Assembly (NCBI GenBank): GCA_020632215.1 | Contig: JACKFZ010000006.1 | Coordinates: 12,574-76,573 of the forward strand | Reading direction: 5' to 3' | From: Candidatus Nomurabacteria bacterium | GTDB lineage: Bacteria > Patescibacteriota > Minisyncoccia > Phycocordibacterales > JAACPR01 | Length of the DNA: 64,000 bases | Shown: positions 1-64,000 of the stretch, one piece after another | How positions within the stretch are numbered: the stretch's first letter is position 1 | Layout of the letters: every line of letters starts with the position of its first letter | Program-made: the position numbers and the translations under genes | The notes under the pieces: model-generated | What the model was told of the DNA's origin: nothing | What the model saw: the letters and a program-made list of their open reading frames with translations, nothing else | Database searches by the model: none

Positions 1-539
1 ACAATCGTGGACGGGTCAAAGGTTACCCAATCAAGTAGTTGTATGATCAAAACTACTGCTCGGCAAAGGTGTCTGTTGTGATATATTTCGTCACAACATG
101 ATCCACCAACTATGCTATTCAGAATAAAGATCACAACGGTGAGATCAGGATTTGCACTAGTGAATCTCTCTTGACTCCTTTCTTCCATCATGTCAAAGAG
201 ACCGTCAACGTCTTTATCAGACGCACCTAATAAAAAGATCTTGAGTAGTTTGTAATCACCAAAAACATCCAGCCCAACAGACAGTAACTTGTGGCACAGA
301 TACCTTTTTATGAGCTCCGATCTGAAAAAAATTGACAAATCACCTGCATATAGATAATCCTTTTCATTCAAGCTTAGTAACCAAACAACCTTGCCAATAG
401 CTTGCATGATCGGACCACACCTAAAAAGTCTATCTATGTTGTCATCAGACAACTTCCCACGCAACATTGGAATTAAAAAAGCAAGAGTACCAATTACCAC
501 AAAGGTTATAGAAACCAATATTACAATAATTGTATTCAC
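1..539 (-). CDS. hypothetical membrane protein (partial; runs off the window start)
   Basis: Reverse-strand reading frame that is open from the window edge. A GTG start at 537-539 is preceded by a GGAGG ribosome-binding site (complement of 551-555). The N-terminus is a hydrophobic transmembrane segment (NTIIVILVSITFVVIGTLAFLIP). No recognisable family. Confidence 0.3.
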   Translation of the reverse strand, partial: MNTIIVILVSITFVVIGTLAFLIPMLRGKLSDDNIDRLFRCGPIMQAIGKVVWLLSLNEKDYLYAGDLSIFFRSELIKRYLCHKLLSVGLDVFGDYKLLKIFLLGASDKDVDGLFDMMEERSQERFTSANPDLTVVIFILNSIVGGSCCDEIYHNRHLCRAVVLIIQLLDWVTFDPSTI

Positions 540-643
540 GATATTAAGCGCCTCCTTTCAAGCGCAGGATTTTTTGAGTTAAAGTTCTACGGTTCAGGTT
601 TGAATATAGAATAAAAGTAAAAGAGATGCAAATAGAAAAAACC

Positions 644-757
644 GTCATCCCCGATTCGCCTACGGCGAATCGGGGATCTCGCTCAATTACAGAAAGTGCC
701 TGAAGTTCTCGGGATTCCAGAACAACCTGCCTGCAGGCAGACAGGGTCTGGAATGAC
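644..757. repeat. GTCATCC...GGAATGAC palindromic intergenic element (family P, long form)
   Basis: Left arm gtcatcc-ccgattcgcc-tacg-ggcgaatcgg-ggatctcg; right arm tctggaatgac. Nested hairpins. Confidence 0.6.
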
Positions 758-837
758 AATACGTGCCTAAAGTTGTACGAGATCCTGACCGCGTCTGATG
801 CGGCAGGAAGACGGTAATTTTAATTATCAATTATGAA

Positions 838-1824
838 TTAGACCACAAAATCATCTAGAGAGTAGCTCTCTTCATCATCTTTCTGTTTCTCCTCGTCACT
901 TCTATCATCAGATAGTTCTACCTGTTCATCTTCTGGCTCTTTTTCCACTCCCAGATTGTCATTATTAACAACATTATTTGAAACTTCTACTTCTTTATTC
1001 AAAACTGCCAAGATTTTTTTCAAATCATCTTCATTGAAATAGTCTATTTGTATCTTTCCTCCTACTTCTTTTGGCTCTATGTGAACTCTAGTTCCAAGTG
1101 AGTCACTAGCTTGTTGTTCCATCTCTACAATATCTGGAGAAAACATTCGATCTTTTTTACGAACTTTGTCATAGGCTATTTGTCTAGATATTCTCTCTGC
1201 TTCCCGAACAGTCATTTTTTTCAAAAGAATTTCTCGGAATAAAGTACTTTGTTCTTCTGGTCTATCGATAAGCATTAAGAGAGGACGAGTATGTCCTTCA
1301 GATATTTTTCCTTCTGCAAGAGCGTTGAGTATTTCTTCTGACAACATTAGCAGACGCAAGGTGTTTGATACATATTCCCTACTCTTTCCGACTTTTTTGG
1401 CAACATCAACATGTTTCAATCCAAATTCGTCTACCAATTGTTTGAAAGCTCTGGCACGATCTACAGCGTTCAAATCCTCTCTTTGTAAGTTTTCAATGAT
1501 GGCCAGTTCTAGTTTCACTCTATCATCATCTTCTTGAGAACGAATAAGGACTGGCACTTCACGCAAGCCTGCAAGTTTTGATGCTCTTAATCTTCTCTCC
1601 CCAGAAATAAGTTCGTATTCCACTGCCAAACCACCATCATCTTTCTGATATTCTTTTCTAGTAACAACCAGAGGCTGTAAAACGCCATACATACGAATAG
1701 AATCTGACAAACTTTTCAACGGTCCTTCATCAAACTCCTTTCTAGGTTGATACGGGTTTGGCTTTATTTTTTCAACTTCTACAAAATAGACTGAATTGTC
1801 CTGAAATGCTGTGTTGTTGTTCAT
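838..1824 (-). CDS. parB: ParB/Spo0J-like partition protein with an acidic C-terminal tail
   Basis: Has the ParB N-terminal box (KIKPNPYQPRKEFDEGPLKSLSDSIRMYGVLQPLVV) and a helix-turn-helix region. The ORF track extends to 1881, but the likely start is the Met of MNNNTAFQ. The C-terminus is an acidic low-complexity tail (EDEQVELSDDRSDEEKQKDDEESYS). Confidence 0.8.
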   Translation of the reverse strand: MNNNTAFQDNSVYFVEVEKIKPNPYQPRKEFDEGPLKSLSDSIRMYGVLQPLVVTRKEYQKDDGGLAVEYELISGERRLRASKLAGLREVPVLIRSQEDDDRVKLELAIIENLQREDLNAVDRARAFKQLVDEFGLKHVDVAKKVGKSREYVSNTLRLLMLSEEILNALAEGKISEGHTRPLLMLIDRPEEQSTLFREILLKKMTVREAERISRQIAYDKVRKKDRMFSPDIVEMEQQASDSLGTRVHIEPKEVGGKIQIDYFNEDDLKKILAVLNKEVEVSNNVVNNDNLGVEKEPEDEQVELSDDRSDEEKQKDDEESYSLDDFVV

Positions 1825-1876
1825 AAGTAGAAAAATTGTAACATAATTAGAATGTAGTATGAAGAATGTAGCACCA

Positions 1877-1926
1877 GTCATCCTGAACTTTGGCGCGAGC
1901 CTGTCGAGCGTTAAGGATTCAGGATC
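1877..1926. repeat. family P palindromic element (short form)
   Basis: Termini gtcatcctgaac and ttcaggatc. Confidence 0.6.
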
Positions 1927-2118
1927 TTTTTAAAATGATCTTACATAGCATGTTTACTCCTTACATAACTACAGAATGACACAGTTGCTACTTTCCCATT
2001 TTAAGTTATTATGTCTGACACAACAAAGTTTTGCCGAAGTGGCCAAAAGTATTAGCTGGTAGACGCACAGGTGCCCTTTGTCGCTAAAGTTTGTAAGATT
2101 AAAGAAAACGTATTACTT

Positions 2119-2200
2119 GCCGGAGTGATGAAATTGGTAAACATGCACGACTCAAAATCGTGTGCCGCAAGGCTTGTGGGTTCAAGTCCCACCTCCGGCA
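2119..2200 (+). tRNA. tRNA-Leu (anticodon CAA)
   Basis: Cloverleaf read by eye. The acceptor stem pairs gccggag with ctccggc. The anticodon stem-loop is cacga-cTCAAAa-tcgtg, giving anticodon CAA. It has a long variable arm (gccgcaaggcttgtg) and a T-arm GGTTCAAGTCC. The track ORF 2071..3105 spuriously reads through it. Confidence 0.75.
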
Positions 2201-2208
2201 CTATTTCA

Positions 2209-3105
2209 ATGAACAAACCAAAGATTTTAGTCATACTAGGACAAACAGCCACTGGTAAAAGTGATTTGGCTGTTGATTCAGCCAAGACATTTCATGGTGA
2301 AATTATCTCTGCTGACTCCAGACAAGTATATAAAGGGCTTAATATCGGTTCTGGAAAGATTACCAAAAAGGAAATGAAAAAAGTGCCACATCATTTACTT
2401 GATGTCCTTTCTCCAAAAAGGACTTTCTCTGTCTCTCAGTTTCAAAAGAAAAGCACTAAAATCATCAAGGATATTTTTAAAAAAGATAAATTACCTATCA
2501 TATGTGGTGGCACCGGTTTTTATATTCAATCAATAGTTGATGATCTCTCAATTCCCACTGTTAAGGAAAATAAAGAATTAAGAAAAAAATTAGAAAAATG
2601 GAAAACTGAGAAACTTTTTGAAACATTAGAAAAACTTGACCCTGAACGAGCTCAGAGTATTGATAGAAACAATAGAGTGAGATTGATTAGAGCTATAGAG
2701 ATAGTAAAGAGTATTGGTAAAGTACCAAAGATTAGAAAAAGTAGTCCCTATGATGTTCTCCAGATTGGACTAGAATGGCCAGATAATATTTTGAAGAAGA
2801 GAATAAAGGATAGACTTTTGAAAAGAATAAAGAGTGGAATGATAAAAGAAGTAAAAGATTTACATAAAAATGGTTTGTCTTGGAAAAGGATGGAGCAATT
2901 GGGATTAGAGTATAGGTATGTCTCTTTGTTTTTACAAAACAAAATATCTAAAGAAGAAATGATTGAAAAACTAAATACTGAAATATGGCATTACGCCAAA
3001 AGACAAAAAACTTGGTTTAAGAAAGATAAGAGAATAAAGTGGTTTTCTCCAAAAGAGGTTAGGAAGATAGAAAAAGAGATTAAAGGTTTTCTCTTATCAA
3101 ACTAG
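2209..3105 (+). CDS. miaA: tRNA dimethylallyltransferase
   Basis: P-loop sequence ILVILGQTATGKSDLAV followed by SADSRQVYKGLNIGSGK, typical of MiaA. The start was reset to the first ATG after tRNA-Leu. Confidence 0.85.
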   Translation: MNKPKILVILGQTATGKSDLAVDSAKTFHGEIISADSRQVYKGLNIGSGKITKKEMKKVPHHLLDVLSPKRTFSVSQFQKKSTKIIKDIFKKDKLPIICGGTGFYIQSIVDDLSIPTVKENKELRKKLEKWKTEKLFETLEKLDPERAQSIDRNNRVRLIRAIEIVKSIGKVPKIRKSSPYDVLQIGLEWPDNILKKRIKDRLLKRIKSGMIKEVKDLHKNGLSWKRMEQLGLEYRYVSLFLQNKISKEEMIEKLNTEIWHYAKRQKTWFKKDKRIKWFSPKEVRKIEKEIKGFLLSN

Positions 3106-3511
3106 CAACAGCTTGTAATTCTTCTTCCGGACTATCTTCCCTGCTACCTGGTCTATATAGAAACTTCCTAGGCTCATATTCCGTAATACCTGTATCCCCT
3201 TCTTTTCTCGGTAAAACATGAAGATGAAAGTGTGACACAGATTGACCTGCAATAGCTCCATCATTCCAAGCATAGTTAAAACCCGTAGCATCAAAAGTCT
3301 TCATCGATGCTTCTTTTATTTTCAATCTTAAATCATCAATAGCCTCTTGTTCCTCTTTACTTAGTTCATCAAAACTAGCAATACATCTCTTGGGAGCTAT
3401 TAGAATATGTCCTGGGACAATAGGAATATTTGTCAAAAAAGCCCATGCCAAATCGTTAGACAGAACTTCCCTTTCTTTAATCTCTGGAATTGTGCAAAAT
3501 GGACAAGACAT
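3080..3511 (-). CDS. HIT-family (histidine triad) hydrolase
   Basis: Contains the HFHLHVLPR histidine-triad motif. Convergent with miaA and overlaps its 3' end by 26 nt. Confidence 0.8.
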   Translation of the reverse strand: MSCPFCTIPEIKEREVLSNDLAWAFLTNIPIVPGHILIAPKRCIASFDELSKEEQEAIDDLRLKIKEASMKTFDATGFNYAWNDGAIAGQSVSHFHLHVLPRKEGDTGITEYEPRKFLYRPGSREDSPEEELQAVASLIRENL

Positions 3512-3513
3512 GA

Positions 3514-4362
3514 TTATTTTTTTCTCACATCAAAATATATGCGATATTTTTCTACTTTGTAAGTTTCATCTTCAAAAACATTAAATATTAAATTACCATC
3601 TTTATCTATAAAAAAGTTAATAGTGCCAGAAAACATATTTTCAAATTCACTTTCTTGTGCATCTTCACAATAAGCCAAAGTCGTCATCAGAAGATTAATA
3701 ACAATTCTATTAGCACTGAGACTAAATGTCCCTCCTTTACTGTTACAGTCTGTGCTAATACTAATACTGCCATCATCTGAAAAGTTTAAATTAAATAAAT
3801 CTGGATGATCTGGGTATATATCAGATCCATCATTTACCTCTGCATGATTCCATCTAAAAGTATGCTGCGCAAAGTATTCTATATTTTTTTCATTTACCAA
3901 ATCATCAGAATCTTTATATGATTCAAAAATTATTTCACCATCTTTTTTAACAATAAATTTTCCAGCTTCAGATGTTACTTCAATATTTTCTTTTGTATTT
4001 ATAAATGTAGTGTTACTAATAACATCCAAATTTAAATCATATATATTTTGTCCTGGCATATCTAACACAACAACATCAGATGTGGCGAAAAAAGTTAAAA
4101 TCAGCTCCTCATTTGCCTGTGAAAAATAATGTTCAACTGATGTGTAGATATCTTCTGGTTTTGTTTCATCAGTAATACCAGGTGGTAGGTTTTGATTCAC
4201 ATCAGATTCACCTTCTTCGTAGATCTCAACATTCGCAGACTGATCTTTGTTGTATTTATCAAAAACAAAATCCTCATAAGGATTGCTATTTAAGTAGTTG
4301 AAAAAGAAAAAAGCTGTAACAACTAGTAGAAATAAAATTATATAAATAATTAATCTTTTCAT
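3514..4362 (-). CDS. hypothetical membrane-anchored or secreted protein
   Basis: N-terminal transmembrane/signal segment (LIIYIILFLLVVTAFFFF) with an acidic extracytoplasmic body. No recognisable motif. Confidence 0.45.
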   Translation of the reverse strand: MKRLIIYIILFLLVVTAFFFFNYLNSNPYEDFVFDKYNKDQSANVEIYEEGESDVNQNLPPGITDETKPEDIYTSVEHYFSQANEELILTFFATSDVVVLDMPGQNIYDLNLDVISNTTFINTKENIEVTSEAGKFIVKKDGEIIFESYKDSDDLVNEKNIEYFAQHTFRWNHAEVNDGSDIYPDHPDLFNLNFSDDGSISISTDCNSKGGTFSLSANRIVINLLMTTLAYCEDAQESEFENMFSGTINFFIDKDGNLIFNVFEDETYKVEKYRIYFDVRKK

Positions 4363-4364
4363 GA

Positions 4365-5111
4365 TTATCTCTTTATTACATCAGCTACTATAGCATAATG
4401 ATCACTGACTCCAGTCTCAAAATACATATTTTTTATCTCATATTCTGGTGTAGAAAAAAGTCCATCAACCATATATGGTAAATAACCAGCCCGATGTAGA
4501 TTTGCATCCAAGCTAGTTTCGTATTTTGGATCTATGTTATCTTTATATTTAGAAGATATTATTTCAAAAATTTCCATACCGCGTGGTGCATTAAAGTCAC
4601 CACAAACTACAAGCTCAGAAAGATTCTCTAAACTATTCATTAATCCACCAATATGTTCTTTTTGAAAATTATCTGCCACACCATTCTCACTTTTACAAAA
4701 ATGTGTCGTTGCAATTCTAAAAGAACTATCTCCTTTTTTAAAATCAGCAGACAAAACTACCATAGCTAAATCAGTAAATATACCTTGTCTGTATATCTTA
4801 ATATTTTCTATATCTCTAAAATAATACTCTTTCCTTTCATTATTCTTTTCAAGATTGGAAATAATAGCAATACCAAAATTCCTATACTCAGTCTTTAAAT
4901 GATCTTCCCTTTTCACTTCTTTATAAAACATATTTCCAAACTGATACTGACCTCCGACCTTTTTGGCAAAATCTTTAGCATCATCTTCAAAAACCTCCAT
5001 CATGCACAATACATCAGGTTTAATTCTATCTATTAAATTATTGATCTTATCTAAATGTCTTTTTCCTTCTATATTTACTGAAAGTAGTTTTAAAGGGTCT
5101 TCTCCCGACAT
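4365..5111 (-). CDS. endonuclease/exonuclease/phosphatase (EEP) family protein
   Basis: EEP signature residues GDFNAPRG and C-terminal SDHYAIVADV. Confidence 0.6.
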   Translation of the reverse strand: MSGEDPLKLLSVNIEGKRHLDKINNLIDRIKPDVLCMMEVFEDDAKDFAKKVGGQYQFGNMFYKEVKREDHLKTEYRNFGIAIISNLEKNNERKEYYFRDIENIKIYRQGIFTDLAMVVLSADFKKGDSSFRIATTHFCKSENGVADNFQKEHIGGLMNSLENLSELVVCGDFNAPRGMEIFEIISSKYKDNIDPKYETSLDANLHRAGYLPYMVDGLFSTPEYEIKNMYFETGVSDHYAIVADVIKR

Positions 5112-5194
5112 ATAATTCCATATATTCTAACAAAAAAATTATGTGCTGGCGATTTACTGATTTGATTTATTTTGATAGAGTAAATGGCCATACA

Positions 5195-5265
5195 GGGCGA
5201 TTAGTTAAGTGGCATAATAGAGGTCTCCAAAACCTCGGTCGGGGGTTCGATTCCCTCATCGCCCG
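5195..5265 (+). tRNA. tRNA-Trp (anticodon CCA)
   Basis: Acceptor stem gggcgat/atcgccc. Anticodon arm gaggt-cTCCAaa-acctc gives anticodon CCA. T-arm GGTTCGATTCC. Confidence 0.75.
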
Positions 5266-5267
5266 CA

Positions 5268-5294
5268 TAAAATAAGATCCCCACTTTCGCGGGG
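5268..5294 (-). terminator. GC hairpin (ccccgcgaaagtgggg on the minus strand) followed by a T-rich tract; likely terminator shared by rpmG and tRNA-Trp
   Basis: Palindrome 5279-5294. Same hairpin family as the one at 7072-7087. Confidence 0.45.
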
Positions 5295-5359
5295 ACAACC
5301 AAAAACATAGTCGTCACGTAAAAACAGCTTCGCTGTTCACATGACCTCCTTGTTTTTGT

Positions 5360-5515
5360 TTACTTCTTAGTTTCCTTCCAAACAGTCTTCTTTCGGAGTC
5401 TAGGGTTATATTTTTTAAGCTCCAGCTTCTTTTCAACTGTTTTTTTGTTCTTTCGTGTATAGCGAATATCGCCTGTTTCTGAACACTTTAGTTTTACTAG
5501 TTTATCTTGAGACAT
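5360..5515 (-). CDS. rpmG: 50S ribosomal protein L33 (51 aa; too short for the ORF track)
   Basis: Manual translation of the reverse strand gives [51 protein letters not shown]. This matches the L33 pattern (Cys..Tyr-T-K-N-K.., LELKKYxPRxRKHT). Confidence 0.75.
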
Positions 5516-5651
5516 ATTTTTAGTCCCTACAGACTATCAGACTACGCTAAAAAAGCAAGTTTCCGAGCCATACTTTATCTATATTTCATCATTGACATTA
5601 GTATGAAATGCTGATATAATATGAAAATAATCAATAAATTAAGTAAAAATC

Positions 5652-7025
5652 ATGTTTAAGAGCATTTTATCAAAAGTATTGTTTGTAATCGGGATAATTA
5701 TAATCCTTGTCGTTTTGGCTTGGGCTATTATCAATTTTGTCCCTGTTATATTCTCAGGTCTAGCTAATGTCGGATCTTCAATCGGAAATATTTTCAAAAA
5801 TAAAAATGAGGCAATAGAAGTAGTAGTAAATGATACTGAGCTGGTAGACGGGGAAGACTTTAATGTTCAATGGAGTCTGGACTCAACTGAAAATGGTACT
5901 TACTCTCTATCCTACACTTGTGTAGAAGGACTTCTTTTTGAAATCACTATTGGTGACTCAACAAAAAGAATGATTTGTAATACACCTCTTTCTTTGCCAT
6001 CAGATATTAAGGAAGCTGATATAAAAACTATTTACAAAAAACCTAATTCTTTTGATGATGTTGAACTAATTGTATTCTTCACACCTGATGGACAAACTAA
6101 CTATGAGTATGCAGGAAAAACTTCTTTAACTGTTAAGAATAGTTCAGGGACTGAAAACTCAGATTCACCATCGGATAGCTCGGGAGACCTTTCAGCTTCT
6201 TCGCTTTCTAGCGAACCAGCAGAGAGTGATAACACTACAACTACTGAAACCAGTGCAACTTACACAAGCCAGCCTACTTACACATACAGAACAACTTACT
6301 CAACGCCTGCTGACCTAGCAATATCAAATATTGTTTCAATTCCTGGTAGATCAACTGTTCAATTCACAGTTGCTAATATCGGTGGCAGAAGTACAGGAAA
6401 CTGGCAACTTGCATATACAAACCCAACAACACCAATAACAACGGAGTACTCTCCCCTACAACCATCTCTGGCTCCAGGCCAATCTTTAAGATTTACACTT
6501 GCGTTCACAGAACAAAGTGCTCCTTCAAATACAATCTCAATTTCTGTTGACCCAGGAAATGTTGTATCTGAATCTTCAGAAAGTAATAACTTTGCTACTG
6601 CTATAGTTACTGGAAACTATGTTCCAAACAATAATAATGGATCATACAATCCTAATGATAATGCTGATCTAGAAATCGTTTCAGCAGAAATAGGTAGAGT
6701 TTCTGGTGGTAGATTTATCGAAGACGACAGAGTTAATGATGGTGACGACGTAGTTCTACACTTCCGAGTTTTGAACCGAGGTGGTGAATCTACAGGAAGT
6801 TGGAGATTTGAAATTACTCATACTCCTTTTGATAGCAATGATGATTACAGATCAAGCAGACAAAATTCTCTACGCCCTGGTGAGTATATGGATCTATATG
6901 TAGATTTTGACAATGTAGATGAGGGAGATTATAGAATCAGAATTGAAGTTGACTCTGACGATGATGTAAATGAGGAAAGAGAAAATAATAATACTGAGAC
7001 TGTTGATCTAGAGGTTAGAAATTAA
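5652..7025 (+). CDS. secreted or membrane-anchored protein with tandem CARDB-like domains and a Ser/Thr-rich linker
   Basis: N-terminal transmembrane segment, then an S/T/D-rich low-complexity linker. Two related ~100-aa repeats follow (ADLAISNIVSIPGRSTVQFTVANIGGRSTGNW and ADLEIVSAEIGRVSGG...VLNRGGESTGSW), which resemble CARDB domains. Confidence 0.55.
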   Translation: MFKSILSKVLFVIGIIIILVVLAWAIINFVPVIFSGLANVGSSIGNIFKNKNEAIEVVVNDTELVDGEDFNVQWSLDSTENGTYSLSYTCVEGLLFEITIGDSTKRMICNTPLSLPSDIKEADIKTIYKKPNSFDDVELIVFFTPDGQTNYEYAGKTSLTVKNSSGTENSDSPSDSSGDLSASSLSSEPAESDNTTTTETSATYTSQPTYTYRTTYSTPADLAISNIVSIPGRSTVQFTVANIGGRSTGNWQLAYTNPTTPITTEYSPLQPSLAPGQSLRFTLAFTEQSAPSNTISISVDPGNVVSESSESNNFATAIVTGNYVPNNNNGSYNPNDNADLEIVSAEIGRVSGGRFIEDDRVNDGDDVVLHFRVLNRGGESTGSWRFEITHTPFDSNDDYRSSRQNSLRPGEYMDLYVDFDNVDEGDYRIRIEVDSDDDVNEERENNNTETVDLEVRN

Positions 7026-7071
7026 ACTCAATGTCTTCCTAAAGAAACTAAAAGTCACCTACTACCTCTGT

Positions 7072-7095
7072 CCCCGCGAAAGCGGGGATCTTTTG
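7072..7095 (+). terminator. intrinsic terminator: ccccgc-GAAA-gcgggg hairpin followed by TTTT
   Basis: Perfect 6-bp GC stem with a GAAA tetraloop at 7072-7087 and a T-run at 7091-7094, lying 45 nt after the stop of the 5652..7025 ORF. Confidence 0.65.
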
Positions 7096-7276
7096 TGATA
7101 TTCAGAGTCTCTTTAGAAAGTTTATGAGAATGTAGAATGCGTGCCCCATATAGCGAAGCTTGTTTGGGGTAGTTTGTAGAATAGTTATTAAAAATCATAC
7201 AAACAAGAAAAACTGTCGTGTTAACTGCACGATTTTTTGTATTAGACAAAAATCAATCAATATTGTAGTATCGCAA

Positions 7277-7552
7277 ATGGAAAGGAGTCGGAGCAAACCA
7301 GCCGACACACAAGTTATGGTTAGAGAACGTATTACACATAAAAGTAAATTGTTTACTGTTTTCGGCAGAGTGCTTATTCAAGATCTCCTAGCCAATGCTG
7401 GTCTCGGCGATTACCTCGCATGTGACAGCGGTTTTTATGATCAAGCGGAAGATATTCCATGCTCAGACAAAACCATATTGGAAATGCTCATAAAGTGGGC
7501 TCGGGAAGGAAAAATCTCCGCCGAAAACTTGGTCGAACTCTTGAACGCATAA
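7277..7552 (+). CDS. hypothetical small protein (91 aa)
   Basis: ATG with a weak AAAGGAG-like upstream motif, locally higher GC, and a hairpin plus T-run downstream (7590-7616). No family recognised. The track ORF start at 7160 is unlikely because it sits inside repeat sequence. Confidence 0.35.
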   Translation: MERSRSKPADTQVMVRERITHKSKLFTVFGRVLIQDLLANAGLGDYLACDSGFYDQAEDIPCSDKTILEMLIKWAREGKISAENLVELLNA

Positions 7553-7589
7553 CGTGATAGTCTGCCCGACCAATCAAAAAACTTTTTAA

Positions 7590-7616
7590 AAAAGTCCTCC
7601 CCGGAGGCACTTTTTA
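7590..7616. terminator. A-run / imperfect GC hairpin / T-run, probably a bidirectional terminator
   Basis: aaaaaagtcctccccggaggcacttttt lies between convergent genes at 7277..7552 (+) and 7618..8028 (-). Confidence 0.4.
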
Positions 7617-7617
7617 T

Positions 7618-8028
7618 TTAAGTAATTTTATTAAAATTATCCTTATAAGAATAAGGTAGAAGCTCTTTCAATTTTACCAACTTATCTTTATCCAAACAAA
7701 CATCTGTTTCTTCGTTAATTGGATCAAGTTGAATCATTAATTCTCTACAACGACCGCAAGGTGGAATTACATAAACATCTCCATTCTCATCTTTCCAGAC
7801 AGCAACAACACTCTTAATCTTAGGCTCTTTCTTATCTGTCAGAATTGAACCTATTGCATTATGTTCTGCACAAAAACCCATACTAGAATTCGTATCTAAG
7901 CAAACTCCTGTATATACATCACCTTCTAATGTCTCAAGTGCACAACCAACACCTCCCCAGTAAGAATCCCCGCTTTTACCATTACTTATGACTGAAGATG
8001 CTTTTTCTATTAATTCTTCTATTTTCAT
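7618..8028 (-). CDS. cdd: cytidine/deoxycytidylate deaminase family protein
   Basis: Zinc-binding motifs CAEHNAI and PCGRCRELM. Confidence 0.75.
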   Translation of the reverse strand: MKIEELIEKASSVISNGKSGDSYWGGVGCALETLEGDVYTGVCLDTNSSMGFCAEHNAIGSILTDKKEPKIKSVVAVWKDENGDVYVIPPCGRCRELMIQLDPINEETDVCLDKDKLVKLKELLPYSYKDNFNKIT

Positions 8029-8043
8029 AATTTATATATAATT

Positions 8044-10101
<2,058 letters not shown>

Positions 10102-10224
10102 CTATTTTACCAAAAATTCAAGCTTAACTCAATGGGTAAAAGTGCTTAAAATACTACCTTTTTAGGCCATATTTTGTATAAAAATCTAAGCCGACAGGAA
10201 GGAAACCTATCGGCTTAGAATTCT

Positions 10225-10800
10225 CTATTTTTCGACAAAAATGGCAATCCTTCTCCAATACCTACGGAATCTCTCTATCTCGATAAAATGATGTGGCCAA
10301 TAGCTAGGTTCGTTGGGATCATGAAAGTAGAAACCTTCAATACCGACCCCGTCCTCAACATAGCCAGTCAAAGTAACAAGATGATTGGAACCATTACCAT
10401 TAAACCCCGGCGTGAAAGAAGCGATAACAGGAATTTCCCATTTCATTTCACTGATGATTTTTTCAATTCCTTTTCGCAACATGCGATTATCGAGATTTTG
10501 TTCCTCAAAGGTTTTTTGATCTTGATCAAAGTGCAATGAACGAAATTCTTGGCAATAAGCAACCAAACCGTAATTCCGCAAAAGCCGAACCAGTGCATCA
10601 GAATACCATCCACGACTTTCGTAGCCACCCATAGCGACACCTTCTTGAATAAGTTCATTGGTAGTTGGAGTTAAGTTTTGATCACAAAGAAAATCGATAA
10701 TCATTTTGACACAAACAACACCACAACACCTTGGTCTCCACGATTCTTCAATGTCTAACGAATGTTGAGAGTAAAACGGAATGTCAATTTTTGTTTTCAT
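10225..10800 (-). CDS. peptidase C39-like (papain-fold cysteine peptidase) domain protein
   Basis: N-terminus IPFYSQHS...WRPRCCGVVCVKMI resembles the start of Peptidase_C39_2 / BtrH-like proteins. Confidence 0.45.
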   Translation of the reverse strand: MKTKIDIPFYSQHSLDIEESWRPRCCGVVCVKMIIDFLCDQNLTPTTNELIQEGVAMGGYESRGWYSDALVRLLRNYGLVAYCQEFRSLHFDQDQKTFEEQNLDNRMLRKGIEKIISEMKWEIPVIASFTPGFNGNGSNHLVTLTGYVEDGVGIEGFYFHDPNEPSYWPHHFIEIERFRRYWRRIAIFVEK

Positions 10801-11070
10801 TTTTTAAGGTCCTTTCTAAAGTAAAAGAATATAGATTGGCGATAAATTTTAGTTAAAGAAAAAGTATAATCTAACTAAAAAATAGCTAAAGAAAAAATGA
10901 AATATTTAAAAATAATTTAGAAAGTTTTTGATAACAATTTTAGACTTTTTTATACTTTTTTTTAGAGCAAATGTGTTATGCTCAGACTAAGCGGCAAGCC
11001 CCCACCCAATTGGGTGGGTATTTTTCAATATACAAAATTCTTAAATTAAAAATGAAATTACATTACTGTC

Positions 11071-12954
11071 CTATCTCACTTCCCAACCTTTACTTTCCAA
11101 AGCTTTATTGACTTTCTCCATCACCACATTAACCTCATCGTCAGTCAAAGTTTTTTCAAAAGATTGAAATACCAATCGAAAAGCATAAGATACTTTCCCA
11201 TCTTTTTTGTACTCATCAAAAAGTTTAGTATTAACTAATAATTCTCCCGTATGTTCCTTGATCAAATTCAACAAACCATCAGTGGGTATATTATCAGGAA
11301 CCCAAACGGCTATATCACGTAAAACAAAAGGGTACTGAGAAAAAGTTTTGTATGATTCAATTTCTGTTGAATTTGCTAACAGTGGAGAATTTTTGACTGT
11401 TTCAGAATTTAATACTCGGTCTGGGATTACTACTTCTAAAATATGCTCATTTTCAGAGACTTCTTTAATTTTTAAATCCAAAGCATTGTTCAGTTCATCT
11501 ATTACCGTGTTTATAAATTCACTAGCCTTAGGTTTTTTTATCTTATTTCCCAAAACTCCAAAACATAAATGTAATTCTTCTTCACCTCTTTCAAATGTCT
11601 TTCCGATTTCAAAAACTTTTACAAAATCTAGCCCCAGTAAATCAGCATTTCTGACGTTTGTTTCTAAGGCACTTTCTATTGCATCTTTTATGTTTGTTCT
11701 CAGATACTTTTTATCTTGAGCCACAGGTTTCAAAGTGGCAATATCTCCTTCTTCTCTAAAAGAACTAGTAACAATTTCGCTGAATCCCAAATTGCACAAA
11801 AGATTTTTGATTAAAATTAAAATGGCATAATGCCCGTCTATAACATTATCGTTCTTATTATCTTCTATCGGTTTTTCTACAATATTTTCATATCCATAGA
11901 TTCTTCCAATTTCTTCTATAACATCTTCTTTGATGCGAATATCTAATCTATTCGTTGGCGCAGTAACGATAAATTTTTCTCCGTCATTTTCATATGCAAA
12001 ATTTAGTTTCTTTAATACAGCTTCTACAATATCTCCATTTAGATTAGTCCCCAATAATGAATTAATTTCTTCAAGAGAAACAGATACTTTGTGAATCTCG
12101 TCATCTTTTTCTCCAACATCAACTAACGCACCTATATAACCTCCTGCATCTTTCAGTATTAAACAAGCAACCATTTTGATGCCTTCTTCCGCTATTCTGG
12201 GACTAATTTCATTTTCAAACCTCTTAGAAGAATCAGTTTTTATGTTGACTTTGGAACTAGCCTTGCGGATGTATGCAGAATCCCAATTTGCCGCCTCTAA
12301 AACGATACTCTTTGTTTCTTTTGTAACTTCTGCTTTTTTACCTCCCTTAATACCCGCAATAGCCAAAGGTCCTTCATCGTCAGCAACAACTACAATGGTA
12401 GTATCCAAAGTAACCTCTTTATTATCCAACGTTGTTATCTGTTCACCATCTTTTGCATTACGAATTGTAATCTTTCCTTTTATTTTATCTTTATCAAAGA
12501 CATGCAAAGGTCTGCCGATTTCGTACATTACAATATTTGTAAAATCTACAACATTGTTGATAGACCTTTGTTCTAACACTTCCATTTTGTGTTTTATTAA
12601 ATTCTGAGAATCTTTAACTTCAACATTATCGATAGTTAATGAATAGTATCTTTTACAGACATCAGTATTTGAAATTTCAACTTCTACTTCCCTACCTTCC
12701 CCCAAAACCAAATTTTCTTTTTTATCAAAAAAAGACAGGCCAGTAATTACAGAGATTTCTTTTGCTATTCCTCGATGACACAGAGAGTCATGTGCTCTGT
12801 TTGGAAGAACATCGACATCTATTGAATAATCTCCATCGACCTCTTTTACTCCTTCAACTTGGTAGGCACGAGTATTTAAAATGTCAGCCAATTCATTTGC
12901 TGGTGGCAACTTATCTTTGAAATATTCTTGTAACCAATTGTATGAAACTATCAT
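11071..12954 (-). CDS. pheT: phenylalanine--tRNA ligase beta subunit
   Basis: Begins with the canonical MIVSYNWLQEYF PheT N-terminus and has a B3/B4 region. Sits immediately downstream of pheS. Confidence 0.85.
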   Translation of the reverse strand: MIVSYNWLQEYFKDKLPPANELADILNTRAYQVEGVKEVDGDYSIDVDVLPNRAHDSLCHRGIAKEISVITGLSFFDKKENLVLGEGREVEVEISNTDVCKRYYSLTIDNVEVKDSQNLIKHKMEVLEQRSINNVVDFTNIVMYEIGRPLHVFDKDKIKGKITIRNAKDGEQITTLDNKEVTLDTTIVVVADDEGPLAIAGIKGGKKAEVTKETKSIVLEAANWDSAYIRKASSKVNIKTDSSKRFENEISPRIAEEGIKMVACLILKDAGGYIGALVDVGEKDDEIHKVSVSLEEINSLLGTNLNGDIVEAVLKKLNFAYENDGEKFIVTAPTNRLDIRIKEDVIEEIGRIYGYENIVEKPIEDNKNDNVIDGHYAILILIKNLLCNLGFSEIVTSSFREEGDIATLKPVAQDKKYLRTNIKDAIESALETNVRNADLLGLDFVKVFEIGKTFERGEEELHLCFGVLGNKIKKPKASEFINTVIDELNNALDLKIKEVSENEHILEVVIPDRVLNSETVKNSPLLANSTEIESYKTFSQYPFVLRDIAVWVPDNIPTDGLLNLIKEHTGELLVNTKLFDEYKKDGKVSYAFRLVFQSFEKTLTDDEVNVVMEKVNKALESKGWEVR

Positions 12955-12957
12955 GAT

Positions 12958-13692
12958 TTAAAATTGATTAACTAATCTTAAGTCTCCGTTGTAAAACAAA
13001 CGAATATCATCCACTCCATATTTCAAGACCGCAATCCTATCGATCCCAACACCAAAAGCAAAGCCCTGATATTTTTCTGGGTCGATCCCTACATTTCTCA
13101 AAACATTTGGATGAACCATCCCTGCACCCAACACTTCTATCCAACCAGAATGAGAACAGGTTGAACAACCAGAACCCTTACATCTAAAACATTCCAAATC
13201 TATCTCAACACCTGGTTCAACAAAAGGAAAATAACCTGGCCTAAACTGAGTTTTGACATCTTCACCAAAGATCTTTCTTAAAAAAGAATTCAAATAATAT
13301 TTCAAATTAGCCATTGAGACATCCTCGCCAACCGCCAAACCTTCTAACTGATAAAACTGTACTTCATGAGTTCTATCAGTAGCCTCATTTCTAAAAACTT
13401 TTCCGGGAACTATGATCTTGAAAGGTGGCTTATTTTTTTCCATATACCTAATTTGGACATTCGAAGTCTGAGTTCTTAGTAACTTTGGAATATCCTTCAA
13501 CCAAAAAGTATCTTGCATGTCCCTGGCCGGATGATCTTTAGGGAAGTTCAAAGCATCAAAGTTGTGATATTCATCTTCAAGTTCTGGACCTGCTGCCACA
13601 TCAAAACCCATTTCCAAAAAGGCTTTCACCATCTCGTTGGTAATATGAGTTACTGGATGTATATGGCCTTTTTCTGAATTCATAGGGTTCAT
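12958..13692 (-). CDS. pheS: phenylalanine--tRNA ligase alpha subunit (short form)
   Basis: Class II aminoacyl-tRNA synthetase motifs [14 protein letters not shown] and [10 protein letters not shown]. Paired with pheT with a 3-nt gap. Confidence 0.8.
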
Positions 13693-13715
13693 TCTATCTC
13701 TTCAACACCTTTATT

Positions 13716-14690
13716 TCAAATCAATACTTCTCTATAAATATCTCCCTGTCTGATAAAGATAGTGTTATTGTCTCTAACTCTAAAATCTAGATTTCTACCT
13801 TCCAAAATTGGTTGAATATTTGGCGTAGATCTATTGTCGATTTCTATGACATAAACTCCATTTTCATTCAAAATTAGCAAAACATCATTTCTACCAGGAA
13901 GAAAATCGTAGTAGACAATCTCTCGCCCAAAAGATATATCTATATATTCGTTACATTTTTCTAGACAGAAAAAGTATGGTGTCGCTTCTGTCTCCCCAGA
14001 CCACATTACTCGTACATTACCTCTTTCTAACCATGTCAAGATTCTCTGTTTTTCCCTAATCAATTCTTTTGACTGAATGTCGGTTATTTCCAATTCTTCA
14101 ACAAAATCTGGCAGAACTAACACTGTTGTTGTAGAAACCACCAACTGTGTTTGCCCTCGAACGACTTTTGGAGTGGTAGTTGAAACTACAGCCTCAAACT
14201 GATCCAAATTATCTTTATCAAATAAACTTTCAATGATGCTATACTCTGGATTTTCCACTGGCTTTTCAATGGCACTGCTTGTTGTTGAGTTTACAGGATT
14301 TGTTTTTTCAATATCTCTAAATTCAATATCTGTTGGCAACATTAATACCTGACCTTCTGTTACCAAATTTGGAAATACAAAAAGTTCTTTTATCCAAGTA
14401 TGATGTCCTTCTTTTTCTACTCTTATCTGATAGCTTCTATTTGGCCTCAAATCCTGAATCAAAGTATTTCTAAGAATTAATCCATTATCTTCAACAAACT
14501 CTCCATCTATATATACCTGTGTACCTGATAAGTTTGAATGAATAAATATCCCTCCAGTCTTGATAATAGACAAAGCATCTCCCAACCTATATCCTGTCGA
14601 ATAGAAAATAATAAAAGGTGCACCAAAAATAAAAACCATGACAAGAGTTAGTAATAGTAATGTTCTTTTTTTTCTTGAAAGTGGTTGCAT
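13716..14690 (-). CDS. hypothetical membrane-anchored protein
   Basis: N-terminal transmembrane segment (LLLLTLVMVFIFGAPFIIF). No recognisable motif. Confidence 0.45.
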   Translation of the reverse strand: MQPLSRKKRTLLLLTLVMVFIFGAPFIIFYSTGYRLGDALSIIKTGGIFIHSNLSGTQVYIDGEFVEDNGLILRNTLIQDLRPNRSYQIRVEKEGHHTWIKELFVFPNLVTEGQVLMLPTDIEFRDIEKTNPVNSTTSSAIEKPVENPEYSIIESLFDKDNLDQFEAVVSTTTPKVVRGQTQLVVSTTTVLVLPDFVEELEITDIQSKELIREKQRILTWLERGNVRVMWSGETEATPYFFCLEKCNEYIDISFGREIVYYDFLPGRNDVLLILNENGVYVIEIDNRSTPNIQPILEGRNLDFRVRDNNTIFIRQGDIYREVLI

Positions 14691-16288
14691 TATATATTTT
14701 GTCCTGTCGGTGCTATATCGACAGTATCACCCTTACGATGCTTTGGTGTGACCCAAAACCCCATATACCGACCAAACATTAATCTAGTTTGTGCATCAAG
14801 ACCAGGAATAGCTCCGAATATTATTATTGTAAAAGGAACCAATAGCCATTGCAAAAACATCATGACCCATCGAGATTTTCGACGCCTATAACTTTCTGGC
14901 ATTTTGGGTACCAGACTAGCTCCAATTATTGCAGATAGTATCAACCCTGCCATAGCCAATGCCATCAAGTTTCTAGTAATCAGTGGTAGATTATATGATA
15001 GAACGGTACTTCTAAATGCGGTACCTCCCAGAATGATTGGCAACCAACCTAGCAAAAGAATTACCAAAGGATTTGTTGCTAACGACCAGAATCCCTCTAT
15101 TTGAACAAAAGAATATCTAATCTTTTTTCGCAATGGAATTTTTTTATTTTTTATAAAATTAAACAAAACATAAGGAATATTCTCTACACCCCACGACCAT
15201 CGTCTATGTTGTTTATAAATATTTCTCATTGTCTTCCAAAATGATTCTGCCAGATTAGCATCCATAGAGACAGGATATGAAATCGGAACCACGTTGTAAT
15301 TTCCATTATGAGCCATTAGCATATTCCAAAAAATTCTAGAGTCTTCGGAAACCATATTTCTCTGCCAATATTTATTTTCGAAAAGAGTTCTGAAACTTAC
15401 TGCATGAGAAGAAAACGTCGCCAACTTCTCAGGTCTTTCTTGCTGAATCATTTGCCAATAAGTACTAGTCAAAGCTGCCACTCGAGAAATTGGATTAGCC
15501 TCCCAAATGTTATTGTTATACAAAGGAATGGGCTGGAAAGAAGATTTGTATGGATCTTCTGCTGTTAGAAAGTGCCATGTTAAACACAAAAAATATTGCG
15601 GATAAACAACGGTGTCAATATCAAAAGCAGAAACTAAGACATTTTCATAAGAAATATTTTCTTTATCCAAAATCTCAATTCTCCCCTGTTCTGCAGCATA
15701 AGAAATGTTAGAACCTTTACCTGCCATTTCTCCTGGTAAATCTTCTGGATGAACAGTAGTAATGATTTTTGCAAAAACATTGGCATATTTAACTTCCATT
15801 TCCCTACCAATTTGAATTGCTTCTGTGCCTGCTCTCTCTTCAGCCGCAAGAATAATAAGCATTCGATCTTTTCGATAATTTGTATTTTCTAGAGATTTTA
15901 ATGTGCCTTCTATTACTTCTCTACTTTCTGTGTAGTAAGGCAATATAACAATGTGATAAATATGCTCGTATTTCAAATTACCAATCATGTCCTGCCAATC
16001 AACTTTGATATTGTGAAGCATTCGCTTCCAGTTGTATCTATGATGAAAGGATAAATGAACTGTTTTTAATAACCAGTAAAAATCAAAGGCAAGAATAAAA
16101 TATGCAGCCCAAGTTGGCTTATATATAGAAAGAATAACAATTAGTAAAATAGTCCCCCAAGATAGAGCCCCTGGCAGTATTTCCAACAAACGAAAAAGAA
16201 GCTTGTCTTTACCCGACAAGTCTCGTGCATGAGCCACATGATAATATGGCGAATTAGAATAGTTATATTCTTGCCCTGACATAGCCAC
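14690..16288 (-). CDS. family 2 glycosyltransferase, membrane-embedded processive type (cellulose/chitin-synthase-like)
   Basis: Q-x-x-R-W motif (KQHRRWSWG) and multiple C-terminal transmembrane segments. Confidence 0.65.
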   Translation of the reverse strand: MAMSGQEYNYSNSPYYHVAHARDLSGKDKLLFRLLEILPGALSWGTILLIVILSIYKPTWAAYFILAFDFYWLLKTVHLSFHHRYNWKRMLHNIKVDWQDMIGNLKYEHIYHIVILPYYTESREVIEGTLKSLENTNYRKDRMLIILAAEERAGTEAIQIGREMEVKYANVFAKIITTVHPEDLPGEMAGKGSNISYAAEQGRIEILDKENISYENVLVSAFDIDTVVYPQYFLCLTWHFLTAEDPYKSSFQPIPLYNNNIWEANPISRVAALTSTYWQMIQQERPEKLATFSSHAVSFRTLFENKYWQRNMVSEDSRIFWNMLMAHNGNYNVVPISYPVSMDANLAESFWKTMRNIYKQHRRWSWGVENIPYVLFNFIKNKKIPLRKKIRYSFVQIEGFWSLATNPLVILLLGWLPIILGGTAFRSTVLSYNLPLITRNLMALAMAGLILSAIIGASLVPKMPESYRRRKSRWVMMFLQWLLVPFTIIIFGAIPGLDAQTRLMFGRYMGFWVTPKHRKGDTVDIAPTGQNI

Positions 16289-16521
16289 TACTCTACCATT
16301 TTAGCAAGGTTTTTCAATATTATTTATATATTTATCCAAACAATACTTTGAAATTTCTAGTATAACTTTTTGATGGTAATCATTAGTCTTTTATAAGAAA
16401 ACAGCAATTTCATCTATTCAATAATAACGCAGTTCTAGAATTTAATATTTAATATTTAGTATTTGTTTCGGATTTCGTGCTTCGAATTTCGAATTTTAAA
16501 ATCTGCTTGCAGATTTTACTG

Positions 16522-16594
16522 AGCCACTTGTCAGGCTCGAACTGACGACCTGCCGTTTACAAAACGGCTGCTCTACCAACTGAGCTAAAGTGGC
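16522..16594 (-). tRNA. tRNA-Thr (anticodon UGU)
   Basis: Reverse complement reads gccactt-tagctcagttggtagagca-gccgt-tTTGTAa-acggc-aggtc-gtcagttcgagcctgac-aagtggc-t. Anticodon is TGT. Confidence 0.75.
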
Positions 16595-16755
16595 AATTGT
16601 TGGTATGTTGCTAAAAGCAACGTGTCAAAGATTATATAGAAAAATATGGATTTGTAAATGAATTTCTAGGCTCTTAGATATCAGACAGCAAACATTGTTT
16701 ATTAAGTCTATGATTATCAGATTCTTTTGCCCAGCAATGGGCTAGCATCTGCTAT

Positions 16756-17127
16756 CTAATGTCTAATTTCTTCTTTATGCTCCTGCAAACTACTGATGAA
16801 AAAAGAAGCAGAACCCTTATTCTTCAAAACTCCTTTGCCTCTAATAGAATCTATATATTTAGCGCTCTTTCTAACAAATATTTCCCACAAATCAACCATT
16901 AGGTGAGCAACCGTTCTAAATATATTTTTGAAAAAGTTAGATATAGAATTATTTACAATAGACAAAATATTTCTAACCCAGTTCCAGACAGTAAGAACTA
17001 TCTTGTCACCTGACTTTCTAAAAGATTGAGAAACAATATCTTGACCCCTCTTAATCTCAAGCATTCTGATGCCCACAATAGACACCATCAAAACTATAGA
17101 AACTGAAAAAATAATGATTTGTGTCAT
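16756..17127 (-). CDS. hypothetical small membrane protein
   Basis: N-terminal hydrophobic segment IIIFSVSIVLMVSIVGI. Confidence 0.35.
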   Translation of the reverse strand: MTQIIIFSVSIVLMVSIVGIRMLEIKRGQDIVSQSFRKSGDKIVLTVWNWVRNILSIVNNSISNFFKNIFRTVAHLMVDLWEIFVRKSAKYIDSIRGKGVLKNKGSASFFISSLQEHKEEIRH

Positions 17128-17131
17128 AAAA

Positions 17132-17719
17132 CTATTCTAACACTCCAAAACGAGCCATCCTTGTGATTTCGATTTTTTCACCAAACTTTTGAATAGCTTC
17201 TTGGACCAGATCAGAAATTGTCTTACTAGGATCTTTGATAAAATCTTGCTCCAAAAGAGTTTTTTCTTTGAAATACGCTTTTAGCTTTCCATCAATAACT
17301 TGTTCTCTGATATTATCTGGCTTACCTTCTGCTTCTTTTTCAAAAACTTCCTTTGCCTTAGATTTTGCATCTTCATTTATATCATCAACGCTCAAAAACT
17401 CAGGAACACTAGCAGCGACATGCATAGCAACATCTCTTGCAAAACTTTGAAAGTCCTCATTTCTAGCAACAAAATCAGTCTCGCACTGGACTTCAACCAT
17501 AGCTCCGACAGCTCCACCGCCGTGAATATATGACGCAACAGTTCCAGACCCCAAAGTTCTATCAGCCTTCTTTGATGCAGCCTTGGCGCTGAGTTTTTGT
17601 AGAATAATTTTTGCTTTATCCATATCTCCTCCTGCTTCTTCTAAAGCATTTTTGCATTGCATCACAGAAACTCCTGTTGCATCTCGTAATTGTTTGATTT
17701 GATCTGTTGTAATTGCCAT
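17132..17719 (-). CDS. tsf: elongation factor Ts
   Basis: N-terminal UBA-like MAITTDQIKQLRDATGVSVMQCKNALEEAGGDMDKA. Sits downstream of rpsB. Confidence 0.85.
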   Translation of the reverse strand: MAITTDQIKQLRDATGVSVMQCKNALEEAGGDMDKAKIILQKLSAKAASKKADRTLGSGTVASYIHGGGAVGAMVEVQCETDFVARNEDFQSFARDVAMHVAASVPEFLSVDDINEDAKSKAKEVFEKEAEGKPDNIREQVIDGKLKAYFKEKTLLEQDFIKDPSKTISDLVQEAIQKFGEKIEITRMARFGVLE

Positions 17720-17785
17720 ATTTGTGAATTTTAATTATTTAAACAAAAAATCGTTCAGTGATTTTGAACAATTTATTATAACTTA

Positions 17786-18496
17786 TTATTTATCTCCTGC
17801 TACTGTCTTCTTGTTTTTTGCTCCTTCCTTATAAGCTTCGACAATTTCTTTTACAAAAAATCTAATACTATCAACAGAAGAATCATTAGCGACTATAGGA
17901 TAATCAATCTTTGAGATATCACAATCAGAGTTACAAAGACTAACCACAGGAACATTCATTTTCAAAGCTTCTGCTAGTGCAATATCTTCTTGCAAAGAAT
18001 CAACAATAAAAACAGCTGCTGGCTTTTGTCTCATAGAAACAACGCCACCAAATCTTTCTTCTAGCTTTTCGATTTCTCTATCAATAAGAAGTCTTTCCTT
18101 CTTTGTATACTTTGCTAGTAAACCTTTTTCCTTTTGTTCTGTTAAAGTTTCTAGTCTTGAAACTCTTTTTTTCATTTCATCAAAATTAGTGATTGTTCCT
18201 CCAATCCATCTACCGACAACGAATGGTTGATCAATACTCATAGCAGCATCCTTAACGATACCGATAGCTTGTCTTTTTCCAGAAACAAATAGCACTTGCT
18301 GTCCTTCACTAGCTACCTTAGAAACAAATTCTTTTGCCTTAGCTAACAGATCATCAATTTTCTCCAAATCAAAAATCTCGACGCCATTTTTAGCGCCAAA
18401 GATAAATGGAGCAACAGTTGGGTGTCTTCGGCTCTTTGAATAACCATAATGAGCACCGACTTTGAACATTTCTTCGACTGTATTTGAATTCGACAT
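17786..18496 (-). CDS. rpsB: 30S ribosomal protein S2
   Basis: MFKVGAHYGYSKSRRHPTVAPFIFG plus GIVKDAAMSIDQPFVVGRWIGGTITN. Confidence 0.9.
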   Translation of the reverse strand: MSNSNTVEEMFKVGAHYGYSKSRRHPTVAPFIFGAKNGVEIFDLEKIDDLLAKAKEFVSKVASEGQQVLFVSGKRQAIGIVKDAAMSIDQPFVVGRWIGGTITNFDEMKKRVSRLETLTEQKEKGLLAKYTKKERLLIDREIEKLEERFGGVVSMRQKPAAVFIVDSLQEDIALAEALKMNVPVVSLCNSDCDISKIDYPIVANDSSVDSIRFFVKEIVEAYKEGAKNKKTVAGDK

Positions 18497-18595
18497 GTTG
18501 GGAGAGTTTAGCAGAAAAGGTCAAAGCTGGCAAGGGTTATTTTAAAAATAAAAAGGTCGAACACTAGCCAAAAGACTATTGATGTTCAACCCAAA

Positions 18596-19057
18596 TCAAT
18601 ATTCAAACAAACCCCTCAACACCACTCCTCTTCTCCTAAAGTAATCCCACGGGTTAGAAGGTAATCCTGGGCATTCCTTATAACGTTTCGCGTACTCAAC
18701 CTGACTGCAAATTTCCATATCTTTGACAATCTGTTTCAATCTTTCAACAGTCAAAGTCGTTGGTAGAAGTATTTTTTCTTCCCTGTTTTCCTTAAAAATA
18801 GCACAGATTAGAGGTCGCAGATTCTCTCCATAAGTCACCGTAGGATTTGAAGGAAGTTTATCTTCAAACTTCTCATAACGCGCAGCGTAGTCACGCCACG
18901 AGACAAATTTATGCTCTCTAAGCAGTTGGAGAAATTTTGCCGGTGTACAAAATCCCCTTCTGAAACCACTAGGATGTTTTCTGTACAAAGGGCTACGATA
19001 AAATTCTACTTTTTTGCCCTTTGCCGTCGTAAAAGTAATCAGAAATCCTTCTTTCAT
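18596..19057 (-). CDS. hypothetical protein with an internally duplicated Y-A-x-R-Y...LPSNP motif
   Basis: Two copies of the motif: YAARYEKFEDKLPSNPTVTY and YAKRYKECPGLPSNPWDYF. Slightly higher GC than its neighbours. Inserted between rpsB and prfA. Confidence 0.45.
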   Translation of the reverse strand: MKEGFLITFTTAKGKKVEFYRSPLYRKHPSGFRRGFCTPAKFLQLLREHKFVSWRDYAARYEKFEDKLPSNPTVTYGENLRPLICAIFKENREEKILLPTTLTVERLKQIVKDMEICSQVEYAKRYKECPGLPSNPWDYFRRRGVVLRGLFEY

Positions 19058-19132
19058 TTTTACCTCCTTTCTAGGTTAAGGTTTAACTTTTTTCTCCCCC
19101 CTTATTATCAAAATATATATAAAAAATCAACC

Positions 19133-20086
19133 TTATTCCCCCCTACTAGCTTCAGATAGCTTATCCAAAATATCATCCAGATCTCCAAGCATAATACCTT
19201 CGATATTGTGCCAACTCTCCTTGATTCTGTGATCTGTCACCCTGTTCTGAGGAAAATTATATGTTCTAATCTTTTCAGAACGATCTCCTGTCCCCACTTG
19301 ATTCTTTCTTTCTGAAGCATACTTCTTAGCTTCTTCCTCTTCTTGCAGAGCTTCTACTTTTGCAGTCAATATTTGTAATGCTCTCTCCCTATTGGCCTGT
19401 TGGCTTCTTTCAGCTGTTGATCTGACTTCAAGACCTGTTGGCTTATGCACTAAACGAACAGCAGTCTCAACCTTATTTACATTCTGTCCCCCTTTCCCAC
19501 CAGCTCTTGAGAACTCCATTTCTAAATCTTCTGGTCTCAGAACTACTTGAGACTTTTTCCTCATTGGTAAGATAGCTACTGAGGCTGTTGAAGTATGTAT
19601 TCTTCCCTGTTTTTCAGTGGCTGGAATTCTCTGTACTCGATGCACACCAGTTTCAAATCTAAGATTTTCATAAACTCCCTGACCTCTTATTTCAAAACTA
19701 GCTTCTTTGTAGCCTCCAATATCATTTGTAGATTCATAAAGCTTACGAACAGACCATTCTTGTCTTTCAGCATATCGACTATACATTTCCGCTAATTGAT
19801 AAGAAAAAATAGACGCTTCATCACCCCCAGCGCCAGCCCTAACTTCCAAAACAATCTCATTAGGAAATTCATCTTCTTTTTCTTCCTGAGTTAAGATATC
19901 GTCCATCTGGGTTAATATAGCTTTTTGTTGTTCATCAATCATCTTTAACTCATCTTCGGCCATTTCTTTCATAGCTTCATCACTAGCCATTTCCAAGACT
20001 TCTTCTCTTTGTTTTTGTAGTCGTTCAAACTCCCCCGCTAAAAACTGAGTCTTTTGATTCTCTTTGTATTTTGTTAGATCAGTCAT
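19133..20086 (-). CDS. prfA: peptide chain release factor 1
   Basis: GGQ motif ([18 protein letters not shown]) and the PAT tripeptide ([14 protein letters not shown]) that is characteristic of RF1 rather than RF2. Confidence 0.8.
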
Positions 20087-20087
20087 G

Positions 20088-20127
20088 TTAGTAAATAGTA
20101 AATAGTAAATAGTAAATAGTAAAGTAG
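20088..20127. repeat. heptanucleotide tandem repeat (TAGTAAA) x5
   Basis: Sequence gttagtaaatagtaaatagtaaatagtaaatagtaaagtag. Confidence 0.8.
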
Positions 20128-20169
20128 ATTGGATTAGAAGTCTCTACTTACTACTATTGTATTTATTAC

Positions 20170-20379
20170 TTACTTTTTTGCCGCAGCCTTTCTTGCCTTA
20201 AATCTTTCAACTCGTCCAGCAGTATCTAGAACCTTTTCTTGGCCTGTATAGAAAGGATGGCAATTGCTACAGATCTCTACTTCTATCTTCTCTTTGGTAG
20301 AACCAACAGAAAAAGAATTGCCACAAGCACAAGTAACTTTCGCGTCTTTATGATATTCGGGGTGTGTCTCTTTTTTCAT
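20170..20379 (-). CDS. rpmE: 50S ribosomal protein L31
   Basis: [10 protein letters not shown]...CxCG...[10 protein letters not shown], the zinc-ribbon form of L31. Confidence 0.85.
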
Positions 20380-20607
20380 AATATAATGGCAAAGACTATA
20401 TCAGATAATGTTTCGATTGGCAATAATTTAGGAAATCCTAAATTCGAATATCGAAATAGGAAACAAATTCTAAATATTAAATATTAAAATTAAAAAAACA
20501 AGTAAATTATCATTTAGTTTATAATTTAGAGATCAGTGCTTAGAATTTGTTTCGTATTTCGTATTTAGTGCTTCGGATTTTAAAACAAGTTTGCTCGCAA
20601 ACTTGTT

Positions 20608-21960
20608 TTATTGACTATCAACATCCTTCAAGAAGTCGATTTGCTCTTGGAATTCAGTTGCGTGAGCCATAACTTGGTTTCCGTAGAATTGGTTCTGAGG
20701 CAAGCTCCAGTTATTTCCAGCGTAATATTTCAAAGCTGCTGTTTTTTCTGCAGTATATCCACCAGCTGCTGCCCCCAAATCTTTAACATACAGAGCTGTA
20801 GCAGTGAAAGCATGCTCTGGATTCCAAGGGTTTGGAGTAGAAATTCCTAATGCTGAAGCTATGCGACTATCGTACGCGTTCCATGTATAAGGGATAAATT
20901 GAGATGGTCCCATGGCCCCTCCCCAACCGTTACCAATAGGACAAGATAATGGTGTTGACTCTGGGTCTAGACCAAGTTTCTTAGTGATAGCTAGAAAGAT
21001 GGTTTGATCATCTCTCCATGATCCATCATTTGGACCAGGCATAATGTTGTACCATTTCTTAGATTCTGGATCTCCTGGTCTATTACAAGTACCAACATTT
21101 TTACCAAGATCAGATTCTTGTTTCAAAATAGCAAGAATAAAGGCAGCCCTAACACCGGTGGCTCTAGAAGCTTCGTTGGCATATTCTAAAGCTTGCCCAA
21201 AAGAAATCCCCGCAGAATCTCTCAACCGGAATAATGCTTCTCTAATAGTTGCAGCTTTCGCCCTCCTATCTGCTAACAGATCCTCATATGTTTTTTCAGT
21301 CTGCTTGCTGATAGCAAGAACATTTTTCTTTTCTGCCTCTTTAACTTGTACTTGTTTTTTTTCAGCCTCTATCTCTGCTTTAATGTCCCTTTCTTGAACC
21401 TGTCTGGCTTCTAATTTTTTCTTCTCCTCTTCTGTTAACCCACGGATTTCTCTGATTTCATCAAAAAGATTTTCCAAAGCACCTCTAATTTCAAAGTATG
21501 TATCTGAATTTACAAAAAAATCTGACAACCGATCATTAGCCAGTAGTATTTCCGTTAAAGAAATGGAATCTTGTTCGTTAGTCTTTTTTATAAGTTGTGC
21601 CAAAGAATCCATTGATCGATCCATCTTGGCATTTAGTTCAGAAACTGTTTTGTCTTTCAGTTCAATATCTTGACCTAATGTTTTGATAATATTATTTTTT
21701 AAATTAATACTAGTTTGAGCTTTAGTAATTTCAGTAGTTAGAACATCTACATCTCTCTGAATAGTAGCTATTTTAGATTTTTGAACATTCAATAATCCAT
21801 CAAATTTCTCAATTTCCTGATTGTATTGATCAAGTTGTTGTTGTAGTTCCTTTTCTAAATCTGCACTGTTATCTGCAGCGTCTATTTTAAATACAAAAGA
21901 AAAAGATAACGTAAAAACAAAAAGCCAAACAATTGAGTTTTTCAAAAAAACTTTCTTCAT
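20608..21960 (-). CDS. secreted coiled-coil protein with a C-terminal lytic transglycosylase (SLT-like) domain
   Basis: Signal peptide, then a ~250-aa coiled coil. The C-terminal block AAFILAILKQESDLGKN has a catalytic-Glu-Ser motif of SLT type. Confidence 0.55.
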   Translation of the reverse strand: MKKVFLKNSIVWLFVFTLSFSFVFKIDAADNSADLEKELQQQLDQYNQEIEKFDGLLNVQKSKIATIQRDVDVLTTEITKAQTSINLKNNIIKTLGQDIELKDKTVSELNAKMDRSMDSLAQLIKKTNEQDSISLTEILLANDRLSDFFVNSDTYFEIRGALENLFDEIREIRGLTEEEKKKLEARQVQERDIKAEIEAEKKQVQVKEAEKKNVLAISKQTEKTYEDLLADRRAKAATIREALFRLRDSAGISFGQALEYANEASRATGVRAAFILAILKQESDLGKNVGTCNRPGDPESKKWYNIMPGPNDGSWRDDQTIFLAITKKLGLDPESTPLSCPIGNGWGGAMGPSQFIPYTWNAYDSRIASALGISTPNPWNPEHAFTATALYVKDLGAAAGGYTAEKTAALKYYAGNNWSLPQNQFYGNQVMAHATEFQEQIDFLKDVDSQ

Positions 21961-21998
21961 GTTGTATAATTAGAATTATACAGCAATATTAGGATAAT

Positions 21999-22025
21999 GA
22001 AAAAAACGGCCTTTTGACCGTTTTC
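21999..22025 (-). terminator. intrinsic terminator downstream of rplY
   Basis: The minus strand reads aaaacggtcaaaaggccgttttttt (hairpin followed by a T-run), 27 nt after the rplY stop. Confidence 0.55.
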
Positions 22026-22051
22026 CTTACTCAGCAACATAACATTGCAAG

Positions 22052-22687
22052 CTAGTCTTCTTCTGAAACCTCTTCTTCTTTCTTTTCTCCAGCTACTTCA
22101 ATCTTGCTCATATCGATTGCTTCTACTGGTTCTTCCACTTCTTCCTTAGGCTCTTGAACAAGAGCAATGACTTCGTTTGGATCAACTTTTAGCTCAACTC
22201 CTTCTGGCATTACTAGATCTTTTGCATGAATTTGACTTTCAAAATCAACGAGAGATGAGACATCCACTTTTATTTCATGTGGTAAATGTCTAGGTAGTGA
22301 TTCTACTTCAATATCATGAGCAACTTTCACAAGAACTCCCCCTAGGGTTTTTTCTGCAGGTGCTTCACCCTCGAATATTAGAGGTACGGTAACTTCCAAC
22401 TTCTTTCCCCTTTCAATAACATAAAAATCAACATGAGAAATCTGATCAGAGACAGGATCTCTGTCAACGGAATGAATTAGTACTTCGTGATTCTCATCAC
22501 CAACTTTCAAATCTACGATAGTAGACTCGCCAGCTTCTTTAAAAACTTTTTCAAACTGTAAACTCTCTATTTTTACAGCTTGAGACTTTTCTTTCGGACC
22601 ATAGAAAACCGCTGGAATAATTCCCTGAGATCTTAGATTTTTTACATCTTCTTTTGTGTCACGCACTAGGGCGTCAATCTTTTGCAT
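22052..22687 (-). CDS. rplY: 50S ribosomal protein L25 / general stress protein Ctc
   Basis: VRDTKEDVKNLRSQGIIPAVFYG and a Ctc-type C-terminal extension with an acidic tail. Confidence 0.8.
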   Translation of the reverse strand: MQKIDALVRDTKEDVKNLRSQGIIPAVFYGPKEKSQAVKIESLQFEKVFKEAGESTIVDLKVGDENHEVLIHSVDRDPVSDQISHVDFYVIERGKKLEVTVPLIFEGEAPAEKTLGGVLVKVAHDIEVESLPRHLPHEIKVDVSSLVDFESQIHAKDLVMPEGVELKVDPNEVIALVQEPKEEVEEPVEAIDMSKIEVAGEKKEEEVSEED

Positions 22688-23145
22688 AGTGGGTAATAGT
22701 ATACATAAAAAGCTGAAGTGTGCAATCAGTCAGAATGTAGAACTTAGTATCTAGAATGTAGAATGTAGTTTGTAGGAAATAGCGTTCAGAAGTCAACGAC
22801 CAGCTTTCAGAAGTAGTTGTCTTGTCACCAAGGTTTGCGAAATGCAATTGATTGTTTATCTGAATTTGCAAGGATTTTAGTCATAAGCTTATCTTCCCCT
22901 TCTCAAAATAAAACATCTCCTCCTGGACAAACAGAGTCAACATGTTGGTTTTATTTGTTAAGACAATCGAATCTATCTTTACCGTTTTCTAATATTGAAA
23001 AACCACATATTTTATAAAAGTCTGATTTATTATGATTATAAAAACCAATAGCTGTTTTACTAGCTTCTTCTTTATATTCTTTGATCTTCTCCATAATCGA
23101 AATCTTTCATAGATGTTACTTTTTCTACATTCTATATACTACATA

Positions 23146-24792
23146 CTACATTCTAGTAATATGCTTCTCCATATACTCTTTACTACCTCCCACCTTCTTC
23201 CCAGGATTAAAAATATTATTTGGATCAAAAATATCTTTAACCGTCTCAAAGAGTCTATAAACTTCTTTACCAAACATTTCTTCTAAATATGGTGTTCTCA
23301 CTATCCCATCATTATGTTCAGCAGTAATAGTTCCTCCATATTCAATCACTAGTTTATAAACTTTATCAGCCACAATTCTAATCTTATCTCTTTCTTCTTT
23401 CTTATCTAGCTCCATCAGAGGAATGATGTGTAAATTACCACTACCAGCATGGCCGGCAATATTCACTTTGACATCATGTTCTTTGAGAATAGCTAAAAAC
23501 CTTGGCAAAAATTCGGGTAACTTATCAGGAGTAACACAGATATCATCTATAAACGGAGCGGTTTTTTTTCCTTTTACTTTTTGTCTTAATAGATTGAAAC
23601 TTTCGCGTCTCATAACCCAATACTTTTCAGCATCCTCATGGTCTCTAGAAACTCGATAAAGAAGTTTTTGTTTGTCCAATACTTCCTTAATCACTTTTAC
23701 TTTATTGTCCATGGCTGCCTCAGTTTTCTCAGAAATTTCCAAGAGTACAATAAGTTTTGGTAATCCCATCATTCTTATTCCAATAAAAACTTCGGGCAAA
23801 AATTTCCAGGCAAAAGATAAAAAGTTCATGCCGACTTTTTTGGCAACTTCAGGCATAAATCTCAATCCCAATTTCAAAGTTGTATCGTCAAATGTTTCCA
23901 TACTTTCTAGTTTCAATGGTAATAATTCATTGACCAATATTGGCAGATCATTCCAATTATCCAAAAAAACAGCTACCAATTTTTCATGATCATTAGACTC
24001 CACCAAACGCATTTCTGCTTCGGTTAACAAGCCCAAAGTTCCTTGTGAACCTACAAAAAGTTGTGTCAGATCAAAAGTACCAGCTTCTCTATTGTAAACA
24101 TCCCACAATGCATAACCGGAAGAATTTTTTGTTACTTTTGGTTTGGCTTTTTGAATCAAATCGTAATTTTTATCTATCAAATCAAACATTTGACGATATG
24201 TCTCTCCCTCAAAATCAGTTTGAGATTTCTTTTTTTCTAATTCCTCCCTATTCAACTTTTTGAACCTATATTCCTTTCCATTTGCCAAAACCATTTTCAA
24301 ACCCAAAACAAAGTTTCTGATCTGACCATAGCGCAAAGTTTTTTCTCCTCCACAGTTATTCATAATCATGCCACCAAGAGCAGCTAAAGATTTTGAAGCT
24401 GGATAAACAGGCATTGATATATGTTGTGGCAAAGTATCTTTTTCAAAAGTTCTAAAAAAAATTCCTGGTCCCACAATGGCTCGCAAATCTTTGACACTAA
24501 TATCTTCCTTTTTAAAATATCTTGTAAAATCTAGAATAATACCTTCATTGATGGCTCCTCCTGACATATCAGTACCAGCCGATCTACCAGTAATTGAAAG
24601 GTTTTTGTAATTCTTCTTATTCTCATTTACAAAAGAAACAATTTTGGAAACATCTTCTGTATCTTTTGGAAAAGCAACTATCTGGGGACGCACCTCGAAC
24701 AGACTAGCATCATGACTATATTTAGAAAGTGTCTCATTGTCTGCTAATACTTCTCCTTTTATAACTTTGGATAAATCGTCAGCAAGTGACAT
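23146..24792 (-). CDS. FAD-linked oxidase (GlcD / D-lactate dehydrogenase-like)
   Basis: FAD_binding_4-like N-terminal half (RSAGTDMSGGAINEGIILD) and a C-terminal FAD-oxidase domain. Confidence 0.7.
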   Translation of the reverse strand: MSLADDLSKVIKGEVLADNETLSKYSHDASLFEVRPQIVAFPKDTEDVSKIVSFVNENKKNYKNLSITGRSAGTDMSGGAINEGIILDFTRYFKKEDISVKDLRAIVGPGIFFRTFEKDTLPQHISMPVYPASKSLAALGGMIMNNCGGEKTLRYGQIRNFVLGLKMVLANGKEYRFKKLNREELEKKKSQTDFEGETYRQMFDLIDKNYDLIQKAKPKVTKNSSGYALWDVYNREAGTFDLTQLFVGSQGTLGLLTEAEMRLVESNDHEKLVAVFLDNWNDLPILVNELLPLKLESMETFDDTTLKLGLRFMPEVAKKVGMNFLSFAWKFLPEVFIGIRMMGLPKLIVLLEISEKTEAAMDNKVKVIKEVLDKQKLLYRVSRDHEDAEKYWVMRRESFNLLRQKVKGKKTAPFIDDICVTPDKLPEFLPRFLAILKEHDVKVNIAGHAGSGNLHIIPLMELDKKEERDKIRIVADKVYKLVIEYGGTITAEHNDGIVRTPYLEEMFGKEVYRLFETVKDIFDPNNIFNPGKKVGGSKEYMEKHITRM

Positions 24793-24807
24793 AAAAAATT
24801 AATTAAA

Positions 24808-25677
24808 TTACAAATTATTAAAAAGTTTCAATCTTTCTTTTACTTTTTCTTCTACAGCCGAAACAGAAGGTTTCAAAAACTTATACGGTGCCACTTCATC
24901 TGGATCATCTTGTAGAGATTTTTTCAAAGCATCTCTGTAGGCTAAACGAATCTCAGTATTGATGTGAACGATAGACATTCCAGCTTTTATAGCTTCCACA
25001 AAATCATCATCAGAAATTCCAGATCCTCCATGCAGAACTAACGGCACTCCAGCTCCTTCTCGTAATGCTTTCACTCTCGCTGTATCAATCTTAGGATTAT
25101 GACCACCTTTCAGAATGCCATGCATATTACCAACTGCTGGAGCAAGAAGATCTATTCCTGTCTGATCTACAAAGTCTTTAGCTTGATCAACATTTGTCAA
25201 AAACTCTTCATCGGTAGCCACTCCTTCTGGAATTTCATCAACAATTTTTGATGATTGTCCTATGTTACCCAGCTCAGCTTCTACTAAAACATCTCTCCCA
25301 CAAGCTCGTGCATAGTCCACACATTTTTTAGTTACCTCTACATTTTCTTCATAAGACAATTTTACTCCATCAAAAATAACCGCGTCATAACCAGTATCAA
25401 TAGCTTCTTTCACTTTTTCAAAAGAGTAAGAGTGATCAGCATTAAGAAAAATCGGATAATCATATTTTTCTCTGAGAGTTTTCACTAGAGCCACTGCTTC
25501 ATTTACTCCAACAAAGTCTCTTTCTCCTTCTGATGTGCCGATAATGACTGGCAAGTCTAGATCTTTAGCAGCATTAAAAATTCCATGTAATCCTTCTAAA
25601 TTTGAAATATTAAAATGTCCAATAGCTACATGTTTTTCCTGATCTGCTTCAGAAATATATTCTCTCAATGTTTTCAT
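24808..25677 (-). CDS. fba: class II fructose-bisphosphate aldolase
   Basis: HVAIGHFNISNLE...IIGTSEGE...LHGGSG motifs. Confidence 0.8.
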   Translation of the reverse strand: MKTLREYISEADQEKHVAIGHFNISNLEGLHGIFNAAKDLDLPVIIGTSEGERDFVGVNEAVALVKTLREKYDYPIFLNADHSYSFEKVKEAIDTGYDAVIFDGVKLSYEENVEVTKKCVDYARACGRDVLVEAELGNIGQSSKIVDEIPEGVATDEEFLTNVDQAKDFVDQTGIDLLAPAVGNMHGILKGGHNPKIDTARVKALREGAGVPLVLHGGSGISDDDFVEAIKAGMSIVHINTEIRLAYRDALKKSLQDDPDEVAPYKFLKPSVSAVEEKVKERLKLFNNL

Positions 25678-25769
25678 AGAAATATTGTAACATGACTAGT
25701 CTGGTGGTAGTATCAGGAATAGGACACGTTCCACAAAATTCAAACCCAAACCAAGGAAAGGATTAGGCT

Positions 25770-26039
25770 ATGCAATTCATTTCTAAAAGAATTTTTGCAA
25801 AACTCTGTGATTCATCTCCTGTCGCATGGGTAATGTTCGCCTTTTGGCTGATATTCCTAGTGACTGTAGAGTTCTGCAAAAAACAAGGGCGAAAGAAAAC
25901 AACTTCCAGCCCGACCCTCTACAACTACGACGATATGGACGATGACGAAAAAACTGAGTGGTGGTTGCGAATTCTTGCCTTACCACTCATAGGACTGGAG
26001 TTAATCAGAAAAACATTTCCAAAAATCTTGAAACCCTAA
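25770..26039 (+). CDS. hypothetical small membrane protein
   Basis: ORF with two hydrophobic segments and locally higher GC. No similarity recognised. Confidence 0.3.
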   Translation: MQFISKRIFAKLCDSSPVAWVMFAFWLIFLVTVEFCKKQGRKKTTSSPTLYNYDDMDDDEKTEWWLRILALPLIGLELIRKTFPKILKP

Positions 26040-26052
26040 CCACCGAAAAAAC

Positions 26053-26328
26053 ATGTCCGACGAAGAACCAAACCCTGTAAACTGGGAAGATTCGCCACAA
26101 ACGCGGAGTGAGAAACCAGACACCATCTGTAAAATAATAATCGGAAAAAATGTGACATATCCTCAGGATAAACCCGTCGCAGTAAATCCTATTGGAAGAC
26201 AAATCCGTAAAAAAGACGCCCTAAGAGAATATTTTTTCCATGGAGATGGCATCATCGACGGCACCGATTGGGGCCTCGACGAAGAAACCAGACAAAAAAT
26301 CGTGGAAGCTGGAGGTACAACATTATAG
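26053..26328 (+). CDS. hypothetical protein
   Basis: ORF only. 14-nt gap from the previous ORF. Confidence 0.3.
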   Translation: MSDEEPNPVNWEDSPQTRSEKPDTICKIIIGKNVTYPQDKPVAVNPIGRQIRKKDALREYFFHGDGIIDGTDWGLDEETRQKIVEAGGTTL

Positions 26329-26497
26329 TTTCTGGTTTAAGGCGGCAGAACCTAATGCTTGCCAACTGGCCAAAACCCCAAAACCCGGTACACTCTGAAC
26401 CTCCAAGGTTCTGGGCTAGGCCGGATTTTTATTTAAGCCAAATCAATTTTTCTGCCAGAATCTAGAATTTAGTATGTATAGTTGATATATTACTTTT

Positions 26498-26543
26498 CTA
26501 CATACTACATACTACATACTACATACTACATTCTACATACTAA
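26498..26543. repeat. heptanucleotide tandem repeat (CATACTA) x5-6
   Basis: Sequence ctacatactacatactacatactacatactacattctacatacta. Confidence 0.8.
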
Positions 26544-26561
26544 ATAAGTTATAATTTTCAC

Positions 26562-27560
26562 ATGAATAATGAAAAAATAGATTTCCTAGCTGTTGGTGAC
26601 ATTGTCACTGACGCTTTTATTGAACTAATAGATGCATGGATTGAAATAGACAATCCTGACAAATCCAAGGAACTCTGTATGCGCTTTGGAGACAAAATAC
26701 CTTACAAGGATGTAGTTGTAGTGCCTGCTGTTGGAAACAGTCCAAATGCGGCCGTTTCAGCCCATAGACTTGGCTTAAAATCAGCATTAGTAACTGATTT
26801 GGGTGATGATAAGTTTGGTATAGAACAATTAGAAACCTTGAAATCTAAGGGTATTATTACTGACTTTGTTACTACTCACAAAGAACAACAATCAAATTAT
26901 CATTATGTTCTAAGATATGGACCTGAAAGAACAATCTTAGTAAAACACACAGAATGGAGATATAAATTCCCAGAAATTTTTCCTGCTCCAAAATTTATGT
27001 ACCTTAGTTCCCTTGCTTCTAATTCTTTAGCCTATCACTACGAAATAGTTGAGTATTTGAAAAGACATCCTGATACAAAATTATCTTTTCAGCCAGGAAC
27101 ATTTCAAATAAAATTAGGAAAAGAAAAAATGAAAGATCTCTACGAATTATCTTATTTATTTTTCTGCAACAAAGAAGAAGCACAACTAATTTTAGGAACC
27201 AAAGAAAATGATATAAAAACTTTATTAAAAATGATGAGAGACATTGGACCAAAGATTCCAGTCATCACTGATGGGCCAAAAGGAGCCTATGTTTATGACG
27301 GCACAAAATGTCTATTCACACCAATGTATCCAGATCCAAAAGATCCTATCGATAGAACTGGTGCCGGAGATGCCTTTGCAAGTACTTTCACTTCTGCTTT
27401 AGCACTTGGTAAAAAAATTGAAGAGGCTCTGGCATGGGGACCAATCAATTCTATGAATGTCGTTCAATATATTGGTGCACAAAAAGGGTTGTTAAAAAGA
27501 GAAGAGTTAGAAGAATTACTAAGTAAAAGACCTTCTGAATATGTGGTTAGAGAGATTTAA
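26562..27560 (+). CDS. PfkB-family carbohydrate kinase (ribokinase-like)
   Basis: The DRTGAGDAFASTF anion-hole motif near the C-terminus is typical of PfkB kinases. Confidence 0.75.
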   Translation: MNNEKIDFLAVGDIVTDAFIELIDAWIEIDNPDKSKELCMRFGDKIPYKDVVVVPAVGNSPNAAVSAHRLGLKSALVTDLGDDKFGIEQLETLKSKGIITDFVTTHKEQQSNYHYVLRYGPERTILVKHTEWRYKFPEIFPAPKFMYLSSLASNSLAYHYEIVEYLKRHPDTKLSFQPGTFQIKLGKEKMKDLYELSYLFFCNKEEAQLILGTKENDIKTLLKMMRDIGPKIPVITDGPKGAYVYDGTKCLFTPMYPDPKDPIDRTGAGDAFASTFTSALALGKKIEEALAWGPINSMNVVQYIGAQKGLLKREELEELLSKRPSEYVVREI

Positions 27561-28084
27561 TTTTTCTTTATCATTTCTGTTTCAGGGATAATTGATCCGC
27601 TTTTAAAACGGAACCTTTCATCATATGCTATATTTCCAGTATTAGTGAATCCAAGTTTTTTATAAAAATTAATGGCTTTTTCATTATAAGATGCGACCAT
27701 TACCTTTATAGGTTTACTGTTGCTAAATTTTTTATTTGCTTCATTCCACAACATTAGACCAACTCCTTTGCTTTGATACTGGAGCAGAACGTAAATAGAT
27801 TTCAATTCATCAACTTCATCACCAATCACAACAGAACATACACCAATAACCACATCGTCATCTCTGGCTATAAATATAAATCGATTATCTGGCTTATTTT
27901 TAAGAAAATCAATTTTCTTTTCTATCTGTTCTTCAGAAAAACTTTTCTTAAAATGATCCTCGATATCTTCTCTAGTAATACCGAGCTCTTTGTTTGGATA
28001 AGTATCTAACCAAGTTTCATATAATAGTTTCCTAGTATCAATAATTTCTTCTCTATTTGCTTGTGCTTCCGTAATCTTGACCAT
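27557..28084 (-). CDS. GNAT-family N-acetyltransferase
   Basis: Acetyl-CoA-binding motif QYQSKGVGLML. Confidence 0.7.
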   Translation of the reverse strand: MVKITEAQANREEIIDTRKLLYETWLDTYPNKELGITREDIEDHFKKSFSEEQIEKKIDFLKNKPDNRFIFIARDDDVVIGVCSVVIGDEVDELKSIYVLLQYQSKGVGLMLWNEANKKFSNSKPIKVMVASYNEKAINFYKKLGFTNTGNIAYDERFRFKSGSIIPETEMIKKN

Positions 28085-28086
28085 AT

Positions 28087-28347
28087 CTAATCTATTTTTA
28101 TAAACCTCAAACCTTTGTATTCATCTCTATCTACTTCTTCCATAAACATCTTTAATGGCCTAGAAAAATACTGCGCACTTTTTCCTATTAAAAGTTCGGA
28201 AGTGTTCAAAGGTTCATAAACCACATATTTTTCTTCTGTTTCTGTATCTACCGAAATTCCGACTATTCTGTAAATATGATTATTCTCTTCCCCATTAGGA
28301 TCATGTTTGAAATGTTTGTATATTTCTCCCTTTTTAGGTTTATTCAT
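28087..28347 (-). CDS. DUF1653-like small protein
   Basis: GEIYKHFK...YRIVGIS...VYEPL pattern, recalled as DUF1653. Weak. Confidence 0.4.
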   Translation of the reverse strand: MNKPKKGEIYKHFKHDPNGEENNHIYRIVGISVDTETEEKYVVYEPLNTSELLIGKSAQYFSRPLKMFMEEVDRDEYKGLRFIKID

Positions 28348-28786
28348 AATGATAAATTTTATTTTCTAAAAAGTTACTCAAAACTCTTTCAGAGCTTTTA
28401 TATATTGGGCTTGGCAAATTACCTTTACTAAACCATTTCCATTCTACACATTTTTCTGGTTCCATTAATTTTATCTCTTGACCAGAATATCTAGCTTTTA
28501 ATCCGATACCAACTCCATGTCGATTATCACTATCGATAAAACTTAACTCATCAAAAACACAAATAATTGCTAAGTCTTCTTTTAGAAAATCTATTCCCAG
28601 CTCTTCTTTTAATTCTCTTTGTGCACATTCAATTATAGTCTCCCCAAAATCAATATGCCCTCCTGGAAAAGCCCACTGTCCTTCTCCAAAAGAACCCTTT
28701 CTTAAACCAAAAAGAAATTCTCCTTTTTCATTTTGAATTAAAACACCAACCCCTGGTCTTATTTGTCCTTCTCCTTTATTTTCCAT
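28340..28786 (-). CDS. NUDIX hydrolase
   Basis: Nudix box GGHIDFGETIIECAQRELKEELGI. Confidence 0.75.
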   Translation of the reverse strand: MENKGEGQIRPGVGVLIQNEKGEFLFGLRKGSFGEGQWAFPGGHIDFGETIIECAQRELKEELGIDFLKEDLAIICVFDELSFIDSDNRHGVGIGLKARYSGQEIKLMEPEKCVEWKWFSKGNLPSPIYKSSERVLSNFLENKIYHYE

Positions 28787-29144
28787 CTTCTAATTTTAAA
28801 ATTCTATCTTCATGATTAGACAACCAGTTCTCAGATCTCCACATCCTTCTCTCTAATCTATCAAATCTCTCATCTATTCTGGCAAATTTGGCATCCAATC
28901 TAATCTCCAAGCCTTCAATAGCTACTGTTATTTTTTGAGTAAAATCTTCTGATATCAGTCCAAAGTAATGTGCGAATTTATCTTCTAAATAGTCTTTAGT
29001 AACATAATTTTTACTTTCTAAATATTCTTTCGTTATGTAATTTTGAGATTCCAGATAGTCTACTAGATAACCTTTTGTAACCACTTCCTCCCTTTCTTTT
29101 TTAGATAGTTTTTTCATAAGTTCAGCCATTATATCACAGACCAA
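28776..29144 (-). CDS. hypothetical protein with short KxYLxxKNY repeats
   Basis: Repeats YLVDYLESQNYITKEYLESKNYVTKDYLEDKF followed by a coiled coil. Confidence 0.35.
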   Translation of the reverse strand: MVCDIMAELMKKLSKKEREEVVTKGYLVDYLESQNYITKEYLESKNYVTKDYLEDKFAHYFGLISEDFTQKITVAIEGLEIRLDAKFARIDERFDRLERRMWRSENWLSNHEDRILKLEDGK

Positions 29145-29182
29145 TTTTGACCTGTGGATAGAATTTCATAAAAAATTTAGGG

Positions 29183-30178
29183 CTATTTCTTACGCAAAAT
29201 CACTTTATGCACCGCTTCTATAATATGACTTTTATCCATTCCATAATGTCCAATTAGCTCGTTAGGTGTCCCAGATTGACCAAAAAGATCTTTCACTCCA
29301 ACAAACTCTTGTGGTACTGGATAATTTTTTGCCAAACACTCAGCGACCGCACTTCCCATTCCTCCAGCAATTTGATGTTCTTCTACAGTGACAATAGCTT
29401 TTGTACTTTTTGCTAATTCAATAATTGCGCTGTCATCAAGCGGTTTAATTGTCGCTAAATTCATGACAGTCACTTTCACTTTTTTCTCTTCTAAATCTTT
29501 AGCTGCTAACAAAGCTTTGTGTAAAAGCGCTCCAGTAGCAATTATCCCAACATCAGACTGACCTTCTGGTTGATAAAAAATTGAAGCTTTGCCTATTTCA
29601 AATGGGGTATCTTCTGTGGTCATCACAGGTGTTTTTTCTCTAGCTAAACGAATATATGTCGGCTCCTTGGTTTGTATACAAGCTAATGTAGCTTTCTTTG
29701 CTTCAAGAGCATCACAAGGTGAAATAACAACCATATTTGGAATAACTCTGGTGATGGCGATGTCTTCAATAGCTTGATGTGTTCCCCCGTCTGGACCAAC
29801 AGAAACACCAGCATGGCTTCCTGCAATCTTTACCGGCACATCGTTATAACAAATAGTGGTACGAATCTGCTCCCAGTTTCTCCCAGGAGAAAACATAGCA
29901 TATGAAGAGATAAAAGGAATTTTTCCCATTGCTGCCATCCCAGAAGCAACTGAAGCTAAGTTTTGTTCTGCTACCCCAATTTCAATAAATCTTTCAGGAA
30001 ACTTTTTGGCAAACTTATCCATCTTGGTAGATTCTGTTAGATCAGCACAAAGACCAACAACTCTCTCGTCTTTTTCTCCAGCTTGCAATAAACCCTCACC
30101 AAAACCAAGACGAATAGCTTCTTGCTCAACGTCCTCTAAAAAAATATTTGGATTTAATTTTTGTTTATCGTTTAACAT
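29183..30178 (-). CDS. transketolase, C-terminal (pyrimidine-binding) subunit
   Basis: FIEIGVAEQNLASVASGMAAMGKIPFISSYAMF together with a C-terminal transketolase_C region. Confidence 0.85.
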   Translation of the reverse strand: MLNDKQKLNPNIFLEDVEQEAIRLGFGEGLLQAGEKDERVVGLCADLTESTKMDKFAKKFPERFIEIGVAEQNLASVASGMAAMGKIPFISSYAMFSPGRNWEQIRTTICYNDVPVKIAGSHAGVSVGPDGGTHQAIEDIAITRVIPNMVVISPCDALEAKKATLACIQTKEPTYIRLAREKTPVMTTEDTPFEIGKASIFYQPEGQSDVGIIATGALLHKALLAAKDLEEKKVKVTVMNLATIKPLDDSAIIELAKSTKAIVTVEEHQIAGGMGSAVAECLAKNYPVPQEFVGVKDLFGQSGTPNELIGHYGMDKSHIIEAVHKVILRKK

Positions 30179-30875
30179 GTTTTCTCCATATTGTAGCTAA
30201 TGTATGTCGAACATAAGACTTACCATGCATTATACCTTCTTTTTCTTTATCCAATAACATCTCTAATGAAAAAAAGTTGCTCATTTCTTCAACTAATTCT
30301 TTCAGGTCAAATAATACGCTACCAACATCAATCTCTGGATCAATAATCTTTTTTAACTTGCCACCATTTTCGATAATTGGGCATTGGCCGTAATATCCAT
30401 CGTCCTTATAAGCCAGTGACACAAGAAACTTCCCATCTTCTTTAAGAACCCTATTGGCTTCAGATCTATAAAACTTTCTGACTTCATCATCAACTTGATG
30501 TTTATAGACAAAAGTATCGGAAATAAAATCAATCGTTGAATCATCTACTGGTAATCCACTACTTAAATCTCTAACTTCAAATGTAATATTATTACTTTCT
30601 GTATTTAACCTACTATTAGCTTTTTGAATTGCACTTTTTGAAATATCAAAACCAATAACCCTTGAGCCCAAACTGTTTATAAATATAGAATTTCTTCCTG
30701 TACCACAACCAACATCTAAACTATTTTTAGGATATTCATTCTTAGAAATAAATTTCCAATTACTCATAGCCCAAATCAATGCCCCAGAAGGCTCTTCTTT
30801 AATACTTGATGGAATGCCTTGTTTTGAATACTCTTTGTCCCATTTTGAAGAATGCTCTTCATTACTCATGATCAT
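30165..30875 (-). CDS. class I SAM-dependent methyltransferase
   Basis: Motif I LDVGCGTGRNSIFI. Inserted between the two transketolase halves and overlaps both by 14 nt. Confidence 0.7.
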   Translation of the reverse strand: MIMSNEEHSSKWDKEYSKQGIPSSIKEEPSGALIWAMSNWKFISKNEYPKNSLDVGCGTGRNSIFINSLGSRVIGFDISKSAIQKANSRLNTESNNITFEVRDLSSGLPVDDSTIDFISDTFVYKHQVDDEVRKFYRSEANRVLKEDGKFLVSLAYKDDGYYGQCPIIENGGKLKKIIDPEIDVGSVLFDLKELVEEMSNFFSLEMLLDKEKEGIMHGKSYVRHTLATIWRKHVKR

Positions 30876-31761
30876 TACAAGTTATTTTCCCTCCTAAAGT
30901 TCGAAGTCTTTTCAAAGCTTCCGTTGCTTGTTCATCTTTTTTATATACATCCTCTGGCCCCTTACCTGGCGGATTTCCATGCCATTCAAATCTTCTTTCC
31001 ATAAAATCAACACCTTTACCAGGAATAGTGTGAGCAATGATAACAGATGGCATATCAAAAACTGTTTTAGCTTGACTAATGGCATCATCAATAGCTTCAA
31101 AATTGTGTCCGTCTATTTCAATAACGTGCCAATTGAAACTTTCAAATTTCTCACTTAATTTTTTGAGTGGCATTATATCTTCCGTAAATCCATCTATTTG
31201 AATATTATTTCTATCAATAATCATTATGAGATTATGTAATTTTTCCTTTGCTGCCAACATTACAGCTTCCCAATTTTGTCCTTCATCTAATTCCCCATCA
31301 CCCGTTAGACAGTAAACAAACTTATTAGAAGTTTTTCCTTCATCAATTCTAATTGCCAATGCCATACCTACAGATTGTGACAAACCAGAACCAAGTGGTC
31401 CCGAAGATGTTTCCAATGCTGGCAAAAATTCTCTGTGAGGATGGCCTTGCAACTTGGAACCAAATTTTCTTAAAGTCTTTAAATCTTCTATTGGAAAATA
31501 CCCCGAATGCGCCATTGTTGCGTAAAGAACAGGACAAATGTGCCCATTTGATAAAACTAGTCTGTCTCTTTGTTCCCAACTAGGATTCTTTGGATCATGT
31601 TTCAATGCATGAAAATATAAATAGGTAAAAATGTCTGCCATGCCCAATGGTCCAGCAGTATGTCCAGATCCAGCTTCTATCAGCATTTCTAAAATAGATT
31701 GACGAATATCATTAGCTTTCTTTTGCAAATCGCAAACTTGCTCATCAGTGATGTTTCCCAT
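30862..31761 (-). CDS. transketolase, N-terminal (thiamine diphosphate-binding) subunit
   Basis: GHTAGPLGMADIFTYLYF...GDGELDEGQNWEA. Confidence 0.85.
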   Translation of the reverse strand: MGNITDEQVCDLQKKANDIRQSILEMLIEAGSGHTAGPLGMADIFTYLYFHALKHDPKNPSWEQRDRLVLSNGHICPVLYATMAHSGYFPIEDLKTLRKFGSKLQGHPHREFLPALETSSGPLGSGLSQSVGMALAIRIDEGKTSNKFVYCLTGDGELDEGQNWEAVMLAAKEKLHNLIMIIDRNNIQIDGFTEDIMPLKKLSEKFESFNWHVIEIDGHNFEAIDDAISQAKTVFDMPSVIIAHTIPGKGVDFMERRFEWHGNPPGKGPEDVYKKDEQATEALKRLRTLGGKITCNDHE

Positions 31762-31793
31762 AATAAGAAATTATAACTTAGTTACACAAGACC

Positions 31794-31887
31794 GTCATCC
31801 CAGACTTGGTCTGGGATCTCGTCAACTTAATTATCTAAAGTTTTTCGAGATCCTGAAAATCCTCTGCTACGCAGGGTTTCAGGATGA
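31794..31887. repeat. family P palindromic element (long form)
   Basis: gtcatcc-cagacttggtctgg-gatctcg ... cgagatc-ctgaaa...tttcagg-atgac. Confidence 0.65.
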
Positions 31888-31895
31888 CAACTCAA

Positions 31896-32591
31896 CTACT
31901 TATTCGCCAATCTTTCTAATTCATCTATTGTTCCCTTCACATCTCCAGATTCAAATATTAGAGATCCAGAAACAATTCTAGTTACACCAGCTTTTACTAA
32001 ATCTTGAACATTATCAAAGTTAACACCACCATCTATTGAGATTGGAATTTCTTTATTTTTATTTCTAAAATCCGCAATATTATCCAAAACACTTTCTTGA
32101 AATTCTTCTCCTTGAAATCCTATCCTTTCGATTCCCATAAACTGGACGGCATCGTAGTAGCCTTCTAGTTTCTCTAACAAATCAAGATTGTCTCCAATAT
32201 TTATAGCAATCGAAATTTCCACCAAACCTTCTGCTTTTATTTTTTTTATAAAATCAAAATCTTCTTCTTTTTTTAATGTTTTCAGATGAACAATTATTCT
32301 CGAAACTCCAACTTCAATCCATTTTGGAATTTCTTCTACTGGATTAGCAATCATCATATCAACTTCAAAATTTACATTTTGCCAATGTGGTAATCCTTCA
32401 TCTTGATGTATTAGTTGATCAAAATGGCTTTTATCACTATATGGCCAACTAATAGAACGAGTTAATTTTCCATCCATAACATCTACTTGTACCCATTCAG
32501 TATGATGATTAACTAAATTTAATTTTTCTACCAAATCATCAAAGTCGTCTGGCATTATGGCTGGTATGATTTCTATTTTCATTTTATTCAT
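31896..32591 (-). CDS. rpe: ribulose-phosphate 3-epimerase-like protein
   Basis: VQVDVMDGKL near the N-terminus and a TIM-barrel-sized protein. Its pentose-phosphate neighbours (rpiB, tkt) support the call. Confidence 0.6.
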   Translation of the reverse strand: MNKMKIEIIPAIMPDDFDDLVEKLNLVNHHTEWVQVDVMDGKLTRSISWPYSDKSHFDQLIHQDEGLPHWQNVNFEVDMMIANPVEEIPKWIEVGVSRIIVHLKTLKKEEDFDFIKKIKAEGLVEISIAINIGDNLDLLEKLEGYYDAVQFMGIERIGFQGEEFQESVLDNIADFRNKNKEIPISIDGGVNFDNVQDLVKAGVTRIVSGSLIFESGDVKGTIDELERLANK

Positions 32592-32605
32592 TTTAATTTT
32601 TAAAA

Positions 32606-33103
32606 TTAAAACATTGAGTCAATCTCTTCATTTCTTCTTCTATGTCTCTCCTCACCAGAAAAAGCAGTTTCTAACCAAAGAGTTACGGCTTCCTCTGCTT
32701 CTTCATTATTCAAAAATCTAGCACCCAAACTTAGAATGTTCGAATCATTATGTTCTCTGGAAATAACAATTTCATTTGGCACTTCTCTACCATCTTGAGG
32801 TTCATATTGACCATTAAAAACTACCGCTCTAATACCTGGGAATCTATTGGCCATAATAGCTTCACCTTGTCCCGAACCTCCAAGAATAATTCCTCGTGAT
32901 TCATGATCTATTGCCACAGCTTGAGCTACTGCTGCCACAAACTCAGGATAATCATCATCTTCGTCATATTCAAAATTACCATGATCAACTACTTCATAAT
33001 GTTGTTTTGATAAAAAATCTTGCAAATGTTCTTTCATCTCAAAACCAGCGTGATCAGACGCTAAGTATATCTTTGTAATGTTTTGCATTGAATTCTCGTT
33101 CAT
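32606..33103 (-). CDS. rpiB: ribose-5-phosphate isomerase B
   Basis: KIYLASDHAGFEMKEHL...GILGGSGQGEAIMANR. Confidence 0.8.
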   Translation of the reverse strand: MNENSMQNITKIYLASDHAGFEMKEHLQDFLSKQHYEVVDHGNFEYDEDDDYPEFVAAVAQAVAIDHESRGIILGGSGQGEAIMANRFPGIRAVVFNGQYEPQDGREVPNEIVISREHNDSNILSLGARFLNNEEAEEAVTLWLETAFSGEERHRRRNEEIDSMF

Positions 33104-33188
33104 AAATTAGTATGTAGAATGTAATATATAGAATTTAGAATGCCTGCCCCGTATATCGAAGCTTGTTCGGAGCAGTATGTAGCTTCCG

Positions 33189-34220
33189 TCATCCTGAAAC
33201 AACTACACTCCCTGTCTTTATTACATGCTCTACTAATGAGTTAGTATACCCAATTTCGTTATCATACCAAGCCAATACCTTAACCAGATCACCATCTACC
33301 ACTTTTGTAAATGATAAATCAGCAATAGAGGCGTGGGTATTACCGACAATATCCTGAGAAACTATTGGCTCATCAGTAACCGCAAATATACCCTTCCACC
33401 TATCTTCTGTCGCTGCTTTTTTTAATATTTCATTTACTTTTTCAACTGTTGTTTTCTTTTTTGATATAAAAGTAATGTCAGCTATAGAACCAACAGGTAC
33501 TGGCACTCTGAGAGAAATTCCATCAAATTTACCTTCTAAACTTGGCAAAACTTTTGTAGTAGCAATTGCCGCACCAGTTGTTGCAGGAATAATATTCAAT
33601 GCAGCCGCCCTACCAGAACGCAAATCTTTTTTAGCTGGGCCGTCAACCAGAGATTGAGAAGCTGTGTATGCATGCACAGTATTTAAAACAGCTTTCTTTA
33701 TCCCTAACCCCTCACTTAGAATTGTCATAACCGGACTTCCTGCGTTTGTTGTACAAGATGCATTTGAACTCACAACGCAAGTAGCAAACTTATCTTCATT
33801 AACTCCCATCAAGATAGTTCCTTCACTTTCTCCACTTGGATCATCTTTGGCAGGTGCTGAAATAACCACTCGCTTTGCTCCAGCCATAACATGAGCTCTG
33901 GCATCAGCAAATTTTGTGAAAAATCCTGTAGATTCAACCACCACATCTATTTTCATTTCACCCCATGGAAGTTTAGACGGATCTTTTTCTTGAACTACTC
34001 TTACCAAATGTCCGCCAGCAATGATGTTTCCATCTTTCACTTCTACCTCAAATCCAGAACGTCCGTAGACAGAATCATATTTCAAGAGATAAGCTAGATT
34101 ATCTATATCACCTAGATCATTGATGGCGACAATCTCTATTTCTTCTCTTTGTTGAGCTAACTTAAAAAAAGCTCGACCGATTCTTCCAAAACCATTAATG
34201 GCAACACGAATTTTACTCAT
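33189..34220 (-). CDS. gap: glyceraldehyde-3-phosphate dehydrogenase
   Basis: Rossmann MSKIRVAINGFGRIGR and the catalytic SNASCTTN. Confidence 0.9.
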   Translation of the reverse strand: MSKIRVAINGFGRIGRAFFKLAQQREEIEIVAINDLGDIDNLAYLLKYDSVYGRSGFEVEVKDGNIIAGGHLVRVVQEKDPSKLPWGEMKIDVVVESTGFFTKFADARAHVMAGAKRVVISAPAKDDPSGESEGTILMGVNEDKFATCVVSSNASCTTNAGSPVMTILSEGLGIKKAVLNTVHAYTASQSLVDGPAKKDLRSGRAAALNIIPATTGAAIATTKVLPSLEGKFDGISLRVPVPVGSIADITFISKKKTTVEKVNEILKKAATEDRWKGIFAVTDEPIVSQDIVGNTHASIADLSFTKVVDGDLVKVLAWYDNEIGYTNSLVEHVIKTGSVVVSG

Positions 34221-34353
34221 AATAAAAAGCAGTGGTTATTTGTAATGGTTTTATTATAGCAAGGTTAGGTAGTAGATAATAGGTAATAGTGAATAGTAAA
34301 AGCTGTCAGAAGTCAGCGGTCAGCTTTCAGAAATAGCATTGTATTACCACACA

Positions 34354-34397
34354 GTCATCCTGAAACCCTGGAGTGAAATGGAAGGGGTTTCAGGATC
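34354..34397. repeat. family P palindromic element (short form, 12-bp stem)
   Basis: gtcatcctgaaaccc / gggtttcaggatc. Confidence 0.65.
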
Positions 34398-34414
34398 TTT
34401 TTAATTGAAACTTT

Positions 34415-35821
34415 TTATTTTAGTTCTTCTAAAAACAAATCTTTCAAAATCTGTGGATTAGCACTTCCTTTTGTTTCTTTCATACCTTGCCCTATTAAAA
34501 ACTGTAGAGATGCTTCTTTTCCTCCCTTATACTCTTCAACCACTTTCTGATTATCATTGATAATCTTTTGAACAATTTCTTTCAAAGCACCTTCGTCACT
34601 TTGTTGTAACAAACCTTCTTTCTCCGCAATCTCTTTAGGATCTTTGTCCTCTTTGACCATCATAGCTAGAATGTCTTTTGCACCTCTAGAAGAAACCTCA
34701 TTAGCCATAATCATCTTTATCAAATTAGAAAAGTTCTCTGCTGAAGGAAGTTGTCCTCCTTCTTTTCGTAGAGAAACTAGATCAGAAGTAATGTAGTTAG
34801 AAGTTAATTTTATAAAATCAATGTCTGTAGTATCACCGACAATCTGATCAAAGAACTGAGACATCTCAAGATCAGAGACAAAAATATCAGCAGCTTCTTC
34901 ATTTAAACCAACCTCAACCGTCAGTCTTTCTTTCTTCTGCCATGGTAGTTCTGGTAATTGCTCTTTTAAAGCATCTAAATTAAAAACTTCATGTAGCATC
35001 ATTTTTGGCAAATCTGGTTCTGGGAAATATCTGTAGTCATCTGATGTCTCCTTTCTTCTTTGTGAAAAAGTTATTTCTTTATTTTCATCCCATCCTCTAG
35101 TTTCTTGAACAATTTCATCTCCTCTTCCTGCTTCTAGAAGCTCTGTCATTCTTTTTATTTCATATTCAATAGATTTTTCTACAACCTTGAATGAATTTAG
35201 GTTTTTAATCTCAACTTTTGTACCAAGTTCTTTTGTATCACTCAGAGAAATATTCACTTCCACTCTCATTTCTCCTTTTTCCATATTAGCGTCACCAGCG
35301 CCTAGATATCGCAATAACATTTGTAAATTCTTTGCAAAATCTACTGCTTGTTTTGCAGAATGAATGACTGGCTCTGTCACAAGTTCCATTAGAGGTATGC
35401 CCGCACGATTGTAATCTACTAGAGAAAAATCTCCCCTATCATGCTTAGACAAACCTGTATCTTCTTCTAGGTGAATTCTGGTAATTTTAACACCATTAAT
35501 TTCTCCACCAGAAACAATAGGATACTTATACTGACTAATTTGGTATCCTTTTGGAATATCCGGGTAAAAATAATTTTTTCTATCAAATTCAGTAAAGTTG
35601 GCAATTTCTCCTCCAACTGCTAAACCAACCTTTATTACATGTTCAACCGCCTTTTTGTTGATAGTAGGCAAAGTTCCAGGATGACCCAGATCTATAGGAT
35701 TTATATTAACATTTGGTCTTTCCTCATCAGGGTTATTTTTAGCATTAGAAAACATTTTAGAATTTGTTTTCAATTCAGCATGGATCTCAAGACCAATAGT
35801 TGGAGTATATTTTGATAACAT
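34415..35821 (-). CDS. gatB: aspartyl/glutamyl-tRNA amidotransferase subunit B
   Basis: PTIGLEIHAELKTNSKMFS N-terminus and a C-terminal GatB/YqeY domain. Confidence 0.85.
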   Translation of the reverse strand: MLSKYTPTIGLEIHAELKTNSKMFSNAKNNPDEERPNVNINPIDLGHPGTLPTINKKAVEHVIKVGLAVGGEIANFTEFDRKNYFYPDIPKGYQISQYKYPIVSGGEINGVKITRIHLEEDTGLSKHDRGDFSLVDYNRAGIPLMELVTEPVIHSAKQAVDFAKNLQMLLRYLGAGDANMEKGEMRVEVNISLSDTKELGTKVEIKNLNSFKVVEKSIEYEIKRMTELLEAGRGDEIVQETRGWDENKEITFSQRRKETSDDYRYFPEPDLPKMMLHEVFNLDALKEQLPELPWQKKERLTVEVGLNEEAADIFVSDLEMSQFFDQIVGDTTDIDFIKLTSNYITSDLVSLRKEGGQLPSAENFSNLIKMIMANEVSSRGAKDILAMMVKEDKDPKEIAEKEGLLQQSDEGALKEIVQKIINDNQKVVEEYKGGKEASLQFLIGQGMKETKGSANPQILKDLFLEELK

Positions 35822-35931
35822 GGAGAAAATATATCAAATACTTGATAAAACACAAATTCTTGCTTCGTCATCCTGAACCATGTACTAAACTTGATTCAGT
35901 ATTGATTCAAGATACCGTACAGCTTAGGCAC

Positions 35932-37572
35932 TTATTTAGCCAATGGAATAGTAATGGTGAATGTAGAACCTTGATCACGTCCTGGTGAAGTAGCAGAGAT
36001 TTGACCTCCATGATCTGTCACAATCTTGTGCGTGATGTATAGGCCATATCCTGTGCTGTTAACATTTCTATGAGCGGCTTCTTCACCTCTTCCTCCTTGT
36101 GAGAATAGGACAGATTTATCTTTTTCTGTTAGACCAAGACCAGTGTCTGAAACAGAGAATACTGCAAAGTCATTCTGCTTTGCCAAATTAACAGTAACCT
36201 TACCCTTTTCGGTATATTGAATAGAGTTTTCTATAAGGTTTCTGACAGCTTGAGCAAATTGGGTTAGGTCACCATGAATGATCATTTCTTGCCTCGGATC
36301 AACATTAATTTCAAATTCTAAACCTTTATCATCAACAACAGACTTCAATTGAGTAGTAATATCACTAACCAGCGCTCTAAGATCAAAATCAATCATTGTA
36401 TATTTAACAGCGCCATCATGTAGATTGGCAGCATCTAGAATAGATTTGACCATTTGCACAGCTTGAGTACTAGTATCAAAACCGACATTTACCAGATTAC
36501 CAACTTCTGGCTCCAGTTTTCCAAAATCACCATTCTTTAGTGAATCAAAAATGGTTCTAGTTCTAGTCAAAAATCCCTTCACTTGGTGATTTATAAATCT
36601 CATAAGAGATTGTTGTTGTGCGTTGGCTTTTTCTAGGGCGACTCGCTGTCTTTCGACTTCTTTGACGCTACGGACAAGGAAATATCCTAGAACAGAGAAT
36701 AAGACTATGTTTATAAATACAACAACTCTAATAACGTCTACTGTTCGCAAAAACAGTAAGGCAACAGTTAGGAGCCACAGTGTTACAACAAATATTTGGG
36801 TCGAAAGGACTCTTACATTAAATAAGTTATAGTTCACAATCAAATAGGCCAAGAATCCCATAAATATCGGCATGCCAAATAAACCATATTGAGAAATTGT
36901 CCAATCAAAAGAAAAACTCCCAATTAAATTACCAAGAGAAAATGACAGTAAGAAAAATACGATTCCAACAACCATTAAGGTTATGCTTTTCCTTCTTGCT
37001 TTATCGTCGCTGTCTCTAAAAGCTTTGATACTGATAAAAGCAGTGGCAATAACAATTAAAATCTCGACTAAATAAGCATAGTGCCACAAGACTCCTTCGA
37101 TTGCTTCTCTTTCACAATTACTAAAGTCAAAACCTATTAGGTTGAAAGATGATGGAGCTAAAAATAAAATCGGTAACAAAAGAGCGAACATGCCCAGAGT
37201 ATGCTTCAGAGGTGCAAAACTTTTGAACAAGAAGAAATATACAAAATAGTATGATATTACATAAATTAAAACATCGAAATGTATAAGTATAGACCAAAAG
37301 AACATTATGTAATCTGCCCTATCCATAGCCCACAAGATCAAGTCGGAAAGAGACCATAATGTAAAAACAAGAGTTAGTAAAAATAGCATTCTGTTTAGTT
37401 GACCCTTTGGATTATTGAGTAAAACAAAAACAGCTAGCAGTAGAGCAATCAAGGCAGGAAATAAATGAGAGTAATAAATTAAATTAGCAAAAACATTACC
37501 AGAAAAAAAGAAATAAGGCGCTGGTGTCCATTCGCATATCGAAGCTCCTATACTTTGTATATTTTCTAACAT
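35932..37572 (-). CDS. membrane sensor histidine kinase
   Basis: About ten transmembrane segments. H-box region (ERQRVALEKANAQQQSLMRFINHQVKG) and HATPase_c motifs (TGYGLYI, GRDQGSTFTITIP). Confidence 0.7.
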   Translation of the reverse strand: MLENIQSIGASICEWTPAPYFFFSGNVFANLIYYSHLFPALIALLLAVFVLLNNPKGQLNRMLFLLTLVFTLWSLSDLILWAMDRADYIMFFWSILIHFDVLIYVISYYFVYFFLFKSFAPLKHTLGMFALLLPILFLAPSSFNLIGFDFSNCEREAIEGVLWHYAYLVEILIVIATAFISIKAFRDSDDKARRKSITLMVVGIVFFLLSFSLGNLIGSFSFDWTISQYGLFGMPIFMGFLAYLIVNYNLFNVRVLSTQIFVVTLWLLTVALLFLRTVDVIRVVVFINIVLFSVLGYFLVRSVKEVERQRVALEKANAQQQSLMRFINHQVKGFLTRTRTIFDSLKNGDFGKLEPEVGNLVNVGFDTSTQAVQMVKSILDAANLHDGAVKYTMIDFDLRALVSDITTQLKSVVDDKGLEFEINVDPRQEMIIHGDLTQFAQAVRNLIENSIQYTEKGKVTVNLAKQNDFAVFSVSDTGLGLTEKDKSVLFSQGGRGEEAAHRNVNSTGYGLYITHKIVTDHGGQISATSPGRDQGSTFTITIPLAK

Positions 37573-37817
37573 CTATTTTAGTTATTCTTCCAATATCTCA
37601 GGTATACCTGTGTCGGAATAAAAGACTTCAAAATCTTTATCTACCATATATCTTTTGTAAGTCATAAAAATAGAAACTCCTAATAAGACAAGGAAAAGAA
37701 GTATTACTAATTTATGAGTTTTACTAATCATAGATACCTGTAGGTTCATTGTAACACAATGACTCTGTCAAAAATGAGAAATCCACAATAAAAAATCCCT
37801 AGGCGAACACTTGGTCG

Positions 37818-38492
37818 CTAAGGGTTTTTTCTCTTTTCTCCTTTCATTTTTTTGTTTTTAAGTTTTCTTATAGAGAATAAGCCGACTAGGCCATGCAAGA
37901 TCGCACAGCTAATCGGATAGATTAGCATTTCTAATCCGACCTGTTCTCGGCCAATCTCTATAAAAGTTGTCACCGTCAGAACGCTGTAGGCCAAAGCCCA
38001 CACTGTCCATGGCGCCCAATTTTCCAACCAAGGAGCTTGGTATGTCTCCTTCAACATTGGAAAAAATGAGGTCAATGTCGTGGCGTTGGAGCCGAAAAGG
38101 AATATCAGTGTTGCCAGTGATTTTCCTTCATCAGTCAGATTGCCACTAGCCTTTGCCAAAACGCTGATCAGATAAAGCACCGTCAGAGATAGGTCAGCAA
38201 CAATTGCTGCTCTTGTAAAACCATCCTCTGGCCAGCTCATCTTTCCGCGCCTCCAACAGAGGTATGCCACATAGACACCACAAGTTGAACAAGTCACTGG
38301 AAGAATCAAGATGAAAGGGCTTGCACCTCGATCAAATTCCAGAACTGTCAATAGTGTGGTGCCGTAGGCGAACATGAACCACGTGAAAGGGTTAGGATCA
38401 ATCTCTTTGGAGAGAGACTTTTTAATGTAAAGACCATAACCCAGCATCTGGAGAAGACCAGATGCAATCGACAATATATCGATAATTTCCAT
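37818..38492 (-). CDS. hypothetical polytopic membrane protein
   Basis: Multiple hydrophobic helices. No motif recognised. Confidence 0.4.
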   Translation of the reverse strand: MEIIDILSIASGLLQMLGYGLYIKKSLSKEIDPNPFTWFMFAYGTTLLTVLEFDRGASPFILILPVTCSTCGVYVAYLCWRRGKMSWPEDGFTRAAIVADLSLTVLYLISVLAKASGNLTDEGKSLATLIFLFGSNATTLTSFFPMLKETYQAPWLENWAPWTVWALAYSVLTVTTFIEIGREQVGLEMLIYPISCAILHGLVGLFSIRKLKNKKMKGEKRKNP

Positions 38493-38581
38493 CTAATGTC
38501 TCCTTTCTTGAAGCTTGAAGTTGGGGTTGATTTTTTCTAATTTAAATTATATAATAAATTCTATTAAAAGTCAAATAAAGC

Positions 38582-39076
38582 TTGGGCTTTTTCTTTAGGT
38601 ATTTATTGGATAATTGTTATAATAAAAACCAACTACACAGGGTTATGTTGATGATAAAAACAAAGGTTAAAAGGAGTACTATCCCAGATGCAGGTCTAGG
38701 TCTATTTGCAGATGAATTTATTAAAAAAGGAACTGTTACCTGGCGATTTTGTCCAGGTTTTGATCAAATAATACATGAGGATATTCTTCTTAAACTATCT
38801 GAGCCAGCAAGAATAGCATTCTTAAAGTATGCTTACCATAATGGAAAAAAAGACTACTTTGTATTATGTGGAGATGATGAACGTTTCATTAATCACTCTG
38901 ATACACCAAATATCAAAGAAGGAAAAGTTGAAGGAGGATATGAAACCATATCATTAGCAGCAAGAGACATAGAGCCAGGAGAAGAGCTATTTTGTAACTA
39001 TTACGATTTTGACATTAATGCTGGGATGAAACTGGCTAAAGAAGGTATCTACTCCTATTATAAAGAACACCTCTAA
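38582..39076 (+). CDS. SET-domain protein (putative lysine methyltransferase)
   Basis: GLGLFA N-terminal SET motif, RFINHSDTPN (variant of the NHSC-x-PN pseudoknot motif) and EELFCNYYDF (post-SET ELxxxY). The true start is probably the internal Met at 38645. Confidence 0.6.
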   Translation: MGFFFRYLLDNCYNKNQLHRVMLMIKTKVKRSTIPDAGLGLFADEFIKKGTVTWRFCPGFDQIIHEDILLKLSEPARIAFLKYAYHNGKKDYFVLCGDDERFINHSDTPNIKEGKVEGGYETISLAARDIEPGEELFCNYYDFDINAGMKLAKEGIYSYYKEHL

Positions 39077-40284
39077 AACGTCGAACTAATATTGTAAATA
39101 GGTATCAAGACTGATGCCAAGAGGGTACCTACTCCCAAAGCTAGCAAAATAATCATTGTAGGCTCTATAAGACCAACTAGTGTATCTACAGCATTTGTTA
39201 CTTCCCTTCTATAAAACTTAGCCAGACTAGAGAGAATACTCCCTAGATTTCCAGATTCTTCTCCAACACGCATCATTTGTATAAAAATATTTGGAAACTG
39301 TTCCTGATGTTTTGCGAAAGCATCTGAGACAGCAGAACCACCCTTAACTATCTCTGTACTTTTCTCTATTGCATCAAGGTAAATACGATTGTCTACAACT
39401 GACTGAGTAAGCTCTAAGGCTTTTACAACTGGGATACCAGAAGCAAGCATGGTATCCATGTTGTCTGCAATTCTTGAAAGATATAGCTTCTTATACAGAT
39501 TCCCAACATAAGGAACTTCCAATTTAAATCGATCATACGATTCTTTTCCTGTTTCTGTTCTAACAAATCTAAACAGAAAAAATAACCCGACGATAAAAGC
39601 GATCAATAGAAAGATTCCGTAGTTAATAAAGAAATTAGACAAACCAATTACAACTTGTGTGTAAGCAGGCACATCTTGACCTGATTCAGTCAAAATAGCA
39701 CTGATCTTTGGAATAACCAAAGTTAGCATAAGAACCATTACAACAATAAAGGTAAAAACAACGAATGCAGGATATATCAAAGCGTTTTTGGCCTTTTGTG
39801 TAACTTCATATGTCCTATCAAGATAGTCAGCAAGGTATTCAAATGTCTCGTCCAACTTTCCAGACTCTTCTCCAGCTTTAACCATGTTGACATAAAAAGG
39901 AGAAAAAACATCAGGGTGTTTTGCCAGAGAATCAGATATGGTACTTCCTCCCTGTAGACTTTCCGATATATCAGCTAGCTTTCTAGATAGTTTTGGGTTT
40001 TCTGTTTCAGCTGCTAAAAGTCTAAAAGTTCTTAGAGCAGAAATCTGTGACTCGAAAAGAGTAGCCATTTGCCTAGACAAAATGACAATGTCTCTATTGC
40101 TAACTCTATCAAAAATAGCAATATTTTTTGATAGAACTGATCCCTCAGTTTCAGCTTCATTAATGTTAGAAATAACGAAACCTCTTCTTTGTAAAGAAGC
40201 AATAGCCACATCAAGATTTATAGCCTCAATAGTTCCCTTTTTTTCTTGTCCTTCTGTATCTATTGCTTGATAAACAAATAACAT
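39073..40284 (-). CDS. pilC: type IV pilus / type II secretion platform protein
   Basis: Two GspF-like repeats and three transmembrane segments. Confidence 0.8.
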   Translation of the reverse strand: MLFVYQAIDTEGQEKKGTIEAINLDVAIASLQRRGFVISNINEAETEGSVLSKNIAIFDRVSNRDIVILSRQMATLFESQISALRTFRLLAAETENPKLSRKLADISESLQGGSTISDSLAKHPDVFSPFYVNMVKAGEESGKLDETFEYLADYLDRTYEVTQKAKNALIYPAFVVFTFIVVMVLMLTLVIPKISAILTESGQDVPAYTQVVIGLSNFFINYGIFLLIAFIVGLFFLFRFVRTETGKESYDRFKLEVPYVGNLYKKLYLSRIADNMDTMLASGIPVVKALELTQSVVDNRIYLDAIEKSTEIVKGGSAVSDAFAKHQEQFPNIFIQMMRVGEESGNLGSILSSLAKFYRREVTNAVDTLVGLIEPTMIILLALGVGTLLASVLIPIYNISSTF

Positions 40285-40289
40285 AATTT

Positions 40290-41351
40290 TTAAATTAATT
40301 TTTCCAAAACATTTGGTTTAACAGAATGTAAGAATGCATTCTCAGCAGTAATCTCTCCTTTTCTCACTAAATCAGCTAAATTCCTATTCATATCAATCAT
40401 GCCGTGCTCAGAACCAGTCTCGATTATAGTATCTATCTCATGAGTTCTTTGATCTCGAATCAGGTTAGAGACAGCATTAGTATTGATAAGTAATTCGTAA
40501 GCAGGGATCAAACCTCCAGAAATTCTCGGAATAAGTCTTTGTGAAAAAATAGCTGTTAGAGAGCTAGCTAACTGAATTCTTATTTGATCTTGTTGTTCAG
40601 CCGGAAATGAGTCGACGATACGATCAATGGTCTGAGCGGCATTATTGGTATGTAGAGTAGAAAGCACAAGGTGACCAGTCTCAGCTGCAGTAACAGCAGC
40701 AGAGATAGTATCCTTACCTCTCATTTCACCAACCAAAATAACGTCGACATCTTGTCTAAATGTTCCGGTCAAAGCAGTATAAAAATCTTTGGTATCAATC
40801 CTGACTTCTCTTTGATCAATGATAGACTTCTGTGGCTTGTAAACATACTCAATTGGATTTTCGATGGTAATAATATGATCGGATCTTTCTCTGTTAATCA
40901 AATCAACCATAGCAGCCAAAGTAGTGGTTTTTCCTTGTCCTACAGGACCTACCACCAAGAAAAATCCCTGCTTCTTACGAGCAAAAGTCTCAAGAACAGA
41001 AGGTAGTCCTAGATCTTCCAAAGTTTTTATTTCATTTGGGATAAGTCTTAGAACAACACCAACTTGCCCTTGTTGAATAAATGCATTGCCTCGAAACCGA
41101 TTGCCATCATCATGTTGATAAGCAAAATCTAATTCTTTGTTAACATCAAAAATAGATTTCAAGTCACCCAACACCATAACATCTAGAAATCCTTTCATGT
41201 CTTCTTTGGTGGAAGATTCCATATTCAGAAGTGGTAACAATTCACCATCAACTCGAATGGTAGGTTTACGTCCTTCAGCCAAGTGAAGATCAGAACCTCT
41301 TTGCTTTGTTACCACATCGATTATTTCTTTTAATTTATTTTTATAATCCAT
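40290..41351 (-). CDS. pilT: twitching-motility (retraction) ATPase PilT
   Basis: Walker A LVVGPVGQGKTTTLAAMV, ITIENPIEY, and a size (353 aa) typical of PilT. Confidence 0.8.
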   Translation of the reverse strand: MDYKNKLKEIIDVVTKQRGSDLHLAEGRKPTIRVDGELLPLLNMESSTKEDMKGFLDVMVLGDLKSIFDVNKELDFAYQHDDGNRFRGNAFIQQGQVGVVLRLIPNEIKTLEDLGLPSVLETFARKKQGFFLVVGPVGQGKTTTLAAMVDLINRERSDHIITIENPIEYVYKPQKSIIDQREVRIDTKDFYTALTGTFRQDVDVILVGEMRGKDTISAAVTAAETGHLVLSTLHTNNAAQTIDRIVDSFPAEQQDQIRIQLASSLTAIFSQRLIPRISGGLIPAYELLINTNAVSNLIRDQRTHEIDTIIETGSEHGMIDMNRNLADLVRKGEITAENAFLHSVKPNVLEKLI

Positions 41352-41353
41352 AA

Positions 41354-41761
41354 TTATTTGCTTAAATACTCTTCTACTTTTTTTACAACCTCAGAAGGTG
41401 TAGACATTGCTTTGACAATAAAACCATCTACCTTAAATTGTGCTGCATGATCTTTTTCTTCATTTTCACCCTGGTTAGACAAAATGATTATCTTGCTATC
41501 TTCAGCGAGTCTATTTTCCCTAACTTGCTTAACAAAAGTCCAACCATCCATACCAGGCATAATAATGTCACAAAGCAAAGCATCTGGCATCAAGCCGTCT
41601 CTTAATTTTTCTAAACATTCTTCTGCTTTAGTAAATACCATAACTTCATAGTTCCCTTTTTTAAACTTCATTGAATACATATCTAGTAAGAATGAATCAT
41701 CATCGATCATTACTACTAGCGGTTTTTTATTATTATCTGTTGTTTCTGTCATATTAAACAA
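41354..41761 (-). CDS. single-domain response regulator (CheY/PilH-like)
   Basis: Receiver-domain residues VVMIDDD...DIIMPGMDG...K. Confidence 0.7.
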   Translation of the reverse strand: MFNMTETTDNNKKPLVVMIDDDSFLLDMYSMKFKKGNYEVMVFTKAEECLEKLRDGLMPDALLCDIIMPGMDGWTFVKQVRENRLAEDSKIIILSNQGENEEKDHAAQFKVDGFIVKAMSTPSEVVKKVEEYLSK

Positions 41762-41774
41762 ATTATATCAAATA

Positions 41775-43502
41775 CTAAAAGTTATTCACTTCTTCAAATG
41801 GAATTTCTTTCTTTAATGACTTAATAATGGCGTCTTCTTTCATAGTAATCATACCTTTCTTTCGTACTATGTCGTATACGGCAGATTCAACTGGATTATC
41901 CAAGATAATTTTTTCAATATCTCGATCCATTTCAAACATCTCAAATACAGCCTCTCGACCTCTTGTCCCATTGGGACAGTTAGAGGTAGGCTGTAACTTC
42001 AAGACTTCTTTTGAATCTGGGATCATATCGTGAAATTCTACTGGCAAATCAGCAAATTGCTTATCCATCATCTCTTGAATACTTCCTTCGATCGGTGTCG
42101 GTATGCCTGATCCAGGACAAATCTTTCGACTTAATCGTTGAGCAACTCCCAATATCAGAGTTGGTGGAATAAGATAAGGATCGATACCCATATCGATAAG
42201 TCGTGGCACTATTCCAGCTGCTGAGTTTGTGTGAATAGTTGAGAGCACAAGGTGACCAGTAAGTGCAGCTTGAATTGCCAGCTTTGCAGTTTCTCCATCA
42301 CGAATCTCACCGACCATTATAATATCAGGATCTTGTCTCAAAGTAGTTCTCAAACCATTTGCGAATGTATAGCCAATCTCAGCATGAATTTGTGATTGAC
42401 TAACTCCTTCGACACTATATTCAACAGGATCTTCTAGAGACAAAACATTATTTGTTTCTGTATCTAACTCATTAAGAATTGAGTAAAGAGTTGTAGTCTT
42501 TCCAGAACCAGTTGGACCTGAAATAAGAATCATTCCGTATGGTTTTTGAATAGCATCTTTTAGCATTTTTAGATACCTTGGATTCAAACCAATCTCTTCT
42601 AATTTCTTTACACCTTTTTCTTGATCAAGAATACGCATCACAACCTTTTCTCCATAATAAGAAGGAAAAGTAGAAACACGAAAGTCTATTTTTCTGCCAT
42701 CAATTCTAGCAGCAAAACGTCCGTCTTGTGGTTTTCTTTTTTCATCTAACTTTAATCTGGCAAGGATCTTGATACGTGCAACAACCGCTAAATGAACATT
42801 GATAGGCAAAATCAAACTAGTGTTCAAGACACCATCCACTCGAAATCTGACACGGATTTTTTCTCTCAATGGCTCAATGTGGACATCGGAAGCATTGCCC
42901 TCAACCGCATACCGCAAAATAGTAGCCACAATTTTGGTAACGGGAGCATCCTCAGTAATTTGCTCATTGATGGTTTCGTCAGTAACAGGCGTTTTGGCAG
43001 TTTTTTGTAACTGCTCTTCAAGGTCAGCATCTTCTACTGAAGTCTCGAATTCCGACAAAGCTCGCGTGACCTGCCCAGAAAGTCCTTTGTATACTTCTAG
43101 AACATGTTTAAAATCTTCCTCTGAGATGAGAAAAATTTTAAAAGGAACATCATTTTTTGAAGCGATAAAATTCAAAGCATCTCTGGCTTCTAGATCATTC
43201 GGATTCATCACCCCAACTTCTAAGAATCCATCTTTCAGATCAATCGGCACAAATTTGTAATAGTCAGCAGATTCTTCCGGAATATATTTCAAAATATCAA
43301 AAGGAACATCAACATTTGATAAATCTCTATATGGCACTTTGTAATACTCCGCCTTGGTTTTCAGAAGATCTGTCGGCATAACCCCATGACGAGTAAGCAA
43401 CTCGTCAACACTGATGTCGCTTTCGCGCATTTCCTTTTTAATCTTATCGACATCATCTGAATCGATAAGTTTTTTTTGTTCAAAAAATTCGACTATGCTC
43501 AT
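41775..43502 (-). CDS. pilB: type IV pilus assembly ATPase PilB/GspE
   Basis: Walker A ILISGPTGSGKTTTLYS and a tetracysteine-like C-terminal region. The track start at 43574 would overlap the upstream gene; the likely start is MSIVEFF at 43502. Confidence 0.8.
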   Translation of the reverse strand: MSIVEFFEQKKLIDSDDVDKIKKEMRESDISVDELLTRHGVMPTDLLKTKAEYYKVPYRDLSNVDVPFDILKYIPEESADYYKFVPIDLKDGFLEVGVMNPNDLEARDALNFIASKNDVPFKIFLISEEDFKHVLEVYKGLSGQVTRALSEFETSVEDADLEEQLQKTAKTPVTDETINEQITEDAPVTKIVATILRYAVEGNASDVHIEPLREKIRVRFRVDGVLNTSLILPINVHLAVVARIKILARLKLDEKRKPQDGRFAARIDGRKIDFRVSTFPSYYGEKVVMRILDQEKGVKKLEEIGLNPRYLKMLKDAIQKPYGMILISGPTGSGKTTTLYSILNELDTETNNVLSLEDPVEYSVEGVSQSQIHAEIGYTFANGLRTTLRQDPDIIMVGEIRDGETAKLAIQAALTGHLVLSTIHTNSAAGIVPRLIDMGIDPYLIPPTLILGVAQRLSRKICPGSGIPTPIEGSIQEMMDKQFADLPVEFHDMIPDSKEVLKLQPTSNCPNGTRGREAVFEMFEMDRDIEKIILDNPVESAVYDIVRKKGMITMKEDAIIKSLKKEIPFEEVNNF

Positions 43503-43503
43503 T

Positions 43504-43911
43504 TTACTCTGTATTTGTTGTATCCCCCGTTGTTTGATCAGCGTCATCAGCAGTATTATCCTGAGGAATCTCAATGGTAGTGCTATTGCCTAGGTTAACT
43601 CCCAAAGGAGCGAATGGATTGCTTCGACCAACAGGTTCTGGGGTCAGAACCTGACTTCTGTCTACTAAACTTCTATAAACTGGGTCTTCAAAAATTTGCC
43701 CATCTAATTTCAAGGTTTCTATCTGATTCAAAGCTTGGATTATTTCTGAACCAATAGCTTCAGCTCCAGAAGGAGAATTAACCGTACTCTTTATTAAAGC
43801 AGTATTGCTACTGCCTCCAGTAAAATAAAGAAAGACGAAAAATAGAACTATCGCTATGCCTACAATTATTATTATTTTTTTATATTTTCTAATCATAATT
43901 ATCGAAGCCAA
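43504..43911 (-). CDS. hypothetical membrane-anchored protein in the pilus cluster (PilP-like?)
   Basis: Single N-terminal transmembrane segment. Position between pilO-like and pilB. Confidence 0.35.
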   Translation of the reverse strand: MASIIMIRKYKKIIIIVGIAIVLFFVFLYFTGGSSNTALIKSTVNSPSGAEAIGSEIIQALNQIETLKLDGQIFEDPVYRSLVDRSQVLTPEPVGRSNPFAPLGVNLGNSTTIEIPQDNTADDADQTTGDTTNTE

Positions 43912-44447
43912 TATGTATTAAGAGTAACACCAAAATTCATAAACTGCCCATTGTCACCATCAATTGTTAATTTTTCAACATCAACCACTCTTAGGGCCTC
44001 TTCCAAATCTTTCAAAAATTCTAGAAAAACATCATAGGTAGAAGTCATTGAAAAACTTAAAGTGATGATTCCTATCTCATTTGAGAGTTCAGGCTGAACT
44101 TTTTTACTATCTGGTTTCTCTTCTTCTTGGCCACCAGAGACCGCTATATTTCTAATGGTAATTCCATAGGTCTCAGCGATATTGTTAATATCTAAAATCA
44201 GACGAACATTATCGACAGTATTTGGTAGTAACTTTTGTAATTGTTCCTTTTCACTAGCACTAATACTATTAAAGGATGCGTGCAATTTATCTCTTTTACT
44301 TTGTAAATCTTGAGATAATCCTAGAAGAGTATCGTTATCGGCTTTAGAATTTTGCAAATCCTTAATCTGTTTATATTGTGGGTCAATAAATAAGAAAAAG
44401 AGAGCGATGGCGATGATTATTAAAATGATTGGTGTGTACTTTTTCAT
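43899..44447 (-). CDS. PilO-like pilus assembly protein
   Basis: N-terminal transmembrane segment plus coiled coil, and its position in the pilMNO block. Confidence 0.45.
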   Translation of the reverse strand: MKKYTPIILIIIAIALFFLFIDPQYKQIKDLQNSKADNDTLLGLSQDLQSKRDKLHASFNSISASEKEQLQKLLPNTVDNVRLILDINNIAETYGITIRNIAVSGGQEEEKPDSKKVQPELSNEIGIITLSFSMTSTYDVFLEFLKDLEEALRVVDVEKLTIDGDNGQFMNFGVTLNTYWLR

Positions 44448-44449
44448 AA

Positions 44450-45130
44450 TTATTGTTGACTATTACCAAAAACTCCCAGATCATTAGCGGGCTGAGTGTT
44501 TTGACTATTATCTTCAGCAGTAGGAGTATTGTCTATCGGTACTAGATTTTTTCTAAACAAAACTAATTGAGGATCAATAGAGACAGACAGTTTAAAATTA
44601 ACATTGCCATCATCATTGGGCTCTAAACCATCAAATATTAAGTCTCTCATATAACCACTTTGATCAAATTTATCAGATTGCAGAACAACCGACTTGAAAC
44701 TATCAGCTTCTCCAGTAGCGGTTACTTTCAAAGCACCATCTCCCCCATCAGCAAAAACAAAACTTTTGAAAGAAACTGTTTGCAAAGTGAATTTTTCTAA
44801 TAAGTCAAAAATAGCAGATGGAGATAAGTGGTTATTTAATATCTTATTAGCACTCACAATTCTAGTGTTCAATCTAGTTGCTTCAGAAATAAAACCAGGA
44901 TCAAAGGCTTCTCTAGCTTTTTCTAAAGTTCTTAATTGAAGCTCAATCCTTCCTTTCAAAGTCAGTTTGTAAGCAAAAACTGCAACAGACAACAAGACAG
45001 CAGTGACAAAAATAATAACAGCAACTAGCATAAAGAAGTTAACACCCTTTTCATTTTGTGCCACTTTTTTATCCAAAGAAGGTTGAATTGGTTTCTTTGG
45101 AATAAAAGATGTTTTAAACTGCGGCTCCAT
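44450..45130 (-). CDS. PilN-like pilus assembly protein
   Basis: Single transmembrane segment after a basic N-terminus. Follows pilM. Confidence 0.45.
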   Translation of the reverse strand: MEPQFKTSFIPKKPIQPSLDKKVAQNEKGVNFFMLVAVIIFVTAVLLSVAVFAYKLTLKGRIELQLRTLEKAREAFDPGFISEATRLNTRIVSANKILNNHLSPSAIFDLLEKFTLQTVSFKSFVFADGGDGALKVTATGEADSFKSVVLQSDKFDQSGYMRDLIFDGLEPNDDGNVNFKLSVSIDPQLVLFRKNLVPIDNTPTAEDNSQNTQPANDLGVFGNSQQ

Positions 45131-45204
45131 AATTAAAATTATTATACCATTAAGAGTTTTAAATCTTCTACAAATTAAATAATAAAAGTGTTGATTAGTT
45201 TAGT

Positions 45205-45258
45205 TAGTATTTACTATTTAGTATTTAGTATTTACTATTTACTATTTACTATTTACTA
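45205..45258. repeat. heptanucleotide tandem repeat (TATTTAC / TATTTAG) x7
   Basis: Sequence agtatttactatttagtatttagtatttactatttactatttactatttactag. Confidence 0.8.
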
Positions 45259-46386
45259 GTCAAGTTCTTGCAACTCTCTCAAAGCTAAACCAATAGCAGT
45301 TGAAAATGCTAGTCCTGTATTTTCTAGAACACCTTGCAAAAAAGCAGGAGCTTCTAGACGACCAAATGGTTGTCCGTTTTCTACGGGTATTCCAAGTTGA
45401 TTTTGTGCCTGGTCTTTTAATCCTTTTATCATTGCTCCTCCGCCAACCAAAATAACTTTGCCAATATTTTTGTTACTTTTTTTCTGATAATTCATCATAA
45501 CAGTATTGGTGTCACTAAATATTGGAGACATGACTAACTCAATAATTTGACCGATTTGCTCGTCTTGCTCTCTGGTATTTTTACCAAAGTTTCTTTTTAG
45601 CTTTTCGGAAAAAGAAACATCAACGCCCATGGATTTTGAAATATTAAGCGTAACATCTTGAGAACCTCGATTGATAATATGAGAGTCACGAACAATTCCC
45701 CTCTCTACAATATAGAGTTTAGTTGCTCCAGCACCAATATCGCAGATCATGATTGGCGAATTATCACGCGGATCAATAACAGAACGAATGGTACTAAACA
45801 TTTCTACTTCAAAAAAAGAAGTACTGAGTTTGGCATTAGTAACAATAGAATTAAAGTCATTCAGAACGTTATTATGAATAGCCACAACTAACGCTTCGAA
45901 AAACTCAGTTTTGTTTTCGGCCATTTTGTTTTCATCGTCTTCATTTGCAATTTTAGGAATAATAAACCAGTCAAGAGCTACCTCTGAAATAGGGACCGGT
46001 ATATATTTTCTAGCCTCAATAGGAATCATCTTTGGCAACTGACTTTCATCTAATGTCGGAATTTTCATAACGGAAACCATACTAGACTTCATGGGTATAG
46101 CAACAGCACAATTGGTTGTAGAAGTATTTGCCTCTTTTAATACATCGTTCAGAGCATCGACAATTTGTTCTGGTTTCAGTTTAACAGCTCGTCCGATCTC
46201 TATACCACCATATGGTCCAAGCGCTAATTCACCATAAGTTTCTAGAACAGCTTGACCTTTTCTTCTTCTGATTTGAACAACCTTAATAGAGGCAGATCCA
46301 ATATCAATACCAAGCACACTTTGATCTTCTTTTTTTAAAAAAGATTTAAAGAAATTATGAAATGGATTTTCCATAGCAGTTACCAA
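45256..46386 (-). CDS. pilM: type IV pilus assembly protein PilM (actin-like ATPase)
   Basis: Actin-fold GIDIGSASIKVVQI...DIGAGATK. Confidence 0.75.
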   Translation of the reverse strand: MVTAMENPFHNFFKSFLKKEDQSVLGIDIGSASIKVVQIRRRKGQAVLETYGELALGPYGGIEIGRAVKLKPEQIVDALNDVLKEANTSTTNCAVAIPMKSSMVSVMKIPTLDESQLPKMIPIEARKYIPVPISEVALDWFIIPKIANEDDENKMAENKTEFFEALVVAIHNNVLNDFNSIVTNAKLSTSFFEVEMFSTIRSVIDPRDNSPIMICDIGAGATKLYIVERGIVRDSHIINRGSQDVTLNISKSMGVDVSFSEKLKRNFGKNTREQDEQIGQIIELVMSPIFSDTNTVMMNYQKKSNKNIGKVILVGGGAMIKGLKDQAQNQLGIPVENGQPFGRLEAPAFLQGVLENTGLAFSTAIGLALRELQELD

Positions 46387-46410
46387 ATATTATATCATTG
46401 AGATTATACA

Positions 46411-47067
46411 ATGTCTGGGTATAAGATATTAAAAATAGTGAAAAAAGTTTTTTTCTTTTTAATTGACTCTCTTTTCCCTCTTGATAAATTCTCAACAGAA
46501 TTAACAACATTAGATCTGCAACACTGGTTGGCAGAAGTAACAAAGCATGAACAATACTTCGATAATTTTATATATTCTTTTTTAGATTATAGAAAAGAAA
46601 TTGTTGAAAAAACTATTTGGCAAATGAAATTTAATAGGAATGCAGATGCTCTTCGCCTACTTGGGGAATTTATCAGTCAGGAGATTTTGAAAAAAATAGA
46701 TCGCCAACCCTTCCTCATCATTCCTGTGCCAGTTTTTAAAAATAAAATGAAGAGCAAAGGTTTTAATCATACAGAGTTATTGGTTCAAGAAATTCTTAAA
46801 TATGATCACGACAAAATATTTACCTATCAAAAAGATTTGATTAAAAAAGTTAAAAAGACAAAAGATCAAAAAGAAACTAAAAGTAAAAAAGAGAGGACAG
46901 AAAACCTAAAAAATGCTTTTCAAATTACTAACCCAAAACAAATTGCAAATAAAAATGTCATTATCATAGATGATGTTCACACTACTGGTGCTACTCTGAA
47001 TGAAATGAGAAAGATATTAATGAAAGCTGAAGCAAAGTATGTTATTGCTTTTGTAGTGGCACATTAG
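46411..47067 (+). CDS. ComF-like phosphoribosyltransferase-domain protein
   Basis: C-terminal PRTase motif VIIIDDVHTTGATL. The position beside the pilus genes is consistent with a competence role. Confidence 0.6.
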   Translation: MSGYKILKIVKKVFFFLIDSLFPLDKFSTELTTLDLQHWLAEVTKHEQYFDNFIYSFLDYRKEIVEKTIWQMKFNRNADALRLLGEFISQEILKKIDRQPFLIIPVPVFKNKMKSKGFNHTELLVQEILKYDHDKIFTYQKDLIKKVKKTKDQKETKSKKERTENLKNAFQITNPKQIANKNVIIIDDVHTTGATLNEMRKILMKAEAKYVIAFVVAH

Positions 47068-47096
47068 ATGAATAAAAAGGAAACCACCCGAAGTTT

Positions 47097-47780
47097 CTAA
47101 GACTCAGGTGGTTTATATAAATTATTCTCAATCAAAAAAGTTCTGGTTTTAGACTTCATCCGTTCAAACCGCTTCGACAGAGTATTAGCGTTTACAGGTT
47201 TGGAGAGTTTACGTGCCAAATAATTCACCTTGACCCCCCCAATAAAATGTTGGAAGAAAGCATCGACAATCTCTTTATCATACTCTTCCTTTAAAAAACT
47301 AAGTATATATGGTATGAGATCGTCGAATTCCAAACTAAAAGTCTCCGACACAATCAATGTATCTGCTGGATTCAAGCCATTCGAGAGGAATCCCAATCCT
47401 CCAGAAACATCCGGAAGTTCATACGACACAATCGGCACAAGACGATGCCTCCTAACTTTCTTCCTAACATGATTATTGCAGGTGAAATTTGTCACCTTCT
47501 TAAGCCATGCGCAGAAATTTCCACCGATTACATGAATTTCTGAAATCTTTCGCCAGACAGTAATTGATACTTCTTGAAAGACATCCTCATGATCAGATTT
47601 GTCCCAAACACGTGCACAGATAATTTGTTTCACCATAGGAGCGTAATACGCCATCAACTTATCAAAGTCATGTGTATTTCCATTCTTGGCAGATCTAATG
47701 AGTTGATGCTCTAGTTCTATAGAGAGAGGTTCTGTGTTCATTATTTTGTAAATTTCTAGGGGTTTACTTTGTTCTAACAA
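47097..47780 (-). CDS. sigma-70 family RNA polymerase sigma factor (ECF-like)
   Basis: Region 2 DVFQEVSITVWRKI and a C-terminal helix-turn-helix. Confidence 0.55.
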   Translation of the reverse strand: MLEQSKPLEIYKIMNTEPLSIELEHQLIRSAKNGNTHDFDKLMAYYAPMVKQIICARVWDKSDHEDVFQEVSITVWRKISEIHVIGGNFCAWLKKVTNFTCNNHVRKKVRRHRLVPIVSYELPDVSGGLGFLSNGLNPADTLIVSETFSLEFDDLIPYILSFLKEEYDKEIVDAFFQHFIGGVKVNYLARKLSKPVNANTLSKRFERMKSKTRTFLIENNLYKPPES

Positions 47781-47815
47781 AGAACCCTATCAAATTTTTT
47801 ACCAAAAAACAAAGT

Positions 47816-48694
47816 CTATTTCTTACCCAAAAAATCTCTCAGGTATTCTTCAAAATCTTTTTTCAAATCTTCCCTATCAAATGCAAATTCCACAGAAGCC
47901 TTTAGAAAGTTCAATGGATCTCCAGTCGTAAACCAATCCCCTTCTATTTTATGAAAAATAACTTTCTCACTTTTTGCCAATTCAATAATGGCATCTGTTA
48001 GCCACAATTCATTATCTTTACCAACAGCTAAACTTTCTATGATTGGTAATATTTTTGGTGTAAACAAGTATCGGCCACAAGCAGCAAGATTTGATGGTGC
48101 TTCATCAACTTTTGGTTTTTCAACAAAAGTTTCAACTTCATTTGTTGTCCCTTCTTTTATTTTTACAATTCCATATTTACTTGTTTCTTCTTGCGGAATT
48201 TCTCTAACACCAATAACAGCAGCTGCATCTGGATTTTGTTCCAAAGCTAATGCAAGCTGTTTACATACTGGCACTTTCGCTCTTGTAATATCATCTCCAA
48301 AAAGATAAAAGAATGGTCCATCAGAAACTATGTCAGCAGAAATTTTTAAAGGAGTTCCGTTTCCATATGGCATTGATGATTTTTGTCTTAGAAAGATAAA
48401 GTTTGCAAGTTCAGCACTTTTTCTCACTTCTGCTAAAAATTTAGTCTTCCCTGTCTTTTCTAATTGATCTTCAAGCTCAAAATGATCATCAAAATGATTC
48501 TCTGTAATGTGTCCAGTTTGTTTGGTCACAATGATAATATCCTTCACCCCAGAATCTGCTAATTCTTCTACTGAGTATTGAATAATAGGCTTGTCTATTA
48601 TTGGCAGCATTTCTTTTGGTTGGGCTTTGGTTGCAGGCAAAAAACGAGTTCCACTTCCCGCTGCTGTAATAATAGCTTTTTTTGGCATTTGCAT
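47816..48694 (-). CDS. galU: UTP--glucose-1-phosphate uridylyltransferase
   Basis: KAIITAAGSGTRFLPATKAQPKEMLPIIDKPIIQY. Confidence 0.85.
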   Translation of the reverse strand: MQMPKKAIITAAGSGTRFLPATKAQPKEMLPIIDKPIIQYSVEELADSGVKDIIIVTKQTGHITENHFDDHFELEDQLEKTGKTKFLAEVRKSAELANFIFLRQKSSMPYGNGTPLKISADIVSDGPFFYLFGDDITRAKVPVCKQLALALEQNPDAAAVIGVREIPQEETSKYGIVKIKEGTTNEVETFVEKPKVDEAPSNLAACGRYLFTPKILPIIESLAVGKDNELWLTDAIIELAKSEKVIFHKIEGDWFTTGDPLNFLKASVEFAFDREDLKKDFEEYLRDFLGKK

Positions 48695-48804
48695 GGTAAA
48701 AGCGATTCTATATTATTTTCACTAAATTATCTAGTCAGAAAATTTGCGGGCTACCCCGAGCCGGAACCGTATATGCCGTGTTATATGATGTTGTGCTGTT
48801 TTTT

Positions 48805-49494
48805 TCAATCAATAAACCTGAATGTTTTAATTATCCCCAAGTGAGAGTCATCATAATCTTGGAAACTAATTATATAAGATTTATTGGCTCGAGAAATAAA
48901 TATAAAACTTTGGTCAAGTCCTATTGCGGTTGTCATCACTAGTTTATTGCTACTAATACCATTGAGAGTATAGCTTTCTTGGCTAACTATCGAGCCACCA
49001 TAATAAGAAGGATTGTCTTTATACTCTTCGAGAAATTGCTCCAAAGTTTTATCTTCAACAGAAATCACTACTGATCCACCTCCTTCTGGCATTTGTCGCC
49101 ACCCAGGATATGAAATATAAACTTCGCCTTCCTTGTATCCCGTAACTTCCCAGTCGCAAGGATAGTCAACACTATAGCCGAACTCCTCATCGCTGTAAGT
49201 TTTCCAATTACCAGGCGTTACGGATACAGGTGAAGTTTGCTTTTTATCCTCTTCTTCCCGAGTGGCAACAGATTGCTCTTGTTTCATTGCATCCTGTAAT
49301 TCTTTAATTTGATTTTGTAAAGTAGTGATTTCTGTCTGTAACGATTGCTCAGTTTTATTTAGTGAGGTTTTTTGCCAAGCATAAACTGCGCCACCAACAA
49401 CAAGTGCTGTGATTAGTATAAAAGGAACAATCGTTATAATAGTTTTCGAACCAACAACAGGCTCGTTCGGTTGTGGAAGATTTTCGTTGTCCAT
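48805..49494 (-). CDS. hypothetical membrane-anchored protein
   Basis: Transmembrane segment followed by a coiled coil. Confidence 0.4.
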   Translation of the reverse strand: MDNENLPQPNEPVVGSKTIITIVPFILITALVVGGAVYAWQKTSLNKTEQSLQTEITTLQNQIKELQDAMKQEQSVATREEEDKKQTSPVSVTPGNWKTYSDEEFGYSVDYPCDWEVTGYKEGEVYISYPGWRQMPEGGGSVVISVEDKTLEQFLEEYKDNPSYYGGSIVSQESYTLNGISSNKLVMTTAIGLDQSFIFISRANKSYIISFQDYDDSHLGIIKTFRFID

Positions 49495-49651
49495 ATTATT
49501 TTAATTAATTGATTAGATTATAAGTGAAAGAAAAATTCAGCACAACATCATATAAAACAAGTATAAATACAGGTAATCAACCCAAGGTTAAAGAATATCA
49601 AAAGCCCATTATAAAATTGTGATTAGATCACTCCGATACTTTGTTTTTACT

Positions 49652-49845
49652 GCGGTGTTTTTTGAACGAAGTTCGAACATTTTTTGAGCAAAACCTTGAA
49701 AACTAATTTGGACTCGGCGGGGCAAACTATTTTTCTGGGGAAATGGAATTGCCCCGCCTCGGCTTTCTTCCCGCCCGCAGGAGGGGTCTGGGGAGGAATG
49801 CGGGCGGGATTTTGAACCTTTCCTTTTTCGCTTCCGAATTTCGTG
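49652..49845 (-). repeat. copy 1 (inverted) of the ~194-bp GC-rich structured repeat A
   Basis: Reverse complement is identical to 58467..58659 along the portion compared by eye (the ~130-bp core). Contains two long GC hairpins (tcccgcccgca...tgcgggcggga and gaggcggggcaa...ttgccccgcc). The track ORF 49647..49868 is most likely not coding. Confidence 0.8.
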
Positions 49846-49868
49846 CCAGTTGAAAACTGGCGCGCCAC

Positions 49869-50459
49869 CTAATAATACTTCAATTTTGAATAATGCAATT
49901 TGTCGTGTGCTTCAAACAATATCTTGATCGCTTTTTTTGCATTTTTTTCTATTTCATTTTGTAAAACACTTGATTCAGTCCACATAAACGCATTTTTTAT
50001 TGAATCTTTAAATTGCGGTCTCGTTCCTTTTTTGTCTGTTGTGTTTTCTTTGCTTATCCCGTGAACAAATTCATTCCTTAAATCAAAAAGCGTCACTAAT
50101 TTTTCAAATAAATCTTGATCAATAATTTTCTTGTTTTTTGCGGCTTCTAAAATTTTCCATCCAGTTTTTGTTTTCGCCGTTTCTTCATCAACTGGATTTT
50201 GATATGGCAAATCAAGCAATTTTGCAAGTTGTCGCTCTATTGTTACGGCGCACATTATAATACTTGCCACAAAATCGCCCACCAAAAAGGCGTGGCGCGC
50301 TTCTTCAAAGCAGGAATGAACATCGGGAGAAGAAAGATAGTCTTCATTTTCTGGGTTGTAATTGTCCAAAAGAAAACGCAAGCGCTCTTTTACCTCTTTT
50401 TCGTTACTCCGGATATAATCTTTCCAATACTGATCAATTTGTGTTTGGGTGTAGTGCAT
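49869..50459 (-). CDS. HEPN-motif protein (putative RNase) co-operonic with type I R-M
   Basis: R-x4-H signature RNEFVHG at residues ~129-135 of 196. Start codon lies 3 nt after the hsdR stop. No other domain recognised. Confidence 0.45.
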   Translation of the reverse strand: MHYTQTQIDQYWKDYIRSNEKEVKERLRFLLDNYNPENEDYLSSPDVHSCFEEARHAFLVGDFVASIIMCAVTIERQLAKLLDLPYQNPVDEETAKTKTGWKILEAAKNKKIIDQDLFEKLVTLFDLRNEFVHGISKENTTDKKGTRPQFKDSIKNAFMWTESSVLQNEIEKNAKKAIKILFEAHDKLHYSKLKYY

Positions 50460-50461
50460 AA

Positions 50462-53400
50462 TTAGATATCGGTGTATTTTTTAAAATTTTCCGCTTGCTC
50501 AAATATTTCTTTAAACACCTCATCTTTTGGCACAGGAGGATAGCCATTTTTATCAAGCGTAAGAATTAAATCAACTTTCAATTCGGCTTTGATATTATCT
50601 CTAGCTGACCAATCTGTGTATCTGGCTTTATCGTCGACAATTTTTTTAATCTCTTGCGACAATATAATCAATTTATCTTCGGGATATTCAAATTTATATT
50701 TTTCAGCAACTGCCTTCAAAATATCGTAAAAGGCTTTTTCTTCAAAATCTATCCCTAACCCTTCAAAAGATTTTCTTTCTTCTTGTAGTTGCTTGAATAG
50801 ATCAGCAAATTTATCTGCCACATCATCCAAAACATGACTTTGAAATACGTCAAAATCTTTTCGTTCGTTATAAAGTTCAATAAGTTTTTTTAGTTTCTTT
50901 GAAAAATCAACACCTTTAATTCGGTTTGTCTTCTTAAACTCATTAATAGCTTTTGCTAAAAGTTTTTGTAATAGTTTGATTTTCGTGTTTGGCAATTTAA
51001 TTTTTTCAATTTTTGCCAAATATTCATCACTAAAAATATCTGCGTTATTTTCCGGTTTGTTTTTATCAAGTTTAAATATTTCTTCTACTCCTTCACTAAT
51101 CAATGCTTCTTGTATCATCTGACGCACTTTTTCATTCATTTGTGCGGTATCCGGCGCATCTCCCTTGGTTAGTTTGTGAATAATTGATTTAATGGCAAAA
51201 TAAAAATGAATATAGTCTCGTTCAATCTGCGAAATTTTCTCACTTGCACAACAAAGATCATAAGCAGACCGCAACTTCTTCGTTATAGACATGAAGCGAT
51301 TCTCTAAATCAGCCGTAACTTGAACAAATTCAGCTGACCGATTCAAGCAATTCAATTTTTCCAAAGGAGAACCCTCAAAAAAAGGCTTGGTATCAAATCC
51401 ATGAAATAATTTTGAAAGCAAGTCGAGTTGATCTTTCACAATCCCCACCGCTTTATCTGCATCTGCAAAATCATCGCCATGCACCTTACTATATTTTGCA
51501 AGAGCAATATTCATGTTGCTTTTTATTCCAATATAATCAACTACCAAGCCAACTTCTTTACCTTCATAAACACGATTGACGCGAGAAATTGTTTGAATTA
51601 GTGAATGTTGTTGAACAGGTTTGTCAATATAAATCGCCTCCAAAAAAGGCACATCAAAACCAGTAAGCCACATATCAACGACAATAGCGATTTTGAAATT
51701 TGATTTTGCATTTTTGAACTGGCGATCAAGCTCTTTTCTATCTTCTTTTGTCCCTAGCATGTCATACAGCGCTTTTTCATCATCCTTATTGCGAGTCATC
51801 ACCATTTTAATCTTCTCAATTGGCTTGATTTCTCGCTTTTCCTCTGTAGTGAGTTTTGCGCCTTCCTCGCATGCTTTAATTTCCCCCCATTCTGGTCTAA
51901 GTGAAATCACTTCTTTATAAAAATCGTAAGCAATCGGTCGGCTAGAGCAGACGAACATAACTTTACCTTTGACGCTTGCTCCTTCCTCAATTCGCTTTTC
52001 ATAATGTTCAACAAAATCTGTCGCTAAAAGTTTCAATCTCTTTGGATCACCCAAAATAACTTCCATCTGCGCTACAGCTTTTTTGCTTTCTTCTATTTGA
52101 TATTCATTTGCTCCTTCTTCTGCGCATTTGGCATAGTACTCTTCAATTTCCTTCAATTTAGCCTCATTTAATAGAACCTTCGCTGCTCGTCCTTCATAAA
52201 CAATTCTCACGGTAATTTCATCTTCTACCGATTCTTTCATTGTGTAGGCGTCGGCAACTTCACCAAAAACAGACAATGTGCCGTCAATCGGCGTACCGGT
52301 TACGCCAACATAAGTCGCATTTGGCAAAGAATCATGGAGGTATTTTGCAAACCCATATTTAACTTCCACACCCTTATCGGTAACCTTTAATTTTTGATCA
52401 AGATTTATCTGTGTTCGGTGTGCCTCATCGGAAATACAAATAACATTTGGCCTATCAGTCAAAAGCTCCGTATCTTCAGTAAATTTTTGAATCGTTGTAA
52501 GGTATACACCACCACCTTTGATACCTTGTAAGTGTTTTCGCAAATCAGCACGACTTTCAACGCTCAAAATCTTTTCTTCATTGATAAAGTTTTTGGCATT
52601 GGTAAATTGCTCAGACAATTGATCGTCCAAATCGGTTCTATCGGTAATGAGTACAATTGTCGGGCTAGATAATTCAACGCTCTTCATCAAGAGGCGTGAT
52701 AAATACAACATCGCAAAACTTTTACCCGATCCAGTCGCTCCAAAATATGTTCCACCTTTTCCGCTTCCGGTTGGCTTCATGTTCACCTTTATGCTTTCAT
52801 AGAGCTTTCGAGCGGCGTAATATTGCGGATAACGACAAACGATTTTTGCTTCGCTTTTTGAAGTGTCGGGGAAGTAGATAAAATTATGAATAACATCAAG
52901 TAGCCTGTTTTTGTCAAACAATCCTTTAATCAAGGTATAGAGTGAATCAATACCCTCACTTGGTTCATCAGTATTATTTACTTTTCTCCACGCGTAGAAA
53001 AAATCATAAGGTGAGAACAAAGACCCCATTTTGTTATTCACGCCATCGCTTATGACGCAAAAAGCGTTGTATTTCAGAAGTTCAGGAATATCTCGGCGAT
53101 AACGAACGGTCAATTGAGTATAGGCGTCTTTAATCGTGCAATTTTCTTTGACGGCACTTTTGAATTCAAAAACCACCAAAGGCAAGCCGTTTATATACAC
53201 GATTCCATCAGGAATTCTTTTTTCAGTTCCTTGAATTTCTAATTGATTAACAATTTTGAATATGTTATTCGAAGCAGTTTCAAAATCCAAGAGTTCAATA
53301 TAAATATCTTTTTGACTGCGATCTTCTCTTTTGAGAGTAAAGCCGTCAGCAATCAAACGAATAATATCCCTGTTGCTTTCATACAGCGCCGAGCTTGGAT

Positions 53401-53608
53401 AGAGATCGAGTTTTCGCAAAATTGAATCAATTTCATTTTGCGTTATACCAACACCCGCATATCTATTTTGAAGAAACGCACGCAAATCGTCACGCAGCAA
53501 AACATCACTCATTTCTTTGTGAATGGTTTCTCCGTGATGGTGCGGGATATCCACTTCTCCAAAAAGTTCTATAACCGCTTGTTCTAATGTTTCTTCAGTA
53601 AATTTCAT
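50462..53608 (-). CDS. hsdR: type I restriction enzyme R subunit
   Basis: Walker A GATGSGKS, DEAH box ISDEAHR, helicase motifs, length 1048 aa. Confidence 0.85.
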   Translation of the reverse strand: MKFTEETLEQAVIELFGEVDIPHHHGETIHKEMSDVLLRDDLRAFLQNRYAGVGITQNEIDSILRKLDLYPSSALYESNRDIIRLIADGFTLKREDRSQKDIYIELLDFETASNNIFKIVNQLEIQGTEKRIPDGIVYINGLPLVVFEFKSAVKENCTIKDAYTQLTVRYRRDIPELLKYNAFCVISDGVNNKMGSLFSPYDFFYAWRKVNNTDEPSEGIDSLYTLIKGLFDKNRLLDVIHNFIYFPDTSKSEAKIVCRYPQYYAARKLYESIKVNMKPTGSGKGGTYFGATGSGKSFAMLYLSRLLMKSVELSSPTIVLITDRTDLDDQLSEQFTNAKNFINEEKILSVESRADLRKHLQGIKGGGVYLTTIQKFTEDTELLTDRPNVICISDEAHRTQINLDQKLKVTDKGVEVKYGFAKYLHDSLPNATYVGVTGTPIDGTLSVFGEVADAYTMKESVEDEITVRIVYEGRAAKVLLNEAKLKEIEEYYAKCAEEGANEYQIEESKKAVAQMEVILGDPKRLKLLATDFVEHYEKRIEEGASVKGKVMFVCSSRPIAYDFYKEVISLRPEWGEIKACEEGAKLTTEEKREIKPIEKIKMVMTRNKDDEKALYDMLGTKEDRKELDRQFKNAKSNFKIAIVVDMWLTGFDVPFLEAIYIDKPVQQHSLIQTISRVNRVYEGKEVGLVVDYIGIKSNMNIALAKYSKVHGDDFADADKAVGIVKDQLDLLSKLFHGFDTKPFFEGSPLEKLNCLNRSAEFVQVTADLENRFMSITKKLRSAYDLCCASEKISQIERDYIHFYFAIKSIIHKLTKGDAPDTAQMNEKVRQMIQEALISEGVEEIFKLDKNKPENNADIFSDEYLAKIEKIKLPNTKIKLLQKLLAKAINEFKKTNRIKGVDFSKKLKKLIELYNERKDFDVFQSHVLDDVADKFADLFKQLQEERKSFEGLGIDFEEKAFYDILKAVAEKYKFEYPEDKLIILSQEIKKIVDDKARYTDWSARDNIKAELKVDLILTLDKNGYPPVPKDEVFKEIFEQAENFKKYTDI

Positions 53609-53610
53609 AA

Positions 53611-54741
53611 TTATTTAGTCGTTAAAGTATCAACCACTCCTTTCATCAAAACCGGACACAAAGGTGTAATCATATTTTTTAAATCTTCATTGAGTTTTTT
53701 TCTTGATTCCAAAACATAATGAATGGCAACAATTGATTTTTGCACTTCAATATCGGGTATTGGCAATCTTACTTCGCACATATCCTCCCAGTTAAATGTT
53801 TCTCTAGCACTACCCCAAGAATGAAAACGCGCGTATCTATCAAAATCAGAACGAGTGAACCAAAGATAAAGAAATTCAGGCAATAATTCTTCTTTTTTTG
53901 TAATCTCAAAAACGGGATAAATTTTTGAAACGATAAAATCTTCTTCTGTATTTAATGAAATTGGAATTCTTTCTCCCATTCTCGCCGTATTAGGGTTGAA
54001 TACAAATTGACCAACTTTCAAAAGTTTATAGCCAGAAAGTTCTACATCAGTCATGTTAGCTTTTGGCTTTATCAAAATTTTATGGATTGATACACCTCTT
54101 ACTTTACTAAGGGGCAAACCATAATTTTCGTATTCAGATTGCTGAATATAATCACCCAACCTCTTCAAGTCTTTTTTCTTTGCCAAATCTTCAATAAAAG
54201 TATCACAAATCAATTGCAAATCATCCAGACTGCTCTCATAACATTTCTGATTGCGAAGTAGTTCGTTATAAACCGCCACAACATTTTTTTGAACCCCGAT
54301 ATCATCTGGAATTGGTATCTCAATTTCACAAAATCGCTCCCATTCCAAACCACCCCTAACACTGCTATCACTAACATACCAAGAATATCTATCAAATTCC
54401 GGTTTTTGGAAAATCATCATTAGATATTCGGGAAGTAGCTTATTCGAATCTAAAACTTCAAAAGTAATATATGCAGGAGAAACAAGCGCAGGTTTATCCT
54501 CTGAATATAAAGATATCGGCAATCTTTCATCTCTGCCAACGTGCATAATGTTGCAAGCAAATCTATCTTTTCTAACTATTTTGTATTTTGATAAATCAAG
54601 ATCGGTTTGATTTGCCACCGACGGCATATAATTCTTGGTGATATTGATACCCAAAAGATTGCTTATCTCTAAGTTCTTGTTTCGCTCGTCTACGAGTTGA
54701 ATATAATCGCCAAGTTTTTTATAATTCAATTTCATAGCCAA
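53611..54741 (-). CDS. hsdS: type I restriction-modification specificity subunit
   Basis: Two target-recognition half-domains of similar length, separated by a conserved helical spacer. Sits between hsdM and hsdR. Confidence 0.8.
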   Translation of the reverse strand: MAMKLNYKKLGDYIQLVDERNKNLEISNLLGINITKNYMPSVANQTDLDLSKYKIVRKDRFACNIMHVGRDERLPISLYSEDKPALVSPAYITFEVLDSNKLLPEYLMMIFQKPEFDRYSWYVSDSSVRGGLEWERFCEIEIPIPDDIGVQKNVVAVYNELLRNQKCYESSLDDLQLICDTFIEDLAKKKDLKRLGDYIQQSEYENYGLPLSKVRGVSIHKILIKPKANMTDVELSGYKLLKVGQFVFNPNTARMGERIPISLNTEEDFIVSKIYPVFEITKKEELLPEFLYLWFTRSDFDRYARFHSWGSARETFNWEDMCEVRLPIPDIEVQKSIVAIHYVLESRKKLNEDLKNMITPLCPVLMKGVVDTLTTK

Positions 54742-56299
54742 GATGTTTAAATGCCTCCATTAGTTTTTCTTGCGAATCCTTTTCCTCTGCAAGAATATTG
54801 GTGAATTGTTTTTGAATCCGCTTCATTTCTTTGTCGTAGTTAATTTTGCTATCACGATCAACAAATTCAATGTATTTGCTCGGAATGAGCGACCAATTAT
54901 TTTTCTCAATTTCTTCGATGTTTGCGCTATAGCAAAACTCCGGAATATTTTTGTAGCTTTTTTCAAAACCCTCTCTCTGCCAGTTGTGATATGTAGAGAC
55001 TACCTCTTGGATATCGGCATCAGTGAGCTGAATATACTTTTTTTCGTATTCTTCACCTTTTCGGCGTAAATCCATAAACAATATCTCATCTTGTCTGTTG
55101 CGGTATTTCACCATTGCACCATTATGTTCAATGCTTCTAGCTTGCTTGTTTTTATTAAGAATCCAGAGCGTAACACTAATATCCGTGCTATAGAACATAT
55201 CTCGTGGCAAAACGATAATTGCTTCTACAAGGTGATTTTTGATAAACTGTTTTCTTATTGCAACCGTGTCAGGATCTCCAAGTGCGCCATTGGCAAGCAA
55301 AAATCCGGCTACTCCATTTGAGGAAAGCTTGGATGCCATATGTAAAATCCAGCCATAATTTGCATTACTAACCGGAGGCACATCATATCCCGCCCATCGC
55401 GGATCAGTGGTGAGTTCATTTGCACCTCGCCAATCCTTTTGATTGAATGGCGGATTTGCCATTATAAAATCTGCTTTGAGATCTTTGTGTTGATCTTTGC
55501 CAAAAGTATCAGCGGCGGTTTCTCCCAAATTTGAAGAGATGCCACGAATAGCCAAGTTCATTTTTGCCAGTTTGTATGTAGTCGGAATACTTTCTTGTCC
55601 GTAAATCGCAACTTCTTTGGTGTTTCCGTGATGCGCTTCAATAAATTTTATTGATTGCACAAACATACCGCCGGAACCACAGCAAGGATCATAGATTTTA
55701 CCTTTGTATGGCTCAATAAGTTCAGCAATCAGATTGACTATATTTTTGGGAGTATAAAATTCACCTTTACCTTTTCCTTCTGCGATCGCAAACTTTCTCA
55801 AAAAATATTCGTAAATTCTGCCGATAATATCGTGGGACTTATCTTTGAGTGTATCAATTTTGTGAATTTCATCTAATAAGGCTCCGAGTTTTGTAGTATC
55901 AAGATTTAATCGTGAATAGTAGTTATCTGGCAAAGCGCCTTTGAGTGCAGGATTCTTTTTTTCTACAGTAAATAATGCCGTATCTATTTTTATTGAAATA
56001 TCACTTTGTTTGGCGTTTTTTATCAAATAACTCCATCTTGATTCTTCGGGGAGATAAAACACGTTTTTCATCGTGTAAAAATCCACCATCTCCAGATATT
56101 TTTCTTTACCCTCGGCGATAAGTTCATTTCTTCGTTCCTCAAATTTATCACTGGCAAATTTTAAAAATATCAAGCCGAGCACAACGTGCTTGTATTCAGA
56201 AGGCTCAACAGTTCCCCGAAGTTTATTGGCAGATTCCCAAAGAGATTCTTCAATACTCTTCTGCTTCTTTTCTTTTTTAGGTTTAGTAGTTCTTGTCAT
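54719..56299 (-). CDS. hsdM: type I restriction-modification N6-adenine DNA methyltransferase subunit
   Basis: N-terminal HsdM_N (LWESANKLRG), SAM motif I DPCCGSGGMF, and motif IV FIMANPPFN. Confidence 0.85.
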   Translation of the reverse strand: MTRTTKPKKEKKQKSIEESLWESANKLRGTVEPSEYKHVVLGLIFLKFASDKFEERRNELIAEGKEKYLEMVDFYTMKNVFYLPEESRWSYLIKNAKQSDISIKIDTALFTVEKKNPALKGALPDNYYSRLNLDTTKLGALLDEIHKIDTLKDKSHDIIGRIYEYFLRKFAIAEGKGKGEFYTPKNIVNLIAELIEPYKGKIYDPCCGSGGMFVQSIKFIEAHHGNTKEVAIYGQESIPTTYKLAKMNLAIRGISSNLGETAADTFGKDQHKDLKADFIMANPPFNQKDWRGANELTTDPRWAGYDVPPVSNANYGWILHMASKLSSNGVAGFLLANGALGDPDTVAIRKQFIKNHLVEAIIVLPRDMFYSTDISVTLWILNKNKQARSIEHNGAMVKYRNRQDEILFMDLRRKGEEYEKKYIQLTDADIQEVVSTYHNWQREGFEKSYKNIPEFCYSANIEEIEKNNWSLIPSKYIEFVDRDSKINYDKEMKRIQKQFTNILAEEKDSQEKLMEAFKHLGYEIEL

Positions 56300-56301
56300 A
56301 C

Positions 56302-58068
56302 TTATATTTTATTAAATGCCTTTCTTATAACTCCCGCCATGAGTTTTCTTCTTTCTTGGAGGAATGTATCATATTCAAGCTGATAAAAATTTTCTGGAAT
56401 AGCGTGCTCTGCCAGCATTTCTTTAATTTCGCTCTCGCCGAACCTTTTTTGCACCATTGCAAAATATTCGCTTGGTTTGTCGTCGCTGATTTCGATATTA
56501 TCTTCAAATTCCAAAAATGTCAGATTGGCAATCTGGTTTATTTTTGCCTTGTCTTTGTTCTTATCAAATCCATATTTTGAAATGAGATAATTTCGTGGGA
56601 ATATGTGATGTTTTTCCAAACGCTTCTTTTTAATCTTTAAAGACGGATCATAAAGATCGCCTACAAGTTTGCGAGAAAATAAAACTGGCGAGCCGAGCTT
56701 GTTGAGCGCGGCATAAAAAGCATTTGCCTCTGGGCTTCTTGCTGATGATGTTTCCATTTGCCCGACAAGCGTAATATCCCAAAAATCATTGGTTAAATTC
56801 TCACCAATTATCTTTTCAAGTCCGCTGATAAATCCGTCGTGGCTAAACTCTTTTATTCTGTTTAGATCCTTTTCAAAGGCGGTTTCTGGTGAAGAAGAAT
56901 ATCTACCTGTCAGAGAAGACATCACGAACCAGCGCCCGATAATTCTTTGCAATTCGTGATTTTGCGTATTGAAATTTTGTTTTCCAATAAGATAAAGAAT
57001 ATAGCTATACAAAACGGCATTTTTTGACGATATAAGTTCTTCATCTTTATATCCGCCACCAATAAGAATTTTCAGAAAACTTTGCCAATTCGTATTATCA
57101 AGGATAGTCGGCAAATTTAATTTCAATTTATCAAATTGATGCGTTCGCAATTCTTCTGAAAATTCTCCTGTTTCCATATCGCGTCCGCGAATAATGGAGT
57201 AGACATCTTTCATTTTTGCTCGGTGGAATGTCAGACCAACTAAAACGCGAAGCATATCGTCCGGATCGGGCTTTATCAAATAATTGAAAGACGAAAAACG
57301 AGTTTCTTTTTCTGGAATTTTTCTTGAATCAATACAAAACTGCTCAATTTCTTTCCTGCCCTCTTCCCAATAGACGGAAAGTAAAGTCAAAATGAAATCA
57401 GCTTGCGTCAAACTCACCCCTTGACTGTTTATGCGAACAAAAATATCCGAGACAATTTCTTCCTCTAAATTCGGGGCAATTTCAAGAGCCGTGAGAGGAT
57501 ATTTATTGATGTTTATAAGCGATTGAATGTTTGAGGAAATTGTCTTTTCCTCTTCCTTTGTGATTTCTCTTTTTTCTTTAAGTGCCGAAATGAAATTGCT
57601 AATGATAGCAAAATCACCCTCGCCAGACCAAAGAGCTGAAAGGTCGGGAATATATTCGGGGTCGCGATCGGTCGCCGCGTCGCCGACTTTGAAAAGTGCG
57701 TCTATTGGGCGAAAAGCAATTTTGATAGCTTTGCTTTCATAATCAGGGGTCAAAACTTCCTGATTTTTCATAACGGCAAAAAGAGCCGTCAATCTTTGCT
57801 GTCCGTCAATTATCAAAAATCTCGGAATTTTCCTTTTCTTCTCATCAAAGCCAATATTTTTATAATCACTGCGATTGGCATTTTCCCAGAAAAGCAAATA
57901 TCCGATTGGATAACCACGATATATTGAATCAAATAAATCTCTAACTTTTGAGATTTTTTTATACCAAACGAACGGGCGTTGAATGTCTGGCAAAGCAATA
58001 TCGCCAATTTCAATATCGTCCATTAGTTTTCCAATCGTATAATCTGTTGTTTTGAATACTTGTGCCAT
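56302..58068 (-). CDS. GmrSD-like type IV restriction endonuclease (DUF262 + DUF1524)
   Basis: N-terminal DUF262 with DGQQRLTAL and C-terminal His-Me finger EKHHIFPRNY...ANLTFLEFEDN. Confidence 0.7.
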   Translation of the reverse strand: MAQVFKTTDYTIGKLMDDIEIGDIALPDIQRPFVWYKKISKVRDLFDSIYRGYPIGYLLFWENANRSDYKNIGFDEKKRKIPRFLIIDGQQRLTALFAVMKNQEVLTPDYESKAIKIAFRPIDALFKVGDAATDRDPEYIPDLSALWSGEGDFAIISNFISALKEKREITKEEEKTISSNIQSLININKYPLTALEIAPNLEEEIVSDIFVRINSQGVSLTQADFILTLLSVYWEEGRKEIEQFCIDSRKIPEKETRFSSFNYLIKPDPDDMLRVLVGLTFHRAKMKDVYSIIRGRDMETGEFSEELRTHQFDKLKLNLPTILDNTNWQSFLKILIGGGYKDEELISSKNAVLYSYILYLIGKQNFNTQNHELQRIIGRWFVMSSLTGRYSSSPETAFEKDLNRIKEFSHDGFISGLEKIIGENLTNDFWDITLVGQMETSSARSPEANAFYAALNKLGSPVLFSRKLVGDLYDPSLKIKKKRLEKHHIFPRNYLISKYGFDKNKDKAKINQIANLTFLEFEDNIEISDDKPSEYFAMVQKRFGESEIKEMLAEHAIPENFYQLEYDTFLQERRKLMAGVIRKAFNKI

Positions 58069-58072
58069 ATTT

Positions 58073-58282
58073 TTATTTCATTAAATCATCAAGCGAAACG
58101 CCAAGAGCATCCGCAATTTTTTTAACTGTTTCAATGGTGGGGTTGGGAGTAGAGCCAGCTTCAATTTTGGCAATCGTATGAAAAGCCAAATCCGCCTTTT
58201 TTGAAAGCTGATCCTGCGAAATGCCGAGCTTGTTTCGGTATTTCTTTATATTGTCTGCGATTGTGGATTTTTCCTTTGACAT
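58073..58282 (-). CDS. XRE-family helix-turn-helix transcriptional regulator
   Basis: NIKKYRNKLGISQDQLSKKADLAFHTIAKIEAG. First gene of the operon, with a 4-nt gap to the GmrSD-like gene. Confidence 0.7.
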   Translation of the reverse strand: MSKEKSTIADNIKKYRNKLGISQDQLSKKADLAFHTIAKIEAGSTPNPTIETVKKIADALGVSLDDLMK

Positions 58283-58466
58283 ATTCGTATAGTTTTACTA
58301 TTATAGTTGTATAGTATTAAAAATATCACTTATCAATAGTTAGTATATGAAATTTTTAGCATTTAGTCAAAGAAAAATTTTAGGGAGTTCCTTAGTGTTG
58401 CCCGCGAATGGGTTGGGTGGGTCAAGGGCAACATCTTCTTTGGCGGCGCATTTTACTTTGCAAAAT

Positions 58467-58659
58467 ACGAAATTCGGAAGCGAAAAAGGAAAGGTTCAAA
58501 ATCCCGCCCGCATTCCTCCCCAGACCCCTCCTGCGGGCGGGAAGAAAGCCGAGGCGGGGCAATTCCATTTCCCCAGAAAAATAGTTTGCCCCGCCGAGTC
58601 CAAATTAGTTTTCAAGGTTTTGCTCAAAAAATGTTCGAACTTCGTTCAAAAAACACCGC
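58467..58659 (+). repeat. copy 2 (direct) of GC-rich structured repeat A
   Basis: Inverted repeat of 49652..49845. The track ORF 58347..58916 runs through it. Confidence 0.8.
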
Positions 58660-58789
58660 CAATTTTCACTTTTTGTGAAATCGTAAGAAACAGCCTCGGC
58701 GCAAAGCGCCTCGGCATGGTATTTTTCCGCAATTTTGAAGGCATTTTTGAAATCCAAAACCAAAGTGCGGTCGGCAATGCGGAAGTTCG
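58656..58789 (-). repeat. repeat B: inverted duplicate of the last ~134 bp of the serine recombinase gene
   Basis: Reverse complement equals 60273..60406. Ends in the hexamer ccgcca, which is the 3' end of tRNA-Ser. Confidence 0.8.
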
Positions 58790-58903
58790 CAGAGCGAAGC
58801 TCTGGCAAAATGAAATTTTGCAAACCAATCTTTTTTCTTTCGCCTTTGGCGAAAGGTTGAGCGTATTTTTCTTTGATTGCCCAAAAACTAACTATCAAAA
58901 AAT

Positions 58904-60634
58904 ATGGACAACATAAATTTACAAACCAAAAAGATTTTTCTCTATGCCCGTAAATCCACGGACGAACCCGAAAGGCAGGTTTTGAGTATTGAGGCGCAAA
59001 TGTTTGAATTGCGAGAATATGCCAAAAAAGAGGGATTGAATATCGTCCGTGAATTTGTGGAAAGCAAAACCGCCAAAGAGCCGGGCAGAGAGATTTTTAA
59101 TGAAATGGTTGCAAGCATAGAGAAAAATGAAGCCGAAGGAATTTTAGCGTGGCACCCCGATAGATTGGCGAGAAATAGCATAGACGGCGGAAGAATAATT
59201 TATCTAGTAGATACTGGTAAAATAACCACGCTAAAATTTCCCACTTTTTGGTTTGATCCGACACCGCAGGGAAAATTTATGTTATCAATCGCTTTTGGGC
59301 AATCAAAATATTATGTGGATAATCTTTCGGAAAATATAAGGAGGGGTATTCGCCAGAAATTGCGAAATGGAATATGGCCCGCTTGGGCGCCACTCGGATA
59401 TTTGAACGACAAAAATCAGAGAAAAATTGTGGTTGATAAGGAAAAAGCAAAATATATAAAGCGGGCTTTTGAAATGTATGCAACTGGCGAATACCCCCTC
59501 TCTCAAATCCGAAAGATTATCAATTCCTTGGGCTTGGTTGGCAAGAAAGGCAAAATGCTTTCCGTCTCCAATTACCAATATATGCTCAAGAACAAAATCT
59601 ATTACGGCGTGATTGAATACAATGGCGAATTGTATGACGGAAAGCACGAACCGATTATCACAAAGAAACTTTTTGATTCCGTTCAAGAAGTGATGATGAA
59701 TAAAAGCAAACCGAAAACGCCAAAATTGAAACCTTATGTGTATAGAGGATTTTTCCGTTGCGGAGAGTGCGGTTGCTTCATCACTACCGAAACCCAAAAA
59801 GGTCACAACTATTTGCGATGTACCAAGCGGAAAAATCCTTGCCAGCAAAAATATGTCCGCGAAGAAATCATCACTTCTCAAATAAAAAAAGAAATCAAAA
59901 AAGTTTCTTTGTCTTCCGCTTGGGCAAACGCTTCAATCAATTATTTTGAAAACGAAAAAATGAAAATTGCCCAAGCGGAAAGCTCTTTCGCCCAAAAAGC
60001 GAGAAATGAGCTGGTAGAAATAGAAACGAAACTTGATCGCTTGCTTGATTTACAGTTAGACGGCAATTTGTCGCAAGCGGAATATACCGCTAAAAAACAA
60101 AAGATCATTCTCGCTAAAAAAGATTTGGAAGAAAAAATCTCGTCTTTTGGGCGAAAGAGCAATAATCGGTTCGAACTTGCCATTGCCTTTCTAAAAGACG
60201 CCAACCAAGCCGAAAAATACGCTCAACAAGAAAATCCCGAAAGGATTCGGGATTTTCTCAAAAAGATTGGTTCGAACTTCCGCATTGCCGACCGCACTTT
60301 GGTTTTGGATTTCAAAAATGCCTTCAAAATTGCGGAAAAATACCATGCCGAGGCGCTTTGCGCCGAGGCTGTTTCTTACGATTTCACAAAAAGTGAAAAT
60401 TGGCGGAGAGTTAGGGATTCGAACCCTAGAAGGGCTATAAACCCTTACCTCGTTAGCAGTGAGGCGCTTTCGACCACTCAGCCAACTCTCCAAGTAGAGC
60501 AAAATGTAACATATTTTATTCTTTTTTTCTATCTCCATTTATATGCTATATTCTTTTATGGAAAAAACGCCCATGACAACAAGAGAGACCCTTCAAGGAC
60601 TCCCGTCCTTCGAATACTTGGTGGGTCTAGTTAG
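58904..60634 (+). CDS. large serine recombinase (resolvase/invertase N-domain, recombinase domain, zinc ribbon, coiled coil)
   Basis: Catalytic YARKSTDEPERQ...SIEAQ, zinc ribbon CGECGC...C, and a long coiled coil. The frame stays open through the antisense tRNA-Ser, so the true C-terminus is uncertain. Confidence 0.7.
   Translation: MDNINLQTKKIFLYARKSTDEPERQVLSIEAQMFELREYAKKEGLNIVREFVESKTAKEPGREIFNEMVASIEKNEAEGILAWHPDRLARNSIDGGRIIYLVDTGKITTLKFPTFWFDPTPQGKFMLSIAFGQSKYYVDNLSENIRRGIRQKLRNGIWPAWAPLGYLNDKNQRKIVVDKEKAKYIKRAFEMYATGEYPLSQIRKIINSLGLVGKKGKMLSVSNYQYMLKNKIYYGVIEYNGELYDGKHEPIITKKLFDSVQEVMMNKSKPKTPKLKPYVYRGFFRCGECGCFITTETQKGHNYLRCTKRKNPCQQKYVREEIITSQIKKEIKKVSLSSAWANASINYFENEKMKIAQAESSFAQKARNELVEIETKLDRLLDLQLDGNLSQAEYTAKKQKIILAKKDLEEKISSFGRKSNNRFELAIAFLKDANQAEKYAQQENPERIRDFLKKIGSNFRIADRTLVLDFKNAFKIAEKYHAEALCAEAVSYDFTKSENWRRVRDSNPRRAINPYLVSSEALSTTQPTLQVEQNVTYFILFFYLHLYAIFFYGKNAHDNKRDPSRTPVLRILGGSS
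60273..60406 (+). repeat. repeat B' (recombinase 3' coding end)
   Basis: Inverted partner of 58656..58789. Its right boundary coincides with the 3' end of tRNA-Ser. Confidence 0.8.
60401..60490 (-). tRNA. tRNA-Ser (anticodon GCU) with encoded CCA
   Basis: Reverse complement reads ggagagt...anticodon loop cTGCTAa...a long variable arm...T-arm GGTTCGAATCC...actctcc-g-cca. Confidence 0.75.
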
Positions 60635-60989
60635 CGAAGCTGAGAATAGGATCATGCAAGCAAGTGGCCTTTTTGGTCCATACTTTCTTCACAACTTTGA
60701 TCTGGTGGAGCGAAAATCTTTCGTATCCCAATTCCCAGTTCATCGCAGACCCCAAAACGGAGATGTCATTACAATAAATTCATTTTTATTGTGTGGATCA
60801 TCCGACATGTTGGTTTCTTCCAAGATAGTATTCTTCGCGAAAGTCTTGAGGAGAAAATCCAATGGTAAGATGGAAAGAGTTTGGTTGTTCCGACAAGATT
60901 ACGAGGCTATCCCCAAGCAAGCCAGAGCATTCGATCGGAGACTTCTCTTTTCCATTAGAAAAAAAGCTTATGAACTCTCAACCCCGTGA
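60543..60989 (+). CDS. hypothetical protein
   Basis: ORF with locally higher GC. No motif recognised. Confidence 0.3.
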   Translation: MLYSFMEKTPMTTRETLQGLPSFEYLVGLVSEAENRIMQASGLFGPYFLHNFDLVERKSFVSQFPVHRRPQNGDVITINSFLLCGSSDMLVSSKIVFFAKVLRRKSNGKMERVWLFRQDYEAIPKQARAFDRRLLFSIRKKAYELSTP

Positions 60990-61028
60990 TCAGTCAAGAT
61001 AAAATCAAATCGCGGGAAATCTTTTTGT

Positions 61029-61319
61029 TTAATCTCTAAAGTGATTTGAGTCTTTAACTATGTTATACAGAGAAAGCAGTGGTGATAAATCTTTTTTCTC
61101 TTCTAACCTCTTTTTTAAATTATCAATTTTTTCCTCAGTCAGAAAACCCATACACTGACTATCAGTAATGTTTATCTCTTCTAGCAAATGAACAATCTCT
61201 TCATCAGATAATCTAGGTTTTAAATCTATTAGAATCCTTCCACTAGAAACACTCACTCTATACTTTTTCTCTTCTGCTTGTTCAAATTGTCCTCCTTTCA
61301 TAAAGTTATTTTTTGACAA
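61029..61319 (-). CDS. hypothetical small protein; downstream partner of an overlapping gene pair
   Basis: ORF. Its start overlaps the stop of the 61306..61914 ORF by 14 nt. Confidence 0.4.
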   Translation of the reverse strand: MSKNNFMKGGQFEQAEEKKYRVSVSSGRILIDLKPRLSDEEIVHLLEEINITDSQCMGFLTEEKIDNLKKRLEEKKDLSPLLSLYNIVKDSNHFRD

Positions 61320-61914
61320 ATTTAATATTATTAACTAGAAGTGTAGCATAAAATTCATTATGATCACCTTTCTCTATAAACGACCTTAATTTTTGAATCA
61401 ACTCTTTATCTATTAGATCAGATAGACCAGACTCTTTCTTTTGTGTACTTTCTAATATATTTAGAATATCTGTTTCACTTTTATCTTCACCCCCAATAAT
61501 ATAAAAATTTAGACCTTCTCTTTTAGCTTCCTTTAGTTCTTCAGGATCAACTGATGCAAGGTATATCCTTAATTTATCAACGACTCCACGCCAATATGAT
61601 AGAACTCCTGAACCTAACTTTTTTAAAAAATCTCCGTGCACTTTTTCAAATGACTCGATGTCGTCTATGAGTTCAGTAATATGGTCACACTTATTATATT
61701 TTCTAACTATACTCATATCCCCATACCTGATGTGTTTAGGCTTTATTAAAGGAGTTGTAAGATTTTTATCTACCACACCTTCTTCAATCAATTCTAGTTT
61801 TTCGTTAAATTCCCTAGCAGTATTATTTATACGTTCGGCTTGCCTGTATTCCTCTTCAGTTACTCTAACAAACTGATCGTCATCATTATACTCTGGCAAT
61901 ATACTTTCCCTCAT
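61306..61914 (-). CDS. hypothetical protein; upstream partner of an overlapping gene pair
   Basis: ORF of 202 aa with no recognisable family. Divergent from recG. Confidence 0.4.
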   Translation of the reverse strand: MRESILPEYNDDDQFVRVTEEEYRQAERINNTAREFNEKLELIEEGVVDKNLTTPLIKPKHIRYGDMSIVRKYNKCDHITELIDDIESFEKVHGDFLKKLGSGVLSYWRGVVDKLRIYLASVDPEELKEAKREGLNFYIIGGEDKSETDILNILESTQKKESGLSDLIDKELIQKLRSFIEKGDHNEFYATLLVNNIKFVKK

Positions 61915-61972
61915 ATCTCATTAATTTACCATATTTCACCTAAATTTCACCAGCTTATGATATAAATATGGC

Positions 61973-64000
61973 ATGAATTTGGATTCTAAAATATTAGATT
62001 TTCATCTATCTGAACTTCAGAAAAAGGCTTTGAAAAAGCTAAAAATCGAAAAAGTCAGGGATTTGCTTTACCATTTCCCTACTCGTTACGGTGATACTTC
62101 TCAAACCAACTTTGTAGAAAATCTAGAGTCTGGTATGCAAGCTACACTTTTTGGTAGAGTAAAAAATTTAAAAACTGGAAAAACTTTTCGTAGCAAAATG
62201 TCACAAGCCACTGGAACTTTTTATGACGACACGGGTGAGATAAAAGTAGCCTGGTTCAATCAACCTTATTTAGCCAAAATGTTAAATGAAGAAAAAATTA
62301 TTCGATTAACAGGAAAAGTGTCTGAATACAATGAGAAACTAAGAATTAACAATCCGAAGGTTGAAGAGGTTTCAGAAATTCCGATCGGTGTCGGCAATTC
62401 TCTTTTTGGTAAAGATGGAGAACAACATACGCTTTACCCTGTTTATTCAGAAAGCAAAGGTCTTACTTCCAACTGGATTTATCACAATATAAAAAAGATT
62501 TTTAAAAATAAATTTTTTGAAAAAATAGAAGATCCAATACCAATAGAAATTTTAGAAAAATATAATTTGCCAAAGTTAAAGACAGCTTTGATCTGGATTC
62601 ATAGTCCTCATAAAGAATCCGACGCTTTAGCAGCTAGAAAAAGATTTGCCTTTGAAGAAATTTTCTACATTCAATTACAAAGACAATTGGCTAGAAAAGA
62701 ACGAGGTCAAAAAAAGTCTTTCAAAATTCCAGTTGATCAAAAAGAGATAAAAAAATTTGTAGATAGATTCCCTTTCGAATTAACTGATTCTCAAAATCAT
62801 GCTATTGGTGACATTTTGAATGACTTCAAATCAGGAAAACCGATGGCTCGCCTACTTGAAGGTGATGTTGGTTCTGGAAAAACTGCAGTGGCAGCTGCTA
62901 CTGTTTATGCAGTAACAAATGCAACGCCAAATGAAAAACAAAACTTTGGTCATTTGCAAACTGCATATATGGTGCCAACAGAAATTTTGGCCAAGCAACA
63001 TTTTCAAAACTTCATTACTTTTTTTGAACACATGCACATCAGTATCGGTCTGATAACTTCCAGTGGTTGCTACAAGTTCCCATCGAAAATCAATCCGAAA
63101 GAAGCGACGAAAATTTCTAGAACTCAACTGCTTAAATGGGTAGCAAATGGTGAAATACCAATTTTGATCGGCACACATTCTCTGATTCAAAAATCAGTAA
63201 AATTTGAAAATTTAGCTTATGTCATTATTGACGAACAGCATCGCTTTGGAACATTACAAAGACAGAAGCTTGCACGAAAAGACGACTTTGAGCCACATTT
63301 ACTTTCCATGACGGCGACTCCTATTCCTAGAACCCTTGCCCTCACAATTTATGGTGACCTTGATCTAACACTACTCGATCAAATGCCCATGGGCAGAAAA
63401 CCGATTATTACAGAACTTGTTCTGCCAAATCAACGTGAAAAAATTTATGAAAAAATAAAAGAAGAAATAGCAAATGGCAGACAGATATATGTCATTTGTC
63501 CTCGCATAGAAGAGCCAGACCCCACAAAACAAACTGCTTTGAATGTTAAGTCAGTAAAAGCCGAGGCCAAAAGACTAAAAGAAAAAATATTCACAAAACA
63601 AAACATCGCCATCCTCCACTCCAAAATGAAACCGGATGAAAAAGAAAAAGTAATGAAAGATTTTGAAGATGGAAAAATAGACATATTAGTTTCCACTTCT
63701 GTAGTCGAGGTCGGAGTTAATGTACCGAATGCCACCAACATCATAATTGAAGGGGCCGAGAGATTTGGTTTATCACAATTACATCAGTTGCGAGGAAGAG
63801 TCTTACGAAGTAATCATCAAGCGTATGCTTACCTATTTTCTGATACAAAATCAGATACTTCTATTGAAAGATTGAAAGCTTTGCAGACTGCTAAAAATGG
63901 TTTCGAACTTTCAGAATTTGACTTGAAATTTAGAGGTGCAGGAGAACTTTATGGCAAAAAACAATGGGGTGTTTCTGATCTAGGTATGGAAGCTATTAAG
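61973..64000 (+). CDS. recG: ATP-dependent DNA helicase RecG (partial; continues past the window end)
   Basis: Manual translation from ATG 61973 gives MNLDSKILDFHLSELQKKALKKLKIEKVRDLLYHFPTRY. Walker A LEGDVGSGKT, IIDEQHRFG and LSMTATPIPRTLA lie downstream. Not in the ORF track because no stop falls within the window. Confidence 0.8.
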   Translation, partial: MNLDSKILDFHLSELQKKALKKLKIEKVRDLLYHFPTRYGDTSQTNFVENLESGMQATLFGRVKNLKTGKTFRSKMSQATGTFYDDTGEIKVAWFNQPYLAKMLNEEKIIRLTGKVSEYNEKLRINNPKVEEVSEIPIGVGNSLFGKDGEQHTLYPVYSESKGLTSNWIYHNIKKIFKNKFFEKIEDPIPIEILEKYNLPKLKTALIWIHSPHKESDALAARKRFAFEEIFYIQLQRQLARKERGQKKSFKIPVDQKEIKKFVDRFPFELTDSQNHAIGDILNDFKSGKPMARLLEGDVGSGKTAVAAATVYAVTNATPNEKQNFGHLQTAYMVPTEILAKQHFQNFITFFEHMHISIGLITSSGCYKFPSKINPKEATKISRTQLLKWVANGEIPILIGTHSLIQKSVKFENLAYVIIDEQHRFGTLQRQKLARKDDFEPHLLSMTATPIPRTLALTIYGDLDLTLLDQMPMGRKPIITELVLPNQREKIYEKIKEEIANGRQIYVICPRIEEPDPTKQTALNVKSVKAEAKRLKEKIFTKQNIAILHSKMKPDEKEKVMKDFEDGKIDILVSTSVVEVGVNVPNATNIIIEGAERFGLSQLHQLRGRVLRSNHQAYAYLFSDTKSDTSIERLKALQTAKNGFELSEFDLKFRGAGELYGKKQWGVSDLGMEAIK

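Follow-up and report, generated by a model that had tools for sequence, protein, structure and literature searches.

The repeats described here lie in a 64-kb stretch of a Nomurabacteria (CPR) genome, referred to below as the window, near genes that include parB, tRNA-Leu, tktN, rpe, gap, gatB and a histidine-kinase-like gene. Eight units and one half unit, nine copies in all, were counted in 64 kb, and these are distributed over six intergenic sites, two of which are inverted composites (Table 1). Intergenic DNA makes up about 8.5% of the window and every repeat site falls inside such DNA, with five of the six sites beginning 0-27 nt past the stop codon of the upstream minus-strand gene. This agrees with the initial annotation, which had placed the motif between genes and typically at 3' ends, and a check against the letters of the window found the motif sequences where that annotation had put them. 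U4 occupies the spacer that separates parB from the divergently oriented tRNA-Leu gene, U7 lies 18 nt past the gatB stop and 134 nt ahead of the gap start, and U8 lies between the histidine-kinase-like gene and gatB. The repeats are GC-rich sequence within an AT-rich genome. The same contig also carries genes for type IV pili, ComF and DprA, on which DNA uptake in CPR bacteria depends.

Table 1. Repeat units in the window, with strand, structure and type of evidence.
Feature	Position	Strand	Description	Evidence
U1	643..681	+	CGTC-ATCCCCGATTCGCC-TAC-GGCGAATCGGGGAT-CTCG, 14-bp stem	sequence, DNA fold, covariance model
U2	712..758	-	TGTC head at 758-755; inner hairpin CCTGCCTGCAGGCAGACAGG in loop	sequence, DNA fold
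U3	778..814	-	degenerate; CCGTC head at 814-810; tail CGAGATCC at 778-785	sequence, DNA fold
U4	1876..1931	+	solo; AGTC-ATCCTGAA-(30-nt loop)-TTCAGGAT-C, then TTTTTAA	sequence, fold
U5	31793..31821	+	compact canonical CGTC-ATCCCAGAC-TTG-GTCTGGGAT-CTCG; left member of inverted pair	
U5-U6 spacer	31822..31845		24 nt, AT-rich, between the tails of U5 and U6	
U6	31846..31889	-	inverted; CGAGATCCTGAAA-(loop)-TTTCAGGATGACA; starts 8 nt past rpe stop codon	
Half unit	33187..33198	+	CGTCATCCTGAA, head and 5' arm only	
U7	34353..34402	+	solo; AGTC-ATCCTGAAACCCC...GGGGTTTCAGGAT-C, then TTTTT	
U8	35866..35905	+	decayed full unit CGTC-ATCCTGAA-(17-nt loop)-TTCAGTAT-T	

The hairpin motif is genuine and does not occur at random. 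Five exact copies of the 11-mer TTCAGGATGAC are found in the window against 0.05 expected, a count reached in none of 100 shuffles, and GTCAT followed by a stem of at least 8 bp and a C was found six times, against a mean of 0.51 and a maximum of 3 in 200 dinucleotide shuffles of the window. GTCATCC alone shows no significant excess in the window (8 copies against 4.3 expected, a count matched by 8 of 100 shuffles).

Each unit is a single DNA hairpin of 29-51 nt that is able to stand alone, and is laid out as a (C/T/A)GTC head, a stem opening with AT, a loop, a closing stem ending in AT, and a C tail (usually CTC). Head and C-led tail are unpaired, and the stem opens with an A-T pair followed by a T-A pair. 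The head is CGTC in U1, U3, U5, U8 and the half unit, TGTC in U2 and U6, and AGTC in U4 and U7. GTC precedes the palindrome in all eight units and a C stands directly 3' of it in seven, at the start of tails that read CTCG, CTTT or CCCG. The stem starts AT...AT in seven of the eight hairpin units; U3 has TT, its first stem base being changed from A to T, and also contains one bulge. The canonical combination of an 8-9 bp stem and a 3-5 nt loop is seen in U5 alone (9 bp with 3 nt, or 8 bp with 5 nt, depending on the reading), and the rest have loops of 7-30 nt or stems of 13-14 bp. The long stems are those of U1 (14 bp) and U7 (13 bp), while U2, U4, U6 and U8 have outer stems of 8-9 bp around loops of 17-30 nt. 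When a covariance model was made from the units found in other phyla, with U1 left out, U1 scored 26.8 bits (E 2.5e-4); U3 gave a weak match at 778-813 on the minus strand (9.9 bits), and U8 another at 35883-35901. The loop module of U2 is also found in four related loci from other phyla (L007, L024, L098 and L100).

This anatomy changes how the longer copies have to be read. They had initially been described as full-length elements with GTCATCC...GGATGAC termini, yet the pattern GTCATCC-N(10-40)-GGATGAC has zero matches in the window, and the true unit is the single hairpin. The copies at 1877-1926 and 34354-34397, to which a GGATGAC end had been ascribed, are both single hairpins, GTCATCCTGAA...TTCAGGATC, followed by TTTTTAA. 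In the "long forms", two or three hairpin units stand in inverted arrangement with heads outward and tails inward, and the first of these forms, given as 644-757, actually extends over 643-814 and comprises U1, U2 and U3, with GGAATGAC as the terminus at 757. The inner gatctcg/cgagatc sequences assigned to the long forms do exist, but they are not a separate pair and arise from the tails of two inverted units. The supposed half copy at 35866-35878 belongs to a full unit, now decayed, of which it forms the 5' portion; this unit runs to 35905 and has seven of eight stem pairs and a 17-nt loop. The half copy given as 33187-33202 is a true half unit at 33187-33198, and the TGA that it contains on the minus strand (33191-33189) serves as the gap stop codon.

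When 31790-31892 was folded as a whole, the minimum-free-energy structure was a closed three-way structure (z = -5.8), as would fit long forms that are structured ncRNA genes with a cloverleaf-like three-hairpin junction closed by GUCAUCC/GGAUGAC. However, the two strands fold alike (-22.2 vs -22.5 kcal/mol), the centroid structure splits into independent hairpins, the two long forms do not agree in how many units they contain or in how these are ordered, the units also occur solo, and a conserved promoter was not seen. There was also no Rfam match to support such genes: only tRNAs passed the gathering threshold in the window and 20 related loci, and a search of 31700-36000 at E values up to 10 returned nothing relevant. 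An ncRNA origin of the long forms is therefore extremely improbable.

The motif is not particular to this genome. The pattern GATCCTGAA-N(8-38)-TTCAGGATGAC matched more than 120 loci, which is a lower bound, and loci with the same head and arm span about 20 phyla, with CPR accounting for about one-fifth among the matches listed. In 193 compact units from these loci a pyrimidine precedes GTC in 90%, the first pairs are AT in 87% and the tail is C in 90%. Covariation was seen in seven of eight stem pairs, in an alignment pre-selected for at least six of eight paired positions. The nearest available relatives, genomes of 76-85% Gap identity, have no units at the same sites; L205 (85% Gap identity), L206 and L208 are without units. 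In a different Nomurabacteria locus, L008, a 7.3-kb stretch carries four units plus one half unit.

Because the motif lies upstream of gatB, gap, rpiB-rpe and tktN, TTCAGGATGAC could be read as an operator or promoter element of a central carbon metabolism regulon. Four copies do occur within 4 kb and precede consecutive minus-strand genes by 33-134 nt, and the U5 head on the minus strand, ATGACG, supplies a -35-like hexamer 17 nt from a TATAAT upstream of tktN, which is the best promoter-like match of the region (10 of 12 positions). However, L205 and L206 retain the gap promoter TTGCTATAAT, located about 35 nt ahead of the ATG, but not the motif 100 nt farther upstream; in the gap-upstream spacer of L205, U7 is missing and the promoter TTGYTATAAT is kept. 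Additionally, the distance from motif to start codon varies, and the same motif is found at parB in the window and beside unrelated genes at more than 120 loci in many phyla. It is hardly credible, then, that the motif marks such a regulon.

The position of the sites just past stop codons bears on another possibility, namely that the hairpins function mainly in RNA, where they would serve the upstream genes as intrinsic terminators or would stabilise their 3' UTRs, and that they resemble each other through selection for that role. Besides the five of six sites with this placement, U1 is followed on the minus strand, which is the sense strand, by GACGGTTTTTT, making a terminator-like site behind parB, and Di Nocera et al. 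(PMC3733652) have argued that many REPs are transcribed. On the other hand, a sense-strand T-run is present at only one of the six sites, the T-runs of U4 and U7 are on the antisense strand, U4 lies between divergent genes, and the half unit is unable to form a hairpin. The same spacers are without units in relatives, and a terminator needs no invariant GTC head and C tail across about 20 phyla. We consider an RNA-level role an unlikely explanation of the repeats, though it could coexist as a side effect with the view that they are REPs. There are other local effects as well. The half unit that supplies the gap stop codon accompanies a Gap C-terminus of ...VVVSG* in the window against ...VVIS* in the 85%-identical L205. 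This stop codon, the -35-like hexamer at tktN and the hairpin with T-run after parB would all be by-products of the repeats.

The inverted pairs, the GC-rich sequence in an AT-rich genome and the patchy distribution are also what would be expected of classical DDE-transposon MITEs with GTCATCC terminal inverted repeats, or of RAYT-mobilised REPINs. However, no target-site duplication, for which the initial annotation had proposed to look, is visible flanking the composites, the arms of a pair are alike only in head and tail while their stem sequences differ, and single hairpins are complete units. The GTAG tag associated with RAYT is absent, no Y1_Tnp match was found by Pfam among the ORFs of the window, and neither a Y1 nor a DDE transposase gene is present in the 64-kb window or in the 3.8 kb that adjoin its start. 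DDE/Y1 transposases are likewise not enriched near the 120 related loci. This makes either kind of element very unlikely.

Small GIY-YIG ORFs were detected with jackhmmer in 10 of 120 loci (11 matching ORFs, one truncated), and all six of those put through Pfam matched PF01541. In L045, L053 and L025 the GIY-YIG gene lies between units with the head and arm of the window, heads outward; in L110 such a unit is downstream, and on the upstream side the unit nearest the gene is a GTCATTCCGAAC variant. Three or four of the small GIY-YIG genes are flanked by units on both sides, and among the genomes with genes flanked in this way, which are single-domain and of about 95 aa, is Vibrio. CPR genomes also encode small single-domain GIY-YIG proteins. 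Judging by Pfam PF01541, size and context, the GIY-YIG proteins neighbouring the units are candidates for Ssn-like (cd10448) nucleases. The inverted pairs in the window match the hairpin-ssn-hairpin cassette architecture minus the gene.

The data presented here suggest that the repeats of the window are probably CGTC-tagged REPs, of the class of Neisseria dRS3/NTS and Ssn-related motifs. Against this reading, no GIY-YIG gene was found in the 64 kb of the window or in the adjoining 3.8 kb at its start, none of the units fits the published SRM pattern, U5 alone has the canonical stem and loop, and no target-site duplication can be seen. In single-stranded form the head-hairpin-C would be recognised by a small ssDNA endonuclease (Ssn) with a single GIY-YIG domain, which by analogy with the Neisseria and Wolbachia homologues would cut a few nucleotides 5' of the head. 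The units may spread as non-autonomous copies of the cassette, or may persist as its relics; to our knowledge, multiplication of CGTC REPs has never been demonstrated experimentally. A further proposal, which we regard as rather doubtful, is that the pairs are miniatures of a mobile cassette, that the subfamily with the TCCTGAA stem crossed phyla, and that the repeats together with a putative Ssn gate incoming ssDNA. Movement of this kind would involve Vibrio, Bacteroidota, Atribacterota, CPR and others, and the gating of which incoming ssDNA survives in CPR would be modelled on NTS/SsnA in Neisseria.

Hairpin repeats of this class are already known and are widespread in bacteria, and those of the window point to no new kind of system. 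The novelty suggested by the initial annotation was overstated, as the family has been known since 2000 (dRS3), 2013 (CGTC REPs) and 2025 (NTS/SRM-Ssn), but this may be the first report from CPR. A literature search found no paper describing CGTC/Ssn-type repeats in CPR/Patescibacteria, and their presence in a tiny CPR genome is apparently unreported. A Nomurabacteria genome now joins the hosts of CGTC-tagged/Ssn-type hairpin repeats. The gene-less inverted pairs bear on whether the hairpin-ssn-hairpin cassette is a mobile element, and the published SRM pattern overlooks a subfamily, AT-richer and with large loops, that occurs commonly across many phyla. For genome annotation, GC-rich intergenic islands, the altered Gap C-terminus and a possible hybrid promoter are explained.

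Comparison with known systems supports the REP part of the initial "REP/MITE-like" label, since most CGTC REP features were found; MITE-like holds only in the sense of gene-less versions of a hairpin-GIY-YIG-hairpin cassette, and BOX/Correia elements were the wrong comparison. GTAG REPs/REPINs are also tagged hairpins in inverted doublets, with a small nuclease (RAYT) that recognises ssDNA hairpins and whose gene is flanked by repeats, but they pair a GTAG tag with an HUH Y1 transposase, neither of which was found in the window, instead of a CGTC-type tag with a GIY-YIG class nuclease. The CGTC-tagged REPs (Di Nocera, De Gregorio & Rocco 2013, BMC Genomics 14:522) include Neisseria dRS3 (CGTC-1) and Rickettsia RPE-4 and RPE-6. 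They have a CGTC or TGTC tag, AT first stem pairs, a C-led tail and inverted dimers, and they lie close to the 3' ends of upstream ORFs, to which their termini supply stop codons (PMC3733652). The window repeats share the unpaired CGTC/TGTC head, the AT first two stem pairs, the C-led unpaired tail, frequent inverted dimers with 20-100 nt spacers, placement just past upstream ORFs, stop-supplying termini, several stem variants per genome and no dedicated transposase. The published consensus has a stem of 8-9 bp, a loop of 4-5 nt (with deviant loops in some species) and a CCA tail, and its tag variants are TGTC and CCTC, AGTC being absent from the paper's list (PMC3733652). Here only U5 fits in stem and loop, the large loops of other units hold secondary hairpins, the tail is CTC/CTT and not CCA, two units have an AGTC head, and the CPR host is outside the five phyla listed for published families.

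The nuclease SsnA, a GIY-YIG enzyme, cleaves NTS/Ssn-related motifs as ssDNA (Chenal et al. 2025, Nat Commun 16:2388), and cutting a few nucleotides 5' of the head has been demonstrated for the Neisseria and Wolbachia homologues. NTS is CGTCATTCCCGCGMAVGCGGGAATCYRG, in which the GTC ahead of the palindrome is important for cleavage and the C that follows for binding (PMC11893778). The SRM search sequence HGTCWYN(0-2)YYVSBRHN(0-5)WNVSBRGN(0-2)RNCYNB matched Neisseria NTS and had 0 matches in the window; it demands a GC-rich stem and a short loop. The window is also without an ssn gene, unlike the NTS/ssnA locus. However, the repeats share with NTS/Ssn-related motifs the CGTCAT-palindrome-ATC-YNG layout of a directional element, and the NTS-ssnA-NTS arrangement has its counterpart in other genomes, where the window-type head and arm surround GIY-YIG genes of about 95 aa.

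Reading both strands showed that the repeat is a single hairpin and not, as the initial annotation had parsed it, a long palindromic element with GTCATCC and GGATGAC ends, although the sequences it named are present where it placed them and the observation itself is real. Each unit consists of an unpaired (C/T/A)GTC head, a stem opening with A-T and then T-A, a loop, and an unpaired C-led tail (CTCG, CTTT or CCCG). The copies, U1 to U8 and a half unit, are listed in the table. The supposed short full copies with GGATGAC ends are actually solo units ending in GGATC, and each supposed long form is not one element but a set of units in inverted orientation: U5 with U6, and U1 with U2, next to which comes U3. 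In these groupings the heads point outward and the tails (GGATCTCG / CGAGATCC) face each other. Stems differ between members of one pair (e.g. CCCAGAC and CCTGAAA), and what the members conserve is head, tail and pairing ability, not a terminal inverted repeat. The palindromic sequence GTCACG...CATGAC (5311-5345) was not counted as an extra copy, given its imperfect stem and wrong tail.

Repeat units and other features of the window and of comparison loci
Feature	Position	Strand	Remark
U1	643-681	+	14-bp stem
U2	712-758	-	loop contains inner hairpin
U3	778-814	-	degenerate
U4	1876-1926	+	solo, then TTTTTAA
U5	31793-31821	+	compact canonical unit
U6	31846-31889	-	inverted partner of U5
Half unit	33187-33198	+	5' arm and head only
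U7	34353-34397	+	solo, then TTTTT
U8	35866-35905	+	decayed, 7/8 pairs
Heptamer arrays	20089-20123, 22731-22782, 23121-23155, 26494-26546, 33107-33142, 45204-45258		
Type IV pilus cluster	39073-46386		PilM, PilO, PilB/T (two T2SSE ATPases), PilC
ComF-like phosphoribosyltransferase gene	46411-47067		
DprA	L212:10388-11254		just past window start
Defence/integrative island	49647-60634		
HsdR	50462-53608		type I restriction-modification, island
HsdS	53611-54741		type I restriction-modification, island
HsdM	54719-56299		type I restriction-modification, island
GmrSD	56302-58068		island; also small XRE-like ORF
Large serine recombinase	58904-60634		overlaps tRNA-Ser 60401-60491
Exact inverted repeat, 193 nt	49652-49844 and 58467-58659		island
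Exact inverted repeat, 134 nt	58656-58789 and 60273-60406		island
Tandem half-unit arrays	L036:700-3500; also L023, L026, L037, L042, L078, L104, L122, L123		loci of other genomes

The heptamer GTCATCC alone was not enriched (8 copies in the window versus 4.3 expected), whereas the 11-mer TTCAGGATGAC, which comprises head and 5' arm, had 5 exact copies versus 0.05 expected, and no shuffle reached that count. Hairpins composed of GTCAT, a stem of at least 8 bp and a C numbered 6, compared with a mean of 0.51 and a maximum of 3 in 200 dinucleotide shuffles. All repeat sites fall in the intergenic ~8.5% of the window, and the G+C content of the units is 49-64% (38% in the decayed U8) against 35.6% for the window.

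Most window genes are on the minus strand, identified by G/C skew as G-rich and leading. With minus as the coding strand, five of the six sites start 0-27 nt past the stop codon of the upstream gene, which is parB, rpe, gap, gatB or a gene resembling histidine kinases. The sixth, U4, is located between two divergent genes, parB and tRNA-Leu. The TGA stop codon of gap comes from the half unit, and the Gap C-terminus reads ...VVVSG* in the window where the nearest relative has ...VVIS*. Within 31-36.5 kb, the best sigma-70-like match (31770-31798, minus strand; 10/12 positions) consists of ATGACG from the U5 head, 17 nt and TATAAT, the last 9 nt before the start region of tktN, and the repeat may have created part of the promoter of that gene. 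U1 is followed by GACGGTTTTTT, a terminator-like arrangement 3' of parB, and the T-runs of U4 and U7 are on the antisense strand only. These arrangements may have local effects. A purely RNA-level role as terminator or stabiliser, which fits U1, is hard to reconcile with the antisense T-runs, with the site between divergent genes and with the conservation of head and tail across phyla, though it may coexist as a side effect.

No presence/absence polymorphism was found among near-identical strains (L001-L004 and L210-L213; 98.8-100% identity to the window), and such same-strain contigs are uninformative for gain or loss. The nearest different genome found, L205 (85% Gap identity), retains the gatB-gap-rpiB-rpe order and the gap promoter TTGYTATAAT ~35 nt 5' of the ATG, and has no unit in the gatB-gap spacer, the gap-rpiB spacer or the first 63 nt past rpe. 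In two further relatives, L206 and L208 (76% identity), the gap-rpiB spacer is 6-9 nt versus 85 nt in the window, and there are no units. All three lack units at the compared sites, so the units are lineage-specific additions and not conserved regulatory structures. TTCAGGATGAC was likewise ruled out as a gap promoter or conserved operator, since the conserved gap promoter lies elsewhere and the units are not kept in relatives. A carbon-metabolism regulon sharing the motif is excluded, as the motif is not conserved in relatives and also occurs beside unrelated genes. Another Nomurabacteria locus (L008) contains 4 units and a half unit within 7.3 kb, and distant Patescibacteria have units with other stems, such as GTCATTCCCGCGGAGGCGGGAATCCAG in L139.

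The window also contains intergenic arrays of 7-nt repeats (TAGAATG, TAGTATG, TAGTAAA and complements), usually just 5' of genes. These arrays appear to be older than the hairpin units because L205 has similar ones in the same spacers. Two small intergenic repeat families adjoin heptamer arrays, one at 7127-7179 and 33130-33182 (85% identical; hairpin TGCCCCN...GGGGYA, AAGCTT core) and one at 22778-22816 and 34298-34336 (82% identical; hairpin AAAGCTG...CAGCTTT), each with one copy beside a hairpin unit or half unit. Near-identical GC-rich hairpins at 5267-5297 (GATCCCCACTTTCGCGGGGA) and 7069-7099 (TCCCCGCGAAAGCGGGGATC), inverted and 1.8 kb apart, bracket a gene for a 457-aa CARDB-domain protein; the second, followed by TTTT, looks like the terminator of that gene.

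A scan of one genome per species with the pattern GATCCTGAA-N(8-38)-TTCAGGATGAC returned at least 120 loci, compared with a rough chance expectation of a few tens for the whole collection; 4 or 5 matches were chance matches within glyQ coding sequence. The listed loci span ~20 phyla, including Bacteroidota, Pseudomonadota (with Vibrio), Campylobacterota, Spirochaetota, Acidobacteriota, Elusimicrobiota, Armatimonadota, Ignavibacteriota and Atribacterota, and ~25 among the matches listed are from Patescibacteria/CPR. On one contig from a bin labelled Candidatus Bathyarchaeia (L076; DATKWX010000042.1), a typical unit precedes a partial half copy; either the contig is bacterial and was mis-binned, or this is a rare case of the family in archaea. 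The 193 compact units in the listed loci share an 8-bp stem and a 5-nt loop (CTTGA, CTTGT, TTTAT), with a pyrimidine before GTC in 90%, AT first pairs in 87% and a C tail in 90%. Among 60 distinct units pre-selected for at least 6/8 pairs, two-sided changes occurred at 7 of 8 stem pairs (114 cells), and the covariation score was 0.62 versus 0.21 for shuffled and at most 0.17 for slid partners. A covariance model of related units from which U1 was left out scored U1 at 26.8 bits (E 2.5e-4) and found no further compact unit in the window. An inverted partner lies within 130 nt, heads outward, in ~29% of listed matches, like the window composites, and unit loops of Falkowbacteria, WWE3, Salegentibacter and Bacteroides also contain the hairpin found inside the U2 loop (CCTGCCTGCAGGCAGACAGG).

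The units are unlikely to be a structured RNA gene because both strands fold equally and units occur singly. Of the Rfam models, only those for tRNAs passed the gathering threshold in the window and 20 related loci; relaxing to E up to 10 in 31.7-36 kb gave two sub-threshold chance matches (snoRNA and a CRISPR-repeat model). No hammerhead or other ribozyme core matched by eye, and literature searches with raw sequence strings returned only chance primer matches.

According to Chenal et al. (PMC11893778), half of the copies of the Neisseria repeat dRS3 are redefined as NTS, CGTCATTCCCGCGMAVGCGGGAATCYRG. SsnA, a 94-aa GIY-YIG protein, binds NTS only as single-stranded DNA and cleaves a few nt upstream of it; binding depends critically on the C 3' of the palindrome, and cutting on the three bases 5' of it. 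The ssn genes are typically flanked by the motif in an IS-like NTS-ssnA-NTS arrangement, and the system modulates natural transformation in meningococci (PMC11893778). A jackhmmer search seeded with a YhbQ-like sequence, used as a probe only, detected small GIY-YIG ORFs in 10 of the 120 listed hairpin loci but not in the window; the six submitted to Pfam were all confirmed as PF01541. In L045 (Vibrio), L053 and L025 the order is ...GTCATCCTGAA-loop-TTCAGGATCTC...gene...GAGATCCTGAA-loop-TTCAGGATGAC..., and L110 has the same downstream side with a GTCATTCCGAAC variant as the gene-proximal upstream unit. Head, arm and tail of this cassette are identical to those of the window units, and its layout is heads-outward as at 31793-31889, with the gene replacing the 24-nt spacer. 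Such proteins are also encoded in CPR genomes: in L093 (Moranbacteria) a GIY-YIG gene and a unit pair are ~210 nt apart, and annotation places close homologues in Moranbacteria, Levybacteria and "Patescibacteria group". With at least 7,987 matches at E up to 1e-10, the subfamily adjoining hairpins with TCCTGAA-type stems is very large; searching NCBIfam and PDB by sequence did not yield a specific name for these neighbouring proteins.

An origin as DDE-type MITE or RAYT REPIN is contradicted by the tag, by the lack of target-site duplications and by the lack of the enzymes. Pfam scans and precomputed lists covering window ORFs and 3.8 kb past the window start contained no GIY-YIG nuclease, Y1 or DDE transposase, no transposase was enriched near the 120 listed loci, and all-against-all clustering of neighbouring ORFs gave housekeeping families only. 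The sole recombinase in the window belongs to an unrelated island. That island has exact inverted repeats, same-strain contigs of other assemblies end at 60462, and it could represent a segment able to invert or else have arisen in assembly.

On the sequence evidence, the units were gained in this lineage and share exact recognition-relevant positions with hairpins bracketing Ssn-like genes elsewhere. An Ssn-type nuclease, since lost or with its gene in another part of the genome, would recognise them as single-stranded DNA hairpins. Inverted pairs would then be non-autonomous miniatures of the ssn cassette, and effects on neighbouring genes would be incidental. The contig that carries the repeats also has the pilus, ComF-like and DprA genes, together a toolkit for taking up DNA, and a setting of single-stranded DNA uptake as for Neisseria SsnA is plausible here, as background rather than as support for this reading. 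Tandem half units are contained in, or follow, 45 of 125 listed pattern matches; across many phyla, 2-5 repeats of a 6-10 nt spacer plus TTCAGGATGAC (period ~18-21 nt) come after a full unit. These arrays, of which no description was found in the accessible parts of PMC3733652 or PMC11893778, may be the trace of recurrent cleavage and repair immediately 5' of the head.

Di Nocera et al. (PMC3733652) define CGTC-tagged REPs by a CGTC or TGTC tag, loops of 4-5 nt and short tails. They occur predominantly as inverted dimers after upstream ORFs, occasionally supply a stop codon, have no dedicated transposase, and include Neisseria dRS3 as family CGTC-1 (PMC3733652). The window units agree with these repeats in head, AT start, tail, dimers and location, and the "REP-like" reading of the initial annotation was correct. 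However, loop and stem lengths deviate in the window, where only U5 is canonical, and the published, degenerate SRM pattern matched none of the window units although it matched Neisseria NTS. The window units are members of the CGTC-REP class or close variants of it, and repeats of this kind were known before and are widespread. The novelty is modest: such repeats occur in a genome of CPR/Nomurabacteria, and one subfamily, AT-richer and with large loops, lies outside the published search pattern.

Follow-up and report, generated by a model that had tools for sequence, protein, structure and literature searches.

In a heterocystous cyanobacterium, STRR arrays are said to have been described by Mazel in 1990, with CCCCAGT, TTGGTCA and CAACAGT reportedly as their units. 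Related families of heptamers are known from Calothrix and Nostoc (STRR) and, as GGGAATC/GGGGAYT, from Xanthomonas and Nostoc (Rehm 2015, PMC4692102). More generally, heptanucleotides are over-represented among prokaryotic long SSRs, as the work of Mrazek, Guo and Shah (2007) is relayed in PMC4679880 and PMC4692102. TAACTGA repeats occur in marine Beggiatoaceae, some Cyanobacteria and Bacteroidetes, and a translational role (MacGregor 2015, PMC4679880) as well as an RNA binder of the S1/Csp/CsrA type (PMC4679880) has been proposed for them. Experimental proof of regulation comes from single loci at virulence genes. The ATCTTTC tract of Haemophilus influenzae hmw1A/hmw2A (11–63 copies) is one arm of a 5′-UTR hairpin, and neither regulation nor repeat instability occurs without RNase III processing of this hairpin (PMC12721329). 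In the Vibrio cholerae ctxAB promoter, 3–8 copies of a TTTTGAT heptad are bound by ToxT and H-NS (bioRxiv 10.1101/2021.05.14.444153).

Here we describe arrays of the same period in a Candidatus Nomurabacteria (Patescibacteria) MAG, within a stretch of 64,000 nucleotides that we call the window. A sequence-only reading had picked out recurrent heptamer arrays there, and Tandem Repeats Finder (TRF) and comparison with shuffled sequence agree that they are real at the listed positions, the first of them (1848–1871) amounting only to about three imperfect units. These sites hold nine arms of TAG[A/T]A[A/T]N heptamers, and TRF places the starts of period-7 arrays at 20089, 22732, 23125, 26498, 33108, 34266 and 45204. 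When periods 4–12 were scanned, five period-7 arrays scored at least 12, where 30 dinucleotide shuffles gave 0.03 on average; the same scan yielded one array of period 9 and none of any other period, and period 7 alone is enriched. A two-unit degenerate pattern, TAGWAWDTAGWAWDTAG, matched 47 times with up to two mismatches (3.29 ± 1.95 expected), a count reached in none of 100 shuffles. Autocorrelation of the intergenic DNA peaks at lags 7, 14, 21 and 28. In 866 kb of other array-bearing genomes, we counted 270 period-7 arrays versus 1–19 for any other period between 4 and 11, in agreement with the excess of heptamers already published (Mrazek 2007, as relayed in PMC4679880 and PMC4692102).

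The units seen in the window (TAGTAAA, TAGAATG, TAGTATG and TAGTATT) fit the earlier description of them as variants of TAG-TA-nn, and their necklace classes are 5–10 times enriched in spacers. The statement that the arrays occur only between genes also stands: all nine arms fall in the non-coding fraction, about 10% of the window, and the sole coding overlap is at 23125–23155 and 45204–45258, where the stop codon of the upstream gene is part of the first unit. Their reported fusion to other repeat modules was borne out by two pairs of dispersed copies, 33130–33167 with 7127–7164 and 22786–22812 with 34306–34332 (89% identity each). The latter pair, whose second copy lies within a family span of 34303–34335, directly adjoins a TAG-type array at both places.

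The window also holds three period-7 families absent from the earlier list, TTTCGnA, ATTTAAT and CTGAnnn (Table 1). These and the TAGWAWD family are unrelated, with the period alone in common. Since the arrays consist of contiguous 7-nt units without spacers, as opposed to 23–50 nt repeats with unique spacers, a CRISPR array is excluded.

Table 1. Period-7 arrays, arms and modules of the window, with their surroundings.
Position	Strand	Repeat	Surroundings
1848–1871	+	Short imperfect array TAGAATG TAGTATG AAGAATG TAG; ~3 units	CTA-type on gene (−) strand; ends ~5 nt upstream of the −10-like box TGTTACAAT (1835–1843); adjacent gene 838–1824, probable start codon 1822–1824
16434–16496	.	ATTTAAT ×3.6 (16434–16464) and TTTCGAA-type ×4.4 (16466–16496)	Adjoin terminator hairpin that follows tRNA-Thr; end of Logan contig L138 (16462) is within the ATTTAAT array
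20089–20123	+	Perfect TAGTAAA ×5, 100% matches (TRF)	TTTACTA ×5 on gene (−) strand, stopping 2 nt before ATG of prfB-like gene (19133–20086); Logan contigs L001 and L138 terminate within it
20146–20172	−	Imperfect TAG/TAA-rich arm	Begins at rpmE (L31) stop codon 20170–20172 (gene calls on contig L001); pairs with 20089–20123
20433–20580	.	Inverted repeat, 41 nt, 78% complementary, 66 nt between arms	Arms of TTTCGnA-type heptamers (family also at 20550–20566); between rpmE and SLT-domain gene
22731–22782	+	Imperfect TAGAATG-type array; TRF core 22732–22768	CTA-type on gene strand; 43 nt upstream of L25 start (22687) and upstream of promoter-like TTGCAC-N16-TATACT (TATACT 22698–22703); far side fused to module 22786–22812
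22786–22812	.	7-periodic module CAGAAGT CAACGAC CAGCTTT CAGAAG (CTGAnnn family)	
23125–23155	−	TAGAATG/TAGTATG/TAGTATA array	TAG-type on gene (−) strand; takes in stop codon 23146–23148 of FAD-oxidase gene 23146–24792
26456–26479	+	Short TAG-type arm CAGAATC TAGAATT TAGTATG TA	Inverted partner of 26498–26546 (22 nt, 82–86% complementary)
26498–26546	+	CTACATA ×7, 92% matches (TRF)	Sense strand of pfkB; ends 3 nt before TATAAT (26550–26555), with ATG (26562) 6 nt after (leaderless-type geometry); Logan contigs L001 and L122–L124 terminate within it; L140 (another run) spans it at equal length
33101–33142	+	Imperfect TAGTATG/TAGAATG array; TRF core 33108–33142	CTA-type on gene strand; adjoins rpiB ATG (33103); fused to dispersed GC-richer module 33130–33167
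34266–34297	+	Degenerate array TAGGTAG TAGATAA TAGGTAA TAGTGAA TAGTAAA; TRF core 34266–34296	CTA-type on gene strand; ends ~5 nt upstream of TTGCTATAAT (−10 at 34253–34258) of GAPDH
45204–45258	−	TAGTAAA/TACTAAA array, ~7.9 units (TTACTAT ×7.9, 93% by TRF)	TAG-type on gene strand; pilM stop codon (45256–45258) is TAG of first unit

The arrays have a marked polarity. Seen on the mRNA strand, a TAG-type arm takes off from the stop codon of the gene before it, and a CTA-type arm runs up to the start codon of the gene after it or stops just short of a −10 box. Read in the TAG orientation, eight of the nine window arms are closer to the left-hand gene, the exception (26456–26479) being slightly closer to the right-hand one. 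Among the matches listed from genomes of many phyla (at least 120 loci), crude ORF calling gave a left-to-right ratio of 66:23, and a stop codon on the same strand lies no more than 10 nt from the start of 27 arrays, versus 2 in the opposite orientation. The polarity was repeated, by the same crude ORF calling, among the at least 120 metagenome loci listed (39:16, with 11 versus 1 anchored at a stop codon).

Recognisable −10 boxes are of the TGnTAnAAT type and have the array on their upstream side. About 55 nt separate the end of the polymorphic array 45204–45258, whose first unit opens with a stop codon, from the TATAAT of the next gene, downstream of it. The prfB-like and rpiB arrays end 2–3 nt from the ATG, and no AGGAGG-like sequence is present there. 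The genes beside the arrays encode a prfB-like protein, L31, L25, an FAD oxidase, PfkB, RpiB, GAPDH and PilM, of which only the last is envelope-related. The type I restriction-modification and GmrSD genes at 50–58 kb carry no arrays.

The sequence-only reading had further proposed that repeat number is unstable, and at 45204–45258 it is. Contigs from different sequencing runs, with identical flanks, carry three alleles: full length (the window, L134 and L136), 14 nt shorter (L135) and 35 nt shorter (L137), that is, exact multiples of the unit. The strains that bear them come from independent metagenome assemblies and are at least 99.8% identical elsewhere. The five other arrays of the six that could be compared, in few strains and over 2–5 runs each, have a constant length; 33101–33142 and 34266–34297 did not change across four runs. 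The variable array is the longest and among the most regular, and the degenerate arrays keep their length, which fits slippage, a process that needs repeat purity. Recovery of the arrays in independent assemblies from five sequencing runs indicates that they are not an assembly artefact.

Outside this group of near-identical strains, arrays were found in the GatB–GAPDH and GAPDH–RpiB spacers of a relative (L126) whose GAPDH shares 85% amino acid and 77% nucleotide identity with that of the window. There the unit is CTACTAA/CTAATAA, unlike that of the window, so the unit has turned over at orthologous spacers; the GAPDH −10 box is conserved, and the register to the conserved TTGYTATAAT is kept. 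Syntenic relatives at 73–76% amino acid identity and similar GC have no heptamer arrays, and their gene junctions are tight or overlapping. Arrays thus persist at two spacers over about 23% nucleotide divergence, and the TAG-type arrays of a genome belong to one unit family, which differs between the sister genomes. Independent neutral slippage at each locus does not obviously predict this pattern, which suggests either that the arrays are homogenised, through mobility or gene conversion, or that they co-evolve with some factor.

Taken together, these observations lead us to think that the arrays are probably lineage-specific, slippage-prone heptanucleotide repeats of the long-SSR/STRR/TAACTGA kind, partly carried on palindromic modules, any function being putative. 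The class, that of bacterial heptanucleotide microsatellites, is already known. As with the long SSRs of Mrazek and colleagues, so far as the later papers present them, head-to-tail units within the 1–11 nt range form tracts longer than composition predicts, the excess is specific to period 7, and units that are not a multiple of three are kept out of coding sequence, with a strong intergenic bias. Their sporadic lineage-specific distribution, copy variation in whole units between strains and proposed origin by slippage are shared as well. The arrays of the window differ from those SSRs, in that presentation, in their unit family, TAG[A/T]A[A/T]N, and in their Patescibacteria (CPR) host, a group for which we found no SSR report in the literature searched. 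Nor did we find, in the same literature, a description of polarity anchored at stop codons or of "TAG-first" inverted pairing.

The likeness to TAACTGA repeats (PMC4679880) extends to spacer arrays of 2–7 copies that often lie few nucleotides from a start codon without a Shine-Dalgarno sequence, to housekeeping neighbours including ribosomal protein genes, to 7-nt differences between strains and to assembly breaks at the arrays. The unit itself, tested as TAACTGATAACTGA (two copies of TAACTGA) with up to two mismatches, has no match in the window. The prfB-like and rpiB arrays are likewise immediately upstream of non-Shine-Dalgarno starts, in the opposite orientation. Ahead of Beggiatoaceae starts, the sense strand is the stop-rich one (PMC4679880), whereas here the stop-free CTA strand faces starts and the stop-rich strand follows stops.

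With the STRR and GGGAATC families (PMC4692102) the arrays share the grouping of related intergenic heptamers into families within a genome, a usual length of about four units, inverted pairs, seen occasionally, that can fold into stem-loops, and positions that are conserved while length and sequence vary between close species. Those units are G-rich and form quadruplexes, whereas the units here, rich in A/T and with only one G or C, cannot make a G4, and the taxon differs. Identity with the cyanobacterial STRR is ruled out by the host and by the units TAGTAAA, TAGAATG and TAGTATG. The hmw and ctx tracts, too, lie upstream of coding sequence and vary in copy number between strains, but they are isolated loci, at virulence genes, with a regulatory role proven by experiment; in our case many short arrays stand beside housekeeping genes, and an effect of their copy number on expression would be conjectural.

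Other explanations deserve consideration. It is possible, although we think it improbable, that the arrays are terminal inverted repeats of small MITE- or foldback-like non-autonomous mobile elements, similar in behaviour to Correia or REP sequences, which inserted between the genes of this lineage, with lone arrays as their decayed halves. Inverted pairs occur in the window and in loci of Acidobacteriota, Cyanothece and Parcubacteria, and two modules of L126 share about 90% identity along some 75 nt, the non-repetitive loop included. Fusion to dispersed modules, spacers of 85–194 nt in the window genome versus 0–57 nt in relatives, and the breaking of short-read contigs at arrays, as expected of multi-copy sequence, are consistent with mobility. 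However, the inverted pairs of the window have loops with no relation to one another or to those of L126, neither a target-site duplication nor a transposase was identified in the few copies and strains at hand, and mobility does not explain alleles that differ in 7-bp steps. Moreover, the same register to the promoter at orthologous spacers suggests inheritance over repeated insertion.

The inverted pairs could also act as functional intercistronic RNA hairpins, which we regard as rather unlikely. A TAG arm at the upstream stop and a CTA arm at the downstream start would then form a long AU-rich duplex in read-through transcripts, cleavage of this duplex by RNase III, or its masking and unmasking of the start region, would couple or uncouple the cistrons, and unit number would set stem length; a slippage origin is compatible with this. 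For the whole rpmE–prfB spacer a long hairpin rich in A and U is predicted (−20.8 kcal/mol, z = −3.4, none of 200 shuffles as stable), the GAPDH–rpiB spacer of L126 likewise folds significantly better than shuffles (z = −5.3), and in both the stems run from stop codon to start codon. Three L126 junctions have the same architecture, and among the matches listed from other phyla the inverted partner is found on the right at least seven times and on the left in no case. A precedent exists in the hmw heptamer tract, part of an RNase III-processed hairpin (PMC12721329). As GAPDH and rpiB overlap in more distant relatives, a spacer inserted between them has to accommodate two genes that were once coupled, which also favours a role for the hairpin. 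Against it, those relatives run the same operon without such an element, most window arrays have no complementary partner, and their predicted folding is no better than that of shuffles (z = +0.45 for 22688–22830, +0.76 for 45131–45262 and −1.4 for 26450–26561). The polymorphic array is itself unpaired.

By analogy with the ctx heptads (for DNA) or the TAACTGA repeats (for RNA), the arrays might be cis-regulatory sites for a trans-acting DNA- or RNA-binding protein, copy number setting the regulatory strength, but we find this quite doubtful. In six cases a start codon does have a CTA-type arm no more than about 50 nt upstream, directly before a −10 box or abutting an ATG without a Shine-Dalgarno sequence; a unit family shared within a genome and differing between sisters would be expected from co-evolution with a binder; and deletion of Nostoc heptamer repeats altered promoter output in reporters (bioRxiv 10.1101/2022.06.06.494920). 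Yet at least three unrelated unit families coexist, and the sister lineage uses a different unit at the same spacers, both of which argue against one sequence-specific binder. The arrays also occur in both orientations, and beside the ends of genes no less than their starts. The genes concerned share no function, the operon is expressed in relatives that lack arrays, and no candidate binder can be named from the 64 kb.

Classical contingency loci, in which slippage shifts −35/−10 spacing or frame as an on/off switch, as the sequence-only reading had suggested, are very improbable: copy number varies at 45204–45258 and heptamer tracts mediate hmw1A/2A phase variation in H. influenzae (PMC12721329), but none of the arrays is part of an ORF, separates a recognisable −35 from a −10 element or comes between such a −10 box and the start codon, so that classical phase variation is not supported, the arrays being upstream of a recognisable −10 box or after a stop codon (the two ATG-abutting ones, prfB-like and rpiB, apart), 7-bp steps at 45204–45258 shift only DNA from which the −10 box is more than 55 nt away on the downstream side, a generic sigma-70 scan found no excess of promoter-like sites (58 versus 52.6 expected) and none within any array, and the neighbours are housekeeping genes rather than surface, virulence or restriction-modification genes.

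If the arrays are slippage-prone heptanucleotide repeats, as we prefer to think, they would have expanded in one sub-lineage of Candidatus Nomurabacteria, growing and shrinking in 7-bp steps by slipped-strand mispairing, and would have been homogenised and then have decayed locus by locus. Such arrays would survive only in DNA that a compact genome can spare and may be nearly neutral. The stop-rich strand, with TAG/TAA in all three frames, is tolerated right at a gene end, where the stop codon serves as the first unit, and the CTA-type complement, without stop or start codon, fills the gap up to the next −10 box or start codon. Several arrays form "TAG-first" inverted pairs, which look like small dispersed palindromic modules and are predicted to turn the whole spacer into one long AU-rich hairpin; the side on which the inverted partner lies, the folding of the rpmE–prfB and L126 spacers and the near-identity of the two L126 modules speak for this reading as well. 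The CTA-type arrays that abut an ATG without a Shine-Dalgarno sequence (prfB-like and rpiB) resemble the TAACTGA case, and this analogy would count against a near-neutral reading. Any effect of the arrays on gene expression would run through an intercistronic hairpin or a G-free leader, and not through promoter spacing.

The heptamer arrays are a real, non-random feature of the window. Tandem Repeats Finder recovered those that the sequence-only reading had listed, with the exception of the site at 1848–1871, which holds only about three imperfect units. Our own scan of periods 4–12 (array score of at least 12, dinucleotide shuffles as control) gave five period-7 arrays against 0.03 in the shuffles, and the other periods yielded no arrays apart from one coding period-9 repeat. 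Two TAGWAWD units followed by TAG, with up to two mismatches, matched the window 47 times (3.3 expected). The spacers are 5–10-fold enriched in heptamer classes corresponding to this family, and their autocorrelation peaks at lags of 7, 14, 21 and 28. All arms fall within the non-coding part of the window, about 10% of it, in agreement with the earlier claim that the arrays occur only between genes.

Features of the window discussed in the text, with coordinates
Feature	Coordinates	Detail	Strand or method
Period-7 array	20089–20123	TAGTAAA x5, perfect	Tandem Repeats Finder
Period-7 array	22732–22768		Tandem Repeats Finder
Period-7 array	23125–23155		Tandem Repeats Finder
Period-7 array	26498–26546	CTACATA x7	Tandem Repeats Finder
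Period-7 array	33108–33142		Tandem Repeats Finder
Period-7 array	34266–34296		Tandem Repeats Finder
Period-7 array	45204–45258	x7.9	Tandem Repeats Finder
TAG-type arm, pilM	45256–45258	stop TAG is the first unit	gene strand
TAG-type arm, FAD oxidase	23146–23148	stop codon	gene strand
TAG-type arm, rpmE	20170–20172	stop codon, then imperfect TAA/TAG-rich arm	gene strand
CTA-type arm, prfB-like		ends 2–3 nt before ATG (20086)	gene strand
CTA-type arm, rpiB		ends 2–3 nt before ATG (33103)	gene strand
CTA-type arm, pfkB		ends 3–5 nt before -10 box TATAAT (26550–26555)	gene strand
CTA-type arm, GAPDH		ends 3–5 nt before -10 box TTGCTATAAT (34253–34262)	gene strand
CTA-type arm		ends 3–5 nt before -10 box TGTTACAAT (1835–1843)	gene strand
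CTA-type arm, L25		upstream of TTGCAC-N16-TATACT site	gene strand
Type I restriction subunit R	50462–53608	with neighbouring genes	
GmrSD	56302–58068		
Large serine recombinase	58904–60634		

Additionally, we observed 7-periodic sequences absent from the earlier list, namely the TTTCGnA and ATTTAAT families (16434–16496 and 20465–20566), a CTGAnnn family (22786–22812 and 34303–34335) and an inverted partner arm at 26456–26479. TTTCGnA heptamers also make up a 41-nt inverted repeat at 20433–20580. An assembly artefact is ruled out, since five independent runs gave identical arrays, and the array anatomy rules out CRISPR, coding repeats and G-quadruplex motifs. An Rfam search of the window returned four tRNAs only and no RNA family at the arrays.

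The window is 35% GC and 90% coding. Its GAPDH is 100% identical to an NCBI Candidatus Nomurabacteria protein, the next relatives being Patescibacteria. It carries housekeeping genes (prfB-like, L31, L25, FBA, pfkB, rpiB, GAPDH, gatB, gyrB and pheT), a type IV pilus cluster and, at 49500–61000, a defence and mobile island in which a predicted tRNA-Ser (60401–60491) lies inside the serine recombinase ORF on the opposite strand. Because 51 of the 63 called ORFs are on the minus strand and the GC skew is negative throughout, gene and replication orientation are inseparable here. Clear Shine-Dalgarno sequences are found at some genes. Many have a TATAAT-like box (often TGnTAnAAT) 6–10 nt 5′ of the ATG, a leaderless-type geometry suggesting that leaderless or near-leaderless mRNAs are frequent, beside genes with a classical AGGAGG. 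Stop codons in the whole window are TAA (37), TAG (20) and TGA (4). The class-I release factor ORF at 19133–20086 contains PCRF and RF-1 domains in only 317 aa; it begins at PCRF profile position 32, lacks the upstream frameshift segment, and a heptamer array stands where its N-terminal exon would be. We found no exact-protein record for this prfB-like ORF, because gene callers ran it into the array at the contig end.

When the arms are read along the flanking genes' strand, they follow a simple positional order. Each of the three TAG-type arms starts at the upstream gene's stop codon, and the six CTA-type arms point to the downstream gene; the CTA-type strand has no stop or start codon in any frame. 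In spacers with both types, the arms are complementary. The rpmE-prfB spacer folds with -20.8 kcal/mol (z = -3.4), and the GAPDH-rpiB spacer of L126, a relative with a different heptamer unit, with -26.5 kcal/mol (z = -5.3). For unpaired arrays of the window, folding does not exceed that of shuffles. Arrays that are paired or abut an ATG could plausibly act as intercistronic hairpins or G-free leaders.

Phase variation of the classical kind, acting by changes in promoter spacing as proposed in the sequence-only reading, is not supported, because none of the arrays falls within an ORF or separates recognisable promoter elements. In the 19–35 kb region, a generic sigma-70 scan gave 58 promoter-like sites (52.6 in shuffles) and a terminator scan gave 9 terminator-like sites (8.8 in shuffles), none of them at the arrays; both counts match the shuffles and are uninformative. 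It is arithmetically possible to read TTTACTA arrays as TTTACT-N17-TACTAT promoters, but the sigma-70 scan does not support such sites and the other unit types offer no counterpart.

The arrays had also been described as unstable in length, and here the strain data agree. In same-species contigs from five sequencing runs, found by exact-protein look-ups, the array at 45204–45258 has three alleles differing by whole units: full length (the window and strain contigs L134 and L136), 14 nt shorter (L135) and 35 nt shorter (L137). Their flanks are identical, with 3–10 substitutions in about 5.5 kb. The length instability of the feature is proven. The arrays at 22732, 23125, 26498, 33108 and 34266 kept a constant length across 2–5 runs. 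Short-read contigs repeatedly terminate within the arrays at 16434, 20089 and 26498, as expected of multi-copy or polymorphic repeats; most of them end inside the arrays where they reach 20089 or 26498, and the single contig that spans 26498 is unchanged in length. The species was recovered from NCBI and Logan data only, and a flank-gap-flank pattern for further 45204 alleles had 0 matches in JGI metagenomes.

The strain comparison revealed two further differences. In the L135 strain (SRR17907852), a 5-nt deletion (TTCTT, 45816–45820) splits the pilM ORF in two; the same strain has the 14-nt shorter allele of the array just 3′ of pilM. Strain contig L122 differs from the window by 14 substitutions within 49 nt (39109–39157) and is elsewhere 99.9% identical. 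A short recombination tract probably accounts for this cluster, which lies where the SET-domain and T2SSF genes adjoin.

In L126 (85% GAPDH identity, 77% at the nucleotide level), the GatB-GAPDH and GAPDH-rpiB spacers likewise contain arrays. These keep the register seen in the window with respect to the conserved AACCTTGYTATAAT and are built of the unit CTACTAA/CTAATAA/CTATTAA. This relative has full modules of TAG-arm, loop and CTA-arm, two of which are about 90% identical, loop included; the loop was not found in the window. In syntenic relatives (73–76% identity, 34–38% GC), stretches of up to 21 kb are free of heptamer arrays. Their GAPDH and rpiB genes overlap: in the more distant syntenic relatives L129–L131 the overlap is 1 nt, and 57 nt separate GatB from GAPDH. 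In the window lineage these junctions measure 85 and 194 nt, the space being taken up by repeat modules, so the spacer expansion is lineage-specific. Taken together, the spacers shared with L126 under another unit and the array-free relatives indicate that the arrays are a recent, lineage-specific expansion. The operon can do without them; at some spacers they have been inherited, and they have been homogenised to a unit particular to the lineage. Several unit families coexist and the unit changes between sister lineages, which makes a single sequence-specific binder, of the sort implied by the earlier suggestion of protein-binding arrays, unlikely.

Other modules are dispersed in the spacers. 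One family, of GTCATCCTGAA...TTCAGGATC(TTTTT) hairpins (1877–1933, 31795–31890, 33188–33200 and 34350–34404), resembles either a bidirectional terminator or an element of the REP/MITE kind; at 34350–34404 the T-run is 3′ of the hairpin on the strand opposite both flanking genes. A 38-nt module, TAGAATG-GC[CG]TGCCCC[AG]TATA[GT]CGAAGCTTGTT, directly continues TAGAATG units at both of its spacers (7127–7164 and 33130–33167, 89% identical). The 24-nt GC-rich hairpin sequence AAGATCCCCACTTTCGCGGGGACA occurs in two inverted, 96% identical copies, one 3′ of tRNA-Trp and the other 3′ of a CARDB-domain gene (5274–5297 and 7069–7092).

To look beyond this lineage, we used an exact four-unit degenerate pattern on a species-representative genome collection (at least 120 stretches, L002–L121) and TAGWATG x4 on metagenomes (at least 120 contigs, L141–L260). 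The genome matches listed include Bacteroidota, filamentous Cyanobacteria, Patescibacteria, Sulfurovum, Acidobacteriota and others, and their 866 kb hold 270 period-7 arrays against 1–19 for any other period. By crude ORF calls, the left-hand gene is nearer in the TAG orientation among these matches (66:23; median 14 vs 119 nt), and for 27 arrays the start has a same-strand stop codon no more than 10 nt away, compared with 2 for the opposite orientation. The metagenome matches listed replicate this polarity (39:16; stop-codon starts 11 vs 1), and all 7 inverted partner arms among the matches listed lie downstream, none upstream. Given such ORF calls and at least 120 loci per listing, we treat polarity in other genomes as a lead. 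In the literature searched, we found no earlier description of a polarity rule for TAG-containing heptamer arrays.

Among the long microsatellites of bacteria, heptanucleotide repeats show the strongest over-representation. Mrazek et al. 2007, as summarised in PMC4679880 and PMC4692102, reported this over-representation among long SSRs, with intergenic bias and sporadic distribution, and proposed polymerase slippage as the mechanism. The window arrays match this class on every structural criterion. TAACTGA repeats lie just 5′ of Shine-Dalgarno-less start codons in Beggiatoaceae, Cyanobacteria and Bacteroidetes, where strains differ by 7-nt indels and contigs break (PMC4679880); TAACTGA units were not found in the window, however, and its units are not those of cyanobacterial STRR. 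Xanthomonas and Nostoc have G-rich heptamers, at times as inverted pairs (PMC4692102), and Nostoc repeats have effects in reporters (bioRxiv 10.1101/2022.06.06.494920). The ctx tract is proven to be regulatory, as is that of hmw, which forms a hairpin arm processed by RNase III (PMC12721329). Our literature search found no paper linking CPR bacteria to SSRs. What is new here is the phylum and the unit family; the heptamer long-SSR class is already known.

The best-supported reading is that of slippage-driven heptanucleotide microsatellites, partly on small palindromic modules. They would survive in the places that a compact genome can leave to them, from a stop codon to the next gene's -10 box or start codon, and how many stop codons each strand contains would constrain their orientation. 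A much broader reading, which we consider improbable, is that stop-rich heptamer arrays in several phyla constitute a common spacer architecture that has gone unrecognised. A TAG-type arm would be seeded at, and anchored to, the upstream gene's stop codon, and the complementary stop-free and start-free CTA-type arm would lead up to the next gene's start. Both arms together would form an intercistronic hairpin tunable by copy number, which could serve as a back-stop to translation in each of the three frames and whose processing (e.g. by RNase III) could release leaderless or G-free-leader mRNAs. In the Nomurabacteria lineage of the window, the hairpin would have taken the place of direct translational coupling in a glycolytic and pentose-phosphate operon.

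As microsatellites, the arrays add a heptamer-repeat case from an ultra-small, episymbiont-type lineage, and they show copy-number alleles directly in natural populations. The chief points of interest are the clean comparison among syntenic relatives, which covers presence, absence and unit turnover, and the positional polarity, a simple rule (the stop-rich strand starts at stop codons, partners lie downstream) also seen among the matches listed in two broad samples. In practice, short-read assemblies break at the arrays, and array length might be used to tell strains apart in uncultivated CPR populations. If the polarity rule survives proper gene calling, it would constrain models of the birth and tolerance of heptamer repeats.

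Follow-up and report, generated by a model that had tools for sequence, protein, structure and literature searches.

Large serine recombinase (LSR) elements and phage integrases, such as Bxb1, phiC31, A118/LI, SPbeta, CcrAB of SCCmec, the V. cholerae PLE Int and those of Tn4451/Tn5397, have much in common with the locus described here: a three-domain recombinase (Resolvase, Recombinase and Zn ribbon), conservative recombination at a very short core, and attP and attB half-sites that differ by a 5-bp shift of the outer motif. SCCmec is further known for tandem accretion at its regenerated target, and the arrays formed by islands of the present type resemble this behavior. Circles that isomerise through inverted repeats are represented by the yeast 2-micron plasmid with its FLP recombinase and by plastid genomes. 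Once excised, the island described below would likewise be circular, with a small and a large unique segment separated by two long inverted repeats that each contain a site for the recombinase. The Tycheposons of Prochlorococcus are also comparable, being small cargo elements that use a site-specific recombinase, target tRNA genes, accumulate in islands and carry adaptive or defence genes (bioRxiv 10.1101/2020.12.28.424599). Their recombinases are tyrosine recombinases in 910 of the 937 elements, and many of them carry replication genes (bioRxiv 10.1101/2020.12.28.424599). Finally, mobile restriction-modification (R-M) units include R-M complexes between long inverted repeats as well as units of R-M genes and an integrase in tRNA genes; the former show short target duplications and no linked recombinase, while the latter are flanked by direct repeats (Furuta, Abe and Kobayashi, 2010; PMC2853133). 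The host lineage, CPR/Patescibacteria, has tiny genomes in which few mobile elements have been recognised, yet defence systems are dense (PMC12259885).

The locus lies in a 64,000-nucleotide stretch of a Candidatus Nomurabacteria genome (contig JACKFZ010000006.1), hereafter the window. A first-pass annotation had seen an inverted repeat, here called repeat A, bracketing a defence operon, and had favoured inversion of the 8.6-kb segment between the copies; att-like ends of an exchanged cassette and a structured RNA gene were offered as alternatives. The second of these three suggestions was essentially right. Each A copy ends, on its outer side, in the proposed crossover core of the neighboring recombinase, with the left copy meeting host DNA and the right copy meeting the recombinase-side arm. 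We read repeat A as the element-side arm of an LSR attachment site and as neither a free-standing inversion switch nor an RNA gene. With good confidence, positions 49652-60406 can be read as a 10.75-kb island that its own LSR put into the 3′ end of a tRNA-Ser(gct) gene. The island would consist of two cassettes, the recombinase between inverted B arms and the cargo between inverted A arms. The left A copy together with host DNA would form attR, the tRNA together with B would form attL, and the right A copy together with B would be a complete attP kept inside the island in inverted orientation. The features of the island are as follows.

49652..49844, plus strand: repeat A, left copy; P arm block on the element side, forming the proposed attR with host DNA on its left
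49652-49655: core GCGG of the left A copy
49656-49706: native tail of the recombinase, CFLNEVRTFFEQNLEN, and TAA, inside the left A copy
49672-49677: TTCGAA motif of the left A copy
49716-49758: hairpin 1 of the left A copy
49770-49808: hairpin 2 of the left A copy, loop GGAGGGGTCTGGGGAGG, followed by a T run
49845..58466, minus strand: interior of the cargo cassette, with all genes on the minus strand
49869-50459, minus strand: orf196
50462-53608, minus strand: hsdR
53611-54741, minus strand: hsdS
54719-56299, minus strand: hsdM
56302-58068, minus strand: GmrSD-like gene
58073-58282, minus strand: controller-type HTH gene
58283-58466, minus strand: conserved 184-nt upstream region with candidate promoters
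58467..58659, minus strand: repeat A, right copy; P arm of the proposed intact attP retained within the island
58656-58659: core CCGC common to A and B
58656..58789, plus strand: repeat B, upstream copy; recombinase-side (P′) arm, in which the final 134 nt of the integrated recombinase frame are repeated in inverted, non-coding form
58790..58903, plus strand: recombinase leader Lup, with three small hairpins
58904..60634, plus strand: LSR gene, with Resolvase, Recombinase and Zn_ribbon_recom domains
60273..60406, plus strand: repeat B, coding copy; LSR residues 457-501, its outer end GCGG (60403-60406) being the proposed attL core
60401..60491, minus strand: tRNA-Ser(gct), the proposed integration target; T-arm TTCGAA 11 nt from core CCGC, 3′ end CCGCCA apparently rebuilt by arm B

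This arrangement differs from the described systems in several respects. Unlike other LSR elements, the island keeps an intact, inverted attP inside the integrated element, and its recombinase gene and cargo each lie between long perfect inverted repeats. In addition, the recombinase frame crosses attP, so that the C-terminus of the protein changes upon integration, and attB is conserved on the tRNA-side arm only. No inverted-arm cassette design has been described for Tycheposons, which also belong to another host phylum (bioRxiv 10.1101/2020.12.28.424599). In contrast to the mobile R-M units (PMC2853133), the inverted repeats of the island are the recombinase's own att arms. Finally, the island differs from the 2-micron and plastid circles in that it encodes no replication function and gives no sign of flip-flop isomers. 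No published description of a two-cassette, inverted-arm architecture was found in the literature searched.

Repeat A measures 193 nt rather than the 194 nt first reported, and its two copies are complementary at 100% over their full length, not only over the ~130-bp core that had been compared by eye. A repeat search of the window places 8622 nt between the arms. The repeat is indeed GC-rich (0.56-0.61 within A vs 0.24-0.36 in the flanks), and its 54-nt core pattern, with up to 3 mismatches allowed, matches at only two places, against an expectation of 0 in 100 shuffles. Reading from the core, A holds GCGG, the final 16 codons and stop that the LSR gene has when the element is not integrated, and then two conserved GC hairpins. 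On the minus strand, the right copy is in frame after the inverted copy of the recombinase 3′ end. Other variants of A have only the first ~44 nt in common and carry different hairpins. The two copies might instead be terminal inverted repeats of a transposon-like R-M unit moved by a transposase in trans (cf. Furuta et al., 2010; PMC2853133). This is extremely unlikely: the sequences outside the arms, host DNA to the left and arm B to the right, are unrelated and show no target-site duplication, none of the genes present encodes a transposase domain, and each arm stops precisely at the core of the recombinase and includes its coding tail.

Both GC hairpins named in the first-pass annotation are present and fold as predicted. 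They stand directly 3′ of the TAA of the recombinase tail and are followed by CTTTCTT and A/TTTTT; a consensus terminator scan does not call them because their loops exceed 8 nt. Repeat A folds better than its shuffles on both strands (z = -2.3 and -3.5), and the hairpins covary, with pairing in 98% of cells and changes on both sides in 6 pairs, compared with 0.5 in shuffles. A G-rich, 19-nt hairpin loop is invariant, which suggests a role beyond termination. The folding and the compensatory substitutions would also fit a regulatory RNA element or a structured non-coding RNA gene present twice, the latter being the third of the original suggestions. We judge an RNA explanation of either kind very unlikely. 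At gathering score, Rfam 15 finds only four tRNAs in the window, and between 49400 and 50000 its best matches reach 18-24 bits against cut-offs of 45-80 (best E-values 0.45-0.98). Furthermore, the element always sits at the recombinase core, its first 51 nt past the core continue the reading frame of the recombinase, and the loop motif is found on either strand relative to the recombinase. The open reading frames through A, earlier dismissed as non-coding, have no Pfam match and probably deserve that verdict, but it does not extend to the other strand, where the first 51 nt past the core specify the conserved native tail with which the recombinase ends. In the attachment-arm reading, these 51 nt would double as the native C-terminal tail with its stop and as a recombinase binding half-site, and the two GC hairpins with their T runs would terminate transcription in the reading direction of the recombinase.

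As had been noted, the right A copy runs into CCGCCA and repeat B, and a serine recombinase gene adjoins it, at 58904-60634. The B arms are 134 nt long, with 58656-58789 complementary at 100% to 60273-60406, and overlap A by 4 nt (CCGC). The recombinase has the N-terminal motif YARKST and matches PF00239 (1.8e-20), PF07508 (1.2e-16) and PF13408 (8.7e-8). It is distant from all solved LSRs, of which only the catalytic domain matches (E about 1e-5). Its residues 1-501 are conserved; past the core, the frame continues through the antisense tRNA-Ser as a 75-residue read-through tail. When the C-termini of homologues at 60-96% identity were compared in 120 clusters, read-through into the antisense tRNA T-arm (‘RDSNPR..’) was found in at least 56 clusters and the conserved tail ‘CFLDEVRTFFEQNP’ in at least 20. 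This same conserved tail is obtained when B′ of the window is read into A. Upstream of the gene, degenerate remnants of the 3′ coding sequence of the recombinase are still present in the reverse complement of Lup, and we therefore take Lup to be the decayed interior of a former inverted duplication. We also considered whether the internal copy encodes a small protein of 97 aa (58605..58898, minus strand), made of the copy of the recombinase C-terminus plus the native tail. The frame is open in most loci, but it has no Pfam hit, no conserved start codon and, in the non-duplicated part, no third-position bias (20/21/23 variable columns), and it was rejected as a gene. A former inverted duplication of the recombinase 3′ end whose interior has decayed explains the region better.

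The middle junction of the window joins the left half of one outer junction to the right half of the other, and only CCGC is common to them. Three junction classes were compared over 20 loci. In the attR class, A′..TTCGAAC-N15-CCGC is followed by unrelated host sequence; in the internal class, A′..CCGC is followed by CA-B; and in the attL class, tRNA-Ser GGTTCGAATCC-N7-CCGC is followed by CA-B. Across the window and these 20 loci, the tRNA/B and A′/host junctions have only CCGC in common, and sometimes CCGCCA. In all main-lineage loci, TTCGAA and the core are 16 nt apart in A but 11 nt apart in the tRNA arm, a difference seen for left arms only, and this agrees with the published rule that the DBD2 motif is 5 bp nearer the center in attB than in attP (PMC11722253). 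Of the tRNA genes that adjoin the 3′ end of the recombinase gene at 60 loci, 58 are tRNA-Ser. On the host side of attB, comparison of the 20 loci revealed neither conservation nor a recognisable motif, which is unusual among characterised LSRs. The A and B arm types assort independently among loci. Neither an empty tRNA-Ser site nor an excised circle was recovered for the window's element; the junction of such a circle would equal the internal attP over 323 bp, so that contigs cannot reveal it. From junction anatomy alone, we infer that the window's element integrates and excises. Recombination between attL and attR would excise the island and bring the recombinase gene back next to the left A copy, so that the gene regains its tail and its terminators. 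In the integrated state, transcription that runs on from the tRNA, in antisense to the recombinase gene, may be stopped by the internal A copy ahead of the cargo promoter. Arm identity may be maintained by gene conversion whose extent is limited by insertions of heterologous hairpins.

As originally recognised, the repeats bracket defence genes: a Type I R-M system (hsdR, hsdS and hsdM), a GmrSD-like nuclease and a controller-type HTH protein. The candidate promoters of this operon lie within the cassette, at 58370-58300. The 8622-bp cargo recurs together with A, at 100% identity, in another genome with different flanks, which indirectly supports mobility. A prophage or phage satellite was rejected as an identity for the element, the cargo being R-M, GmrSD and HTH genes only and IMG/VR giving a single distant relative at 58% identity.

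The layout is not restricted to the window. In CPR and Elusimicrobia genomes, about 25 loci show the double inverted-repeat arrangement, some of them on contigs of 0.4-1.06 Mb; the Elusimicrobia relatives are at about 61% identity, and the cargo is mostly R-M or other defence genes. The internal junction A′-core-B-leader is present in 110 metagenome stretches, and at least 538 GTDB species representatives have relatives of the recombinase. L021 contains tandem arrays, and in L224 each neighboring tRNA-Ser gene bears a unit. Decayed copies without a recombinase were also observed in L085, a complete genome, and in L101. These data bear on the concern that the inverted repeat is an assembly artefact, produced by mis-threading of integrated and excised forms in a metagenome. 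Assemblers do make chimeric palindromic contigs at such elements (L129, L133), and many contigs break inside the arms. However, the cargo is joined on either side to the inner end of one and the same repeat, and so is the recombinase segment, which any real molecule can achieve only with two inverted copies. The layout is also found with non-identical arms and inside the 0.4-1.06 Mb contigs, and a deletion derivative exists in a complete genome. An artefact is therefore very improbable, and only the orientation of segments between perfect arms could be an assembler's choice.

Orientation is central to the inversion that was originally favoured, in which the recombinase or RecA would flip the 8.6-kb cassette between the A copies, the recombinase cassette between the B copies, or both, as a means of phase variation. 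Perfect inverted repeats carrying the recombinase's own core do flank both segments. Identical recombinase proteins (P0097, P0063) were found on contigs with the cargo after A in either orientation, but this was not accepted as proof of inversion because L129 and L133 are perfect palindromic walks through the repeats, which makes contigs showing both orientations unreliable evidence. In L002 and L003 the recombinase reads away from the tRNA, and the tRNA arm stands upstream of the recombinase gene in about 3 genome loci; the upstream arm of L002 and L003 is only about 66-71% identical, so these are not simple flips. Against a switch, the HTH end of the cargo adjoins the internal A copy in every placeable locus, and the layout of the window is seen in all 8 loci with imperfect B arms (L006, L011, L019, L020, L021, L025, L071, L075), where the imperfections make the orientation of the recombinase segment unambiguous rather than an assembler's choice. 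Moreover, the A repeats are not within hsdS, and a flip would alter nothing obvious, with the candidate promoters inside the cassette and inward-facing hairpins on both sides. The orientation of the cargo thus appears fixed, and an invertible switch is unsupported and, in our view, improbable.

Under the preferred reading of an integrated island, the excised circle would hold two sequence-identical attP sites, yet integrated copies nearly always use the one crossed by the recombinase gene: an A-type arm precedes the recombinase gene in 37 loci of the unbiased genome set, and a tRNA-type arm in about 3. This preference for one of two identical sites is not accounted for by the simple model. Also puzzling in mechanistic terms is the conservation of the intact internal attP, sequence-identical to the attP used for integration, across recombinases that have diverged to 61% identity.

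More tentatively, these islands may constitute an undescribed class of serine-recombinase element that consists of two inverted-arm cassettes, permanently retains a functional attP and is the main shuttle of defence and restriction genes across CPR; we regard this as possible rather than probable. Hints in this direction are the independent assortment of A and B arms, the arrays, and a lone recombinase cassette seen between inverted identical tRNA-Ser genes. If this is true, the retained attP and specificity for the tRNA arm only would permit three reactions of which ordinary LSR elements are incapable: elements could stack at the regenerated tRNA end, exchange cassettes with one another and recombine secondarily with other tRNA-Ser genes. 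The loci also offer many natural attP/attB pairs from a recombinase lineage that is remote from those used in genome engineering and whose target is apparently half-specific, and their arms account for contig breaks and palindromic mis-assemblies in CPR metagenome bins. Ultimately, the islands provide a concrete vehicle for defence genes in CPR, as illustrated by an 8.6-kb Type I R-M/GmrSD cassette that is 100% identical in two genomes.

The island at 49652-60406 is delimited and subdivided by two inverted repeats, A around the defence cargo and B around the serine recombinase (LSR) gene, with A' and B' denoting the same repeats on the opposite strand.

Features of the island in the window
49652-49844 and 58467-58659, inverted: repeat A, 193 nt, 100% complementary, 8622 nt between the arms
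Between the A copies, all genes on the minus strand: controller-type HTH, GmrSD-like nuclease, hsdM, hsdS, hsdR, unknown 196-aa ORF
58656-58789 and 60273-60406, inverted: repeat B, 134 nt, perfect
60401-60491, minus strand: tRNA-Ser(gct), within which the far B arm terminates
60406, tRNA sense: junction tRNA-CCGC-B
49652, tRNA sense: junction A'-CCGC-host
58656, other strand: junction A'-CCGC-B

The first-pass annotation had described a perfectly conserved, locally GC-rich repeat of ~194 bp; the identity is indeed perfect over the whole length, which is 193 nt, and GC content is 0.56-0.61 within A vs 0.24-0.36 around it. The 54-nt core of A occurs in only two places in the window at ≤3 mismatches, with 0 expected by chance, and both GC hairpins fold as proposed. 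The second repeat into which the right copy was said to run is B, the two overlapping by the 4 nt CCGC. Likewise, the adjacent serine recombinase is the LSR gene between the B copies, with Resolvase, Recombinase and zinc-ribbon domains, and the bracketed defence operon comprises Type I R-M hsdM/hsdS/hsdR and the GmrSD-like nuclease. Both repeats in the window are secure because each segment meets one and the same repeat end on its two sides. Just outside the island, a 34-nt inverted repeat of 85% identity (48778-48811 and 49525-49558) flanks a PsbP-like gene (48805-49494).

An alternative offered for the repeats was that they are att-like ends left by recombination, and this reading is borne out by the three junctions, which with their single CCGC core stand as attP, attR and attL. 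The middle junction combines one outer junction's left half with the other's right half, as attP does with respect to attR and attL. When the three classes were aligned in 20 loci, attR read A'..TTCGAAC-N15-CCGC followed by unrelated host sequence, the internal class A'..CCGC followed by CA and B, and attL tRNA-Ser ..GGTTCGAATCC-N7-CCGC followed by CA and B. In all main-lineage loci aligned, the distance from TTCGAA to the core is 16 nt in A vs 11 nt in the tRNA arm, the same 5-bp shift by which attP and attB half-sites of large serine integrases are told apart (PMC11722253). The host-side arm of attB is not conserved in the 20 loci, so it is apparently the tRNA arm that confers specificity. 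Variants of A and B combine independently of each other, one A 40-mer occurring with three B types and vice versa. The empty target site would read ...GAATCCCTAACTCTCCGC|AGTAAAAACAAAGTATCGG, while the excised circle would join the 49845 side via A'+B to the 60272 side and would hold two identical attP sites.

When each GTDB species was scanned through a single genome, relatives of the LSR turned up in at least 538 genomes; among the best 80 of these, most are Patescibacteria/CPR from many classes (88-96% protein identity), and Elusimicrobia reach ~61%. Mapping of the window segments onto collected loci (L-numbers), together with an inverted-repeat scan of each locus, recovered a repeated layout of host, A, cargo, A', then B, leader (58790-58903 in the window, upstream of the LSR gene), recombinase, B', then tRNA'. 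A arms thus recur around cargo beside a B-bracketed LSR in ~25 loci, within contigs of ≤0.78 Mb, and twice on one 1.06-Mb contig (L224), where two neighbouring tRNA-Ser genes carry one island each. Cargo arms measure 155-420 nt at 97-100% identity; LSR arms measure 134 nt in several Elusimicrobia relatives as well as the main lineage, and for other lineages the range is 84-106 nt. Metagenomes contain the internal A'-core-B-leader junction in 110 stretches. In 58 of 60 loci, the LSR 3' end abuts a tRNA-Ser gene (gct, gga, cga or tga). In a more distant LSR lineage (73% identity), the neighbouring tRNA is tRNA-Gln(ttg) (L053:2514-2588), which suggests target switching within the LSR family. In L038, L015, L029, L008, L060 and L224, several tRNA-Ser genes with differing anticodons are grouped no more than a few kb from occupied sites, frequently together with tRNA-Arg(gcg).

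The right B arm is the last 134 nt of the LSR gene ahead of the core. Past the core, the frame continues for 75 codons through the tRNA antisense; read from B' into A, it closes after 16 codons (CFLNEVRTFFEQNLEN, then TAA), directly followed by two hairpins and T runs. LSR homologues number thousands, and in the best 120 clusters (60-96% identity) the C-terminal sequence following the conserved '..SENWR' is of two kinds. The first, in at least 56 clusters, is a variable tail starting 'RxRDSNPR' that equals antisense tRNA T-arm sequence; the second, in at least 20, is the conserved 'CFLDEVRTFFEQNP..' and matches the B'-to-A reading in the window. The first 51 nt of A past the core are therefore the native 3' end of the LSR gene in the unintegrated configuration. 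The best promoter-like match of the region (58276-58304, plus strand; TTGACA-17-TATTAT, 11/12) falls within the beginning of the oppositely oriented HTH gene and is directed through A' and B at the LSR gene; read that way, A' lacks a terminator-like tail.

The reverse complement of the leader retains blocks of the LSR 3' coding region (GAAAAATACGCTCAAC; AAAAAGATTGGTT), and a 33-nt insertion of two hairpins lies exactly at the 134-nt boundary, so the upstream arm represents the outer portion of an ancient inverted duplication that took in the last ~210-270 nt of the LSR gene together with attP. Arm identity is kept only outside the heterologous insertion, presumably by gene conversion. The open frame through the upstream copy has no coding signature.

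Pairing in the stems is 98% across 32 distinct A sequences, 6 pairs are changed on both sides vs 0.5 in shuffles, and a 19-nt loop AGGAGGGGTCTGGGGAGGAAT, the GGGGTCTGGGG loop, is invariant. G4-N(2-5)-G4 or its complement occurs in 153 of 173 A variants vs 6.5% of background windows; it lies in a GC hairpin loop wherever the sequence was read, on either strand relative to the LSR, and in the window only in the two A copies. No Rfam family matches A, which speaks against the earlier suggestion of a structured RNA gene. We infer that the A hairpins are terminators of the LSR gene and of tRNA read-through; a consensus terminator scan did not call them. All inner repeat boundaries carry small hairpins with GAA, AAA or GAAA loops (window 58790-58840, 49845-49861 and 58450-58466; equivalents in L003, L027, L101 and L109), the sequence differing by locus while the hairpin is kept (CAGAGC-GAA-GCTCTG, GCAAAAT-GAA-ATTTTGC, GCCAGTT-GAAA-AACTGGC).

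The exact HTH protein is present in 106 blocks of the collection, heading differing cargos (Type I R-M with or without GmrSD, MmeI-like, Type ISP-like plus AAA_13, and others). The whole 8622-bp cargo (49845-58466) and the adjoining A are 100% identical in GCA_020632355.1 (JACKFS010000004.1; L087/L096), while the sequence beyond A differs and the fetched locus contains neither flank of the window, which points to very recent horizontal transfer. Compared with JACCDG010109557.1 (L095/L086/L089), the cargo is ~98-99% identical except for ~300 nt in the N-terminal half of hsdS (53611-54741), where 54343-54649 does not align at all (HsdS of 376 aa vs 373 aa), as if a target-recognition domain had been exchanged between otherwise near-identical cassettes. 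One contig carries an array (L021: A1', recombinase 1, cargo 2, recombinase 2, tRNA-Ser) with all junctions at the CCGC core. In L101 and the complete genome behind L085 (CP129470.1, 888,748 bp), a B-to-A deletion took the LSR and left the cargo; at L085:9338-12000, after tRNA-Ser(cga) comes a fusion of B(1-45) with A(105-193) and then, in order, the conserved upstream region, the HTH gene and the GmrSD gene, with the defence genes kept. At L027:9669-11587 (JBAYJO010000001.1), an LSR cassette without cargo is flanked by a pair of tRNA-Ser(gga) genes that are 100% identical and inverted relative to each other; host genes (intein-containing DnaG and PPDK) occur on either side, and the B arms have 97.7% vs 90.3% identity to the window. 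The arrangement may have arisen by secondary recombination of the internal attP or by fold-back repair. IMG/VR contains one distant relative only, which speaks against a phage origin.

Taken together, the element resembles a serine-integrase island in how it works, and it shows those features of LSR-mediated integrative elements that could be tested. It resembles tycheposons in lifestyle, and also the R-M units of Furuta et al., which are flanked by inverted repeats or integrated at tRNAs. Compared with all three, only here are there two inverted-arm cassettes, a retained inverted attP and an LSR frame crossing attP; the literature searches turned up no description of this architecture. Despite the two identical attP sites that the excised circle would have, the LSR gene in integrated copies nearly always reads into the tRNA, with A'-core-B upstream. 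The island model accounts neither for this direction bias nor for the internal attP being kept over deep divergence.

The 8.6-kb segment had also been proposed as an inversion substrate, but the island is probably not an inversion switch, as the cargo and LSR layouts are constant in unambiguous loci. The HTH end of the cargo adjoins the internal A copy wherever it can be placed, and all eight loci with imperfect B arms, in which the orientation of the LSR segment is no assembler's choice, show the window layout; the segment orientation in the window itself would follow from agreement with such loci. With candidate operon promoters within the cassette and hairpins facing inward on both sides, a flip would change nothing obvious. 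Contigs with identical LSR proteins do show the cargo both ways round, but A is a perfect repeat that exceeds a short read. L129 and L133 (JGI Ga0210015_1005618 and Ga0209407_1006057) are perfect palindromes (1140/1140 and 1966/1966 identical arm positions) in the order LSR cassette, cargo and same LSR cassette inverted, L133 having the same tRNA T-arm at both ends. In all likelihood the assembler walked through the inverted repeats to produce these two contigs, which shows that assemblers mis-thread at these sites and serves as a warning for CPR bins.

Follow-up and report, generated by a model that had tools for sequence, protein, structure and literature searches.

In this study, we found that the whole stretch of DNA analysed (64,000 nt from Candidatus Nomurabacteria; hereafter the window) carries a six-gene defence operon which ends with a stand-alone 196-aa protein of predicted HEPN fold. 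Across related loci, the gene for this protein is linked to restriction-modification (R-M) systems of three unrelated ATP-dependent kinds, and the operon itself is carried as cargo by a ~10.75-kb element located where a tRNA-Ser gene has its 3' end. The reading we favour, on which we are evenly divided, is that the HEPN protein acts as an abortive RNase in a second line of defence coupled to R-M.

Organization of the defence operon

All six open reading frames lie on the minus strand (58282>58073, 58068>56302, 56299>54719, 54741>53611, 53608>50462, and 50459>49869), and the coordinates taken from the ORF list in the original prediction proved exact. Consecutive genes are separated by gaps of 4, 2, 2, and 2 nt, with one overlap between hsdM and hsdS that measures 23 nt from a TTG start, or 17 nt from an ATG lying two codons inside it. 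Correctly oriented promoter-like sites of good quality occur only upstream of the first gene, within a promoter and leader region (58283–58466, minus strand) that is 91–99% conserved in related cassettes and holds two sigma-70-like minus-strand sites (58370–58342 and 58329–58300, 10 of 12 matches each). A signal scan of the 2-nt junction between hsdR and the HEPN gene detected no promoter-like or terminator-like site, for which there is also no room, in keeping with the single transcript proposed earlier. We infer that the six genes are co-transcribed and form one defence operon. The same six-gene operon was found again in three independent metagenome contigs (L012, L017, and L026) with 89–97% nucleotide identity; since it recurs in this way and the 196-aa protein has homologues, the pattern is not due to chance.

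Five of the six proteins gave strong family matches, and the motifs quoted in the original prediction, namely NPPF, DEAH, DGQQR, HH..N, and one R-x4-H in the 196-aa protein, were all located. The first gene (58073–58282, minus strand) encodes a 69-aa XRE-family HTH regulator (HTH_3, 3.2e-17; PADLOC Control_protein, 3.4e-11). The second (56302–58068, minus strand) encodes a 588-aa GmrSD-like type IV (modification-dependent) restriction enzyme matching PADLOC HEC-05 (2.6e-40), with an N-terminal DUF262 domain containing DGQQR at residue 88 (GmrSD_N, 110 bits, 1.6e-31) and a C-terminal, HNH-like DUF1524 domain containing HH..N at residue 487, the score of which is borderline (GmrSD_C, 23.3 bits against a cut-off of 23). 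The next three genes, all on the minus strand, encode a complete type I R-M system with its characteristic domains at a single locus: the methyltransferase HsdM (54719–56299, 526 aa; HsdM_N and N6_Mtase, 2.2e-97; NPPF at residue 282), the specificity subunit HsdS (53611–54741, 376 aa; PADLOC Specificity_I, 2.2e-105; Methylase_S, 2.4e-9), and the restriction subunit HsdR (50462–53608, 1048 aa; HSDR_N, SWI2_SNF2, T1R_D3-like, and T1RH-like_C; DEAH at residue 394; PADLOC REase_I, E = 0). Thus, Pfam and PADLOC matches back both the type I and the GmrSD-like type IV assignments made earlier.

As for the XRE regulator, its HTH identity is borne out by the HTH_3 match, but a role as a dedicated R-M control protein seems less likely: of 30 cassettes bounded by repeats, with cargo that includes many non-R-M genes, at least 21 have an XRE homologue (41–94% identical) beside the arm nearest the recombinase. 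Judged by these sequence relatives, the XRE gene appears to be a conserved opening gene of mobile cassettes, and its product probably autoregulates the cassette promoter.

The 196-aa HEPN protein

The last gene (49869–50459, minus strand) starts 2 nt after the hsdR stop and encodes a 196-aa protein with a single R-x4-H at residues 128–133 (R128-NEFV-H133). It has 41 homologues down to an E-value of 1e-23 and belongs to a compact family of 188–196 aa, in which the only named source is a Candidatus Dojkabacteria MAG. Direct family searches (Pfam, PADLOC, and NCBIfam) gave no significant match, and the sub-threshold HepT-like, DUF4145, and RiboL-PSP matches all fall within residues 53–140. An exhaustive profile search with the HEPN protein family recovered 196 cluster representatives, and in an alignment of 67 of them (18–35% identical to the query, except P0018 at 68%) the sole invariant positions are R128 and H133. 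We describe the protein as DUF4145-like and not as a member at the curated threshold, because it scores 12.4 bits (E = 0.17) against Pfam DUF4145 (PF13643), below the gathering threshold of 23.1 bits, yet 23 of the 67 relatives match this family (best 1.2e-8); 10 of the 67 match HEPN and 7 HepT-like models.

An AF2 model (pLDDT 81) predicts an all-alpha protein with a four-helix core. Structural comparison gave HEPN families, with the HepT toxins 5yep and 7ae2 among the top matches, 8xdj among the best, and MtlR, YggD, and the HEPN domain of sacsin also present. Foldseek searches against PDB ranked the same families first, but with weak E-values (0.065 or above) and no match at E ≤ 0.001. When PDB sequences were searched with profiles from alignments A1 and A2, the outcome was either chance matches or no match at all. 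The modelled structure is that of a HEPN fold, as had been suggested from the R-x4-H motif, and the invariant R/H pair points to a predicted ribonuclease. Pfam, NCBIfam, and PADLOC searches detected neither a sensor domain nor an ATPase domain in it.

Linkage of the HEPN gene to R-M operons

Homologues of the HEPN gene were found on 53 distinct contigs, 51 of which were informative. In 44 of these 51 loci, an R-M gene lies immediately upstream of the HEPN gene and in the same orientation, with a gap of 2–6 nt or a 4-nt overlap, so the neighbourhood comparison suggested earlier places the homologues overwhelmingly at the 3' end of R-M operons. The HEPN gene follows a type III Res in 19 loci, an MmeI/Eco57I-like methylase in 12, HsdR in 9, and a distant methylase in 1; in the other 3, which belong to distant relatives, it lies between mod and res. 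Where the contig extends far enough upstream (L005, L050, and L051), a gene for an HKD-SNF2 helicase precedes the methylase. The linkage also holds in loci devoid of the 'a' repeats described below, such as L005, L006, and L010. The gene is not tied to hsdR, beside which the original prediction had placed it, in that HEPN proteins 90% identical to each other are partnered with HsdR in one cassette but with Res of type III in a second.

No recognisable R-M gene adjoins the HEPN gene in seven of the informative loci (L008, L009, L015, L016, L037, L043, and L028); in L028, a methylase gene lies 2.5 kb from the HEPN gene. Several homologues are truncated or split (L036 and L039–L046), and no conserved antitoxin-like neighbour was seen beside the HEPN gene in the homologue loci. 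Two cassettes (L091 and L160) lack the HEPN gene, and in these a Res 86–93% identical to HEPN-linked Res immediately adjoins the cassette arm. Thus, the R-M system does not need the HEPN protein, which is an optional module.

Possible role of the HEPN protein

In the scenario we favour, the operon would stack three anti-phage layers: GmrSD against modified DNA, type I R-M against unmodified DNA, and a HEPN ribonuclease. The HEPN gene would be translationally coupled to the last R-M gene, so that its product is made alongside the restriction enzymes, and it would be kept inactive as long as the cell is healthy. If an infection is not halted at the DNA level, the HEPN protein, probably active as a dimer, would cleave cellular and/or phage RNA via R128 and H133, and this cleavage would lead to translation arrest. 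That HEPN proteins 90% identical to each other can be paired with either HsdR or Res makes a PrrC-style inhibitory contact with one R subunit unlikely and argues against direct guarding of one R-M complex. Coupling is more likely to run through co-expression combined with a generic signal of infection or of R-M failure.

The original prediction knew of no such arrangement in the literature, but it is not new. At least 16 HEPN clades were reported to be linked to R-M operons, with DUF4145 given as 'in operon with R-M', and both the PrrC analogy and the R-M back-up model were proposed for them (Anantharaman et al. 2013, PMC3710099). Stand-alone HEPN genes also appear as back-up effectors in a 2026 BREX survey (PMC12839542), and for RAZR the RNase activity of a DUF4145 HEPN domain and abortive defence have been shown by experiment (PMC13017515). 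HEPN back-up of R-M is thus an idea already in the literature, and HEPN genes joined to restriction systems were predicted as early as 2013. The groups described in PMC3710099 and PMC12839542 resemble the present family in having a HEPN fold with Rx4-6H, in their location within, or as the last gene of, operons for R-M or R-M-like systems, and in their predicted role as a suicidal second line; furthermore, the HKD-helicase plus large methylase partner seen here resembles the 'type-2 BR' systems (PMC12839542). The 196-aa protein differs from them in scoring under every curated model threshold, in being unfused, and in its fixed terminal position behind three R-M types.

PrrC (associated with EcoprrI) and RloC, of which the arrangement had been found reminiscent, likewise fit the idea of an RNase layer behind restriction; prrC is embedded in a type I hsd locus, and the HEPN gene here adjoins hsdR. 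However, their HEPN domain is fused to an N-terminal ABC/Rad50-like ATPase, for which the 196-aa protein has no match, and prrC lies between hsdS and hsdR, whereas the HEPN gene here comes after hsdR. These features, including the place next to hsdR, were described correctly; what fell away is an hsdR-specific tie, as relatives follow Res. PrrC belongs to a type I locus, whereas the present family also occurs with type III and other R-M types, which makes a specific masking contact with a type I complex unlikely.

An account we consider unlikely, albeit worth serious attention, is that the HEPN protein is an autonomous sensor-effector like RAZR, triggered by a phage protein or nucleic acid, and that the R-M linkage reflects shared travel on cassettes with no functional dependence. 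This would suit the free change of R-M partner type at high HEPN identity, the homologues that stand alone or beside non-R-M genes (L008, L009, and L015), and the 94% conservation of the HEPN gene plus 'a' arm as a block between cassettes with different R-M cargo; single-gene DUF4145 HEPN defences also exist (RAZR, PMC13017515; Ishtar, bioRxiv 10.64898/2026.07.06.735840). However, the tight, position-specific, and co-oriented placement in 44 of 51 loci exceeds loose defence-island clustering, and distant relatives have the HEPN gene between mod and res. Moreover, RAZR (PD-T7-4) is a single gene that combines a zinc finger with a DUF4145 HEPN domain and is activated by assembly on phage ring proteins (PMC13017515), whereas the protein here has no zinc finger or other recognisable sensor domain and is operon-coupled to R-M.

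The gene also lies on a mobile cassette beside a terminal repeat, and toxin-antitoxin systems have many small HEPN proteins as their toxins, among them HepT of the type VII HepT/MNT pair, which accounts for some of the best structural matches (5yep, 7ae2, and 8xdj). An addiction toxin that stabilizes the cassette by post-segregational killing, neutralized by XRE or an R-M subunit, is nevertheless rather improbable. HepT has an adjacent MNT antitoxin, whereas no NTP_transf_2 gene is present in the operon and no MNT or other conserved small antitoxin gene adjoins the HEPN gene; the HepT motif Rx4HxY contrasts with RNEFVHGI, which has no tyrosine at +2, and the HepT model (NF047751) gives 14.7 bits against a cut-off of 60. 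In addition, XRE is missing from the hsdMSR-HEPN loci L006 and L007, and the HEPN gene is absent from 118 of 118 genome loci with the same cassette arms. Even less probable is a regulatory RNase that processes its own operon mRNA and so sets the methylase/restriction ratio or its timing in a new host. It would accord with the place of the gene at the end of a long polycistronic operon that moves horizontally as part of a cassette, with the need of R-M for establishment control, and with a linkage to the R-M operon as such and not to one enzyme type. Against it, an XRE/C-protein-like regulator is already present in the operon, cassettes with the same R-M genes do without HEPN (L091 and L160), and no case of a HEPN RNase that autoregulates R-M is known to us. 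We give least credence, and very little, to a non-catalytic nucleic-acid or nucleotide binder: MtlR, YggD, and the sacsin HEPN domain are among the structural matches, but R and H are the sole invariant positions over 67 distant relatives, and non-catalytic HEPN domains have typically lost the Rx4-6H motif (PMC3710099).

The back-up role itself has counts against it: the seven unlinked loci, the Res cassettes with no HEPN gene, the truncated homologues, and the weak Foldseek E-values. Also counting against it is the absence of a recognisable sensor domain, ATPase domain, or antitoxin by which a catalytically intact, constitutively co-expressed HEPN protein might be kept harmless. A minimal 196-aa HEPN protein, three mechanistically different ATP-dependent R-M partners, and matched HEPN-less cassettes together amount to a natural experiment, so that the 2013 prediction of HEPN RNases as a restriction back-up layer is now directly testable with a very small protein.

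A probable mobile element at tRNA-Ser

The operon had been read with no mobile context, and the serine-recombinase element at tRNA-Ser went unseen. The cargo is bounded by two copies of a 193-nt repeat 'a', the proximal at 58467–58659 and the distal at 49652–49844, which form a 100% inverted repeat. The proximal copy contains two GC-rich hairpins (58503–58543 and 58553–58595), the second with compensatory changes, and repeat 'a' is 94–100% conserved in close relatives versus 84–94% for the cargo. The distal copy lies past the HEPN stop codon at a distance of 24 nt, its outer end probably marks where the element stops on the left, and the 3' flank of the HEPN gene has a folding z-score of -4.1. 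Beyond ...AAAAAACACCG(C), the copies compared run into ten different sequences, namely repeat 'b' itself and nine other flanks. Rfam searches of 48500–61500 at E ≤ 1 recovered the tRNA only, so the 'a' hairpins match no known RNA family.

Repeat 'b' (134 nt, 58656–58789) abuts repeat 'a' with a 4-nt overlap (CCGC) and is an inverted copy, 100% identical, of the 3' end of the recombinase gene (b', 60273–60406). The gene itself (58904–60634, plus strand) encodes a large serine recombinase (Resolvase, 1.8e-20; Recombinase, 1.2e-16; Zn_ribbon_recom, 8.7e-8), with CcrB and XisF as best NCBIfam matches far below cut-offs. Its reading frame crosses b', which encodes roughly the final 44 conserved residues, and extends in antisense into tRNA-Ser(GCU) (60401–60491, minus strand; ARAGORN; Rfam tRNA, 55.6 bits). 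The outer end of b' (GCGG, 60403–60406) is the probable right boundary of the element, and since the tRNA-Ser 3' end (CCGCCA) overlaps it, tRNA-Ser appears to be the integration target. The 4-nt core GCGG is common to the sites at 49652, 58656 (reverse complement), and 60403. No empty integration site or circular junction was recovered, and contigs with an identical PsbP-like neighbour gene all start inside 'a'.

Several other interpretations were set aside. Target-site duplications of the DDE-transposon type are not seen, as no consistent direct repeat flanks the arms and only the CG/CCGC core is shared. The inverted repeats are not an assembly artefact, because dozens of assemblies made independently have the same layout of two repeat pairs. 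The cassette is oriented one way in L001 and the other way in L003 against the same host flank, but we do not claim a phase-variable invertible segment, since a perfect 193-bp repeat is beyond short-read assemblers, many contigs break inside it, and gene order is uniform in all checked loci that have the recombinase. Two ORFs, of 73 aa (49647–49868) and 189 aa (58347–58916), are not genes, being translations of the two copies of repeat 'a'.

Distribution of the element in Patescibacteria

More than 118 contigs of Patescibacteria share this architecture, and their cargo is varied and rich in R-M genes. Recombinase homologues lie just outside one 'a' arm in ~35 of 118 loci, equivalent repeats of 120–140 nt bracket divergent recombinase relatives, and of 20 related loci scanned, 13 have a tRNA where the recombinase gene reaches its 3' end. 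In every checked locus with a recombinase, the order is tRNA, recombinase, XRE, and then cargo. A 41-nt stretch of the ~190-bp repeats is identical across CPR classes, and a search of IMG/VR viral contigs for the 41-nt hairpin found none.

Somewhat tentatively, we suggest that the operon is the cargo of a class of mobile element that we did not find described, spread over many Patescibacteria (CPR) lineages and acting as a cassette exchange platform. One part would be an IS-like module at tRNA 3' ends, consisting of a single large serine recombinase gene within near-perfect inverted repeats of 120–140 bp; the other would be an XRE-led cargo cassette bounded by ~190-bp inverted repeats with two conserved hairpins. 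Such a cassette would carry accessory genes, R-M among them and in this case joined by a HEPN RNase coupled to R-M, from one reduced-genome bacterium to another. Like SCCmec Ccr, Tn4451 TnpX, Tn5397 TndX, and phage integrases, the element has a recombinase of Resolvase, Recombinase, and zinc-ribbon composition at its edge, carries accessory cargo, and appears to have inserted at a short, specific core where a conserved gene (tRNA) has its 3' end. Unlike those, its recombinase gene lies within 120–140-bp inverted repeats that include its own 3' coding end, and its cargo lies within a second, ~190-bp inverted-repeat pair with conserved hairpins. A literature search found no described serine-recombinase element with this double inverted-repeat layout, and none is known to us.

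Patescibacteria have tiny genomes, and to our knowledge few mobile elements have been described in them. If our suggestion is correct, widespread serine-recombinase/inverted-repeat cassettes would help to explain the spread of defence and of methylation specificity in this group, and their recombinases and sites may interest genome engineers. Among the operons compared, hsdS is found swapped between operons that are otherwise identical.

The six-gene operon

The six minus-strand genes between 58282 and 49869 were found exactly at the coordinates originally predicted, and five of the six products have a strong family assignment. The XRE regulator (58073..58282) matches HTH_3 (3e-17) and the PADLOC model Control_protein (3e-11). 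The GmrSD-like protein (56302..58068) matches GmrSD_N (2e-31) and PADLOC HEC-05 (3e-40), with GmrSD_C only just at threshold. HsdM (54719..56299) matches N6_Mtase (2e-97), HsdS (53611..54741) matches PADLOC Specificity_I (2e-105), and HsdR (50462..53608) contains four domains and matches PADLOC REase_I with E=0. The product without such an assignment is the 196-aa protein encoded by the last gene (49869..50459). The motifs NPPF, DEAH, DGQQR and HH..N, as well as one single R-x4-H motif, are all present; coordinates, motifs and families together bear out the original description of the locus.

Gaps between the ORFs are 4, 2, 2 and 2 nt; the hsdM-hsdS overlap measures 23 nt for a TTG start codon, or 17 nt if an ATG two codons inward is the start. 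The best correctly oriented promoter-like sites lie 5' of the XRE gene (58370-58342 and 58329-58300), and no promoter- or terminator-like signal was found at the 2-nt junction between hsdR and the HEPN gene. Based on these sites and the tight spacing, we strongly infer that the six genes form the single transcript originally proposed.

The same six-gene operon is also found in independent metagenome contigs (L012, 89% nucleotide identity; L017, 97%; and L026). HsdS (53611-54741 in the window) is exchanged independently of the other operon genes, as a comparison with L017 and L025 shows. In L017, HsdS is 82% identical to that of the window and all other proteins are 100% identical; in L025, HsdS is 100%, HsdR 96% and HEPN 70% identical. 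This pattern looks like recombinational exchange of specificity among strains. In three other contigs (L010, L011 and L027), a GmrSD with 97% protein identity to that of the window heads type III mod, res and HEPN genes in place of hsdMSR; the R-M genes that separate GmrSD from HEPN are thus exchanged as a block.

The 196-aa protein as a HEPN protein

No above-threshold match to the 196-aa protein was found in Pfam, PADLOC or NCBIfam; only weak matches to HepT-like, DUF4145 and RiboL-PSP-HEPN were obtained, all within residues 53-140. The families ranked top by Foldseek include MNT-HEPN toxins, Csx1 and Csm6, with weak E values of at least 0.065. The 196-aa protein is part of a compact family, which consists of 41 proteins of 188-196 aa with 37-98% identity, among which a Candidatus Dojkabacteria MAG is the sole named source. 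Exhaustive profile searching across 1.8 billion cluster representatives yielded 196 relatives. When 67 of these were aligned, the only invariant columns were R128 and H133, the two residues of the R-x4-H motif, with E53, G61 and E75 near-invariant; 23 of the 67 match DUF4145 in Pfam, 10 match HEPN and 7 match HepT-like. The 196-aa protein is thus a divergent DUF4145-like HEPN protein whose catalytic dyad is intact, although it falls below Pfam's own threshold for DUF4145 and is not a member by that measure. Several homologues located 3' of type III Res (L036, L039-L046) are split or shortened, with approximately 110-157 of the 196 residues matched, and could represent module decay or an alternative C-terminus.

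Linkage of the HEPN gene to R-M systems

Homologues of the HEPN gene were present on 53 distinct contigs, 51 of which were informative when neighbours were annotated by BLASTP against reference R-M proteins from the window and three loci. In line with the originally proposed association, an R-M gene lies directly 5' of the HEPN gene in the same orientation in 44 of the 51, separated from it by 2-6 nt or overlapping it by 4 nt; no adjacent recognisable R-M gene was found in seven. The HEPN gene directly follows HsdR in nine contigs as well as in the window, type III Res in 19, a large MmeI/Eco57I-like methylase in 12, and a distant methylase in one. Where the contig extends far enough (L005, L050, L051), an HKD(PLD)-SNF2 helicase gene is located 5' of the large methylase. 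The other three of the 44 (L053, L054, L055) carry remoter homologues with 35-38% identity, which are found not at the operon end but inside it, overlapping type III mod on one side and res on the other by 4 nt each.

Despite their different partners, the HEPN proteins of the window (after HsdR) and of contig L001 (after Res) are 90% identical, and nucleotide homology between the two cassettes, that is, the DNA between the arms of the inverted repeat 'a', begins 5 nt 5' of the HEPN start codon. Thus, the HEPN module moves as a unit and is not co-evolving with a single partner. The R-M linkage is retained in loci without mobile-element repeats (e.g. L005, L006, L010), indicating that the HEPN gene tracks R-M and not the element. 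Conversely, at the genome loci L091 and L160, Res genes 86-93% identical to HEPN-linked ones abut the cassette arm and the HEPN gene is missing, and no HEPN homologue was found in the 118 listed genome loci with the same arms; the module is therefore optional.

Possible role of the HEPN protein

The most economical reading of the R-M-linked HEPN gene is that its product would act as a second-line RNase, aborting infection once DNA-level restriction fails. Such a role for R-M-linked HEPN genes was already proposed by Anantharaman et al. 2013 (PMC3710099), so the novelty originally claimed for a HEPN gene 3' of an R-M system was overstated; a 2026 BREX survey also proposes it for such HEPN genes (PMC12839542). 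Experimental support for DUF4145-type HEPN domains as RNases in abortive defence comes from RAZR (PMC13017515). The 196-aa module contains neither an ATPase nor a zinc finger, and it lacks an antitoxin. What is new here is its minimal size and promiscuity, yet fixed position 3' of three R-M architectures, and the protein is an un-modelled, unusually clean and minimal addition to the known R-M/HEPN association.

Because the module is minimal, promiscuous and rigidly placed, we consider a PrrC-like inhibitory contact with HsdR less likely than functional coupling to R-M, by joint expression together with a generic signal of infection or of restriction failure. The original interpretation, a stand-alone HEPN protein co-transcribed with an R-M system, is supported overall. 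On computational grounds, the protein could also be an autonomous sensor-effector, an addiction toxin, an RNase that processes the operon, or a non-catalytic binder.

A predicted mobile element carrying the operon

The mobile-element context, which was not seen in the original prediction, is the most novel aspect of this locus and warrants separate follow-up. The operon is flanked by a perfect 193-nt inverted repeat, 'a' (49652-49844 and 58467-58659), and a perfect 134-nt inverted repeat, 'b' (58656-58789 and 60273-60406), adjoins the proximal 'a' and brackets a plus-strand large serine recombinase gene (58904-60634). Repeat b' codes for approximately the last 44 conserved recombinase residues and terminates in the CCGCCA 3' end of tRNA-Ser(GCU) (60401-60491). 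The host-a', a-b and b'-tRNA junctions share a 4-nt core (GCGG/CCGC), which delimits a putative element of ~10.75 kb from 49652 to 60406. The predicted circular junction is b' joined to a' (...GAAAATTGGCGGTGTTTTTTGAACG...), and the predicted empty integration site is ...GGGTTCGAATCCCTAACTCTCCGCAGTAAAAACAAAG.... The integrated recombinase ORF continues for ~76 codons beyond the repeat via the antisense strand of tRNA-Ser(GCU) (60401-60634). If the two element ends were joined, the recombinase would instead close with a tail of 16 residues before a normal stop codon (...SENWRCFLNEVRTFFEQNLEN, then stop), followed by the 'a' hairpins; thus, the integrated and free forms may encode different recombinase C-termini.

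A GC-rich 41-nt stretch of the first 'a' hairpin (CCCGCCCGCATTCCTCCCCAGACCCCTCCTGCGGGCGGGAA) has exact matches in at least 118 GTDB contigs and no match in viral contigs. Among the matches listed, most are Patescibacteria of many classes and the remainder are MAGs labelled as other phyla; at 30 loci, two copies of the stretch face each other in inverted orientation at a distance of 1.4-4.6 kb. The cargo inside paired arms is diverse and R-M-rich (Eco57I/N6-methylases, HincII, AccI, EcoRI, Mrr, D12 methylase, type III), with transporters, an aminotransferase, a glyoxalase and other genes; no transposase was found between the arms. Of the 30 pairs, at least 21 have an XRE homologue adjoining one arm. 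The XRE gene of the operon is more plausibly a regulator belonging to the cassette itself than a dedicated R-M control protein. At ~35 of the loci listed, a recombinase homologue (36-95% identical) is located immediately beyond the XRE-side arm and is transcribed away from it. Of 20 recombinase loci scanned, 13 have a tRNA gene at the recombinase 3' end, mostly tRNA-Ser but also tRNA-Ala and tRNA-Leu. Four divergent recombinase loci (L072, L096, L103, L130; 44-60% identical) have the same bracketing inverted repeats, of 120-140 nt with 95-100% identity and ~1401 nt apart. This recurring placement defines, at sequence level, a conserved layout: tRNA, b', recombinase (transcribed toward b'), b, a, XRE and cargo (both transcribed toward a'), a', host. 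No published description of an element with this layout was found in the literature.

The exact 41-nt hairpin also occurs in MAGs labelled Gammaproteobacteria, Bdellovibrionales, Bacteroidetes, Ignavibacteria, Deltaproteobacteria, Sericytochromatia and Pacearchaeota. These labels (L062, L065, L066, L071, L073, L089, L091, L099, L102, L108-L110, L115, L121, L122, L125) could reflect CPR binning contamination or transfer beyond Patescibacteria.

The 'a' and 'b' repeats could be recombination half-sites, could keep the recombinase gene intact in both free and integrated forms, or could be homology arms for cassette exchange. Among close relatives, 'a' is 94-100% conserved compared with 84-94% for the cargo, and the outer end of 'a' is followed, beyond ...AAAAAACACCG(C), by ten different sequences, namely repeat b and nine other flanks. 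In two assemblies (L001 and L003), the type III R-M/HEPN cassette is reversed against a common host flank (LMWPc, VanW, PspC), which reflects either genuine inversion by way of the 193-bp repeat or ambiguous assembly over perfect repeats, a problem that confounds this evidence. Two ORFs, 49647-49868 (minus strand, 73 aa) and 58347-58916 (plus strand, 189 aa), are very likely not genes, since the long identical peptide they share is the translation of both 'a' copies. The 'a' hairpins have no match in Rfam. Folding of the HEPN 3' flank gave z = -4.1, and the second 'a' hairpin shows compensatory changes, one pair being A-U in 37 cases, G-C in 9 and U-A in 1.
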